This document shows positions 1 to 64,000 of a stretch of 64,000 bases of DNA, piece after piece. The DNA is from Dicyema japonicum. Its lineage: Eukaryota; Animalia; Dicyemida. Every line of letters begins with the position of its first letter. Position 1 is the first letter of the stretch. Where the stretch lies: contig RDEW01000014.1 in assembly GCA_011109175.1 (NCBI GenBank), positions 372,001-436,000 of the forward strand, in the 5' to 3' direction. A model generated the notes under the pieces. That model searched no databases, was not told the origin of the DNA, and saw only the letters and a program-made list of their open reading frames with translations. The translations under genes were made by a program, and so were the position numbers.

Positions 1-593
1 ACGGGGGACCTTCTGTGTGGCAGCATTTTACTCAGCTTTTCGACTACCTTCCACTGTCGGCACTCATCAGTGGCCAGGTTCTTGTCCTCTCATTTCCAGA
101 TGTTTTGCCTCCATGGAGGACTATCTCCATCTATTACCTGCCTAGACAACATTAGGGCTATTGACAGAATCCAGGAGGTCCCCCACGAAGGCCCGATGTG
201 TGATCTTCTGTGGTCGGACCCCGATGATAGTTCTGCTTGGGGACAGTCTCCACGTGGCGCTGGCTTTACTTTCGGACCGGACGTTTCCAGCCATTTTATA
301 GCTTTAAATTCCCTCTCAACTATAGTACGTGCTCACCAGTTGGTCATGGAGGTTAAGCTTTGGTTGTCTTCTTACAGGGGTACAACTGGTGCCACGATCA
401 CAAGGTGGTGACCATTTTTAGTGCCCCGAATTACTGCTACCGGTGCAATAATCAGGCGGCTTTGATGTGCCTGGATGATAATATGTCGGATATTTTGTAG
501 TTTTTGGTTTTTATGGGTAGTATTCAGTTTGACCCTGCTCCACGGCAAGGTGAGCCGTTGGTCACTCGCAGAACTCCTGACTATTTTCTTTGA
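1..593 (+). CDS. PPP2C: Serine/threonine protein phosphatase 2A catalytic subunit, 3' part (5' end outside window); introns 78-99 (22 nt), 352-377 (26 nt), 497-520 (24 nt)
   Basis: Spliced translation ...[21 protein letters not shown]|[11 protein letters not shown]...[18 protein letters not shown]...RAHQLVME|GYNWCHD...[10 protein letters not shown]...[22 protein letters not shown] with the PP2Ac C-terminal TPDYFL. Confidence 0.97.
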
Positions 594-2199
594 GCGTTGC
601 TAATTTGACTATCATTTTATGTGAGGATACTTTTATTAGTAAAATCAATAGCGGTTGCTTTGAGATCTGTTAGTTTAACAAGTTCCTATGTATTAGTCGT
701 GAAAAAGCTGTTGAGTTATTACCACTAGGAGCTGAGTTTGAATACACGTAGTGTCACGTGGTTTGGGTGTTGTGCTGGTGACCATGTTAGGTTATTTTAA
801 ATTCTCTCTTCAAGTGTGTTAAGGTTATGGCACGAACGAGATAAATCGGGGACATTTGAGGTATTAGTCATGGAGATCACTGTCAAGGTTTGACTGGGAT
901 CATAAGCTCAGATTGATTGGGTATTTTGGGTAACAATGTGTCATGGAGTTCGTCTGCTGTGGGGACATAAAATTTTACATGTATTTTAAACTTATCAGTG
1001 AATGCGGGATTTTTCGTTTCAATCCCGAGTCCATAAGTGCTTCGAAGATATCGAATGAGGAGATTTGGCGAAACTCCTCACGACCGTAAAGAGTAGCCTA
1101 AAGTCGTGCAATTCGTTTGTAATTTGATGTGTTTGTCATTTGAATCAATATTAGGCACTTTAAAGCTGTTGTTTACTTTTAAAGTAAAATTAGGCAAATC
1201 GTGCTAACACTTCGGAATCTTCGTATTTCAGAAATCCTTACCCTCTAAAGCTGACTTCACTTTTCCCATTCTGTTCTCGCTTAGTCAATCAGAGTTCTTA
1301 CTGAGTTTCACTTAAAGCATTGAATTTTACTTTTGTGGTTTTCTCAGCATTATTTATGCTTAACTGACTCATGCCAATCGACTAGAGCGTATTGCTCTTG
1401 ACACCCTAAACATCTCAGAACCACACGTGGTATAGACTACAAAATAATCCTTTCATAATTTCACGGTGTTTTATTCCATAGTTAACGGAATTAATTATTT
1501 TGATAATTATTGTATCGGAGACCTAAAATCACAAAGTCACCCAAAAGAGGCAGAAAGAGAGGAAAACGTCCATCCTTGCAGTCGTGGGACCCCTATTTTT
1601 GACTCTGCAAGGAACTAGGATTCAGTGCATCAAAATTTGTTATAATGGAAAAAGCTCTAATCTTGGTTTTGATATATTTTCATCTTCAGGAATCCTCCAC
1701 GTAAAGTCCTTGTTGCCAGGACAAGCATAGAGGTCCCGAACTTTGCTTCCACTCAGAGATTATGATGGCAACAGTAAAGAGCAGCAATATTAGGTGTTGT
1801 TAATCAACTCTGGATTTGGCCATCGAAGATAAAGAATTAGTTCTCAGAAATTTAAGAGGATGCTGGGGCCATTCTAAAGGAGCTGTAAAATCCCACAACT
1901 CTTTAGAGATTAAACTGATACAAAGGTCCACAGTTCTACAAATCCTTATAAAAACAGGGTGCATACATAAAAATGATAAGAACTTTGTAGGGGGTGGATA
2001 CACTTTTTGCCTCAGGTTTGTTGAAAAGTTGACATTTCAATAATATTCGCCATTAAACGACGAGTCTTACAATTTATTTACCCCGGTCCCTTCAAGTGAA
2101 GGAAACCGTGGATAAAAATAACGTAACTACCAATGAAGGAAGTTCTCAGAGAGCAAAAAGGTTGATCCGATCTTTGAAAGACGGGTCTTTCACCTAATA

Positions 2200-2990
2200 T
2201 CAGGTAAGATCTCCCAATTTCATTTCCTCAGCGTAAAGATTGTGATCCCCAGTATTTTGATAGAGTTAGTGGAGGGGATTGACATTTTATTAAGGGTCAA
2301 AAAAGTGCCGAATTTGTTAGTCCTCTGTTTGAAGTAAAAAATCATTGTCCTAGACTTTTCAGGACTTGTGTGTAATAGGTTCCTCGTAAGGCCACAGCTC
2401 AGGTTGTCCATCAAATCTTGTAAGTTGGTACCCATTGTGCGAACACCTTGATCTCTTGTTGCTAAGATTATGTCGTCACCATAATTAAGGACCAAAGTGT
2501 TGCCACTGCTATGGAAAGGCATATCGCTCATAAAGAGGTTGAAGAGAATTGGTGACAGTGGGACATGCAATTACCCTTCCTTTTTCTCGTTGAGGAAGTT
2601 TGCAGTCCAAATTTTTAAATTGTTCGAAATGTTCATCCTAGTGAGTAATTTCCGCGGAATCGAGTCAAAAGCTTTCTGTATACCAATGGAGCACATAAGG
2701 GTCTTTTGATGTTGAGGTTTGCATTGTAGGCCTTCTTTGATGAATTTTAATAAGCTAAGTAGTTGTGGAGTGACCCTTCTTAAAACCATGTTTGAAGGAT
2801 TTGTCCTGAAGGTAAAGTTTAGTTTGATCTAGAATGAGTTTTATAAAAGTTTGGAAGTGACTGAGTGTGGGATTCCCGAAGAACGCTAATAAACAACGAG
2901 ACTGGGACAAGCTTATATGCTCGAAGATCATAGATGAGATAAATCGCGAAGAAAAATGATAGAATAAAAAAGTCAAAAATAGAATAAAAA
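2200..2990 (-). mobile_element. Degraded APE-type LINE (Jockey/I group), reverse transcriptase remnant
   Basis: Frameshifted ORFs containing FKHGFKKGHSTTT, IQKAFDSI, LSPILFNLFMSDMP, NYGDDI, SPEKS, IKILGITIF. Confidence 0.85.
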
Positions 2991-3419
2991 GACCAAAATC
3001 AGTGTGGAGGGTGAACTTTAAGAAAGGGTTACCATCATGATGATTTCGGAATCCTGAAGAGACTTGCTTCTATGATCACATCTCTGTGAATGCTATTGAA
3101 TGCACTGCGGATTTACACTCCACTATTATGACATTCTGATTATCTGGCGGATTGGCGATGAAATTTAGAATTGAGTGAATTGCCGTTTTACATCTTTGAG
3201 GAATTCCATTCCAAGTTGAGTTGGGTTCAGTTTGAACACGTCTCTGAATGTGGGGTGCAGCGACGAGAACAGGCAATAGAGATTGGCCCCAAGAAGAGGA
3301 GATTGAGTTAGACAAGGGTTATAAAGAAGTACTTTTACTTATTGTTTGATAAATAAATATCTCCATTATTAAAAACATGACAAATCATTAGATTTTTATT
3401 TATTGATAAAGAAGAAAAA

Positions 3420-3510
3420 CGATAGGAGAGAAAGGGCTGGCTCATTGAGCTCATTTCCTTGCAAATCGTAAGGGGAAATGCGTTTTCAATTATGAGAGAA
3501 GCCAGAAGTT
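3420..3510 (+). mobile_element. CRE-like RLE retrotransposon, 3' tip
   Basis: Translates to RERGWLIELISLQIVRGNAFSI, the C-terminal motif seen in the longer CRE-like copies. Confidence 0.6.
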
Positions 3511-3931
3511 GCTAACTGTTAGTTTTTCTTTTATTAAATAATAAAAATATAATTTAAAAAATGTATTGATAAAGAAATCTGTCATTTTCATATTATTTTG
3601 TTCTTTTTTAGTGAATTCATAATATCTGCTTTAAATCTTTTTTTATGAGTTTCTTGTTTGACTACATTAAGGTGCATCCTGAAAGCATGTTCCGTGTTTT
3701 TAATGACTTCATAATCTAAATATTTCGCTGTTATCTTCTTAAGATCATCCATCATAAAAAGTCTCTAAATTTTCATTTTCCAATTATATCCTGATTAATT
3801 GGGCTGCTTTTGTAATCATGTTTTCTAGTGTCATAAAGTTTAACTTCCAAGGCCTTTTTAAAGCAGTTTCGTATTTCTGATTTATTTTGTCCCAGGCCAC
3901 AAGTAGACAAGTTGCATTATCTATCAGTAAG

Positions 3932-4156
3932 TTATAATAATAATAATAAAGCCTTTTCACGAGAGCCATAGTATTTATAGCTCCGCATAGGCAGGACACA
4001 CACTTTATTTAAGTAAAGAACAGTTAATTTTAACTAATCGTAGAACCAAGGAATGATCTTCACTTCTTTTTTTTCTTTTTCTTGTGTGAGTGTCCTTTCT
4101 AGACAATCCAGTTCCGCAGTGAGTATTCACTGATGACGGCGTCACTCGTCAAACCA
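3932..4156 (-). mobile_element. SINE-like family A (about 220 bp), (TAT)n tail
   Basis: Homologous to 12160-12382, 31305-31500, 34775-34990, 55935-56015 and 60198-60280. Starts TTGACGAGTGACGCC, ends ATGGCTCTCGTGAAAAGGCT(TTA)n. Confidence 0.85.
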
Positions 4157-4974
4157 AGTTATTAGAATGCCTATTTGGAGTTTTGCCAACAATAAGTTTT
4201 AATGTTGATCGGGAAACCATTGCATCTCAGAAAATAAAAATTTATAAACTTCCGTATTTAATTGGTACCATTTACCCAAATTGGCGTATAGCAGCCTTCA
4301 CGTAAGAGTTCTTCTTTTCAGTCGGACATCCTCTAGAGATGCTATACTTCTCACAGATAAATGAATATTTATACAGATCTGACTTTATTTTTTTACATAT
4401 TCTAATTTTTTTCATTTTGATTTAGTTGCTCAAGTCAGACACACCGATTTGGGATCTGAAATGGAATGACCCTCTCGGACACTAGTTCATCCAAGCGGCG
4501 TGGATTTTCATTCGTGCTTGATAAGTCCAAGATATATCCGGACTTGTTTTCAGTTTATTTTAAAGTTTCCATTACATTCGTGTAACCATGCCGCTATTCT
4601 TTAAGAATTTGAGATCTGAATCAGAAGAGAATCTTTTTAGATGCGGACCAAGCACTGGGCGTCTCCTGAAACAAGTGGATCACATGACAAGAGGTGAATG
4701 AACTAGTCTATTAAAATCAAAAAGCCGAGGATCAGAAGAGAAGGAAGTACCTAAGCATATCGGAGGATCATTTGCTTGTCTCATTTGCTGTTGAGACGTC
4801 AAGAATCCTTGTCCCACAAGCGGTAGACTTAGTCCATCGGAACGACTCAATGGTCCAAAGGGTCACCAAGGACCCACGTGAGACTGGTTGGCTTCGAGCG
4901 TATCCCGATAGCCAATGTCAGAGAAAACCTTTAATTTATAATTAATAATTTAAAATAACAAAATGTAATAAAAA

Positions 4975-5938
4975 TCAATCGCCGTCAGAACTGCTATAAT
5001 CAACGAATAATGGATTATTTGCCTCCGTCTTGACAGGTTGGAGACATAATTCAGTTTTAACTTCTTGGAGAGAATTATCAATCGGCTCGACTTTGACAAC
5101 CGGATTAAATTGTGTTAATTTTTTTGACGAATTAGCCTCTGAAATTTTCGAGATTTTTGCCAGAGACCTCAAATGCTCCAATTTTACGTCCCTCTTCTTC
5201 GAGACAACATTCTGATCCTCGTAGTAATCTATTTGTTCATCGACCTCACTCTTCTTCTGCTGTTGAAGGGCAAGCATTTCCTTCAACAACTCCTCATCTT
5301 CCTCATCTTCCGGAGTTTTCTGTGTAAACTCGCTTATAATCTCATCGTAGTTGGTTATATTGTTGTTCCTTTGGTTGAATTCCAAGATCTTTTCCAGAGT
5401 TTCCATGGCCTCCATTTCCTTGTATGACTGCTTAGTTCGGTTCTCCAACATCTATTGAACTAAGAATATTCTATAACCATCATTGGATTGTTCGCCTCTT
5501 CCTCCTTTCGGGCCTCCTCTTCTTCCGCAGCCAGTTTTTCAGCCGTCCTGAAACCTTCGAAAGCCCTCGTGGCCCCAAACTCCATAGAATAGTCCATATT
5601 TGCAAGGTCAGTCTTAAAGTGATCTCTGAGGCACATTTTGGACATCTGATGTAAAACCTCATTAGTGTGAGCCCCAAATAATCTTCTCCGATAACATCTT
5701 CTTTCCTGGAATTAAACTTCTTTCCTTTGTAAATGTACTCACCACACGTGTTACATCTGCATATGGAAATGATTATACCTCATATTAAACGGAGCCATCA
5801 CCCTAATATGAAATTGGTTGCCTTTACGCATTGGAATCCTGGGGATATCATTTGGGTCAAAGTCTGGAGGGTAATATTTCTATAAATTATGCCAAATATA
5901 TTGTGTACATTAAAGACTTTTCTTTCAGTTCCAGTCAT
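4975..5938 (-). CDS. YJU2: Splicing factor YJU2/CCDC94; introns 5880-5908, 5757-5778, 5452-5477; apparent 1-nt frameshift at 5616-5618
   Basis: [10 protein letters not shown]|[13 protein letters not shown]...VMAPFNMR|[19 protein letters not shown]...[14 protein letters not shown](F)KTD...[10 protein letters not shown]...NNPMM|MLENRTKQS. Confidence 0.93.
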
Positions 5939-6084
5939 TCAACAACAAACTATAAATTTAAATTTATTAATTTTAAATTGTTTTTTTTATTTTAATTTTA
6001 TTTTTGTTGTTTTATCAGAACGGGGTACCATAAGGGTAACCTCGTCATTTGCTCTTTTTTGATTTGTATTATATACGGATTATC

Positions 6085-6356
6085 GCGTTCTAGCCACGTG
6101 GCGCCATGTGGTGCTTCGTGGCTAGTTGGTTGAAGTTTGTGTTTTGTTCGTATGTTCCTCCTCTCTCTTCCTATTAAAGTGGCGTCATGTGATCCACCTG
6201 TCTAGATGGCGCCCAGTACCAGGCCGGCACGAAAAAGGATAATTTGCTTTCCCTCACTCCACTGGAGGGGTTTTTTAAAACTGCAACTATGGACGTCTTT
6301 TACCCTTTATGCTGATTCCGGATGGACTCTGTTTCTGTGGAAGCTGGATACACTTA
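6085..6356 (+). mobile_element. Short retroposon / LINE 3'UTR family B, tail missing
   Basis: High similarity to 19725-20000 and to the reverse complement of 25130-25400. Confidence 0.75.
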
Positions 6357-6539
6357 ATTAGTAGCGTGCGTCATGTGGTTCACCATCTTTGGTGGCTCCA
6401 GATATAATCCTAAATTATATCCAAAAAGGACGATTAGTCAACAACCATCCAGAGGAGTTCCCCTTGGCCGGCACTTCCTTCTAGTTAAAGCATGCGAGGA
6501 CTGCTGAGGGAAGTTGGGATCACCTGAATTTTTTCATTC

Positions 6540-7500
6540 TGGCCATGACAGTTTTTTGGTTCAATAAATTTAACTTGCCGACCGTAATTTAATTCTACAC
6601 TGACAACATAGTCCTCAAATCCAGTAATCAATGCTTGCAGACATCCACCATATACCTGTTCGATCGTATAGAGAGATGGATGGATATAAACTTACTTACG
6701 GCAAGTCCTGAAAAATCATGTGTAACCCTATTCACCTCTAAGGGAAAATTACAATCTCTTATCTACCCTGGTCTTCAGTGAAAAAAACTTTCGTTCACGA
6801 ACTCGATTAAAGTATAGAGGGTTACTCTCGACTATCTCCACAACGGAATAGGCCATCCTCGCTAGTCCACCTGTGAGGATAGAGGAAAGTGTGCCTCTTT
6901 TCATTTAAATGAACCTAGAAGACGCGATGGCATATGTTGAATTAGAGAATGAATATGACGGTATTTCACCGGTAATTATCTTTAGCGCTTATACGGATAT
7001 TTTATTGGTTTTTTTTAATTGGTGATTTTTAATTGACAATTCAAGGTCTAGTGGCAACGAGTGTGGATCTCCACATTTTTCGTGATTGGCTTTTACTTTT
7101 ATTACTGTTAGACATGCTTAAAAACTAATCCTTCAAAAGATCTCTCCACGACTCGAATTATCCCTTTTCTAACATGGCTTCCACACAAGATACTTGACCA
7201 CGACCCATTTGACCAATCTAGTTCAATTCATTTCTGTCGGTCTAGAACAAAACCAACTTATTAAGTGATCTCAGTTTCTAGTAATTCCCACAATCTCCTT
7301 GAGTGGTCCGATAGCGATCCCACCGTCTTCCGGAAGTGTCTCATCTAATTTCAACGGAAGAATTCGATAGAGGTGTCTTTATTCGAAACTGATCGGAATT
7401 CCTCCACATAGATAACTTTTCCTTCAACATTGTTCTATGCAGAAACACAGGAAACCTCGGTCATTTCTTATGGGCGACCACATCAAATGGAAATTATTAT
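6540..7500 (+). mobile_element. Scattered LINE reverse transcriptase remnants
   Basis: Fragments such as YTDNIVL...ASPEKSCVTLFTS (about 6590-6740) and HGFHTRYLTTTHLTNL (about 7170-7230). Confidence 0.55.
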
Positions 7501-7549
7501 TATAGGCACGTACACGATGCCAAGATCATGACAAAGCATGTGCAACACG

Positions 7550-7850
7550 AAAAGTTAACAATCTAATTAACCCCCATCTTTTTCGATCCGTTGCCATGTT
7601 CCGTAGCGTATCGTGAGATCTTTATCTTGAATAACCGGCAGTGTTGTCCTCGGCCGGCCGCGGAAACGAGAAGCTTCTAAGACAAAATACTCCTCCATTG
7701 TTATGTTGGCAGGGGTCCCCATAACGTGGCGGAGTATGTGTCCAAAAAGCCTCCATCTTGAATCAGTAATCTCACATGATATTGGCTCAGTTCCTGTTCT
7801 CTTGTATAAGATTTCAAACTCCTTCGATATTTTTGTCTCTTGGAGACATC
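7550..7850 (-). mobile_element. RTE-clade LINE 3' fragment
   Basis: SRWRLFGHILRH...MEEYF...RFRGRPRTTLPV..KDL. Confidence 0.75.
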
Positions 7851-8148
7851 CGATTTATATCTTGTATTTTGAAAAATCTTCACAAAGTTCTTTTCTTTTC
7901 CATGCACTAGAGAGTCTTTAACATTGAACGTTAAAAGAGAGAAGTCATTTAGGTTGCAATTTTCGTGTTTTTCAGACATACTTTTCAAGAGAGACGTCAC
8001 CACCTCAACCAAAAAATGGAAATAAAATGGAATGGAAATAAACATTTTAAAATAAAACACTCAACCCCAATAAAAATATTATATTTAATTATAAATTAAA
8101 TATTAAAAAAATAATAAATTAAAAAATAAAAAAGTTAATATTTTTGAT

Positions 8149-9263
8149 ATGTATTATGTGAGGACGAATCTGAACATATTGATTATTATCATATTAATGA
8201 ACTCATCACGATCATTCCTCGATGAAGCAAATCCATACTTATTAGAACAAACTTCTACGACTTATTCTAATGTAGAAGATAGATCATTAGCTTTCAACCC
8301 GTTCATGACTGGTAAGACAACTAATATTTATTAGACCTGGGAGATACGCGCAACGAAAGAGTTCAAATTCAGAATTCTACACTTTATCTGTTAATTTTGA
8401 AGAGGCTTATTCGAAAATTAGTATTAAATGGAAACAGTCCCCCCGATGGAATGAATTTTCTGGGCAACATCAAATACAGAGTTTATTTAACGATTAAACA
8501 AAATGACCTGGATTTTTTAACCTCATTTTTAAATTCTGAAGAAGAAATCGATGAGCTTCATCAAATGTTTACAATTTTGGACACTTGGGTCGTAAAACAA
8601 CATGTTGGGTGGACAGATCCTACTGTCAGAAGTAACTATACAGAATATTATATATTTCTAATCGGAATAATTCTATTTTATCTTCTAAGACACATTTCAC
8701 TGAGGAAATTTTTTTTCATCGTCTTCTTGATGAGTTTCTTTTGGAGCTTCTTCACTCTATATAAGGTAATTTTACAGGCAACATTATAGAAAGAGCAAGC
8801 GAGACGTCTAAAACCAGTGAAGGTTGACAATTCTACACTCTCTCGTATTTATCGGTGGTTTTGGAATCAACCAGATCTGTTTGACACTCTGATTGAAGAC
8901 ACGTTGATGGATCCTATCTGGAATGTAAATCCATTAGCGGTTTTATTGTTTGGTCATAAATAGGCTTTGGGAAATGTGTTTTTTGAGTTTTGCAAACATA
9001 TTCACCTCGGTGCTCTAGCACGTGGTATTTCAGAAGAGATTTCTCTCAGCGCTTCGTTCATTTCTCTCATTTTCTCACTCGTCGTCTTTGTTATTATTCT
9101 CTACATTGTTTGCAACATTTTTATTAGCAAAATATTGACTTATTCGAGTGTGGCTGATCCCATTCCACGGGTCAAATTTGAGGAATCAGCCATTCGTAGT
9201 CTACGTCCCAGGAAGATTTGTAGACATAAGAGACGACGTTTTATAAAATATATTAAATATTGA
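8149..9263 (+). CDS. CLCC1: Chloride channel CLIC-like 1 (MCLC family) membrane protein, several mini-introns
   Basis: N-terminal hydrophobic signal; LILKRLIRKLVL...YRVYLTIKQ..FL; two TM segments ending FWSFFTLYK; MDPIWNVNP; KHI..G; third TM. Motif order matches CLCC1 as recalled (not searched). Confidence 0.7.
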
Positions 9264-9394
9264 TATTTTATGTTTATTTTTTAAATTTAACTATGAAATT
9301 TTTTTATTTGTTATTTAACCTCATGTTTACACTACAAATAATCACAACTGATTAATCCAAGGAAGGAAGTAAATAAATTAAAGGAAGGAACCTT

Positions 9395-9510
9395 GTGCCG
9401 AGAAAATCCATCCTCCATGTCCATTACAGGGATCTAAGAGAGGTGGAAAAGTGGTTCTGCACTCTTCCATTTTCATCACGCGTTCTACGGTCTCTACATC
9501 ACTTGATTCT
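9395..9510. repeat. Interspersed repeat family C (about 110-130 bp)
   Basis: Similar to 15300-15420, 58545-58660 and the reverse complement of 29320-29450. Confidence 0.7.
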
Positions 9511-9519
9511 TAGCCGGAG

Positions 9520-10290
9520 AATTTAAATATTAAAGGAATAAAGGGAAATGAAGTTATTGCTTGGTTATCCAATGGTAACAGGCTCGTAATACCAGAGGAC
9601 ACTTTTTTTCCAATTCCTGACGACTGGTACTTCGAAATTGTGCTTAAATGCTGGGACCATAATTTAAGCAATCGATCTCCCTTCAAAAGCATTTTTAAGT
9701 TTTTTAATAATTGGATGAAAAACTCTCCCACTATTTATTCATTATAAAATATTTTTTCCAATAAAAGTAGTCTTGACTACCTTATTATGCACTAGGGTTA
9801 TATTTGATAGGGATTTTTGAGACCTCCAGTGTTCTTGATACCCCTAGCGGTTTTTTAATTGCAGATTTTACAGAAAATAGGTTGCGAAGCACATCCCCGT
9901 TAGATTCTCTACTAGGTTGAAAAATTGAGTAGATTCAATATTTTGTTTTGATAAATTTGGCAAGATTTTGGTATACCATGTCACATGGTGTTATTATCTT
10001 GCAAAACGAACTAAAAAGTAATCTCTTCGTCACTTTTGCAACACCATGACAATAATTGTTTCAAGATCTCCATTTTAGACTCTGAAGCGCAGGCTGCAAG
10101 GAAAGAGGTCTAGGAGGAGCTCGCATAGTTCAAGGTGGTCCTGATATATTTTTTTGTAGATTATTCTGATGGTTTCCTTGTCCTGGCCCAATATAGATCC
10201 GGCCTTCATTCTTATTCATGGCTCTTTTATTATGTGCGGAGGGCGTTCATTTTCTTGCTTGCTTTTGCAACCACGTGATTCACGTGGAAG
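9520..10290 (+). pseudogene. Direct segmental duplicate of 27136-27903 (orphan last exon of the Src kinase plus downstream sequence)
   Basis: Colinear match from AATTTAAATATTAAAGGAATAAAGGG to CAACCACGTGATTCACGTGGAAG; encodes ...GNEVIAWLSNGNRL...KCWDHN...NSPTIYSL*. Confidence 0.92.
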
Positions 10291-11504
10291 CACTCTGACT
10301 GTTGGAGCTGAGATCACTTTGTTAGTTGAGAACTCTTTTCTTTGATCTTGGGGCAATAAATAAGTAATAATTATGGCGATTTTTATTTTGACTTTATAAA
10401 TCGGAAATTTTGGCCTAAAAATTGATTAAATGATAAATTTATCTACAAAAAAATTTTTTAATATAAAAAACTAATTAAAATCTTTATTAAAATACAGAAT
10501 AATGTAACCAAAAACGTTTTTCGGTTTAAAATTTTAGGTCTTTAAATGATAATTTTATCAATAATAAAAAATTTTTCTAGATAATTATGTAGAAGGATAT
10601 TTTTCAAATAGCAGTATATGCATGGAGAAATATGTTGCTTTTCCATTTTTTAATAGAAAAAACTTATTAACAGAAAATCTAGATTCCAGATACTTTTTAA
10701 TTCTACATAAATTGTTACTGAAATACATTTTTTAAATATGTCTTTTACGATGAAGTAAGTTTTCCCTGTCATCTTTATCAATTTATAAGCCAGTGTTGAC
10801 ATAATATACCGTTCCAGGCATCGCTATATTAAATTCCATCAAAATTTTTATTTTTTACATCAATAAAAATTTTTACAATAATATTTAACAATTTCAAGAC
10901 AATTTCCCCTTCTGACCGGAATTATTTTGGGTAGATAGCCAATTTTAATAAATTTTTCTGTTTTTTATGCAAGAAATTTATTATTGCATTTACATATATT
11001 TATATCGATTTTGTAGATCAAACCAACTTTTCCAACTCTATAATAAATGCATTTAAAAAAACTCAAAAATAGCTTCGGTAGAGTTACCTTTGGCATACAC
11101 TTTTGCATAGAAGGAAGTAAAGCGATATCCTATACCCACTAAGTTTTGTAAATTTACTGTTCAACTTATGCAAAGAAAATCATATTCTACTAAGCAGTGA
11201 CCTCATTGATCGTAGAGTCGGTGAATAGAATGAGAAAATCAGATATTTTTTACAGTAGCACCTGTAAAATACTAATAAAAATGATAGACCTGTTAGTTTG
11301 AAATGTTTTTTAGACAAAAGATTCAATAAAAAGCTGTTGTTAGAAAATTTGTGAGTTTATATAAAATTCACCAGGATATTTTCTAATAACAGTCTTTACA
11401 TCTTCAATGACTTTCCTGATTTGAATGCGGCATAACAGTTGATGACACGTTAATATTTTATTCAAAAACTCTAAAAACTAATAAATAAAAAATAAAAAGC
11501 AATA

Positions 11505-11680
11505 AAAATTTTGACTTAATTGACATAAAAATTAATTTTGACCTTTTTTGACATAACCCAAAATTTTGACTTTACAACTTTTGATTTATATAACATTTTT
11601 GATTAAAAATCACATTTTTATAAGTTTTAAACAATTTTAAAGAACATATGAATTTTTGACTTTATTGACAAAAATTGCCC
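11505..11680. repeat. Cluster of TTTTGAC/TTTTGAT motifs (degenerate minisatellite or subterminal repeats)
   Basis: Repeated TTTTGA(C/T) motifs within about 170 bp. Confidence 0.5.
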
Positions 11681-11691
11681 TACTAATAATT

Positions 11692-11760
11692 CAATAGCTT
11701 AATGGTTCGTGTGTTATGCCACTAAAAATTGTCCGTGGGATCGGATCTCTCCACGGATCA
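11692..11760 (+). mobile_element. tRNA-like head, probable tRNA-derived SINE remnant
   Basis: A-box TAGCTTAATGG, degenerate B-box inside a CCGTGG/CCACGG stem; no acceptor stem or anticodon arm, so not a tRNA gene. Confidence 0.4.
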
Positions 11761-12159
11761 CTTGGTTGAGGTTTTCTCATTCTCTCTTCTATTCCATCTC
11801 TTCCCTCAATTATAGACTACTGTATCAGTTCGATGTTATAATAAAAGTAGACTGCTCCAGTTTTAGATGAGCATGACATTGTTAAGAACAATTATTGAAA
11901 CAAGTTTTAAATGGATCTAATAAATCACTGAGTGAACATTGCCTTTCGAAGTTAAAATTCTAACGATTTTAGTAACTAACTGTTAATGCGCTTGAAAAAC
12001 AAGTGTCGATAGAGAATAAGACATGCCTCAGCATGTTATACTGCTATCGTTTTGCTCAATAAATCGAAGGCTGCAACGAATTAGCTTAAGAATTGGCTAA
12101 TGGTATCTTGAGATCTCTTACTAATAAATAAAATAAATATTTGCCCTGAAATATGCACT

Positions 12160-12382
12160 ATCGCACTTTCTGCAGAGCCATATCAGCTATGGCTCCGCTT
12201 AGGCAGAACACACACTTTATTTAAGTGAAGAACAGTTATTATAACTAATCGTAGATGGAGAACCAAGGAATGCTCTTCACTTCTTTGTTTTCTTTTTTTT
12301 GCGTCTATGTCTTTTACAGACGATCCGGTTCCGCAGTGAAGTAAGTGTTCACTGATGACGGCGTCACTCGTCAAGCCAGATC
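12160..12382 (-). mobile_element. SINE-like family A
   Basis: Same head (GGCTTGACGAGTGACGCCGTCATCAGTG) and 3' ATGGCTC...AAAGTGC. Confidence 0.85.
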
Positions 12383-13238
12383 TCTTATTAGTCAGATAAA
12401 AATATCCCGAACTCGGTTAAATATTTTCTTCTAAAATTTGTGGAAATTATTAAGTTGAGATATTTCACACTACAATTTCCACGCATGCGGATTAAAATGA
12501 TTAAAAAACAACATCAGAGATTTTTTTCCACATTAGTAACAGATGATCTTCCAAGTTGATTCAATTTGGGTCGGATGAGATTCAATTCCAGATCCTACGT
12601 GCACTCGACACATCGGGTTTCTGATATCTACCGAGTCCGTCACCTAATCCATGCTCATCAAAAGAGAAAAAATTGGCTTTAATCTATCTTGAAACAAAGT
12701 AGATATTCCGTACAACCACTTGGTTAAGACTTTCCACTTTGTAAGTAAATGGTTTTAAATTAAGAAAACTTGGCCATTATGTGATCCTTGCCACTTTCAA
12801 TAGCAACCTCATCTTCGCTCGGTGTTCCGCATGGGATCCCACGCATTTCCTGTAGTAAGGTCTACTAAAGAGGAGGGCGAAAACTTCTTAAGAGTTCTAA
12901 GTACTGAGGATTTAAAGGATTCAATTTTATTTACTGTTTTTTTGCTGGGTTCGCAGCCAGGAGAAAAAATCCTGTATTGTCAAAGAAGAGTCTTTATGAA
13001 ATTGTGTTTTCTTAGGAAAAAGGAAAACACGTAAATACCAATTTTACATTAATTCTTAGATGTTGTTAACTCAAATCGAGTTTAAAGTCGGTATTTTTTT
13101 AATAGATTTAAAAAATGATAATTTTATGTAAATGATATTTCAATAAATTAAATTATATTTAAATTACAAAAGTGCTATCTTGTTGTCTTACTATTATTTT
13201 ATCATGTTTTTTTAATTTATTAATAACCATTGGCAGAA

Positions 13239-14370
13239 ATGTCGGAACTGGATTCACATGAACTTATTGAGAATATCACAGAAATTTCTGAAGATGCAGC
13301 TTCGAGCTCTCCTCTCAAGCTCTTACAGTTCTCAACCAAAGGAAATTCTCTGCACAACATAAGGTTGTTCACACGTGTTTTGAAATAATAGCAATAGGTC
13401 AGACGATTCTTTTACCAAAAAACAAAGTACGGCAAATTTTAAATCTTAGCATCTCCCTTTCAGTCATCTAAAGAACACGACTCCATCCCCCAGACAGTTC
13501 CTGTATTAATTATATTTACCCCCAATAAAGTCAAATGCCTTCTCAAAGCGAATGATCGAAAGGGACTTTGATCCATTTTTTATCCCAACTCCTGTGAAAC
13601 AGGATACCGCGAATGCTACATCTACAAAAATTGTACCAACTTCCAATTTTCTCGAACTTTCTTTCCCTTCTATTGGAAACCAGTCAGGGAACTCCGAAGT
13701 TCGGCCTTTCAATGTAGAAAATTACTTCACTGCTCACAATAAACAGCAAAAAGTACAGTTTTCAGTTTTAAAATTTTAGGCGGGAAATTACAATCGATTA
13801 GTTGGTTTGTATGAACTGACGTTGACACAAGTTGTTGGTTTGATTAATTACATCATTAAAGCTAAAATTGAGGAGGAACGTGACAAGTGGAGCTCGGATG
13901 TGAACAGTAAACAGAGCACAATTGACAATATGAATGAAGACTATCAGTCTCTTGAGTTGTCATTTCGCAATCTCCACGAAAGATTCGAGAAATCTCGGAA
14001 TTACCTCAAAGAATACGAGCAGGTGATTGAATCTCTGTATTTTAGTTACGCACAGAACAGCAGAGTACCATAGATTCCTTAAGAAAGGAGCTGGAAAATG
14101 CGGAAGAGAAGTATAATAAACTGCTGGAGAAGGCTCACTCTAAACTTGACCAGTATGTGTCACTATATTTTTAGGGCCAATTCAGCCTTGGAGGAGATGG
14201 TAACGAAGCATCAGAGTGATATTAGTCGATTTGAGGACAATTCACGGAAGACGGAGATGAAGTATGCCCTCTTGTTGAGCCAAATTAATTCAAAGGCTGT
14301 TTGGGTTTGTCATTGGTAGGATTCTGAAATAGCTGAGCTTAAAGCTATTTGTAATGATTTTTTGAAATAG
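13239..14370 (+). CDS. TACC: Transforming acidic coiled-coil (TACC) protein, multiple mini-introns
   Basis: C-terminal coiled coil QSLELSFRNLHERFEKSR...KYNKLLEKAHSKLD|QANSALEE...SK|DSEIAELKAICNDFLK* matches the TACC domain. The N-terminal exon structure is less certain. Confidence 0.85.
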
Positions 14371-15299
14371 ACTAAATTTGAGATATCTCCTCTGTTCATT
14401 AATTTTTATTATTTCAGAATTGCAAACCCACAAAGTTAAGTTTTCAATTAAAAAAGGTTGGTGATTTGAATAGAGTAAGTGCTACATCTGCAAAAATCAG
14501 CCTTCCTCCAGCTTGTTTTGCGATCATAAGGAGTAACTTTATGGAATCTTTGTTTTTATCAGATCTCTCTTTTCAATGTTCTTGGTAAGAGCCTACTCTC
14601 GGGATATCTTGAGATTTTAACAAAAATTGGGGATCACTTAAGGATTGTTTAACGTCAACGTCAAAAACACTATAAGAAAATTTATGACACCTCATGATCT
14701 ACTCAAGAATGTGGAAGGGATTATTCGATATCAGATATAAGTTTTTTTCATAACACGTGGTGTTCAAATGATAATCATAAATGGTGTCTCAATTGTTAAG
14801 GAAAAATTTAATCAATGTGTTTTATTTTTACAGTATATAGAAATCAATAATCAAAATATATGAACTGGAACCAAATCCAATGAAAACCAACAAATGAACA
14901 TTTTTCTTGCCACTATGAATTGCACGCTACCTGAGACAGTTGGATCGCATGATGCCACTCTAGTAGAAGGAAAAGAAATCTTCAATTAAGTTCAAAAAAT
15001 CTTGGTGATGTATAAACCACTAAACTACCTGGTAAAGGTGTAGGAGTGATATCTATATAACTTAGGGAGCTAGACGAGATATTCATATAATAAAACGCAT
15101 CGTGGCACATCATTCTATTTGTCGTAAATTTTGCAAATCTGAGAAATAAATCATCAGAGTAACTGACTGCTCGAAAGGTATTGATTGATTCTATCATCAG
15201 GGAAAGTTTAACGAAAAGCCTAAACCCCAGGCTTACAATCTTTGGTAAGCCCAGCACAAACAATTACAACTAATTAATCCAAGGATAAAACCCAAAAGA

Positions 15300-15420
15300 G
15301 AGCGTCTGCTTGTACCGACCGAATCCATACTCCAATAGTCCACTACAGACTTCCGAAGAGAAGTGGAAAACTAGGTCCATTCTCTTCCATTTTCGTCGTA
15401 CGTCCTACCGCCGAGGACGC
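15300..15420. repeat. Interspersed repeat family C
   Basis: CCAATAGTCCACTACAG...CGTCCTACCG shared with 58555-58640. Confidence 0.7.
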
Positions 15421-15599
15421 CACTCGCATTTTTTCATCAATATTTTCAAAATTTTCCCGTTTGTTGTATTTCATATTATGCAGCGCAGAAAAACTTGTTT
15501 CTCATAAATATGTCGTTGAAAATAATTGTAAAATAATCTTCAGTGCTTGTGTAGATAATCTGAGATATATTTTAATAACATATATTTAGAATTCTCCAA

Positions 15600-15890
15600 T
15601 ATTCTACTCCAACTCCATTAATTTTAAAAATCGATCATTGAACAGTTCAATAAGTTCTTCATTTTCTTTCACAGATCAGTGTTCTGACTGTGACAGAAGT
15701 AAAGGATTATCGAGTTTTCGGCAATTGTATGAGGTTTCAGTTCTTTTTCTATCAATTCAGAAATCAGATTTGAACATTTCAATGATTCCTTTGAGCTCAC
15801 AAAAGTATCACTAAACAACATTCGACTGGATCTACAATACATAGTAAAAATTAAATAATACTTGTGTTGTTTTTTCAAATGCATAAAATA
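15600..15890 (-). mobile_element. hAT (Buster/ZBED5-like) transposase fragment
   Basis: SLKCSNLISELIEKELKPHTIAEN resembles the S(Y/F)..A..IAK..KPHTI.E motif. Confidence 0.6.
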
Positions 15891-15984
15891 ATCCAGATTT
15901 TTTTGGAATAGTCCGGATGCTTGTAAGTAAAATGTCTATTTAGTTTGCTAGGAGCCATTTATTCAAATTTGTATTTGGCTGGCG

Positions 15985-16740
15985 GCACACTAGAAATTGT
16001 CTCGCGGCTCACCGTTTGACAATCTCTGGTCTAAAGCAAGAGTCGAACCAATACCGGCTTGCCTGTTTGTTGTTGCTGCACAACATGGGATGGTACATGG
16101 CTCCACGCATTTCCATGCGCTTCTTTCGGAACTCTTATGGACGACGACTGTGTGAGAATCGGAATAGCACAACGATTGGGACTTGACATCTTCCAGAAAC
16201 ATAGATGCCGTTGTGGAGGAACAATTGACACCAAAGGACTACATCCTTTCTCTTGCAAAAGGAGTGCAGGTCGCTCACCTCGTTACCCCGCATTGAATAA
16301 TGTTATTCTATGAACCCTCGAGGCAGCAAGCTTCCCAGCTCAACTTGAACCTCTTGGACAGAATCGTGGAGATGGCAAGAGGCCAGACGGAATGACACTT
16401 TTCCCATATTAACAGGAAAATCATTGGTTTAAGATGTAAAGTAGATACTTTCTCTACTTCGCTCCCTCTGAGATCTACTCAGAAACCTGGATCTTCAGCC
16501 GACGCAGCCAAATCTGTCAAGATCAAGAAGTACTCGGCCATTGGAGACCGACAGCGATATACACCAGTGGCCATAGAAACGTCGGGAGCCGTAGGATCCC
16601 TCACTGCGGTATTTCTGAAAGAAATAGAAAGGAAACTAGCGAGCCGAAAAAACCCGCGAATCAATCTGGCTAAGGCAACAAGTCAAGATTGCCATATTAC
16701 GTAGAAACGTATACGCAATCCTATCTGCAAAGGATTAATT
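15985..16740 (+). mobile_element. CRE-like non-LTR retrotransposon (CCHC zinc finger plus restriction-like endonuclease), 5'-truncated
   Basis: WLHAFP..SFGTLMDD..VRIGIAQRLG...CRCG...GLHPFSCKRSAGR...EPLG..RGDGKRPDG...KKY...PVAIETSG. Confidence 0.9.
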
Positions 16741-17799
16741 TTTTTTAAAGAAAAAAGGATTAATTATTTAAAAATTTTTTGTTAATAAATTGTTTTCCCC
16801 AAAAAAAATTTAACTTTTGTATTAATTCCAGATACACCAAGATAAGGATAATACTCAATTGGCGGAAATTGTCCTATTTCAATCATAAAATTGTCTTAAA
16901 ATAGAACATAATTATTTTAATTATTTTTTTAATTTTGTTAGTATTTTTTCATTTCTTTTAAATTACACATTATAAATTGTTTTTTGTCTACTCAGTTTAC
17001 ATTTAAAGGCAGGTATGTAATTCCCCAGTTATTAAAACTATTAGAACTCGGAGGCAAAATAAGGAATAAATTTAAAAGCAATTTCCAAAAACTCATACAT
17101 AGTTACAAGATCACCTAAAGGAGATTTATTCCGCTAAAAAGTTCTAAGATAGTAAAATCATGTAACAATACTACACCGATCTACATCTTAATGGATAAGA
17201 AATCAGAATGAATGCTACAAGTATAGAGACCACTCAACTTTTTCTTACATAAAATAACGAAGAAAACTTGATATCTTTTTTGGATTTTAGCATTTTTAAA
17301 TGGCAATATTTCACTTCACAAATTAGGGAATAGTTATATAAAAAAGCTATTTGTTAAATTACCATGTCTCTTCAATTTATATTATTGAACTACAGAAAAT
17401 ATTTTTAAACAAACAATTCTATTTAATTATTGATGAAAGTTACATTAACGGGACGCGACAAATTAAATGTAATTTCGGGACAATTTGTATTGCATAAAAA
17501 ATTTCAATAATAACAATATTGAAAAATATTTCATGCTAAATTTTAATTTCTCTAACAATGGATAATTTTCGTTAATTTCCATATAAATTGTCCTAAAATG
17601 ATTCCACGCCGTCTTCCTCATCAACAGGGATCGGTACTCCATGCCTCTCCTCAGATTGGATACTGTCCAAAGTCTTCCGTAACACTAGCGTCTGTAGTAT
17701 TTGTTATATCTTATTTATAGTTAAACACTAAAAATACAAAATAATTTAAAAAATAATAAATTTGTCTTATTTTTGTCGTAAAATGTCCTAATTGTACTA

Positions 17800-19680
17800 C
17801 AGTAAAGTCTTTCGAATCCGCCAATTTCGGAGATCGGCAAAATATGGCGGATTCGAGAGACTTACTGATTTTTTCATCCATTAATAATGTAAATCAAAAA
17901 ATTATTTATAAGCAAAAAATCAGTAAGTTTTTTATTTGTTTTTTTAGAGTTCGTATCATTGAAGATCCTAGCTTTTCGACATTAAAGAATTCTTCTTGAT
18001 TATAGGATTCTTTTAATTTAAGGCTAGAAAAGCCTCGCTAATAGTTACACCTTTCTGACTTTCTTCAAGGGGTTCTTCACTATTAATTTCTTGTTCTATT
18101 TTCTCCGAATCAATCAAATCAAGTTCTTCATCTTCATTGTAGTCAATTTCGATATAAAGTCTCTCTTCTGATGGATCACTTATGTTTATTTTGTCTAGAA
18201 TATATCCGTAATTTCTAATAACAGGGTTTTCATTATTTATATTTTCAATGTTTTGAATCCATTTTGCTTGTGTGAAGCATTTGAATATTAAAGAACTATC
18301 TATCTTGTTCCAATCATAATATGTGACTAATATTGCATCTTTTAAGTTTAATTTTTTGTATGCAAAATAGGGATTTATCCGATCTTCAATTTTCTGAATA
18401 ATAACAGAAAATTTAAGAGAATTGAAATTGCATTTTTACGATTTGATTATACCCTGATCCAGTGGTTGCAAAAACAACGTTGTATTCGCTGGTAGAAATA
18501 TTATTTCAATTTGGTTTAATTCAATCAAAACCTAATGTAAATGTTATGAAATTCACCTTATGTGCAGGACATTTATCTACAACAAGCAAAATTTTCTAGG
18601 ATTTTTAAACATCCCAAGTAGTAAGGGTGTTCGTTTATCTGTACCGTCCACATTTGTGCATAACATGACTGAAACTCTGTCTTTCAATAATTTTATGACC
18701 TGATTTAAGGTTATACAAACACTTTTGGACGGTATCATTTTGTAAAATAAACCAGTTTCGTCGACATTATAAACATTTTGAGCTCCGTAGAGATTGATTT
18801 TATTTTTGATTAATTCAATAAAATCTGATACCACATTAAGGTTAAAATTTAAAGTTGCAGATTGTCCATGCATATTTCGTAAATTCAAACCATTCCTCTT
18901 TTTAAATTTAGCAAGCCACCCTTGCTTCCTTGAAATCAGTGATCCCTCGTTTCGATGCAAATGTTTTGGCTTTTTCAGTAATAATTTCATCGTTCAAAAT
19001 GGCTCCTTTAACTGCATTATATTTTTTGGAAAAATTTCTAAAATTTTTATCGAAGGTAATTCAATATTCGATTTAATAAACTTTAAAGTGGAAATTTTTT
19101 GTTTGTTTTTTAATCGTGTAAAGTTACAATTCATGAAAACATCAATAAACAATGACAATGTGTTAATAAGATTTCTGAATCGACGTCTCAAAAATTAGAA
19201 GCCGCACAACTTGCTTCCTTAAAAATAATAAATAAGAAAACTGTGGATAACGTATTGAATGTTAAAGAACACCTAAGGTGGAGAGTGAAGTCATTTCTAC
19301 AGTGGGCAATAAAAACCGGCTGTCCGCTTTCACTCTCTATATCTGACTATCTAGAAAATGCGGGAAATCTATGGAGAATGAGACCGTCCCCGTTTCTACC
19401 AATTCTGTTGGATCTTCGAGGACCCCGAACGAGAGCCAGAACCCGGAAAACCGGGATCACTTAGTTAGTAGTTAACTTTTAACTTTTCTAATCCGGTGAT
19501 CTTGGGGTAAAAAAATGTGTTAATAAGTTATTTTAAAAAAATTTAAAATTAAGAGACATGGCGGATTCATTAAAAAATCTGGCGGATTCGAGAAATTTTG
19601 TTAGAAAAAATGGCGGATTAGAGAATTTATTAGTTATAATTGGCGGATTCGAGAAATGGCGAATTCGAGAGACTTTACTG
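17800..19680 (-). mobile_element. pogo/Tigger DNA transposon with TIRs and TA target duplication; degenerate transposase; contains a nested LINE fragment
   Basis: TIRs CAGTAAAGTCTTTCGAATCCGCCA (17800-17823) and 19657-19680 match at 22/24, flanked by TA. Transposase motifs GWLAKFKKR, NVDETGLFYK, KDRVSVMLC, DKCPAH, FLPANTT..LQPLDQG. Confidence 0.93.
19171..19513 (+). mobile_element. 5'-truncated LINE 3' end inserted in the pogo, 14-bp TSD AATGTGTTAATAAG
   Basis: TSD at 19157-19170 and 19514-19527; body nearly identical to about 36764-37109. Confidence 0.92.
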
Positions 19681-19724
19681 TATTTTGTTTTTAAAATGTC
19701 CTTTTTGTTTTTAAAATGTTGGCA

Positions 19725-20050
19725 CTTTAGCCCCGTGCCGCCATGTGGTGTTTCGTGGCTAATTGGTTGAAGTTTCTGTTTGTTCGTCTGTTCCTCCTCT
19801 CTCTTCCTATTAGAGTAGCGTCATGTGATCCACCTGTCCAGGTGGCGCCCAGTGCAAGGCCGGCACGAGAAAGTATCATTTGCTCTCCCCCACTCCACTG
19901 GAGGGGTTTCCACAATTGCAAGTATGGACGTCTTTTCTTTTTATGTTGATTCCGGATGGACTTTGTTTCTGTAGAAGTGGAATCTGGATACACTTAATTC
20001 GTTGTTTACTTTAACTTCTTTCTCGGTGTTTCCGGGGTTAATAAATAAAT
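19725..20050 (+). mobile_element. Short retroposon / LINE 3'UTR family B with (TAAA)n tail
   Basis: Homologous to 6085-6356; ends CTCGGTGTTTCCGGGGTTAATAAATAAATAAA. Confidence 0.85.
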
Positions 20051-20099
20051 AAATGTCCTAAAAAGGTGTCCTATTATTTCCACCCTATCAATTACTAAT

Positions 20100-20865
20100 T
20101 AAAAGTATCCAAATACACTGTTGAAGACCTTTCAATATCACACACATGTCTATCCAAATGCTTTCATTTTCACGGCAATTAAAAAGCATAGAACGAAGTG
20201 GTTCGATTTACTTCCCAATGCGATCTACTGACTTAGAAATAAAAAAAGAAATGTATGACTCAATAGACTTTCTTATTGACAAGGCAGCTCAGATATTAAC
20301 ATCAATAATCCTGAGAGCCGACAGAATGTTTATTTCTCGATTTCTTACAAAACATTTAATCAAAAACTATCTACGGGAATCTTAGCACTTATCAAAAACG
20401 GCCTTGAAGAAAACAGAATGCAATCAGATTACTCTACATCGTCCATACGCACTCTCAATTACAAAAATTCCCACAGACATAAGTGGAGCTGCTTGTTGGT
20501 CGCCATGAAGACGCACGTAGGGACGGTTCTGGTAACTGTCTATATACAGAAAGCCTACGACTCTGTTTCGAAGACACTCCTAACAAAAAAGACAGAAGAT
20601 CATGCGGCATATGCAATCAGATACCATATCCATCCCCAGTCTGCTTTCAGAAGTGGTGACATTGAGAAATGATCAGGGTTTCCTACGTATCTGCAGGGAG
20701 CTAGGAAACCAATTCAGAGAAAGGGCGGACCATGTGGAGAAATTGGATCGCTGGTGGAGCATTCGAGAAGAATTCGAGAGATGTTGGAGACTGGGATCAC
20801 CTAATTAGAGATTTAATATTTTATTTCTTGGTGGTTGTCTTGGGGTTTTAAAAATAAAAAATAAA
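20100..20865 (+). mobile_element. Internally deleted LINE remnant with 3' end
   Basis: IQKAYDSV RT motif; ends CTGGGATCACCTAA...GGGGTTTTAAAAATAAAAAATAAA. Confidence 0.7.
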
Positions 20866-20987
20866 TATCAACATAATCTAACTACATTTTCATCCTCTTC
20901 ACCTCAATTTCTTTTTAAAAAATATTATTTTTTGAAAATTTAAATCTCATTATTTAAATCAAGTAGTCTCACGTGCTTCTTTTAAAA

Positions 20988-22367
20988 ATGACGTCAGATA
21001 TCAGACAGCTCCCCATAATTGACATAACAAATGAGAATATTTCCAATTTGACTCCCTCAGTGCTCAACGCAATCAACACGAGCTCATTCTTAGCCTTGGA
21101 TCTGGTTATCCTTTTTTATTACCATAGGAACTGAGTGGCTTGGGGAAACAAGACATACTTAAGTGCAAGGACATGGATGACAGATATTCAAAATTTTCGG
21201 AGGTAGTGAAGAGCAGGTCCGTACTCTCTCTTGGGATCTCTTCATTCAAGCACGTACAGACAGTAAACGACGGCCATCAATACTTCCTCGTCCAAACATT
21301 CAATTTCAGTCTCCTTTCTCGAGATCTATACATTGTGGACCCATCTTCCCTTCAGTTTCTCACAAGTCACGGATTTGACTTTAACCAGCAATATTCCCAC
21401 GGAATCCCATATAATCACGGAAACGATAAGGATGATGAAAGTGATCCGCATGTTTCTGTGGACAACCCCTCTGAGGTTTATGTGAAGTCTTATTTAGGAG
21501 TCTGAAAGCCCAATAAGACAATTTTTGCTGGAAATTATCAAATTGAAAAAGCCGATTATTCTCCACAACGGATTTATGATCTATGTTTATTTACCACCAT
21601 TTTTACGCCAAACTCCCATCCAAATATTTGTCATTTGTGGCTGATTTGAGCGAAATGTTTTCTGGTGGTATATTCGACACGAAATTTCTAATCTGTCACG
21701 TTCTCGGTTGGCAGGTCACTTTTCTCTCGTATGGTTTTAGAAAATGGTTTTTTTGTTGTTATTTTTCAGTCAAAGACTTAATCTGGAGAACACCAAAGGC
21801 GGGAAAAGAGGACTAATAATATCGTTTCCCAACTATCCCCTGAATTTCCCTTCTATCAACAGAATTGAGTGCGCCTTCCTGCACAGAACGGAGGACTACC
21901 ATTCGTTGGCTCGAGAAATGCCCATCTGTATGCAGTTTACTGTAGTTTTTCCGTGTTAAAACAAGCTTAGAGACACGGCTGGTGTGACTCTGGCTGTAAA
22001 AAATCTCATAACTTAGATTTGGCTATCGACCATGAACTTTACGGAGTTTCTCCCCATAACGAAGTAGGGGATGAAGAGGTCGAGAGTTCTGGGCTTGTGG
22101 AGATCCTGGGTGCTCACAGAGCTGGGTTCGACGCTTTCATGACTGGCTTCATTATGGCCTTTGTGATGTCTCGATATGGAAAGAAACAGCCGGATGGATT
22201 TGTTGATTTTGGAATGACCCCAGTACTCCAATAAAGTCTTCCTCACTGCGAAAGGAATCCCCCTTGTTATTACTAAGAGTGCCTACGCTAAGACCTCACC
22301 ACAACATCGACAAAATTTGATCGTATTTTCAAACAATAAAATTTGTTCTTTTAAAAATATTGATTAA
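20988..22367 (+). CDS. TOE1: Target of EGR1 (TOE1), CAF1-family deadenylase; several mini-introns; apparent frameshift at about 21572-21586
   Basis: FLALDL|ELSGLG...RSVLSLGIS...LQFLTSHGFDFNQQYSHGIPYNHGNDK...HNG...FYAKLP...ADLSEMF..GIFDTK...CCCH finger...HRAGFDAFMTGF...NKVFL. Confidence 0.93.
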
Positions 22368-22899
22368 CTGTCAGGAATAGGAACAGGAACCGAAAACACT
22401 TTATTCAATCAGGAATTAAGAGTTAGTTAGGGGTATTAAACGAGTCCGCCTATACGGCCTGGACACTTCCTACGACCCCATCTCAATTTAGTTTAGTCCA
22501 AGCGCCGGATCCCGCTAATCCTCTTTTCTACAATGTAGATGACTGGGGCGAGAATCCTGTCCTCTTCTGCACTCAGGACATCCCGCAGCCTTTCCCCAAG
22601 GCTAACTTTATTGCTGATCTCGATTTTTCCATAAGTGACATTATTGTATCCTTTGTCGTGAGAAATACCATGCCTCACATCCGTAAAGTAACTCCGGTAG
22701 AATAATCCTCATGAAGATGAACAAGAAGGTCTCTCTGTACTGTTAGGAAGGTTCACTTGGGTCAATTATATTTTTATAACCTCACGCGTGATTTATAGCT
22801 TGTCTTTCTAATCTACATAGTTACCCACGTTTGGAGTTCGAATTCTGTGTAACTCAGTCTTAACATTTGATATGGAGTGGGTGGGGGAGGATTCGGACA

Positions 22900-23300
22900 G
22901 GTATGTCCTCTAGAATTCTTGAATGTTCTTTAAAGTAAAAACGCAGCAAATGGCAGGAAGCTCCCATATATTAGTCAACTTTGGGGTGGTGCCACATTGT
23001 AGACAAGTCTGTTTACCCGGAAGAGAGGATTCTGATTCGAATCCGTAAGACATTTATTAAAAATGTTATTTTAAATTTTTTAATTTTCCATCTCTGGAGG
23101 CTCTCATTAAAACAAAACTCCGGCATGCAAAAAAGGTTGCCCTGCAAATACAGTCAGCCGCCCAGTACGAGCTTGTGTAGGTACGAGGGAAAAGCACCGG
23201 TAAAGAATGAGGATTTTGGCGGAAACGCATCGGGATCACGTGATAGTTAGTTTTGGTTTTTACCGTGGTCTTGGTGTTAAATAAAAAAAATGAAATAAAA
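22900..23300 (+). mobile_element. LINE 3' end remnant with A-rich tail
   Basis: CGGGATCACG...CCGTGGTCTTGGTGTTAAATAAAAAAAA, the same 3' architecture as the other copies. Confidence 0.65.
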
Positions 23301-23989
23301 TAAATAAATGAATCTGGCTTATGCGTAGGGTCGAAATCGCCATTCTCAAAGGCAATTGCCTTGGATCCGTGAAGCAGACTAAAATAGAACATTCCGTGCT
23401 AACTCCCTTTCCTTTATAAATTAATTTTCCATTTAGTATTTTGCTCATAAGAAGCTTTAGTATTCGGCAGGCTTACTGAAAGTTTTTATACATTTTTTTC
23501 AAAAAAATACAAATCAAAATTTAAAAGAATTACAATTATCATAACTTTTTGACCCGGCTTATATGTGTGGTGTTAATTTCTTTATCTTACATCTAGAATT
23601 GTGATCATTCTCCTTCGGTATTCGTTACTGTATATTTTTCGTTGAAATTTGGTCGTATAAGGGGTATTTTCTATTAGCTACGTTTTGCGTCCCCGTCGTG
23701 GTGTATTAAAATTTCATCACCATCTTCAATTTCGTCGTATTTCCATCTTTTATGGTTTTTCATTTTCGTCTGATTTGACAATATTTTCCAGGGCAATTCT
23801 TCGTTTTTCTTGTTCCTCTAAATTTTTTCGAGGCGATGAAGAATGTGCTAATACTTCCTCGTTTTCATTTTAATGATCTAGTAGCGCTTCTAATTCTCCT
23901 TTTTCATATTTAAAAAAAATTCACATTGAAAAAATTTCTAAACTAAATGTTCTTCAGGAGAATCTAACAGCTAACACAGGATGAAATTA

Positions 23990-24225
23990 ATTCGAATAGA
24001 CAAAATATATTTTATGAGTCAAAGAAGTTGAGGTATTGCTAAACAAGGATGAAACCGGACTCTTTTTCCAACCTTTTTTTCTAAAACAATTTCATCAAAG
24101 ATAGAAAAGACACAAAGCATTCAAAAGTGAGGATCACTGTAGCTCTTTGTGCTAATTCAATTGGAACATTAAAAATTAAACCTTTTGTTTTTGGACATAG
24201 TGAAACACCCAGGTGTTTAAAGGTA
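23990..24225 (+). mobile_element. pogo/Tigger transposase fragment
   Basis: NKDETGLFF...VRITVALCANSIGTLKIKPFVFGHSETPRCLK. Confidence 0.8.
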
Positions 24226-24329
24226 GATTTTCCCATTACACTTTTAACAGTCTCAGCTTTAACCCACTTAACAGGTCGAAACACCTTCTTAGTCATGTCC
24301 TTTGTTATTCTTTCTTCAAATGCAGCCTT

Positions 24330-24560
24330 ACTTAGAGCAACCACCGTAGCAAGCCATTGACCAACTGTCCAGTAGTTAATGCATTTCTTTTCACCATTCA
24401 TAGCCAAACAAGAGTTCATGTTGTGCTCTTCACCACAAATTAAACATCTTTCCTTTTCCTTGCAGAAATTCGCAATGTGCCCGAATATTTGGCATCGGAA
24501 GCACCTAGTTATCGGTTTCCTGGTTTCCTTCAAAACGAACTCTCTTAACCAAAAAGTTTA
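24330..24560 (-). mobile_element. LINE ORF1 (gag-like) zinc knuckles
   Basis: RCFRCQIFGHIANFC...RCLICGEEHNMNSC...KCIN: tandem CCHC knuckles. Confidence 0.85.
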
Positions 24561-25059
24561 ATCCGTCCCAAAGCCATGTTTTAAATTCCAGATTTACAAC
24601 AAGTAAATCATAGGTCAAGGTAGACGAAACAGCTTGTCTCGACACAACATCCCCACATAGTCAATTGGTGGATATTTCAATCCCCTTCTTGGATTTAGAA
24701 TTGACTGCGGGTTTATCTTCATTAGCGAGTCTTTCTTAGTTGTTACTGCTTTCCCAACATTTACTTTTGTTGAAATTGTGGCACACAACGCAATTGGATG
24801 TCTATTCATTATTAGGAACACAAGGAAGTGTAGAGTGTGTATTCCCAAAATTGGTGTATCTCACTGTCCTTAATCTTCAATAACGGAGCTCAAAACACCC
24901 TTTCTTCAATAAATGAATTCTTAAAGCATCCACCTCAGAATGATAATGGACTAAATCGATGGCCCTTCAATTTGGGTTATCTTTGATATTCCAGCTCTTA
25001 AGTTCAGACAATCACTTAAATTTATTGAACCAGAAAACCATCTTCATTACCAGAATAAA

Positions 25060-25618
25060 AAAAATAGGGTGATCCCGGCCTTTCTCGAAAATCGGATACA
25101 CCGAGAGAGAAGTTAAAGTAAACAACTAATTAAGTGTATCCAGTTTCCACTTCCACAGAAACAGAGTCCATCCGGAATCAACATAAAAGGAAAAAGACGT
25201 CCATACTTGCAATTGTGGAAACCTCTCCAGTGGAGTGGGGGAGAGCAAATGATCCTTTTTTGTGTCGGCCTGGCACTGAGCGTCACCTAGACAGGTGGAT
25301 CGCCACTCTAATAGGAAGAGAGAGGAGGAACAAACAAACGAGCAGAAAACTTCAACCAATTAGCCACGAAGCACCACATGACGCCACACGGCAAAAAAAT
25401 AATGCGTTGAAAAATATTAATCAAAAAGAGCAGGTGACGAGGTTACCCTTATGGCACCCCGTTCGGATAAAACAAAAAAAATAAAATTAAAAAAAAAACA
25501 ATTTAAAACATTAATAAATTTAAAATTTGTAGTCTGTTGTTGAATGACTGGAACTGAAAGAAAATCATTAATGTGCACAATATATTTGGCATAATTTATA
25601 GAAATATTACCTCCAGAC
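25060..25618 (-). repeat. Inverted duplicate of 5862-6356: family B retroposon plus YJU2 upstream region, exon 1, intron 1 and the start of exon 2
   Basis: On the + strand 25544 reads ATGACTGGAACTGAAAGAAAA..AAT|GTGCAC..TTATAG|AAATATTAC, a copy of the YJU2 5' end. Confidence 0.9.
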
Positions 25619-25761
25619 ACAAATAGCACGCTTATAATTCACCTACTTCAAAATGCCAAAATCCCAAATTTCTCCAAATAAGGCATTAATAAATTAGGAA
25701 ATTTCCAAACTTACAAATAATCACGAATATAAACCTTAAATGAATATCTAAAGAATATTCA

Positions 25762-27363
25762 ATGGGTAATATTGTGTCAAATAGCAGATATTAACGACCA
25801 ATTCTTAAAATTGCACATTTCAGAGAAAATAAATAAGGGTACAATTGTCAAAGCCAATTTTCCTTACAATGCCATGCAACCAGATGATCTCACATTTAAA
25901 GAGGATGAAAGATTCGTTGTTGAGAGTCTAAGGTAGCTTTCAGATATAACTTTAGTCCTGATAAGCTCTGGATTATTGTCACCAGAGAAAGTACCGAAGA
26001 GAGGGGATATATTCCTGCAAATTTTGTTACCGTGGCAAGTGAATCTCCCATGGACGAGTAAACACATTAAAACTTAGATTTTAGTTATTTTATTGACTGT
26101 GATAGGATGGAGATCGAGATGAGACTGCTTTTTGCCAAAGAATGCTTACCTGGGACATTCGCTATTAGACCCTCTTCAGGCAGATTTGATTTGTTGATTT
26201 ATAGGTGGAGAACTATGTTTGTCCATAATGGGATCCAAGATGACTGTAAAACATTTTAAAATCCACACTAGCCCAAAAAATAGATATTTTATAAAGCCCA
26301 ACCACAAGTTTCCTTCCTTACAAAGTCTCATAAATAACTATAAAAGTAAATTTCCAAAAATTAAACTTAGATTGTTGCGAACTCGGTTGTCCCCTAAAGG
26401 AACCGCTTAAAACATGCGCTCCTGCAATTTGTTCGAGGAATCTGATAATTCCCTACAAGGAGTTTTCGGATCACAGGGGAATCGGCGAGGGCTATTTCGG
26501 GAAGGTTTATTACGGTAGATATGCTTAAATATCCAAAGCAAAATGGAAGAGTTCTCACGTGGCCTTAAAAATGATAAAACTGATAAATCAATAACGAAGA
26601 ATTCATAGAAGAAGCCAAAATACTTCACAGGTTGGATCACAAGAATCTAATCAAAATGCTTGGGCTAACCATTTGCGACAACAGCATAATTTTGGTGATG
26701 GAATACATGAAAAGTGGTCATCTCGGAGGCGTTCTGCGAAAGGATAAAGGGAAAAATATAAATATACGTATGCTCGCCCACGTGGCTAGTCAGGTTGGTT
26801 TTGAAATATAGTTATAGATTGCTAATGGAATGCACTATATTGCCCAACAAGAGCTAATTCATAGAGATTTGAGGGCTGACAACGTTCTTATTGATGATTC
26901 GTTCGTTTGTAAAATTGCCGACTTTGGACTTGCAAGAACGACTGATTTTAATTTTCATGAAATTCCAGGTTTTTGGTTTCTAAAATTTGAAGATTCCAAA
27001 TTTCCAATCAAATGGACTGCCATTGAAGCGACTAAACGGGGGAACTTCTCGTTGAGCTCAGACATTTGGTCTTACGGAGTCCTCCTTTGGGAATTAGTCA
27101 CGTTTGGAGAAGAACCATATAAGGGTTAAAGCTAAAATTTAAATATTAAAGGAATAAAGGGAAATGAAGTTATTGCTTGGTTATCCAATGGTAACAGGCT
27201 CGTAATACCAGATGACACTCCTTTTCCAATTCCTGATGACTGGTACTCCGAAATTATGCTTAAATGCTGGGACCATAATCCAAGCAATCGACCTCCCTTC
27301 AAAAGCATTGTTAAGTTTTTTAATAATTGGATGAAAAACTCTCCCACTATTTATTCATTATAA
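25762..27363 (+). CDS. Src-family non-receptor tyrosine kinase (SH3-SH2-kinase), about 9 mini-introns; apparent frameshift at about 26571-26595
   Basis: SH3 VKANFPYNA..DDLTF...W...GYIPANFV; SH2 GTFAIRPS...VKHFKI; kinase IGEGYFGKVY, VALK, HRDLRADN, DFGLA, KFPIKWTA, SDIWSYGVLLWELVTFG; C-terminal Tyr. Confidence 0.93.
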
Positions 27364-28479
27364 AATATTTTTTCCCAATAAAAGTTGTTTTGACTACCTT
27401 ATTATGCACTAGGGTTATATTTGATAGGGATTTTTGATACCTCCAGCGGTTTTTTAATTGCAGATTTTACGGAAAAATCGGTTGCGAAGCACATCCCCGT
27501 TCGATTCTCCATTAGGTTGAAAAATTGAGTAGATTCAATATTTTGTTTTGATAAATTTGACAAGATTTTGTACATCATGTTACATGGTGTTATTATTTTG
27601 CAAAACGCAACTAAAAAAGTAATCTTTTCGCCACTTTTGCAACACTTTGACAATTATTGCCTCAAGATCTCCATTGTAGACTCTGAAGTGCAGACTGTAA
27701 GGAATGAGGTCTAGGAGGAGCTCGCATAGTTCAAGGTAGTCCTGATATATTATTTGTAGATTATTCTGATGGTTTCCTTGTCCTAACCCAAGATAGATCC
27801 GGCCTCCACACTTATTCATGGCTCTTTTATATATGTTCTTATATATGTGCGGAAGGCGTTCATTTTTTTGTTTACATTTCCAACCACGTGATTCACGTGG
27901 AAGGAGAATGTAAGGTATTGGTCGTAGATTACTCACATGATTTTCAAGTGTTTTGAGACAGAGAAGACAGGTCAGGTATGCTACTCAGATGGAGGATGAA
28001 CAAAGACGGAGAGGGCAGAGTCCTGCGGGACTCCGTTTTGGGGTAACGGGCGCGGGATTTCTTTGGCATAATCAGGGTACGTCCCAGTCTACCAAAGAAA
28101 AATAATTTCAACCATCTCTATGAATTGAGGAATGCTCGATGCGGTTATCGTCGATAGAGGGCAGGACAGTAAGGAGTTGTGGTTTGTGATTATTGAATCT
28201 ATCTGCAGTTAACTTGGCTAGATGGGTTGAGGCCAAATGCTTGATGCAGATCCATTGAACCTCGGTTTCAGTCATTATCGACATATGAACTAAGTGCCTC
28301 TTCAATTTGTTCGCCCTCCGATCGTACGGAACAGCTTGTTTTGAAAATTCCCCTCCCAAATTTAGGATTTCAAAGCCCAAAAGTAAAATCACATCGCCCA
28401 GGTTGAGAACCACTGATATAGAGAAAGCACATACATTAAGTCAATGGAACAGCGTCACTCGTCAAGTCTAGATATGAAG

Positions 28480-28890
28480 AAGCTACAAGAAGTACAACAG
28501 ACGGATTACTGGAAAAATAAAGAAAACTCCTATACATTCTATCTTGTTCAATCCATTGAAGAGTCGGGTGTAAATACCTGGAATCATACCAATGGCTGAT
28601 CCATGGAAACAATTCCCTGAGATCTGAAGGAATACTATGATTTTTACAATGTATTTTTGAGCAGAATGATACAAGATAAAAACATTGGACAGTTTACCAT
28701 TTAGCAAGAAGATGCTAAAGAATGCTAAGCGCTTACCTACGTCGCCATAATGAGATAGTCAGATGCATACAATAATGAGTACACTCACTCTGTACAATTG
28801 ATGATTGTCTACGACCATCGCCACTGATACTAAAGTTGAGAACAAATTGGACATATTTGTATTCGATAAAATTAAGAATACAATAACTAT
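28480..28890 (+). mobile_element. R4/Dong-like RLE LINE fragment
   Basis: QWLIHGNNSLRSEG...MLSAYLRRHNEIVRCIH...NKLDIFVFDKIKNTITI. Confidence 0.7.
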
Positions 28891-28894
28891 TCGA

Positions 28895-29160
28895 TAATTA
28901 AGAGCCCGTTCTGCCGCTGAAAAGGCCGATAGGTTGAAACGGGAAAAGTACCTGGTCCTACCCAAAGATTTTTTGTTTGTTCCACTCGCCGTTGGGACGT
29001 CTGGTTCCCTTGTGCCTGCGACGCTGGAATTCTTGCGTCGTCTAGGGAATCGGATCACTACACGATCAGGAGACCCTCGTTAGCTCTGTTGGTTATTTGA
29101 GCGAATCTCCTCGCCATCCTAAGAGGGAATAGCCACGCAGTCAGGGCAGCCGCCATGTGA
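28895..29160 (+). mobile_element. CRE-like 3' fragment
   Basis: SAAEKADRLKREKY...FVPLAVGTSG...LRRLGNRIT..GDPR..WLFERIS..ILRGNSHAV. Confidence 0.85.
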
Positions 29161-29319
29161 ACATTATCACTACTGTGAGGAACACTTCGAAGTTGGTGAG
29201 AGGCAGAGCGATCTGGGCACCAAGTCTATTGATTTTATTGTCAATGTGTCCTTTTCCTGGCCAAATCCACTGGTGAGGATTATCCATTATGAATATTCCC
29301 CCGCCAAAGAATGAAGTGA

Positions 29320-29450
29320 TGTCCGCAACGGTAAGACGTGCGACGAAAATGTATGAGGGCGGACCTACTTCTCCACCTCTTTTCGGAAGGGAAGCCTGCA
29401 ATGGACTATTAGAGGATGGATTTTGTCGGCACAAGCAGACGTTCTCCCTG
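29320..29450. repeat. Interspersed repeat family C (opposite orientation)
   Basis: Reverse complement matches 58555-58655. Confidence 0.7.
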
Positions 29451-29599
29451 TCAAAACGTCCATAAGAAGGATGATTAGTTGGTCAACTCGTGGAAACTCA
29501 AGGACACAAATGTCTGATTTTTTTATTTAACCAAAAAACACCAATAGTTAATCTCGTTGAAATTAATTAGGTGATCTCGACAATCCCTGAAGAGCTTTC

Positions 29600-30420
29600 T
29601 CAACTTCTCCCGATGTTGGACTTTTGACCCAACACATTCACGGTATGGGCGGCGGACAGTGTTTCTTGAGAAAGCTAACTGGGGTGATGTGCTTCTGGAA
29701 ACTTGATACAGGACGGACTGTCGACGAGAGGTCCTGCTGGAGGGTTAATGTCAAGAAGCTCTTGCCGTTTTGCTCAATAAGGTGGTCAAAGGGACTGGGT
29801 GAAATGTTGTTCAGCTTTGCGATGTGCATTATGGTAGTCGCCGCTCGACATAGGGTGTTATCAACTTTAAGACGGTTGGTCCACGAAAGATTAATTCGCC
29901 ATGCTGCACAGGCGTAACTGATTGTTGGCTCGATGAATTGCTTATAGAGAATACCGAGAGCAGGGAATGGCTTTTTTATTCCACCAAATTTGGTTTTGAT
30001 TAAACCAATTTTTCTCTGACAAGTTCCAATGGTCTTTCAATATGGCAGAAAAACACATGTGCGTATCAAAAGTGACCCCCAGAATTATAGGGTTCTTCGT
30101 AAAAGGGATTTTTTCGTCGTCCAGAAGTAGATCCACGGTACATCTTCCGAGCCTTTTCTCCGAGGTAAATAGAGTGGTGGAGGATTTTTCGGGAGATATG
30201 TTCATCCGGTTTCGGTGTAGCCAAGTTTGAATTTGAAGCAAGAGTTCTTGTACTTTTTTTGAAGCATTCATGAGCTCTTTATCACGTAAAATAATGAGTA
30301 GGTCATCAGCATAGGTGAAAATTTTCGAGTCTTCCGGAAAGGCAGGAGACAAGGGGAGCATTGGGGAACTCCATTTAAAAGTAATCTTGAGACTGATCGA
30401 ATCCCATCCAATCATACACG
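29600..30420 (-). mobile_element. APE-type LINE ORF2 (RT C-terminal half)
   Basis: TYADDLLI...WLHRNRMNISPEKS...IPFTKNPIILGVTFD...ISYACAAW. Confidence 0.9.
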
Positions 30421-30545
30421 CCCTCTCCTTCCGCTGAGGAAATTAACTATTATTATATATTAACTATAACTTATCTTTAATTTGGTTTTAATAATAATTA
30501 ATATTTTAATAAAAATTTTGAATTAGTGATTATCTGGTCCGCGTG

Positions 30546-31005
30546 ATGGGTAAGAAAAAAAAGAAGCCGTTGAAGCCCTGGTGTTGGTATTGCGACAGGG
30601 AATTTGAAGGTGATAAAATTTTGGTTCAGCATCAAAAGGCCAAACACTTTAAATGTCACGTTTGCCACAAAAAGTTCAACACTGGTCCAGGATTGGTTAC
30701 CCATTGCCTACAGGTTTTCCTATCCTTGCTTACTAAAGGTCCACCACGAACGAATAGACAGAATCCCCAATGCTCTCCCAGGACGGACCAACACTGAACT
30801 TGAGATTTATGCGATGGAAGGAGTCCCCCAAGTAGACTTATTACAACATTTTACTCCTATTATTACTCCTCATCAACAGACTACCACTCTTTGTCATCCA
30901 CAAGGACAGCTCTCACTCGAGGAGATCATGGCCATCTCATATTCCAACAGCACTGTACATGCTCGGCCTGCGACTCTTTACAAGGAGAAACATTTTGAGT
31001 GTTAA
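30546..31005 (+). CDS. ZNF207: BUB3-interacting GLEBS zinc finger protein (BuGZ/ZNF207), about 144 aa; intron 30714-30738
   Basis: [50 protein letters not shown]|VH....IPNALPGR...EIYAMEGVP, then [10 protein letters not shown] (GLEBS-like). The 3' end is less certain. Confidence 0.92.
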
Positions 31006-31304
31006 TTTTATCTGGTTATATTGTGTTTTTTAATTTACTTGTAAAAGAGAGAATTGATCAGTTAATCAAGTGGTTAATTGGCCGGAAAGTTAAGGTAGTG
31101 GCGTGCTTTTATCGCGCAGAATATCTACTTAATCATGTGATGAATTAGTTACCTTGTCTTCCTTCGTGAGCATGGATGGGATGACGGACTCGGATGACCC
31201 GAGTGGTGCAGTGTAACGAGTTTCGGACAAGAGGTCTGATGACCCATAGTTCTAATCTCGTTTCTGTACATTCAGGCTGAAGGTTCCATGCATCTACGGT
31301 GCTT

Positions 31305-31500
31305 TGACTTGACGAGTGACGCCATTATTGGTGAACATTTCACTGCGGAACCTGATCGATCGCCTATAAAGACTCACGCAACAAAAAGTAAAAAGAAGTG
31401 AAGAGCATTCCTTGATTCTCCCTCTACGATTAGTTATACCCGTTTTTACTTAAATAAAGTGTGTCCTGCCTGAGCATAGTTTTAGCTAACATGGCTCTGT
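31305..31500 (+). mobile_element. SINE-like family A
   Basis: GACTTGACGAGTGACGCC...CTTAAATAAAGTGTGTCCTGCC...CATGGCTC. Confidence 0.85.
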
Positions 31501-31799
31501 GATGAGGAATTAGCAGGAGGAATATTATTTTTTCTAAAGCGCTACCATGACAAGTTAATTTAGTGGTTGAAATTGGGCTGTTGACGTAACTCGGTTGCAC
31601 TTTGACGAGAGACATCGGAATATGGACTAATGTTTGGGTTCAAATCGTGCCATGTGGAAATCAGAATAACTTAAAAACTGTCCATCTTGCGGAAGAATTT
31701 CTTAACTCGAATGCAGAAAGAAGTAAATACTTGACAACTAATTAATGTATTCTCGAATGTTCTTTAATTTGCTAAAGGTCATAAAAGTTTGATGAGGTT

Positions 31800-31970
31800 A
31801 ACAATTAGCCAAAAATCCTCTGTCAACGAGTTTACATAAATTCGAGGAGACATTTCTTGATCGCTGGCAGACCATTTAAGGAGAGTGCGGGAATTATTAG
31901 AAGCGAAGATCACTTCATTAGTTGTCTTTGACACCTTCTTTCTCGGTGATCATGGGGTTTCTTAAAAATG
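31800..31970 (+). mobile_element. LINE 3' end remnant
   Basis: GATCACT...TTTCTCGGTGATCATGGGGTTTCTTAAAAA. Confidence 0.6.
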
Positions 31971-32310
31971 CTTAAAATAGACAAATTTAGTACCATCGTA
32001 TCACCTTATTTTTGCACTACTGTAGATATTTAACACTTACTGAATCTCAAAATACCATTAAAAGCTAAGCTAAATTGTTTAAGAATTCATAATAGTGAAC
32101 TGTTGGCATGGCTAATCCCTCTGTATTGGCATGGATAAATTCATACATTAAACCAGTACGCCAACAGCAAAGTTATCAATGAGCAATCCTCCTACCGTCA
32201 AATTTCCTTTCTGTATTTCCTTGCAAGAATTCTTGAGAGACTAGTTCTCGAATGCATCCAAGAGTCAATCTCTACATCTTGTTTCCAGCATAGATGTTCA
32301 TCGCAACATA

Positions 32311-34156
32311 CAGTTTGCCCTCTGTTGCTCGCCATTTTTTTGGAAAAAATTCCAATTTTACTAAGGAAATTCCATTGCTCGCCACGTTTTAGTATTAAAA
32401 AATTAAAATTTATTATTAAAAAAATAATTTTTCAAATATCTATGCCGCGTGTCTTTTTTCGTAACATGAGGAAGTGTTTTAGATTATCTTATGATCAAAA
32501 AAAAGAAATCATAAATTATCTTATTGATATCTCTTCTCTAAGTTTAGGGCGTGTCTCATAATTTTTTCAACGCGTTTCAAAAAATCAATTTCGAGACGTG
32601 CAATAAACGACCCTAAATTGAATAGAGAAGATTCTTGAAATTAATCCAATTTATGGGACAAGTTCTCGTTTTTCGAAACTCAGATATTCATCAATTGATA
32701 CTGAATTCATTACCTGGATGGATTACATGGAATCAATATAAGATAATTTTATCAAAGCAACTGAATTTGCTGCATTAAATGGACTCTGAATTCAAATCCA
32801 GTAAAGGATGACTGGAAAAGTTTTAAAAAAGGCACAATGTAAAATTACGGAATTTTTCATGGTGAATTGGGATATACTGCGGATGAGTTTAAAATAGAAA
32901 TTGAAGACTTTAAAAAAATTATCTCTCAAAAATAAATGAATATGGTGCCGAAAATGTTTATAATGCTGACGAAACCGGTGCGTTTTACAAGACTATTCCT
33001 TCAAAAAGTGTATGCAGGAGACGCAGATCAGGACAGAAATTACTAAGATCGGTTAAAATTTTTTAGCTAATCTTCAGATTTTCATTAATGCTTTGCGCAA
33101 ATATGACTGGATCTGATAAAAGAACCCCATTGATGGTCGAAAGTATAGAAACCAAGGTGTTTCAAAAACATGAACGTTGATAAATATTTACAATACCACA
33201 ATTCTTCAAAGGCTTGGATGAAAATTCAAATTTTCAACGAATGGTTGTATAAATGGGACATGAATCTCAAACAAAAACAAAAAAGGATACTTTTGGTTGT
33301 AGACCAAAATAACAATCGAATTAAGTATGATAGAAGTTTTATATTTACCAAAAAACACGACGACTGTGCTTCAACCAATGGATCAAGGGATTATTAGATC
33401 ATTCAAATCCAATTTTAGCAAATTTAAATTTAAACATATAATGGAAAAAATAAATTATAGTGAAGAAAATATTGAATGTTGTAAAAAATTAACGCTAAGT
33501 CTTATTTTCTCACCTTCCTGGAAAAATGTGTCAGTGGATACAATATCAAAATGCTTCACCACGCCAAATGGGAAAAAAGCATTGAAGAGCTTGAACAAAT
33601 TAGGGAGACCAAAAAATAAAGAATTTTGAACAAATTATTGATAAATTAATGATCTCGGAACGCATTCAAGAAGAGAGTTTGTAGACTTTACGTACTCTGA
33701 GAATGACGAACTTCTTGAATTTCTTCAAAACAATGAAAATGATGATATTTCGGTATAAACAATTTAGACATAACAATTAGTGAAGATTGTGAAAAGAAAG
33801 AAAAATGTATTACACACAGAGAAGCTATAAAAGTGTTTTGGAACTCAAAGAATATTTTTCGCATTATGAAAAATTTGATTTAAATATGCTTGAAAGTTTA
33901 ATAAAAATTCAAAATAATATAGAAATCGATCATGCAAAAAACACTAAACAATTACTTTAATTAGAATCGTTTTTTTAATAAATATTTCAAATATTTATTT
34001 AAATGTTTATAGTCACTCAAATAGAGTATAAAAAATTATACAAAAAATTTTTTTAAATAGAAGATACGATATCGATTATTTCTATTACTCGCCAAATTCT
34101 CTTAGTCGCCAATTTTTGCTTGGTCTCAAAAATGGCGAGCAATAGAGGGTAAACTG
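32311..34156 (+). mobile_element. pogo/Tigger DNA transposon with TIRs and TA duplication, inserted in a LINE remnant
   Basis: TA|CAGTTTGCCCTCTGTTGCTCGCCATTT ... AAATGGCGAGCAATAGAGGGTAAACTG|TA. CENP-B-type HTH RLSYDQKKEI, NADETG.FYK.IPSKSVC, MLCANMTGSDK, SKAWM, LPKNTT..LQPMDQGII. Confidence 0.93.
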
Positions 34157-34774
34157 TATAGCTCTCTAACTTCCTAAACGCAAGACGTGGATGAGTTATC
34201 CCCAATAGCATAAATTTAAGACACACTTCCTGTCCAATTAAGTTCCCCAAGGTTCTCCACTTTCGTTAAGACTCTTGAACCTGCACATGACACAAAAAAT
34301 TCAATCCTGCTCTCATAGGCTGATGATATCGTCCTCTCTGCCAGAGATATAAATTATGGAGTAGCCACGAAAGTCGTATAAGAAACCCTGTACATTCTAC
34401 ATTCCATTACGACTCGATGTATTCACAGCCTAAAGTCCTCAAAGGCATTGCAACATCAAGCCAAGCATCCTCCTTAACAACAGGATTATTCCCGTCAATA
34501 CCACAGTAAATATTCTTGGAGTCATATTCGACTAAGAAAACCGGATGACAGCAGTTTGAAGAAAATGGGAGTTCTAAAGATCATCTCAAAAACTCATGGA
34601 AATTGGATGCCTCTCAACCATTTACCTCCAGTTTGTCCAGCCAGTACTTATCTAAGCAAGTGTATTGTAATCGATGGCCATTTTCTATTCTTCCCTGCAT
34701 GAGTTATACACAATCCAGTAAGCCACAAGCGGATTCACCAGTCCTAATTACGAGTCTATGCTTTGCTTTGGCTT

Positions 34775-34990
34775 GAGGAGTGAGGCCGTCATCAGTGAAC
34801 ACCTCACTGGGGAACCGGATTGTCTACAAAAGGACTCGCATGCAAAAATAGAAAAAAGGAAGTAAAGAGCATTCTTTGGTTCTTTCTCCCTCCGCGATTA
34901 GTTATAACTGTTCTTTACTCAAAATAAAGTGTGTCTCTTGCCTGGAGGAGCTATTTCTATATGGCTATTCTTAAAGTGCAGCATTATTAT
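34775..34990 (+). mobile_element. SINE-like family A
   Basis: GGCTTGAGGAGTGAGGCCGTCATCAGTG...ATGGCTATTCTTAAAGTGCAGCATTATTAT. Confidence 0.85.
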
Positions 34991-35099
34991 GCTTTTTGAA
35001 GCACTTCTACTCGAACGACAACGAAAATTCCTAAGGAAACCCAACCTTCAAGACAGTCTTCTCTAGCATATCCTTAGATACCTTAAAACTCCCAAATAT

Positions 35100-38000
35100 A
35101 TGATCTGACTTATAAAGCAGATCTCTTCGTTCATTCACGAAGGTAGAAAATTATATATTCCAATGGGAAGACAACCGACAAACAAGTGATTCAATTTAAC
35201 AACCAAACATTTAGTCAAAGAAAGAAACTATTTTAAAAAAAGAACATCCCGTTGAAGGAGGATATAATAAGAATTCGTACACTAAACAAGGAGATTAACA
35301 AATATATCAGTAAAACGAACGAGAAACGCTGGACAGAACTATCAAAAGCCCTAACAGAAAATCCGTCAGTACAGAAGATCTGGAACAAAGTCAAGTCTAT
35401 CAAAAGGTCTTTTGATGAACCGCAAAATGGGATATCATTACAACCAAACACCTTAATGAAATACTATGCTTCCATAGCACATAAAAACCAAGAACACCAA
35501 GTACTCCTAAACAGAATAAAACCGAAAGGATCATACATGTGGACCATATTTACGGCGAAGGACGTCCAGTGGGCATTATCAAAGGCCCGAAACTCCAAAG
35601 CCCTAGGTCCAGACAATATTTCTACAACGGAACTAAAGCATCTAGGACCTCTTGCTCTAGATTTAATTGCTTACATATTCACAATATCAATCAATATGAA
35701 CATTATTCCGGATGTCTGGAAGTCTCGATGATGAAACTGAAACACCTTGGTGAAAAAGCAACCGAATTCCTATCGTACGTTTATACTCTATCTGTGAGCA
35801 ATAATATGATACCTTCTATATGGAAGAAATCCATAATTCTGCCAATTCGGAAGCCAAACAACCTGCAAACGATCCCTCTTCTTATCATACAATTGCAATT
35901 TTATTACGATGTCCCGAATTTTAGAAAAATTAATCTTAACACGAATCAAAGATATTGTACCAAATCGAGTATTCCAGCATGGATTCCGTGAAAATCATCT
36001 ACTACGACTCACTTAACAAAATTAACTCAATATATATTTAATGGATTCTCCTATCCAAAACCACATAAAAGGACCATAATGGCTTCAATAGACTTGAAGA
36101 AAGCATTCGACTCCGTGTCCCGGTCGCTGCTTATAGAAAATTTCTAAGTCTTATAAATCCAAACATTAAAAGATGGCTGTCGAATTTTTTAAATGGAAGA
36201 AGAGGACAAGTGATGTCAGACAACAGAAAATCTAAATTTTGTTTATTGCCGAATGGTGTCCCTCAAGGTTCACCTCTCTCTCCCCTGCTCTCAACCTGTA
36301 CACCAATGACCTTCCCACCAACGACGATCCCGATACATTAATACTCTCATACGCAGATGACATTGTTCTTTCAACGAGAGACTCTAACTATGAGAAGGCA
36401 GGGATGGAACTTCAAAGTTATTTTGGTATACTGGAACATTGGCTCATATCAAATCGACTGGAAGTTTCTACAGGAAAGTCGTTTATAACAATTTTCTCTA
36501 CATATAGAAGATCATTATACTCTCCCAAAACCAAATTGTTTGGATATGAAATTCTATGAATAAGTCTCCAACAATACTAGGAATAAAGTTGGATACTCTC
36601 CTGACATTCGGCCAACACGTCAATGACGTTATTACCAAGGTCAGGGGAGGACCAATATATTGAAAATTTTGTCCCGATCACCAATCGGGCGCAACACCTT
36701 CTTACTACAGAAAATTTACAGACAATACAGTAATCGAATACGCATGTCCTTCCTGGAGCTCGATGATTTCTGAATCGTCGTCTCAAAAATTAGAAGCCGC
36801 ACAACTTGCTGCCTTGAAAATAATAAATAAGAAAACTGTGGATAACGTATTGAATGTTAAAGAATATCTAAGGTGGAGAGTGAAGTCATTTCTACTATAA
36901 GCAATGAAAACCGGCTGTCCGCTTTCACTCCCTATATCTGACTGTTTAGAAAATGCAGGGAATCTATGGAGAATGAGACCGTCCCCGTTTCTACCAAATC
37001 TGTTGGATCTTCGAGGAACCCGAACGAGAGCAGAACCCGGAAAACCGGGATCATTTAGTCAGTAGTTAACTTTTAACTTTTTCTAATCCGGTGATCTTGG
37101 GGTAAAAAAATGTCTGGAAGAGATCATACATCAAACTGATCTTGAAGCCAAGAAAATCCGAAAATGACTTCTCTTTCTACAGACCAATCTCGATCCTATG
37201 TTTACTTTCCCGAATACTCGAAAGATTAGTTCTTGAAAATATCAAAGACTACATCCCGCTCTCTCCTTTCCAACATGGATTCCGGGCAGAACACTCCACA
37301 GCAACATACCTAACGTTCCTGTGGTAGTTCATTGCGGAGGGATTCAATTGCACTAAACCACACCAACGAACAGTCTTGGTCCTTTGATATAACAAAGGCT
37401 TTCGACACAGTCTCTAGAAAACTCCTTAGTGAGAAAATTTACGATACATGCATCCATCAAAACATAAAACTATGGATTACCAACTTCTTAAGTGGGAGAC
37501 GTGGACAAGTGATTTGCAATAACATAAAGTCAAAACCCCGTCTCATACCAAATGGAGTCGCTCAATGATCCCCACTATCGCTTTCCTTTTTCAATCTTTA
37601 CATAAACGACATGCCACAAACCTGTAATGAAAACTGACTAATATTCTTCGATGCCGACAATATTATTCTTGCCTCCAAGGACAGAAGCATTCAATCAGCG
37701 ACTCAGCACGCTCAACAAATTTTTGAAAAGTTGGAACTATGGTTCTCGAAGCGGATACATGACCCATCACCAACAAAGTCCTCTTTCACGATGTTTACTA
37801 CCTACAAAAGAAAGCTCTGTGTCAAACCAAAATTCTTTATGAAGAACGAGGCTATTCCTATTAGCAAAACACCGGAGATTATGGGATTCACCTTTGATCA
37901 GGGACTCACCTTTATCCGACATGATGAGAACATAGTAGCTTCAGCTCTGAGAAAAATGAAAATTTTAAAGGTACTCTCAAAAACACTTAGAGACCAAATT

Positions 38001-38200
38001 GGTGTCCTTGCCACGATTTATGTTCAATTTATCCGACCCATGATGACGTATGCAAGTCCTTCGTGGGCAATGCAGATTTCACGATCCTCCTCATTGAAAC
38101 TATCCGAAATTAAGGAAACCGCAATAAAAATAATAGGATCAGGTCACAAAATCCAGCCCATTGAAAATCTCTTAATCGAATTATAACGGAAACTCTTAAA
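35100..38200 (+). mobile_element. Outer APE-type LINE ORF2, interrupted at 35722/37110 by a nested LINE
   Basis: ...KALGPDNISTTELKHLG...IIPDVWK | VWKRSYIKLILKPRKSENDFSFYRPIS...FQHGFR...DITKAFDTV...NGV...TPEIMGFTFDQGLTF; the protein continues across the insert. Confidence 0.9.
35723..37109 (+). mobile_element. Nested 5'-truncated LINE, 11-bp TSD ATGTCTGGAAG
   Basis: TSD at 35712-35722 and 37110-37120; RT motifs FQHGFR, DLKKAFDSV, NGVPQGS, SYADD; A-tailed 3' end. Confidence 0.9.
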
Positions 38201-39439
38201 GAAGGCTAGTTTACAAAAGTGCACTCTATTCCATGCACAATTGAAATATCTACAATCATACAGAAATTTTGAGCCGATGCCGTATCCAATGAGAAAAGCT
38301 GTTCAGGATTCTCGACCCCACCGGACTCGTCCTCTCCCTTGTCTGTCGGGAATAGCCACGCAGTCAGGGCAGCTTCTATGTAACTTTTACTCTATTTTCT
38401 TTCTTCTTTATTCCTTTAAAAGATTTACACCAATTTTTGTTGGCATACCATAATTTGTGACAATAAAATCAAAAAAGTAACTCACTAATCACATTGTCCT
38501 GATGCCTAATTAAAGTTACCATATAAAATACTGAAGAGTACAACATAATTAAATGGATCCTGGAGGGACAAGACCTGAATGTATCAGCAGCTCGGAAGTA
38601 TAGAAGACTGAAAACTTACTTATGATAGACAGAAAGCTTTTATTTAATTTTAATTAAAATTTTAGGAGGAATAGCAGGAATTAAATATTATCGTCGTATG
38701 CTCGCATGTTCCGGAATTCGCTCCTTAACAAGTATGGGGTCGTATGTACGAACGTTCCGTAATATGCTCCTAACGGGTAGGGGGCATATTCCTATACTTT
38801 GCTTCCATACTCCCCGTATACCTAATATGAAGTGTGGAAAAATAATATTTATCACATTTTATTCCTAGGAAAGTTGTCTCTGACCGATACCAAAGAGAAT
38901 CGTGGTATTTATGGATTCAACACTTTTGTGGAATCAGTTCATGATAATCCAGAAAGTTTTAATTTAGAAGAATTGAAAGTTTTAGAAAATCTCAACACTT
39001 ATACAAAAGGTTTTGAAAGGGTAAATTTGCAGTCTTCGTATTAGAAAAGAATGAACAGGAAGATAGGAGTGGTTCTTTCACAACGACTAAAAAATCAAAA
39101 CCACTGAAAATAATAGTTAATTAGCACTTTTGTAAAATTGTTAATTTTGAGATAATAGATTATTTTTATTTTGACATTGATGGATCACTCTCAGCGCTCG
39201 CGACATATTATTATGACAAACTATACGCAATAACATTCACATAATTCAGTTTATTCTAATGATTTATGTAAAAGTTACTTGAATACTTAAGGTTTCTTTT
39301 ACGCCGTACTATCCTTCGTGTCAGTTTCTTCCATTCAACTTTTTCCCTTGATTGTCCGCTTTTTTCAGTTGCCCCACAATTCGGGCGTAATCATTATCCA
39401 GACAAAGTGTAATGTAAAAGCATGATATTTGAAATCAAA

Positions 39440-39660
39440 AGAACATTTATTTTGAAAAAAAAAATTAATCAAAAATGGACCCCGCTGACAATTCGACGTT
39501 GCGTTTCCACTCACGATTGCAACGGAGACCAACTGGATAAGCCACTTAGTCTCACGTGCGTCGTGGCTTATGATCATAGCCAGAAGTCCCAGCTTCTTGA
39601 GGAAACGAATCGATTTCCCGTTTATTCTTCCAGTTGTCTCAACTAATTTGAAATTAAAAA
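39440..39660 (-). mobile_element. CRE-like 3' fragment
   Basis: LVETTG..GKSIRFLKKLG...DARETKWLIQLVSVAIVSGNA. Confidence 0.75.
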
Positions 39661-40092
39661 TTAACAATAACTTTTTCTGATGCATACTAGCAGTTTAGGC
39701 ATAATATTCCTCCGCGATCTATGACCGATCTTTTCTGATGGCTGTATAACTCGGGAGGAGAGTGATAATTTTGTTTCTTGTAGAAATCATATATCGATGC
39801 TATTTTCTCTTTATATTACCATTCAGTTGTATGATGGAGATTTGATGGTCCAAGGTTTGGTTTGATGTCACCAGAGATGATCTAGTTGTCACCAGGTTAG
39901 ATGAGTAGGACCAATAAGAACGCCGTCCGTAAAAGAAAATTTTAGATTGAAGAAAATTCTTTTTCTGAATGCATTAGCTACATTCTGAGCACCTGAAAAG
40001 ATTTTTGTACTTGAACCACATGATGCATCGCTTAGTGACTCAGAAATACAAAAAAAGTTTTATTTAAGTATAAAGCCAGACAAATAATCAAA

Positions 40093-42867
40093 TCACTTTT
40101 TCTGACGCTTACCAGCAGGCTAGGCATAACAATATATTTTACAGCTTTTCGTATAGACTTTACGACCGGTTTTAGATCGAAACTACTCAATGAGGAAGTG
40201 TCAGACTCATCATCATTTATAAAATCCTTCACTCGCTTCTTGGCACGTTTTACAGACGAGACACTATACGGCATTACACATTTAGTCTTTTTTCTTGCAC
40301 GTGTCAACGCAGATTTTACCTTGAAAATAAAGAAATACTAAACATTAGTAGGAATAGCGCTGTAGGATGACTTCCCAAATTCAACAAGGGAAAACATGGT
40401 CTCCATGTCCTCCTTCTGCATACAATAGTGATTGAGCAGATCACTAACAACATTTATGCTATCGGTACTCCCACTCTTTCCCAGTTTTCTTATAATTATG
40501 TTACTCATAAAATTCATCCGTTCCATCAACAAGTCTGAGCAACACTGGTTGGCTATTCTACCGTGGAAAATGTTGTTTACCTCGTTTTTGAATGAAAGTG
40601 AATTTGACTTAAAAGACGTTTATTTTTGTTTTCCGTTGAATATTTTCCGAACCACGACGGAAAGTTGATACGACTTTTAAGGACTCCCTTAACGGTAAAA
40701 GGAGGCACAACGGTGGACCAAAAACCCTAGATATAAATAACATTCACACTGAGTGCGGTAACAACTCCCATGAAGGATTAGGTCCCCTAATCTGTGCATC
40801 CATCACATCAGCTATGCAGAACGCGTCGGCCGCCTTAGCAACACGTGTGATGTGATCATCTATTTGTCTACCATGGAAATAAAGAATACTTGGAAGATTC
40901 CGAAGCAGAGAGGGACGTGTAATTCTCAAACATAAAAAGCGGCACGAGAGAATAGTCAACAAAGAAATTAGACAATTTATCGTTCATTGACTTTCTCGCA
41001 AGTTCACTCTGAGAGAATGCTCTTCTGCAGGCTTCAAATATTTCCTCATATAAAACAGAATTAATACAATCTCGACATCTTTGTGGGCATTCGAGGACTT
41101 CTCCATAACCTGATCATATGTGAGGTCTCCGTCCCTACACCAGAGAGAAAGATTATTGATAATCTACATATATTGAAAATCCACCTGTCTGATGTCCCTG
41201 TTAGTTGATTCTATAATCAAATCCAAGGAATTTGGGTCAATCTTAAATTGTTCCTGTTTTAATATACTCATCAGTGATGTCTTTGTTGGTCAAACACATT
41301 CACCTTTATTTGGTCCACCCTCGGTCTCTGAAAAGGCAAATCATAACAATAATTCCGTAAAGTTCTTATTTTTGGCTCAGAACGGTTATTACAGATACAA
41401 ATAATTGGGTTTGGTGTACTTTTTATACAGGATATCAATTCCTAACAAAATAAACAATAGACTTGCCTGTATGCCTCCTCTGTCCTCATTCCCAGCAACC
41501 CCATCAACTTCATCCATTATCAAACACTTTGTGGGACCGGAACAGCCGAAGGACTGCTTTAAAGAACGGGACCCCACCCACTGTTTCATATAACCCTCAA
41601 TGCTCTTCTTTGAACGGCAATCGGATGCGTTCATCTCCAAATAATCAATATTCAACTCCTACACATGGAATTCTATTAATACCTCACAAACCACGTGGGC
41701 AGTCGTAGTCTTTCCGATTCCTGGGGGTCCAGAGAGTATAGCCGCCCTGAAATTTCCACCATCAACACTAGATGCGGGCGCTTCACCGCATTCCCAATTT
41801 TTTAGCCACTTTAATAGCTTGTTAGCACATGAATTGGGTCCTTGTTGGCCAATTAAGTCACTGATCTTTTTAGGTTTGTATTTATCAACGAGGAGTTGAG
41901 TACTTATTCTCTTAGTTGGTTTCACTAAGGGAACACGGGTCAATGGTTTCGTTCCAGCATTATCTGAGCTTTTTTGAGGTGCTGGTTTAGAATTTTTTAC
42001 AGGGAAGGTTTTGAGAAGGCCTATAAATCCGTCCTCGTCTAATGTTTGAGTATTCAACTCTTCAGCCTGAAAACAAATCGTAAGACTACTTTACTAAGCT
42101 TGGATTTTCCGCAATCCCGGCCATATATCAAATAATCAGTCTTTCTACTTACAGCTGAAGTAATCCTTCCACCATATCTTTTGATATTCCTCTCCACTTC
42201 CTCTCTAGTAAAGGATTCTAAAACTCCACTCAGCACAAATGTCATTCCCGTTAGACAATTATCTCTCGCCTGCATGAAAAGCGCTATCTACCTGAGGCAT
42301 TGTCTTTTCTCCCAGGTTTTGAGGAGGCTCACGGGAAATCATCATTTTGTAATTCATTCCCTTTGAAGTCGCCGCTGGTAAATCCTACAAAAATATTTAA
42401 TATTAAAAAGAATAATAAAAATTATATGACAAAATAATAAACAAACATTATTGGCGGGTAGATTCAAGTTGTTGTGAGTTTTTTGTTTTTTGGTGGAGAC
42501 TTATTGACCTATATATAAATTTATCATCATTACAATGTCATCAACCTGCTTAGTCTTATTAGCAGCTTTTGGTTTACTTTCATTTTTTATCTTTTTCGAA
42601 GCCTTTTTTGGTGGTTGAGTTTCACATTTGGAATCTATATTTCAAAATTCGAGTTAAACCAGAGGATTCGTCGCTTACAATGACTTTGCTTTTACGATTT
42701 TTCCTAGGTTTAGTTATTATTTTCGGTTCATCATCAATTGATTCCTTTTTATTCATGATAGGTTTCTAAAATTAAATAAAAACTATCAAAACTGCTATAG
42801 ATCTATTCTCACTTTTCTTTGAAAAAAAATTTCGTATATCCTACAGTTTTATTAAAACCCAAACCAT
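40093..42867 (-). CDS. RFC1: Replication factor C subunit 1, many mini-introns
   Basis: M|DIRNFF; BRCT NCLTGMTFVLSGVLES..REE..IKRYGGRITSAVSRKTDYL; LLVDKYKP; LSGPPGIGKTT; EMNASD.RSK; LIMDEVDG..GNEDRGG. Confidence 0.95.
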
Positions 42868-42989
42868 TTAAGCGCTGACTCACTTTAAAGCTACCTCAAA
42901 CTAAAACTTAATTTGAATATTTTTTAAATAAATTAAAATAAATAATTAATTACAGTAATTAGTACCCACTTTATTTAACCAACAATAAA

Positions 42990-45280
42990 AATTTAATATT
43001 TAATAATCAAAACCTTCCTCGCCTGCCTGTTCGCCAGTCTCCTCAGGAAGGTTCGATTCTGGTTGCTGAAACGACTCCGAGAGCGCCTTGTCCAATTGAG
43101 CCCTCTGCCCATATGCATTTCCGGGCTCTGCCTCCTATACTCCATTGTCAGGCTCTTTAGGGTCCGTTTTAATACAGTGGACTGCAGATAGGCCTGGAGC
43201 TTCCTATCTACCCCTAACTGTTTCAGATACCTTTTGTGGTACTTTGTTGTAATTCTTTTCCACGTCATTACTATTGGAATAACGAGGACCTTGCAACCAA
43301 TCATCTGCCTCATCTCGTTTGCAAGCAAGTCATACCTCCTTTTTTTTCCACCTCCACAGTCTGCAAACGGTATTGAAAAGTAATGCCAACCTCTATGATA
43401 AGAACTTGCACCACAATATCAGGTTTATTGTGCTTGACTAGCATCGAGGTACGGATAACAGTGTTTACCTTATTTTGGACCCTCGTGTTCTCTACTACAG
43501 ATTGCACCTTATGAGTCCGCAACTTTTGGTGTGGCGAATAACACACTTATTGCATAGTCGAAAATGAAAACTCCTTACTACCTCGTTATGCCTCCACACA
43601 TAGTCGTGGCAGAGCATGGATCCGCACCGAGTGGCTAAATGATCAACCGATATGCTCCTTGACTTACAATGAGGACATGTATTTGTTGATCGACCCCAAA
43701 AAATTGCGGTCTCGCACATACGTTTACAGCGCCTCCGGTCGAGGTGAGTTGTCACCGTATTTTATCCATATTGTCGACGAGTTAAGGTCGACATGTGAGT
43801 TGTCCAATGCTCTGAAGAGGACCTTATGAAGGCTTTTTAAGTTGATCTTTTCCATCAAATTATTATATAAAGTCCAGCTGATATGATCGAGTGGCTGTTA
43901 CCTCTGACTACTGCCAGGGATATCCTTTGGAAAAGCCACTCGGTTTCCCGACGCTCCCTCGAGGCTTTGGTCAATAGACACCCAAGTGCTCTAAGGAAAG
44001 AGACCGTCTTGGGGCCAAAGACTCCGCTCGTCTCGACGACCACTGGCTGTATATGAAAACGGTTTTAGGAGGCTGCTGTATTTCTTTATTTTTGAGTTTT
44101 CGGTTTAGGAGGCTGCTGTATGATTTGGCACACCCGGCATATCAATCCTCATTGGACTCCAATCAGAATTTGATCATGATGATTCTCCAGCTCCCATCAG
44201 AGTCGTCAAAGATCGAAGATTTGGTATACCCTAAAGTCAAACAACTCGGGCAGAGAGACCTTTATGAGTCTGTTTGCGAGGATAAATACGAGAGGCTTTT
44301 GAAAATATCTAACCAACACCGACGAGCCTGTCTTTTAACTGCAAGATGCGAGTGGAGCGGGGCTTGGATCAATGCCCTACCAATTGGAAACGTGGGAACT
44401 CACCTAGACGATGAAACGGTCCGCACCGGAGTCTCCATCAGACTTGGATTGAAAGTTTGTCAACCCCATGAGTGCCGATGCGGCCGGAAGGTCGACTGCT
44501 ATGGACATCATGCCCTTTCTTGTCGAAAAAGCGCAGGTCGATTCGCTAGACACAAGGCTATAAATGAAGTGGTGAAGCGCGCCCTCGAGTTGGCGGGATA
44601 CCATCCATTCTAGAGCCAACGGGCTTGAGTAGGGATGATGGGAAGCGACCCGATGGAATTACTGTCTTCCCCTTCTCTCGGGGCAAATGCTTAATTTGGG
44701 ATGCTGCCTGTACTGACAGCTTTTCCCAGTCGAAACTTTTGAGGTCGGCAATGAAAGCGGGAGAGGCCGCCCGTTTATATGAAAACTCAAAAATAAAGAA
44801 ATTATTATATTGTAATTCGATCAACGCCTTCACATTTACTAGCCCACCATCATCAACACCTTACTTAGCAGACAAAAAAGGTCTGATAGTGCCTAGGTGG
44901 GTTGCCCGTGTTTTCTCGGTCGTTATTATGGCGTGCTTCATAGCAGACACACTTGACCCAGCTATCAGGGTGTCGTGCATTCACATTAGGATACGCTCAC
45001 TTAGTTGGACTACTCACACAGTCCACGGCAGAATTTATTACGGGGTAAATATAGCCTCTTTTTATTGGGTGCCAGCACATGAACATGGTTCTCTTTGGGT
45101 ACTCCACGGATTACAACATCCATCTCATCATACTCCACAACACCTATGTAGTAATTTAGCAGCGAAACAGCATACTCATTTAATGCTAGGAACAAATTCG
45201 TTGCATTTAGAGACGTCTTACATAATAACGCTGCTCTTTTACGAATGCCTTCAGTAATTTGTCGCTTTGTCTCAGGCAAA
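42990..45280 (-). mobile_element. R4/Dong-like RLE LINE, 3' half, interrupted by a CRE insertion
   Basis: LCKTSLNATNLFLALNEYAVSLLNYYIG...KRLYLPR..RGL...CPHC..VDHLATRC..RHNEVVR...HNKPDI..IEVGIT...LLANEM...IPIVMTW. Removing 43869-44810 restores the reading frame. Confidence 0.9.
43869..44798. mobile_element. CRE-like element with 5' inversion (3' part on minus, 43869-44101; inverted 5' part on plus, 44122-44798), 12-bp TSD
   Basis: TSD AAATTATTATAT at 43857-43868 and 44799-44810. Both parts share the ENSKIKK breakpoint sequence. Confidence 0.9.
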
Positions 45281-46829
45281 GGGACCTCCTAAATTACAGG
45301 AACAGTTCTCATTTTGCCTTGCCCAAGTGAAGGCTTTGTAATGGAAATTCCCCCATCTCTACGAAAGGGTTATTAAAAAATTCAATTATATGATATGTAT
45401 CTTTCTAAGTTTTCTTGGAACTAAGCTGTTCCCTCCTTCGGTCAAAAGAGACACAAGTTCAGATTAACTAGAGTATATCTCTTCAATCAACTTTTACTCT
45501 AGATTTTTTCTGTCTTGAGGTACCCCAGTTACATTTATGGTTTTGTGACAATTACGACTAGACGCTTGAAGGTTCGTTAGTGAGGTTGAGCTAATTTCAT
45601 ACTTTTCATGAAATGAAATGTGGAAAACAGTATGGTGCCATGTGGCTACTTGATTGAAGATTTCTCTTCTTCTCTACTTGCTTCATCGAATCTACCTTAC
45701 TCCCAATGTCTCGGCATCTTCATTCCACCAGGAGACAATTTTGCTCCCTGGCTTCGTCTCAGCTTCCAGGATACTGTTTTTTAGTGCTCTTTATTCTTGA
45801 ATTATTAGAAAGTACAGAAACAATGTAATGGTTAATAAATAATTAAATGTAGTCACTACCCACGGGAGTTGACGGAGACTCGCACAAATTTGTTCTCTGA
45901 TGTAATGATCTTCTGTGTTTAGGTAATGGTAAGTTTTTGTTCGTTAGGTGGATGCCCGGCCGTATGTTCACAGATCATATTCTCTAGGATACTAAGGTTT
46001 CTTCAATATGGCCCGAATTATCTACTTGTATAAGTTAGAAATACATGCTCGTAATATATCATTAGAGTGTAGTTCAGAAATTATCAAATTACCGAAATTC
46101 TTCTCAACACATATACTGTGAGACTCGTAGGTATTTTTAGATAATTTTTGGACTGACTAAAACATAATAACGACATATTCGGGATGTCAATGGTTGCTAT
46201 AGCAATAAAGACATATTTCGGGAGCCAAGTCGTTTCTTTTTATAATATTTCGACTCGCTGGGCAAGAAGATTAGGCGGTGGTTTTTACCATTTTCCTAGT
46301 GACTTCTTAAATTACAGGAACAGTTCTCATTTTTATTTACCCCCAGTCCTTTCAAGTAGAAGAAACTGATGGCTTACAAAAAAGTCCCAGATCTGCTATA
46401 AGACAGTATTTTATCAGTTCTTTCATCTTCATATATTACTCTGATGATAACTTTCTTTTCAGATTGAATATAAATGTATTTTGTCTATGACAGTTTTTTA
46501 CTAAGTTAAATGAACTCCCCGTTACCCATAAACATATGAATATATAGGATTCCACGTGTACAGTGCTCTTCACTATCCGTTATACCAGTTTTCTCCATGT
46601 AACTTTCATCTTCCCACATATACGCAATAATCGAGGAAATCATTTGTTTACTGTTCGAAGAGAGTCCTCTGACGTGAAAGTTGCAATTATAAACGCGGTA
46701 GAATAAACAGACTGAGAGTACGGGCATGTCTAGAGGGGGCCATAAGGGCAGCCACCCCGGGCAGCACGCTGTAAGGGGCAACATATCTAAGCTATAGAGT
46801 TCACGTTATTAATCTATACTCATATATGT

Positions 46830-47040
46830 GCATCCCCCTCACTTTTCTTTCAGGTGACTGGAACGCAAAAATGGGAGCATGTCATAGAAAATCTCATTGG
46901 AGCTCATAGCAGAAAAATGAAAAACCTTAATGGTTATGCTCTGACTGCCTTTTGCTATGCAATTTGAATTTTTCTATGTAACATGGCATTCAAACATCCG
47001 ACACATGACCACTTAGGTGGGACAAAGAAAAAAAATAAGA
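46830..47040 (+). mobile_element. RTE APE endonuclease fragment
   Basis: GDWNAKMG...IGAH...LCNMAFKH. Confidence 0.6.
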
Positions 47041-47299
47041 ATGGGGATTAGTTCCCATCTATAATCAAATAGATTACATAATCTTTAAAAAAAATTTATT
47101 ACGCATAATTAAAAGTAAAGTTGTTATGATAGATCTCCATTATGGCCTGCAGAAATTGAGCACGCAATTGGAGTTACCTCTCATAATCGCGAGCCAAATG
47201 TACTGGAGAATCCATCAGTTTTACTTGATCTTCAATTTATTTATTCTCATGTAATAATAATATGTATGATTAAAAAATTAAAATTAATTAACAGCAAAA

Positions 47300-47600
47300 T
47301 TTTTAAGTTAGTTATGTTGTCCAATTAAGTCGCGTCCGACCCTTAGAGATCTCATGAACGAGTTTCCTCCACTCTCCTCGATCCGTTGCAATTTGGAGTA
47401 GCCTTGATATAGGCATTCCCGTGACGTCTTCCACCGTGGATAGCCACCGAGTCCTCGGTCGGCCAGGACTTCTTTCCCAGTAATATTGCTCATCATAATG
47501 GTTCTTTCCAGGGAATCAGAGCGGACAACATGCCCAAAGAACGCCAATCTGTGTTTTACGATTCTTCTTTCTAGCGAAATGTCCGTCTCCATTCGCTAAG
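47300..47600 (-). mobile_element. RTE-clade LINE 3' fragment
   Basis: HRLAFFGHVVRSDSLERTIM...GRPRTRWL...ATDRGEWRKLV. Confidence 0.85.
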
Positions 47601-47739
47601 TTCATCGAGTTATAGGGAAATCAATATCAACACTCCCCTGGGTGTCGACCACTCAACCAACAATTTTTAAGTAAGAAATAACAAGTACTCACACAGAAAA
47701 AGTTTTTTACTTATTTTTAAATAAAAATGATAAGGACAA

Positions 47740-48790
47740 AACATTAGTTAGCTGCTGCCCTCACTGCGTGGCTGTTCTCTCAGAATTACGAGCGAAATTC
47801 GCTCAAACAGCCAGCGGCGTTCGCGGAGATCTCCAGTGCATGAGGTGATCCGGTTTCCAAGACGTCCGAAAAACTCTAGTATAGAGGGGGAGTAGGACCC
47901 GGAAGTCTCCATAGCAAGGGGAACAAATTGGACATTATCTTGAAGGTCGCTGTATTTTTCGACTTTGGCCTTCTCCGCCTTGACAATTGCAGAACAGGCC
48001 CTTGAAGCGCACTCGTGAAGATTGTTCGGGGCGAACGTGTCTGTACATCTCACGTCCCAAAAAGTGGTCTCCTGGACTCAAAGGGAAATATGGTCATCCC
48101 GTCCGGTCGTTTCCCGTCACTTCTGCATAACCCAACCGATTCAAGAATGGTCGAGTATCCAGCAGCATCCATTGCCCGTTTGACAATCTCATTCTGAGCC
48201 TTGTGCTTTGGAGATCTGCCATCGCTCCTTTTGCAGGCTAGAGGGTGCAGGCCATAACAGTCTATCAGGACGCCACATCGGCATGGGTGAGGTACACATT
48301 TTTTCAGTCCCAGCCGCAGAGAGACACACTTCTAACGCATTCATTATCCAGAAAGTGCCCAGAGCTCCATTTGGGATGGCGTTTAGCCAAGCTCTGCTCT
48401 CAGGGGAAGCCCCCGAAAGCAAACAAGCGCGTCGGTGTCGATTGGATTCCAGTAAGAGTCCGAATGATTTCCAGCAATAAATTGTCCAGGTTTCGCTAGC
48501 AGTCTTGTGAAGGAGGCAGGGGCAGGTTGGTGGCATTCCAGGCTTCTCGTGCGTGTATTATGTCTTGGTCAATTGAGAATTCGGGTAGGGAGTGTAGAAT
48601 CCTCCTGACCAAAGGTTCGCAGGCCGTGAGTGAAGACAGATGTGCAGGAAGTGAGACGTCCAAAGTACGACGGATTCCAAGACCCCCAAATCTAACTGGG
48701 AGTGTAGCTTGCTTCCATGTAGCATCGTCGAATTTGACATTAAATATTTCCTGTTGAACACCTGAGGACGATGGAACCATGAAATCCCCG
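47740..48790 (-). mobile_element. CRE-like non-LTR retrotransposon, 5'-truncated
   Basis: WKQATLPVRFGGLGIR...RAWLNAIP...DTFAP...KVEKY..FVPLAMETSG...WLFERISLVILRENSHAV. Confidence 0.9.
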
Positions 48791-48910
48791 TGCAATAGAG
48801 AATAAATAAAATAAAATATTATTTAGATAATTATAACATTTTTGTTAATACTCTCATAGCATAAAATTATGTTTATTACCAATAAAAACATATTGTTACA
48901 TATTATTTAA

Positions 48911-50656
<1,746 letters not shown>

Positions 50657-50769
50657 TTTAGTTGACTTGGAAATATCTTTAAATTTAAATAAATTTATAA
50701 TTTTTTATATCTTTAAGAATAAATTTAACTCATTTATTCAAAAATTAAATTTTCATGTAAATTCAGTAG

Positions 50770-51000
50770 ACGTCCAGTACGATCATGCATGGTCACGAGG
50801 GAGGAACGTCGGCAAAGATGAGGTCCCTGATCGGAATCTCCACTGGAGGAGTTCTCAAAATGGCGGTTATGAATGTGCATGATGGTTGGAAAGGATGTGT
50901 CTCACTTTGACGCTGGGAACTGGATATACCTTAATTTGAAATTAATTAGCTCTTAACCTTTCCCCGGTATATCGGGGATTATTAAATAAAATAGTAACGA
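50770..51000 (+). mobile_element. LINE 3' end remnant related to family B
   Basis: CTCCACTGGAGGG shared with family B; ends CTGGATATACC...TCCCCGGTATATCGGGGATTATTAAATAAAA. Confidence 0.7.
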
Positions 51001-51995
51001 TCTTCAACTTAAAAGACCTGATTGATTGTTTAAGCAGATGGATGGAAACACGGAAACGAAGCTTTCCTACCGTGGGAGGTTCGTGTCCACTTGGCGCACC
51101 TCCATTGTGGTCACCACATGGATTTATGTTCCAACAAAGTCACCTGTCATATCTCTGAGAGCGTCTACTTTTGACTCTGAAGTTCCTGTTAGCCACCATT
51201 TTTTCTTTACTCTAAGGGACCTGGTTAGTGATGAAGATAAATGTATCTACAACGCAAAAATATCAAAAGTCAACTTAGATTTTATCTTGAATGAAAAACA
51301 TGTAAACAATGTTATCTTCTGGAGCTGAACTGTCACTGCAGTATAGTTAGATGAACTTTGTTGAAGAAAATTATTTTATTTTTAGCTACACAAACACTTA
51401 ACAACTACTATAAGTTCCTTTCAGTCAAGACTGGCCTCTCACGGATTGAAAACCTATTTCACATGACGATTTGTAAGGAAATGTGATCAATAAGCCAACT
51501 CATTTCTCTAATATCTTTCTTCCTCTTTGCGATCTAATACGGTTCATCAGGGTCAGTGATCTGCTTCCAAGATAAACAAACATATTCTTCAATATGCTTG
51601 GCCCCAGCACTGCATAGTTGCAGGACTGTGGAGAAAAGATCCTAGAAAAACACGAAATTAATGGTAAGGGAACGCGTCACCAGGGAAAAGGATTTTTTCT
51701 GGTGGATTGGGGAGGAAGTTTCTTTTTTGAGGTTCATTAGGTGGCCCTTGAGTGCCACCAGACATACATATCTGGTAAACAAAATGAATCTAAATAAAAT
51801 AGCATAAAAATGAATTAAAAAAAATAAATTAAATTGATTCTAAGATCAAGGGTAAAACCAAACTAACTAATTACTTGATCCTGAAAATTAAAAATGAAAT
51901 ACTGATCTGAATATTTTAATTAAATATATTTTTATAAATTAAATTTAAATATATTTAAATAAATTAATTAATATTGCACGTTGTTCTTTTGACTT

Positions 51996-52511
51996 ATGTC
52001 TGTTCCGTAAGCTTTTTAGTTTTAACAAATAGGACCCAGTCTTGTTCGTTCACTGCTTTTAAAATTTACCCAGGCCATGGAAGAACTCACATTCGACCTG
52101 ACGGAAAGATTCTACACTTTATAACGGCAAAAAGTCATGCAGCATTCAAACAGGAGAGTAAACCCCACAAAATACCATGGACAATATTCTACAGGAAGAA
52201 ACACAATAAAACCAAAACTAAAAACGAGAATAGGAATAAATCGAGGAAGACTCAGAAGTTCGTGCGTCCCATTCTGGGAATGGGTCTTGCGGATATTTTA
52301 GCAAAGACTCAGAGGCGGACTCAAATAAGGGAAGCCGCCAATGCTAAGGCTGCCGCGTACTAATTGTCATGTTTACCATAGAATTGCAAACGAACGAAAA
52401 AAGGCACGTGAAGCTCTGCGAGCAAAGAATCCGTCAGCAAGACAGACCACTAAACCAGTTGCTACTTCTAAGGCTCCTGTTAGAGCTCCTGTTAAGAGGA
52501 AAGTACGTTGA
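51996..52511 (+). CDS. RPL24: 60S ribosomal protein L24 (eL24), 154 aa; introns 52007-52032 and 52357-52381
   Basis: MSVP|TQSCSFTAFKIYPGHGRTHIRPDGK...IPWTIFYRKKHNK...FVRPILG..LADILAK. Confidence 0.95.
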
Positions 52512-53539
52512 TCTTTTGCTTAATTTCTGATTTTTTCCTTATTTTGTGTTTTTTGAATTTAACCATAAATTGCAATTTTTACTTACATGATCAACATTGA
52601 ATCTATCCCCGCCGACATAATTGGCGAGTTGCTGCCTTGGACAATAGCTATCAACTGAAGGAATCACTCGCGGATATCATGACTTCTGAATGTCGCCAAA
52701 CGACTCAGGTTCTCGGGAAAAAATTTCCTACATAGCCCTTCAGTAATCTCGGCAGTAATTGCATGGAACGTGAACTGGATGTTGGTTTTTCTTCCCCTTC
52801 TCTGGAGACCTTGTCATAACAAATAACTTATTTTTTTAAAATAAATTTGGAATTAAAGATTATTTTACAAAATGGTCAAATACTTGGTTTATTAAAAATT
52901 TCCATTAATAAAATCCCCAACACTATAATATGAGAACTATCCCCATACCAAAAGTTTATTTTCACCTGATTCTGGGTGTCCGTTTGTCTCTTAGACAAAT
53001 TCCATGAAGATCAAAGCTAGCCAAAAAGGGTTCTAAAATTGCGGAACGATGGACCTCTGGAAAGTCCCCAGAACCAAGGTTGTGACTACAAGGAGTCATT
53101 TATACAGCCGATACGTAATTTCCTGGGTTTCGAGGGAGGAACATCGTGCCAAGTTGAAGTTTATGTTAGAGTGTGCCGGGATCATGTGAGTATTAAGTTT
53201 GGTGGTTCCGTGGTCTTTGGAATTTTTCATTTCATACGAGCAATTCCAGATCATTAAGTTCATTCAATTTTGGACTGGACGAGATTCAAACCCGGACTCT
53301 TTATGTATTTGAATCTTACTTTATTCACAACTTTTGGTTTCTAAACTCTCTTGAGTCTGTCACCTCGTAATGCTTACGAGAGAGGGAAAATAAGAGCTTT
53401 CAACTTAAGTAGACATTCTGTGCAATAGAGATGCGTCACTACCTCAACCTTCAACCACTTGGCTGACTGATCAATTCGTATTTGCACTAATTGGCCAAGG
53501 AAGAGCAGAATTGAGGCACGGTTATAGAAATCTCACATA

Positions 53540-54230
53540 ATGCACTTGATTCTTCCAAATTTAATATTGGATTGCAACCTAAGAACTAGCATATCCCGTT
53601 GTACGACGAGAAACGAGGAAAAGTGGAGAACATGCAAGAAAGTTGGATCTCTCCTCGAGACTCGGAGGACGTTATTCACAGGAAAGTTCTGCCGGTTGCT
53701 TCTTTCAAAAAATTGTGGGCGATCTGGATACGGCAAAGGTACATAGGCCTTCGAATTCGGTTGCACAACTCCTTTATCGAATCAATTCTACTTTATAACA
53801 CGGGGACCTGGATCTAACTACCAAAGAACTGGAAAACCTTAACTCTTTCCACAGCAAACAACTGCGACTTCTTCTGGGAGTCTACTGGCCAATACGGATA
53901 ACCAACAACGAGCTATATAGAATTACTCAAACAGCAAAGATTGAGAATAAAGTTACTTTGGCGAAATGGCACTTTTTGGACATATCCTAAGAGAGGGCAC
54001 CGGCCATCAGGCCATGGAATATACTTCTCTATATTAAACGAAACAAAGTATCGAGGTCGCAAAGAAAACGTTGCCGTCGACGCTCGACAAAGAACTCACT
54101 TACATAGGAAGAAAAACTGAAAACAGGAGAGGATCTGGATAATCTGAAGGCGGTTGCGGGAAACAGAGGAGGATAGAAACGACTTACAGCGCGTATTCAG
54201 AGATGCATGGCAAAATTGGACTCTCAAATT
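53540..54230 (+). mobile_element. RTE-clade LINE, 3' part
   Basis: SFIESILLYNTGTW...LNSFH..QLR..LGVYWPIRITNNELY...WHFFGHILR. Confidence 0.85.
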
Positions 54231-54399
54231 AGTTGACTTTTCTGGTTCCGGACATTGCTATTAATAATAATATTGGATTTCTCTGAATCGTTTTCCAAGT
54301 AATGTTTCCCCGTCTGCTTGAATAACATACCGACAATTCTTCTTTAAAAGGAATCAGAAATTAAAGTTCATAAACTAAACCAGAACCCACGGATATTTT

Positions 54400-55930
54400 A
54401 ATGATTCCCTTGGTCAATGAAGAAATACATATGTCTCAGTGGACAGTTCGTATCGGAAACGTCAGGAATCATAAGAAGTAAGTCACTGACACTGCTAAAT
54501 AGAATCGGATCGTTCATTGCTAAGAAAGAAAATAATAGAAAAGAAAGGAACTGGCTCATTGAGCGAATTTCCTTGAAAATCGTCAAGAAAAATGATTTTC
54601 CAGAAAATTAAGATCCCCACGAAAATGGTCGAGAAAGGATAGGTTATAAAATAACGCGAAGGCAACTAATGACAGTTAATGTACTTCCAGAACACTTGCA
54701 AAAGCTCTAAGCCTCGAACTGAGTCCTATTCAACTCGGAGTTGAAATTCCTCACGGATGTAAGCAGAAATTCATTAAATCCTAAATTTCATTGCCAGTCC
54801 ATCTGACACTCAGAATGCAACAATAGTTAAACTGGACATCCTCAATTTCAATAGCATTCCCAGGGATGGAATCATAAAGGCTAGTGTTTCCAGGAACCCG
54901 GAAATTAGCAGAATGGAAAAACTCTCATATGGTTCCCCATGCACCCTGATCTTCGAGCAGCACACTCTTGAATCCAAGATTGGAGTTCAACAGGGCAACC
55001 CTGGCCTTTTACTTTTCGTCCTGGGCATCGATTGTAAGCTTCAGAGATCAAGAGCTCCAAAAACTTATGATACCTGGACTATTGTAGGGAACTGGAAAAT
55101 TGTGGTGGCAGAAATCAATTCGGATATCTTTAAGGACATCTCACTGTTTCACGTATATGGACTTCCTAGAGTCATCAACGAGAGGCTGAAGACTGCCGTA
55201 GAAGAAGCACTTATTATTTCTTTTGATAAAACTGGCTGGATCCAATGCAAATTACCGCTTCGCTATGGAGGAACCGGGATGCGTTTACGACTCAAACTCT
55301 CCTTCTCAGTCTTTCTATCTTAGGCCAATGCTTCCACTGGTCTTATGCACCTGATCTTTACGCTATATTAACGTATCTGACGCTGAACCAGTAGCATGCA
55401 CGGCTCGGGAAGTTTAGTCGATACTATTGATTAGATAAAACTGAGCTTGACCAGCATCGTCTGGCATGTCTGACTTCTGCATCGACGAACGAAAGTGGTT
55501 CATGGCTTAGATAATTCTCATTCACCTCACTTTGGACACTATTGGATGACGACGCCAAGAATTGGGGTTTCCGTCCACCTCAAAATCGATTTTTCGTGAT
55601 CCATCGCCGTCTTTGTGGAATAATGGTCGACTCAAACACTCTCCATCCGAAGGAGTGCTGTTAAGAGTAGAATGCACATTGCAACCAACGAGGTATTGCA
55701 TGAAAATAAAATCAGCCAGATTCCCTGTCCAGTTTGAGCCTCTCGGAGTGGCGCCAGCCTACAAAAGACCTGATGGAACAATTCTCTTCTCATGGGGAAA
55801 GTGGTAGATACCTCGCCTGGGACGCCACATGTGGTGAATAGCCTCTCTCACTCTAACCTTACATGACTGCAACTATCTCAGGCTAAACTTCGGAAAAGGC
55901 CTAAGACCCTAAAAATGAAAGAAATACGTC
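54400..55930 (+). mobile_element. Degraded CRE-like elements (a 3' tip followed by an RT-to-RLE remnant)
   Basis: RNWLIERISLKIV; GVQQGNP; QCKLPLRYGGTG; FEPLGV....KRPDG; LAWDATC. Confidence 0.8.
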
Positions 55931-55934
55931 TCGG

Positions 55935-56015
55935 TGGAAATTAAATAAAGTGCGTGTCCTGCCTATGCGGAGCTATAAAAATTATGGCTCTCGTGAAAAG
56001 GCTGTTATTATTACT
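55935..56015 (+). mobile_element. SINE-like family A, 3' portion
   Basis: AAATAAAGTGCGTGTCCTGCCTATGCGGAGCTATAAAAATTATGGCTCTCGTGAAAAGGCTGTTATTATTA. Confidence 0.85.
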
Positions 56016-57179
56016 AAGTGACGAACCAAAATATAACTAAAGTTCGAACTCCAGCCACGGGGATTGAGGGAATATAAATAAAAATAATTTATCCTTAGGA
56101 CACCTAATAGTATCAGTTAAGTGATGGAATAATACAAAATAATAATGAAATGAAAGCATCCGAATAATATGAATAGGAAAAAAGTCTTATTGGGATAATT
56201 CTTATAATTAACCGCGCTGTCAGAGCCAATGTTCCACCGAATCAACTACACCTGTCAACTCTTAGCATGGTAGGCAATACACCCCCTGATAGGTCCTCTA
56301 AAACTACGACCCGTAGATACGGAGCCAGACTCCTCCGTTTTCGAGAAGACAAAAATCCACTTTACCTAATTAATGTTTCGAAAAAATTTATCAGAAAAAG
56401 GAAAATAAGTGGACATTGCTGCGAAGGAAGCGATTCAAGACGTTCGCGGAAGCAACGCCGCTCCCAAGGATCTCCCTGTTTTGATAAGTAGTGTTTCGAT
56501 GTCCTTCAAAAACAGACTATTAATAGTAAAAATCCTTGATAAGACGATAAAGTCAATTAAGTCAATCAAGCCATATATTCATAGTTAGTTACCCCAATCT
56601 GTTCTTCAACGAGGGTCACCTCCTCATGAAGAAAAACAAACATTACGTATTAATTTAGGGACTCTCACCCAATTCCCCGCACGGCTATTGCTTGTTGGGT
56701 CGCCATCTACAGTCCTTGAGCTGATGTAAAGTCGTTTTAATTTTAATTAGTAACATTTTACCCACAAGGAAATGAAAAAAAGTAATATTCAAATGAATTT
56801 TCTTGTTTCAGGACTTTTCGCCAGCATCCCTCATAATTCTTATCGTACTTGTATAAGAATCGAGTTTTCTTTGCAAAACCCATAATCGTCTTGGCAACAA
56901 CTTCTCTTATAGAGATTAATCCTCATCTTTTATCAGGAACTTATCCAGCCTTTCCCAAAAAGCGAATTTAATTACCAGCCCAAGTCGAAAACGCGATTTC
57001 CTCGTCTGTTGCAATGATGAGAAGCAACGCAACGTCGGTAATGTCGGCGGGGACCACTTTGGATGGATTGCTGTGTTAATTAATTAATTGTTACTAAATA
57101 TAAATAAAAATTTATTATCAACAAAAATATGTTCCATTATTTAGATAAAAGGCAAATAAGACTGATATAAACGTAATAA

Positions 57180-57730
57180 CCTATGGCTCAATCAAAGAGG
57201 TATCGACACGAAAATGAGAATCCTATTATACGACTCATTCATAAAACCCGTACTTTTATATAACGCTGGAACTTGGGCGACCTCATCAGCGGATATGGAA
57301 AAACTAGACTCGTTCCACAGAGGTCAGCTGAGAAAAATAACAGGAACTACTTGGCCTACGAGAATATCGAGGAATGCTTTATATAAGAGATGCAGCGCTA
57401 GACCTTAGATGTACTGGAATCCAGATGGAAGCTCTTCGGACACGTGGTGAGGATGGAATTAACATCCCCACCGAACATATCTATGGAAACATACTATGTT
57501 AGTCAAGAAGGCCGCTATCATGGAAGACCTAGAACAACATTGCCAATAGTCTTACAAAAAGACCTGGTCAATATCAAAAGAAACCTAAAAAATGCCGACG
57601 ACCTAAACATGAGAGCCTTGGCGAGGAACAGGGGAGCATGGAAAAGGATGACATCTAACCTTGTTTCTTTTGCTGCACATACGGGTCTATAATTAGTATG
57701 GCTCTCGTGAAGTGCTTAAATAATAATAAT
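57180..57730 (+). mobile_element. RTE-clade LINE 3' part with (TAA)n tail
   Basis: LYDSFIKPVLLYNAGTW...WPTRISRNALY...GRPRTTLP..LQKDL; ends TATGGCTCTCGTGAAGTGCTTAAATAATAATAAT. Confidence 0.9.
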
Positions 57731-57779
57731 AAGACTGATAAGACTGTAAAATAACCTCTTTTGTTTTTCCTGGTTTCTC

Positions 57780-58480
57780 TACCATCTAGACAATTGAAAA
57801 TCTTCTAGCTATTAGAGAGGGACATGTCCAAGTTTCATTCTCGTGATAATTAAGTTTCGGGGATCCAAAATAGAATTTCATGGCACTCCTTAAACATTGT
57901 CTTTCTTATGTGGTCATATTCCGGCGTTTTGGTTTTTCATCCCATTACGACTGTCTTTGCCTCGTGGAGAGTGATATCTTTATGTAGTGCAGTTGTGTTC
58001 AACAAATATTTCTTAGATAATCATTGGAATCGGTCCCAAGTATCCTCTTTAGCTGTACTACCTCTTTTTTAAAAAGTGTTCCATGGGTTTCTTGAAAAAG
58101 ATTATATTCGATATTGATCTGAGCACATTATTCTGAAATATGGCTTCCAGAAGAATTGATTCATCATCTCAAGCCTGTTTACCTTTTAGCTCCATTTTCT
58201 GTCTACTTTCTCTTTCAAAAAGGGTTTCAACGAATTTTTCTAATTTTTTGATTTCTTTGGATCTTGAGGATCCACAAATATTTGTGGCCTCGCTTCTCAA
58301 ATATTTTTGTTCAATTGAACGGAAATGGTATTCTTTTCCAAATATACCGGTTTTCCGGATCTCTTCAGATATTAGGTCCGTTATACAGTGGGCCCAGTTC
58401 GTGGATATTTTCGTTGCTAGATTGATTGTCTGTAATTGTGGAATAGCATCATTCTTAATATCTTATAGAATATGACTACC
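57780..58480 (-). mobile_element. LINE ORF2 inter-domain remnant
   Basis: ITLHEAKTVV..KTKTPEYDHI..TMFK resembles the pre-RT segment; many stop codons. Confidence 0.45.
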
Positions 58481-58544
58481 CGACATACGGACCTGGGCAA
58501 AGGAAACTAGGAAGACTTCCAGTTTGTCCCCGCCATGGGTTGAG

Positions 58545-58700
58545 TAAAGATTGTCCCAATAGTCCATTACAGGCTTCCGCTTCCGAAAAGAGTTGGAGAA
58601 GTAGATCCGCCATCTTCAATTTTCATCACACGTCCTACCGTCGCGGACATAACTTCATTCTTAAGCGGAAGAGTTTTCATAATGGTAATCTCCGCCGAAC
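58545..58700. repeat. Interspersed repeat family C
   Basis: Matches 15300-15420, 9395-9510 and the reverse complement of 29320-29450. Confidence 0.7.
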
Positions 58701-59007
58701 AGGGAGAAGGGAAGAAGATACTTTTCAACAACTGTCTTGTCTGACTCATCGCCTCACAGGTGGGATCTGTTTGACGAGAATTGACCTTCACTAGAAAGCT
58801 TCATCTTTAGGATTCGAACCCACGACTGTAAGATCCAATGTCATCCAACGTTACGTTCAACAAGAAGACCCAAAATTTCCAGAAATAATTAAATTCGAAT
58901 CTTAGAGTGTTTTATAGTTTTTTATTAATAATATAAAATTATTTATTATTTTAAAATTGTTTAAAAAATAAAATATTCAGAAATTTAATCAATAAATTAA
59001 TAGACCT

Positions 59008-60064
59008 ATGGACTATGAGAATGCCGTTCAAAAATTTGCCAAACTTGTTGTTTTTCCTCCGATAAAAAAATGTTACCGAATGCTTGAAATTCTACTGGTA
59101 ATGGTAGACGATCTCAAAGGACTCCAAAACTTTTTTCAAGCAATAATAAGTTGCGACAGTAACCACCAATGTGTTGTTATTAGACCGTATTTCTACTTTT
59201 ATAATTATAGTGATGGGAAAAATTATCACTTATTATCATGCCAATTATTCCGCTGGTCTGACATAACCCACGTGGGTCAACTGAGATGTATTGACCACTG
59301 TAAATACGGCTGCGACATTACCAATGAAGTAATTTGTATTAACCCCTTCCATTATGTCCGAAATAACGGTATTATTCACGTATTGATTTATTGACTTTAT
59401 TGGCAATTAATTACACAATTTAGGCGCTGTCCCCATTCAGTCTCCTTCAGAAAACCTAGTCTGGGCAATTTATTCGATTTACAATAAGGATACCGTCTTG
59501 ATAAAGGACAAATGCATATATGAGTGGTCCCATCATATATGTGATTCCGACGTTCCTTTTGTTCCTGATCTCGCCCAACTAATCGGTACACGATATTTTA
59601 ATTTTGAGGAAAGGGAGTGAGGATATCATACGTGAAACCATTTGTCCACATACACTGTGACTCTGATACGACAATATATTTCTATAGTGTCTTCTTCAAT
59701 CAGTTGAACAGAGCCGATCCTTCCCAAATTGCTGAGCTTAAAGCAAGTAGTTTTCATTTTAAAGTCAGATTCTTCCGTAACGGTATTCAACGAGACCACC
59801 TTCGCTGAGAATCTAAGTAAATTAACGAAGGATGCGGATCATACTTCCCTCTACAACATGTCAAACTCGTATACGATATATCTTTCCTTCGGTAATTCAT
59901 GGGGGACACAACACAAGTTGGAGTAATTAATATATAGTTACAAAAATCTCAACAAACTTGACCTCTGGATTACCATAAATCTCATTATACCTTCTGAATG
60001 GCTTGATAATGTGCTAAGAGCCCTCGGAGTTCCTAAAAACTACTCTTGCACCAGTCAATCGTGA
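59008..60064 (+). CDS. SMAD: Receptor-regulated Smad (Smad2/3-like), about 303 aa; introns 59187-59210, 59369-59423, 59586-59608, 59747-59768, 59917-59937
   Basis: MH1 LFRWSD...C..C...VICINPFHY; MH2 IG|KGVRI...CDSD..IY..S..FN...VFN...FA...SF..SWG...WLDNVL..LG; C-terminal TSQS*. Confidence 0.92.
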
Positions 60065-60197
60065 ATTTTTTTTACATTTTAAACTTTCGGTGATTATTTT
60101 TCATTTTTTGTTTTTGAAAATAGTCGTTTTTTTCTTTTAATGTTCCTGTACAAGAATTAATGAAATTACAGTTGTTTTTTACGTTTAGCATTCATTT

Positions 60198-60280
60198 AGT
60201 TGACGAGTGACGCCTTCATCACTGTGGAACTGGATTGTCCCCAGGACTCACACACAAGAAAAAAGAAAAAAACAATAAAT
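60198..60280 (+). mobile_element. SINE-like family A, 5' portion
   Basis: TTGACGAGTGACGCC...GGAACTGGATTGTCCCCAGGACTCACACACAAGAAAAAAG. Confidence 0.75.
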
Positions 60281-60329
60281 TATAACACTCTTGAAGTCTT
60301 GGATTAATTAACATAACTATTCTTGTCTT

Positions 60330-62590
60330 AATTATTATTACTAAAAGCACTCCCGAAAAAACATAAATTAGTTAAGTTTCCCTTGTGCCGTATTCCTAAT
60401 CAATGATTATTAATCATCCTCTCCGTCAACCTCGACCATGATCCTCTGTTGCGCGCTAGTTCTCTTAGGTAGTCCAGATCGTCCGCTGAAGTTAGTCTCA
60501 TACCAACCGCCGATAGGTCTTCGTTCAAGATACTCGGAAGTGTTGTTCTTGGCCAGAGTTGTTAGATTTAAATCATTTGATTTTAATCAACAAAAAAAAT
60601 CAATGATTTAAATCATTAGAAAAAATCAAAAAAATCATTTAAATTTTTTAATGTCTGGAAGTCGATAAACGTATTATTTCTGGAAAGACCGGGAGTCGAG
60701 CCAGATGCCGTAATTGCGGGAAGGAGGTACAAGGTCTCGTATCTCGGATGAGGCAGCATCATTTATCATGTCGAACTAATATTGATATCCCTGAAAATCC
60801 GTCGAAACCTGAAAGTGATTTGATCAGCGAATTCCTCCCAAGGATGAGGGACCAGTCTTTAATCAATTTCGTTACTACGACGACGTCATCGAAGAAAAAT
60901 TTGATTGATATGCAACTCGCTAGATACATATATTCCACTAACACTCCTTTTGCTGCTGTAGAACATCCGGAAATTGTCAAATTCGTACAAATGCTTCTTC
61001 CTGGGTATCATTTACCCTCTCATAATCAAATTGGTGGTCCATTGCTCGATCGTGTGTACGACCAAATACATGAAGACTGTCGGCAAAGACTCCAGGACAA
61101 GACAGTGTCTATGATGTTGGACGGGTGGAGTAACATTCATAATGAACCTGTTATTTGTGCGTCAGTTGTAACATCGGATGGAGAAAGCTATCTAATTGAC
61201 ACTGTGGACACGTCTGGATATAGCCACACCGCGGAGTATCTTCAATCTGTTGCTTTAGTCTTTGTAAATTCCGCCGAGCAACGGTTTGGATGTAAAATCG
61301 GGAGTCTTGTAACGGACAACGCTGCCAACATGACTAAAATGAGGAGGATAATGATGCAAGATGACGATGAAATTATTACATATGATTGCTAGGCACATTA
61401 TCTCAACCTTCTCTCAAAGGATGTCGAAGTAGCTGACGTCAAAGAAACCTTCGTAAGAATAAATAAATACTTTCGAAACGTCCATCTTCCAGCGGCATAT
61501 TTGCGGCTGATTAAACCAATTGCTGTCGCTTTAGACAAAATTCAAAATGATTCTACGACGATTAGTCATGCTGTAGAAATTTAAAAAGAACTTGAACAGA
61601 CTTATATTGACCATGAATGTACGACTATTTTAGAAAAAGTGAAAACTCGGGCTGATCAAGTATTAACACCTTTCCAGTACTTGCGAATCTAATGGACCCA
61701 ACACGTTGTGGGAGATCTCTTTCAACTGCTGAGATTGCCTCGCCTTGGAGTATTGTGCTGAACATTATGAATATGCTCTTCCGACTCTGATTAATTTCAT
61801 AGCAAAAGTTGATCCATTCAAACTATACATGTTCGCTCCGAATTTATTGAGCAAAGTATCACCTATAGCTTGGTGGGAGTCAAACTCATACCAGCTACCT
61901 TCTGAAGTAATTCACTCTGCAAAAAATTCTTGGAGCAGTTCTTCCACAGGTGGAATAGAACGAATTTTTTTGACTTTTGGATTCTTACATTCAAATGTAC
62001 GAAATAGGCTGGGAATTGAAAAAGCTGCCAAACTTGTTTTTTGTTTACAAGCTTTTAAATAAATAAATTCGATTTCCATTGTTTTTGTTTTTATTTTACT
62101 TTGTTTCCGAATAAAAATTATTTAATTCAAAAAATCCTGTTAAATCAAAAAATCAGATTTTTTCGATTTTTTTCATAAAAATCATGGTTTTTAACAACCC
62201 TGTTCTTGGCCTTCCGCGAAATCCGGCTCCTGTATGTGCGAAGTAGTTGACCATTGCGAAATTTGCGGGGATCTGGTCATTTAGATGTCTTGATTAAAAA
62301 TATCACCGGACAGGACGCCGTATTTGCATTTATTATAATGGTTTGCAGCAGAGATCTTCATTGGTAAGTTAATATTGTTTACCGATTTGAGCTGAGCTCC
62401 GTGGAAAGAGTCAAGACGGTCCATTTCCCGATTAGAGATTCCCCAAATCCCAGAGTTGTAGGTTAGTACCGGGATGACAAAAGCTTTGTATATTCTAAAC
62501 CTGGTGTTTAGTCCTATTCTCTTTCTGTGACTAGTCGCATACCAGTTGGTGTTTCTTGTGAGGTTGTTTAAGTCCTCTGCAATTGAAAGT
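60330..62590 (-). mobile_element. RTE-clade LINE 3' part split by the hAT insertion
   Basis: RFRIYKAFVIPVLTYNSGIW...LDSFHG...GFRGRPR|TTLPSILNEDL...LARNRGSW: the reading is continuous after removing 60554-62210. Confidence 0.88.
60554..62202 (+). mobile_element. hAT DNA transposon (DUF659-type), internally deleted; TIRs and 8-bp TSD TTCTTGGC
   Basis: TSD at 60546-60553 and 62203-62210; ends CAGAGTTGTTA / TAACAACCCTG; subterminal GATTT(T)AAATCA repeats; MMLDGWSN, VTDNAANM, ERIF.TFG..HS..RNRL..EKA.KLVF. Confidence 0.95.
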
Positions 62591-62739
62591 TCCCAGAGTG
62601 AACGGAGAAGTCGGTAAAAAAATACAAATCTTGTCTTAATAATAAAATAATAATAATTTTTTTCTTAAATAATAATTCTTTTCTTAATAATCTCCCTATT
62701 ATTATAAGCACTTTCCGAATCTTCCACGTTCTATATTTT

Positions 62740-63925
62740 CAACATGGTTTCCTCCGCGGTAGGTCCACCGCTACATACTTGGCAACCCTATCGCAGTTCA
62801 TTGCCGACGGTTTTAACACCCATCCGCCTCACAATCGCACAATCTTGGTTTCTATTGACTTCAACAAAGCCTTTGACACTGTTTCGAGGAAAATCGTTGT
62901 TGGAAAAATATTTTCTACTAATATTCGTCCGAATATGAAATTATGGCTGGCCAACTTTTTGTCTGGAAGACGTGGAAGAGTAATCAGTGGTGATCTCAGA
63001 TCTTGATCACGATTACTACCGAACGGGGTACCCCAGGGGTCTCCACTTTCACCAATTCTATTCAACCTATTCCTACACGACCTACCTAATGATGGAGACG
63101 AAGATTCCCTTCTATTATCCTACGCAGACGATAGTCATTGTAATACGGAACCGCTCGACGCAAGTCGCATCCCTTAAAACTCAGACAAAATTGAGCACTC
63201 TCCACGATTGGATTGTGGCAATCGACTTAACGATTTCTGCAACCAAGTCTATCTGTTCCATTCACGTCGGACCGTCGTTCCAAGGATGAACCGAGTATCT
63301 TTATTGGTCCCACTCGGATTCCAGTGACAAAGTCCCCCACTGTCCTTGGAGTCAAGTACGACAGTCTTCTCAATTCAACTCCCACGCAAAGACATGATCA
63401 CCAGGGGCCTCCAGAAAGTTAACGTTTACGCGCCCTTGTTCGGAGGACCACGAGGAACATGGACTTTTCCGTTTCTACACTCTACCAACAAACAATCGCG
63501 CCTGCCATTGAGTATGCCTCCGTTGCATGGAGATTCGGCTATCGGAGTCTATGGTCCAAAGAGTCAACTCAATATACCAGAAAACAATCATTATGCTTTG
63601 CCCACGTAATGGATCAACAGTCGACCCACTACTCATGGAAGCTAAGATCCGTAGTCGTGGCTCCGAATTTTTTCGCGTCTGTGAGGAAGATGGAAACCCG
63701 CTTGGCCTAATCCTTCCATGGCAAGAGAAAACCGATTGAATAAGAAATTCCCCTCCCCGATCGGATTCCTCTGCAAGACCGAGAGAAGGCTCTTCCAAAG
63801 TAGTGGGGACAATGGAAGATCACAGACGTCGAATGGCACAATGATTGCGAGGACTGGGATCACCTAACTGTTTGACTCTTTGTCTTTTTTCTCGGTGTTC
63901 CCGGGGTTATTAAAATAAATAAATA
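62740..63925 (+). mobile_element. 5'-truncated APE-type LINE with (TAAA)n tail
   Basis: TILVSIDFNKAFDTV...NGVPQGSPLSPILFN...SYADD...P.VLGVKYD; ends CTCGGTGTTCCCGGGGTTATTAAAATAAATAAATAA. Confidence 0.92.
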
Positions 63926-64000
63926 AGCACTTTTCGAGAAATAATAACAATGTCAAGATTCCTCTTCTTCCACCTGATAGATCCGGTCAACTAACTTCTT

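Follow-up and report, generated by a model that had tools for sequence, protein, structure and literature searches.

The window, meaning the whole 64-kb stretch of DNA that was analysed, carries remnants of non-LTR retrotransposons (LINEs), all copies of which are decayed: no open reading frame of 215 aa or more and no active master element is seen in it. The elements encode reverse transcriptase, fragments of which (RVT_1) lie at 36239-36559 and 62779-63006, upstream of the 3' ends at 37047 and 63856, and a further reverse transcriptase piece (29942-30415, minus strand) belongs to the LINE that ends at 29578(-). The end at 19453 is preceded by an open C-terminal piece of 102 codons that terminates in Gly-Ile-Thr-stop, several other copies are no more than short fragments, and the window holds no tRNA-like heads. 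An exhaustive protein search with the 29942-30415(-) piece returned 680 relatives (E up to 0.001) at 40% identity or less, and two distant 3' ends came from the contigs of these relatives, L003 complete and L004 cut off. The nearest full-length relatives combine APE and RT domains, with or without RNase H and in one case with PRE_C2HC, and a C-terminal ...FL...G[VL]T-stop recurs in several of them; the Jockey/I-group label given to the elements of the window is plausible. Word-index protein searches found no matches to the same RT piece or to the C-terminal piece at 19156-19461, and no near-identical relatives of a hAT-like ORF.

The 3' ends of these elements carry a conserved 3'-terminal module, about 65-80 nt long, with one hairpin as its core (Table 1). 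The 5' arm (a), 9 nt long, is made up of the last three ORF2 codons (Gly-Ile/Tyr-Thr), the stop codon opens the loop, and the 3' arm (a') follows 22-38 nt downstream. The loop starts with a conserved UAAUUAGUUG-like sequence and ends in a pyrimidine tract. Directly after the hairpin comes a G-run, in most copies GGGGU, and then an A-rich (UAAA)n-type tail. Eight a/a' sites had been listed in the original prediction, and on recomputation all of them proved exact in position and paired as written. Covariance models added the five further full copies marked as additional in Table 1, and with three more in a related public contig (L006) the sample comprises 16 copies of roughly 10 lineages, 13 of them in the window; a single genome or two close relatives probably account for all of them. 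The genome of the window is probably that of a dicyemid, and intron sizes rule out octopus as its source, and probably as that of L006 too. Copies are referred to here by the start of arm a (50923 being the copy whose arm spans 50922-50930).

Table 1. Modules and related 3' ends in the window; arms are given in the direction of the strand.
Feature	Position	Strand	Details
Full module	19443..19519	+	a 19453-19461 (GGG ATC ACT, TAG stop); a' 19495-19503; GGGGT 19504-19508; A-rich tail
Full module, family of 19453	37037..37114	+	a 37047-37055; a' 37090-37098; GGGGT 37099-37103
Full module, Gly-Tyr-Thr-stop variant	19976..20052	+	a 19986-19994; a' 20025-20033; single U-U mismatch in stem; GGGGT 20034-20038; (TAAA)n tail
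Gly-Tyr-Thr family hairpin, internal	25094..25151	-	a 25141-25133; a' 25102-25094; 9 perfect pairs
Full module	23222..23313	+	a 23232-23240 (GGG ATC ACG, TGA stop); a' 23264-23272; stem 5 bp further outward (GCAUC/GGUGU); GGTGT 23273-23277; long A-rich tail
Full module, shorter stem	31896..31969	+	a 31906-31914; a' 31945-31953; GGGGT 31954-31958
Full module, A/U-rich stem	50912..50990	+	a 50922-50930; a' 50966-50973; GGGGA 50974-50978
Full module	63846..63925	+	a 63856-63864 (GGG ATC ACC, TAA stop); a' 63894-63902; GGGGT 63903-63907; (TAAA)n tail
Additional full module	20783..20866	+	a 20793-20801; a' 20830-20841 (3-nt bulge); GGGGT 20842-20846
Additional full module	10300..10370	+	a 10310-10316; a' 10343-10349; GGGGC 10350-10354; tail
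Additional full module	29518..29588	-	a 29578-29570; a' 29542-29534; then U GGUU and A-rich tail
Additional module	51826..51892	-	a 51882-51874 (AGGAUCAAG); a' 51850-51842 (CUUGAUCUU); 9 pairs, A-U in place of the C-G of other copies; AGAA instead of G-run
Additional module	53168..53234	+	a 53178-53186 (GGG ATC ATG, TGA stop); a' 53209-53217; reduced G-run UGGA
Arm a and loop start only, interrupted	6346..6364	+	composite family of 25141(-)
Arm a and loop start only, truncated	7250..7272	-	arm a GAG ATC ACT TAA
Variant end	6516..6575	+	G-I-T-stop; long U-rich loop; weak 3' arm; UGGUUC AAUAAAU tail; twin copy at 25018-25076(-)
Type-B end	2069..2130	-	different short hairpin, 4-nt loop; then GGGGU and UAAAUAAAU; z -3.6
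Second type-B end	46328..46390	-	GGGGGU and AAAUAAAA after hairpin

The a/a' sites are far above chance. A strict sequence pattern matches the window twice, where 0.02 matches are expected, the covariance model R1 finds 11 copies in the 64 kb (E 3e-14 to 5e-8), and models R1 and R2 recover 11 to 14 copies (E 1e-15 to 2e-3). No Rfam family reaches its gathering threshold in the window, a pattern scan of metagenome contigs gave two matches, both due to chance and inside unrelated GC-rich sequence, the ENA long-read assembly locus L005 holds no convincing copy, and L007 and L008 (second 'Octopus sinensis' contig) add no type-A copy. The 3' UTRs had been described as otherwise dissimilar, a description contradicted by their alignment over full length with a mean column identity of about 60-66% and a conserved loop start; the ends are homologous. 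Pairing was counted on two alignments, one guided by the model (A6) and one of 21 ungapped columns (A8), because MAFFT mis-registers the copies at 50923 and 53178. The hairpin lies within about 100 nt of the 3' end, and a short repeat or simple tail, (TAAA)n-like or A-rich, comes after the structured part. The G-run and tail that had also been claimed for 25141(-) are both absent from that copy, which is internal and continues into a second 3' module.

The claim that the two arms of a/a' change together is borne out, and it is plain that several related LINE families end in a conserved, co-varying RNA stem. The paired fraction of cells is 92.9% in one half of the helix and 98.1% in the other, and five of the nine pairs are altered on both sides. 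With four outer pairs included, the paired fraction is 82.6% and the covariation score 0.398, as against 36-49% and at most 0.199 when the partners are slid, a control that keeps relatedness; none of 500 shuffles reaches the observed score, a comparison that ignores relatedness and overstates significance. Arm a consists of the closing ORF2 codons, the frames ending in G-I-T-stop or G-Y-T-stop, with the stop codon directly after the arm in every copy that has a readable frame, and synonymous codon changes within it are matched by the non-coding arm. The third base of the Gly codon changes from G to A in company with C to U (GC:10, AU:3), and the third base of the Thr codon is U or C opposite G, or G opposite C in the copies at 23232, 51882 and 53178. 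The replacement of Ile by Tyr (AUC to UAC) is likewise accompanied by a change from GAU to GUA. Two other, unrelated hairpin types are followed by the same G-run and UAAA tail, and the arms of the two type-B ends have co-varied (GG..CC and CAG..CUG). It could be supposed that none of this reflects an RNA function, arm a being kept as a protein C-terminus and the 3' arm by descent or by some action at the DNA level, and arm a is indeed coding and the copies are related. This explanation is nevertheless extremely unlikely, in that codon changes in the coding arm, silent or not, are followed by the non-coding arm at five of nine positions, pairing collapses in the slid controls, and hairpins of other types that occupy this position also keep their pairing through changes in both arms.

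The predicted ensemble is dominated by the a/a' hairpin in 13 of 14 copies (P 0.53-0.99). A stem extension by two outer pairs is possible: when four pairs are added outward, only the first two (Y opposite G, in 10/14 and 12/14 copies) are frequent, and the extension shows no covariation.

A second helix, c/c', had been proposed between the pyrimidines 5' of a' (c) and the G-run (c'), which together with a/a' would form an H-type or kissing-like pseudoknot or a two-state switch and so regulate the access of reverse transcriptase or the stability of the 3' end. Complementarity is visible as written, 11 of 15 copies having an unbroken run of three or more pairs when a linker of up to 2 nt is allowed, but it shows no excess over base composition, by which it is explained. 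The c/c' cells are paired at 63.6%, compared with 59.7% in shuffles, 128 of 500 of which are as high; at 0.236 the covariation score falls just below the 0.242 of shuffles, and sliding the register by +1 leaves 61.4% paired and raises the score to 0.332. What is being paired is a near-invariant GGGG facing a pyrimidine-rich loop, and GGGG pairs with any pyrimidine run; in 12 of 15 copies, 43-100% of the other 6-mers taken from that loop's 3' half pair with it just as well. Where the G-run has changed (AGAA, GUGC, GAAU, UGGA) there is no in-register response in c. TAC/GTG and ATCC/GGGT, which had been offered as examples, each require a shifted register, and in the GGUG copy the 5' flank of the stem pairs the same U in register (CAUC/GGUG). 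The degenerate G-runs found with tract-less loops (23232, 51882, 53178 and positions 10843 and 25428 of L006) can be read as a joint loss of both partners, but this amounts to a single phylogenetic event.

Energetics are adverse as well. In 13 of 14 copies the fold left when arm a is blocked, which lacks a/a', is less stable by 4.0-12.4 kcal/mol, and pairing of the G-run into the loop has a probability of at most 0.12. The exception is 50923 (0.99), whose strong c/c' hairpin (UCCCC/GGGGA, -8.6 to -11.1 kcal/mol) is the only one predicted to win. The two exclusive folds of comparable stability that make a two-state switch are thus not found. As regards a pseudoknot, the segment order a-c-a'-c' matches the H-type, but the second helix of the module has no covariation support and its loop lengths are sterically too short. 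By general pseudoknot geometry, a linker of 0-2 nt cannot cross a helix of 9-11 bp, and because the linker between a' and c' is only 0-2 nt, the coexistence of c/c' with the 9-bp a/a' helix (11 bp with the possible extension) is sterically excluded, although there would be room for a partial pseudoknot in which a/a' is reduced to its inner 4 bp. Taken as a whole, a pseudoknot or switch is very unlikely, and the c/c' helix is unnecessary to the explanation and probably does not form.

The module is probably the 3' tail, of the stringent type, of related decayed non-LTR retrotransposons, composed of hairpin, G-run and (TAAA)n tail. In stringent LINEs retrotransposition requires such a stem-loop, to which the cognate ORF2 protein binds (PMC4176376), and by analogy with such elements (PMC4176376, PMC4316615) the earlier suggestion of a cis-element for recognition by reverse transcriptase is still the most reasonable one. 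The element's own ORF2 protein would recognise the hairpin, and target-primed reverse transcription would start in the repeat tail. A stem that changes by compensation beneath a conserved loop start fits recognition of stem plus loop. At the junction of hairpin and tail the G-run is conserved; its two leading G residues may lengthen the stem by base-pairing to the pair of pyrimidines immediately 5' of arm a, or the run may instead be read as single-stranded sequence.

Parallels with better-studied elements are instructive. The L2-clade elements UnaL2 (eel) and ZfL2-1/ZfL2-2 (zebrafish) likewise have a stem-loop near the 3' end followed by short tandem repeats. Unlike them, the module has a 3' UTR of only about 60-70 nt, because its 5' arm is the last ORF2 codons, and it has a long loop (22-38 nt) and a G-run between the stem and the (TAAA)n-like tail; the host differs, and the clade probably differs. 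In CR1 of amniotes a 3' UTR hairpin and an octamer microsatellite similarly occupy the extreme 3' end; many subfamilies have kept them, and they have been proposed as the RT recognition site (PMC4316615, citing Suh et al. 2011), but sequence, repeat unit and clade differ from those of the module, and that text reports no overlap with the ORF end. R2 and SART1 of insects require their 3' UTR RNA for target-primed reverse transcription by their own protein (as cited in PMC4176376). These are site-specific elements with multi-helix 3' UTRs of a few hundred nt, in contrast to the single hairpin and dispersed insertions seen here.

The position of the stop codon invites a different emphasis, namely that the hairpin matters mainly by enclosing it, favouring cis binding or tuning termination or read-through. 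A terminating ribosome would open arm a, the stem would re-form beside the just-finished protein, and for as long as arm a is engaged, a' could be held temporarily by the pyrimidine tract together with the G-run. The juxtaposition of stop codon and arm a is consistent with this, as is the emergence of c/c'-like pairings in several copies when arm a is blocked. In L003, a distant relative from a marine metagenome whose ORF2 ends in ...GVT-stop, the predicted stem begins at the stop codon, but that fold is no better than shuffles (z -0.9). The overlap of arm a with the ORF may reflect merely a very short 3' UTR, and the argument, purely inferential, is compatible with the recognition module described above; as the main role of the hairpin, enclosure of the stop codon is unlikely. 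Highly improbable, too, is a fully translation-gated device in which the ribosome melts the stem, c/c' holds the freed 3' arm, and the stem re-forms beside the reverse transcriptase and enforces cis-preference; if this were true, c/c' would be a real but transient intermediate.

The module does not represent a new kind of RNA element, its apparent novelty having rested on the unsupported pseudoknot or switch. The covariance model R2 provides a marker for the 3' ends of this LINE group and its non-autonomous partners in dicyemid assemblies, and as a by-product the module search flagged dicyemid-like contigs within an octopus assembly. As a recognition hairpin, which it would be by analogy, the module is a clean natural example among LINEs and one that is partly written in coding sequence. 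Since substitutions at the end of ORF2, whether or not they change the amino acid, have counterparts in the non-coding arm, the RNA structure can be seen to constrain the C-terminus of the protein.

It is clear that helix a/a' is real and that the 3' ends of these LINE copies carry a hairpin. Reading the eight sites and recomputing the arm coordinates returned positions and pairing exactly as in the original prediction, and the order of arm a, U-rich spacer, arm a', G-run and A-rich tail stood at seven of them; at the eighth, 25141(-) (copies are named by the start of arm a), the stem is perfect and both G-run and tail are absent. A profile search (nhmmer) and searches with two covariance models added full copies at 20793(+), 10310(+), 29578(-), 51882(-) and 53178(+); the copies at 6346(+) and 7272(-) are truncated, and the covariance model R1 of the 3' module scored 11 copies in the 64 kb window with E values of 3e-14 to 5e-8. 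No Rfam family matches the module. In all, the sample comprises 16 copies that represent about 10 lineages. The 3' UTRs had been called otherwise dissimilar; instead, the module ends can be aligned over their whole length at a mean column identity of 60-66% and share a conserved UAAUUAGUUG-type start to the loop, and they are therefore homologous modules.

Arm a forms the end of reading frames that are open for up to 102 codons, and reads in frame GGG ATC ACN plus stop (Gly-Ile-Thr-stop) or GGA TAC ACT TAA (Gly-Tyr-Thr-stop). Because one arm is coding, changes in a/a' are informative: at the synonymous third position of the Gly codon G or A faces C or U, respectively, in the opposite arm; at the third position of the Thr codon U, C or G faces G, G or C, respectively; and the replacement of Ile by Tyr (AUC to UAC) is matched by GAU to GUA. 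Inspection by hand adds an A-U pair in 51882(-) and a G-C pair in the 23232 group, each replacing the C-G of other copies. In a model-based alignment of 14 sequences (A6), 92.9% and 98.1% of cells are paired in the two halves of the helix and both sides have changed in five of nine pairs, bearing out the predicted co-change of the arms. With four outer pairs included, 82.6% of cells are paired versus 36-49% when partners are slid by 1-3 columns, and the covariation score of 0.398, versus at most 0.199 for slid partners, is reached by none of 500 shuffles. Conserved loop starts UAAUUAG or UAGUUAG (for example at 19462-19472, 19995-20005 and 20802-20810) place stops in two frames directly after the ORF2 stop, and may serve as back-up stops or as a motif recognised by a protein.

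The proposal that a second helix, c/c', between pyrimidines 5' of a' and the G-run, forms a pseudoknot or a two-state switch with a/a' is not supported, as c/c' fails three independent checks, of counting, specificity and physics. Its pairs had been said to hold, but in an ungapped alignment of 21 columns and 12 copies (A8) 63.6% of cells are paired versus 59.7% in shuffles, 128 of 500 of which reach the observed value; covariation scores 0.236 versus 0.242 in shuffles, and sliding the partner by one column leaves 61.4% paired with a higher score. The G-run hardly varies between copies, either pyrimidine can pair with G, and a pyrimidine tract makes up the 3' half of the loop; of the other 6-mers in this half, 43-100% pair with the G-run no less well than c in 12 of 15 copies. 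Where the G-run is altered (AGAA, GUGC, GAAU, UGGA), c shows no in-register change, and the TAC/GTG pairing cited for the GGTG copy requires a one-base shift, whereas the 5' flank pairs that U without any shift. A linker of 0-2 nt between a' and c' is too short to cross a 9-bp helix, so that a/a' and c/c' cannot coexist, and the two are unequal as alternatives, since in 13 of 14 copies the fold predicted with arm a blocked is 4.0-12.4 kcal/mol less stable; in those 13 the predicted probability of the G-run pairing into the loop is at most 0.12. The exception is 50923, in which the stem is A/U-rich and a CCCC tract is present; it alone is predicted to prefer c/c'. In favour of c/c' one may count that G-runs are degenerate in the subgroup that has no pyrimidine tract in its loops, but this joint absence is a single phylogenetic event.

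In predicted folds the first two G of the G-run instead lengthen the stem by pairing with the dinucleotide just 5' of arm a. Almost every copy has pyrimidines there, although the codon involved differs (Thr, Ser, Ala, Ile, Val, Phe), and the two outer pairs form in 10/14 and 12/14 sequences of A6; this extension has no covariation support. GGGGU with a UAAA tail also follows two other hairpin types, type B and a third type in the related locus L007 (see table). The arms of type B co-vary between its two copies, and both predicted folds pair the G-run with CC of the 5' flank. That a common junction follows differing hairpins speaks for the G-run as an independent junction signal; judged from sequence, the junction motif is one that outlives changes of hairpin.

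Features in the window and in related public loci
Feature	Sequence	Position	Strand	Description
Composite element, two stacked 3' modules	window	25018-25151	-	
Composite element, two stacked 3' modules	window	6270-6580	+	
Type B ends	window	2130-2069 and 46390-46328	-	short hairpin, 4-5 nt loop, then GGGGU and UAAAUAAA tail
RPL24-like gene, fast-evolving	window	51996-52363	+	26-nt GT..AG intron 52007-52032, after fourth codon
Third hairpin type	L007	11890-11947	+	then GGUGU AAAUAAAAU; end of another LINE (RT gene model P0019)
Distant RT relative	L003	2120-2262	+	marine metagenome, Tara Oceans contig; ORF2 end ...FLRDVGVT-stop
Three module copies	L006 (GCA_006345805.1, contig VCDQ01001777.1)	1998(+), 10843(+), 25428(-)		filed under Octopus sinensis

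When the 25141(-) locus is aligned with 6270-6600(+), a second 3' module (G-I-T-stop, U-rich loop, UGGUUC AAUAAAU) continues from both, and the 25141(-) hairpin is therefore internal to a composite element, in which a tailless Gly-Tyr-Thr hairpin precedes a G-I-T-stop module with its own tail. The 6346 copy has about 115 nt inserted within the first loop. Such an arrangement suggests that tails were replaced or stacked.

Upstream of 37047 and 63856 there are RT fragments (Pfam RVT_1), and 680 relatives were found for the RT piece that precedes 29578(-). Word-index protein searches with the LINE pieces gave no matches; exhaustive search found relatives at no more than 40% identity, the full-length ones having APE and RT with or without RNase H, and several ending in ...FL...G[VL]T-stop. 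At 24081-24533(-), close to the LINE fragments, is a gag/ORF1-like ORF that has CCHC zinc-knuckle motifs. In the metagenomic relative L003 the predicted stem begins at the stop codon and is followed by a G-run and a (CAA)n tail; this fold is no better than shuffles. In the contig filed under octopus, L006, an importin-alpha gene has introns of 28 nt (18144-18171) and 23 nt (18809-18831). Ultra-short introns are a dicyemid hallmark, with a mean intron of 38 bp, 49% repeats and 36.7% GC in Dicyema japonicum (PMC6736024), and L006 is therefore probably dicyemid DNA within an octopus assembly, its module copies probably providing no independent cross-phylum evidence. In the window itself, the 26-nt intron of the RPL24-like gene, a GC content of about 37% and dense repeats point to dicyemid DNA and away from an octopus.

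The best-supported reading, by analogy, is that the module is the 3' tail of a stringent-type LINE, so that the predicted role as a cis-element for RT recognition and target-primed reverse transcription is kept and its pseudoknot or switch form is not. The ORF2 protein of the element itself would recognise the hairpin, and target-primed reverse transcription would start in the repeat tail. Such recognition of a 3' hairpin, with priming at a repeat tail, has been demonstrated in elements of the L2 clade (PMC4176376) and suggested for CR1 (PMC4316615), which likewise combine hairpin and repeat tail. The special feature of the module in the window is that its stem overlaps the end of the ORF, an overlap that, speculatively, may couple termination to RNA binding.
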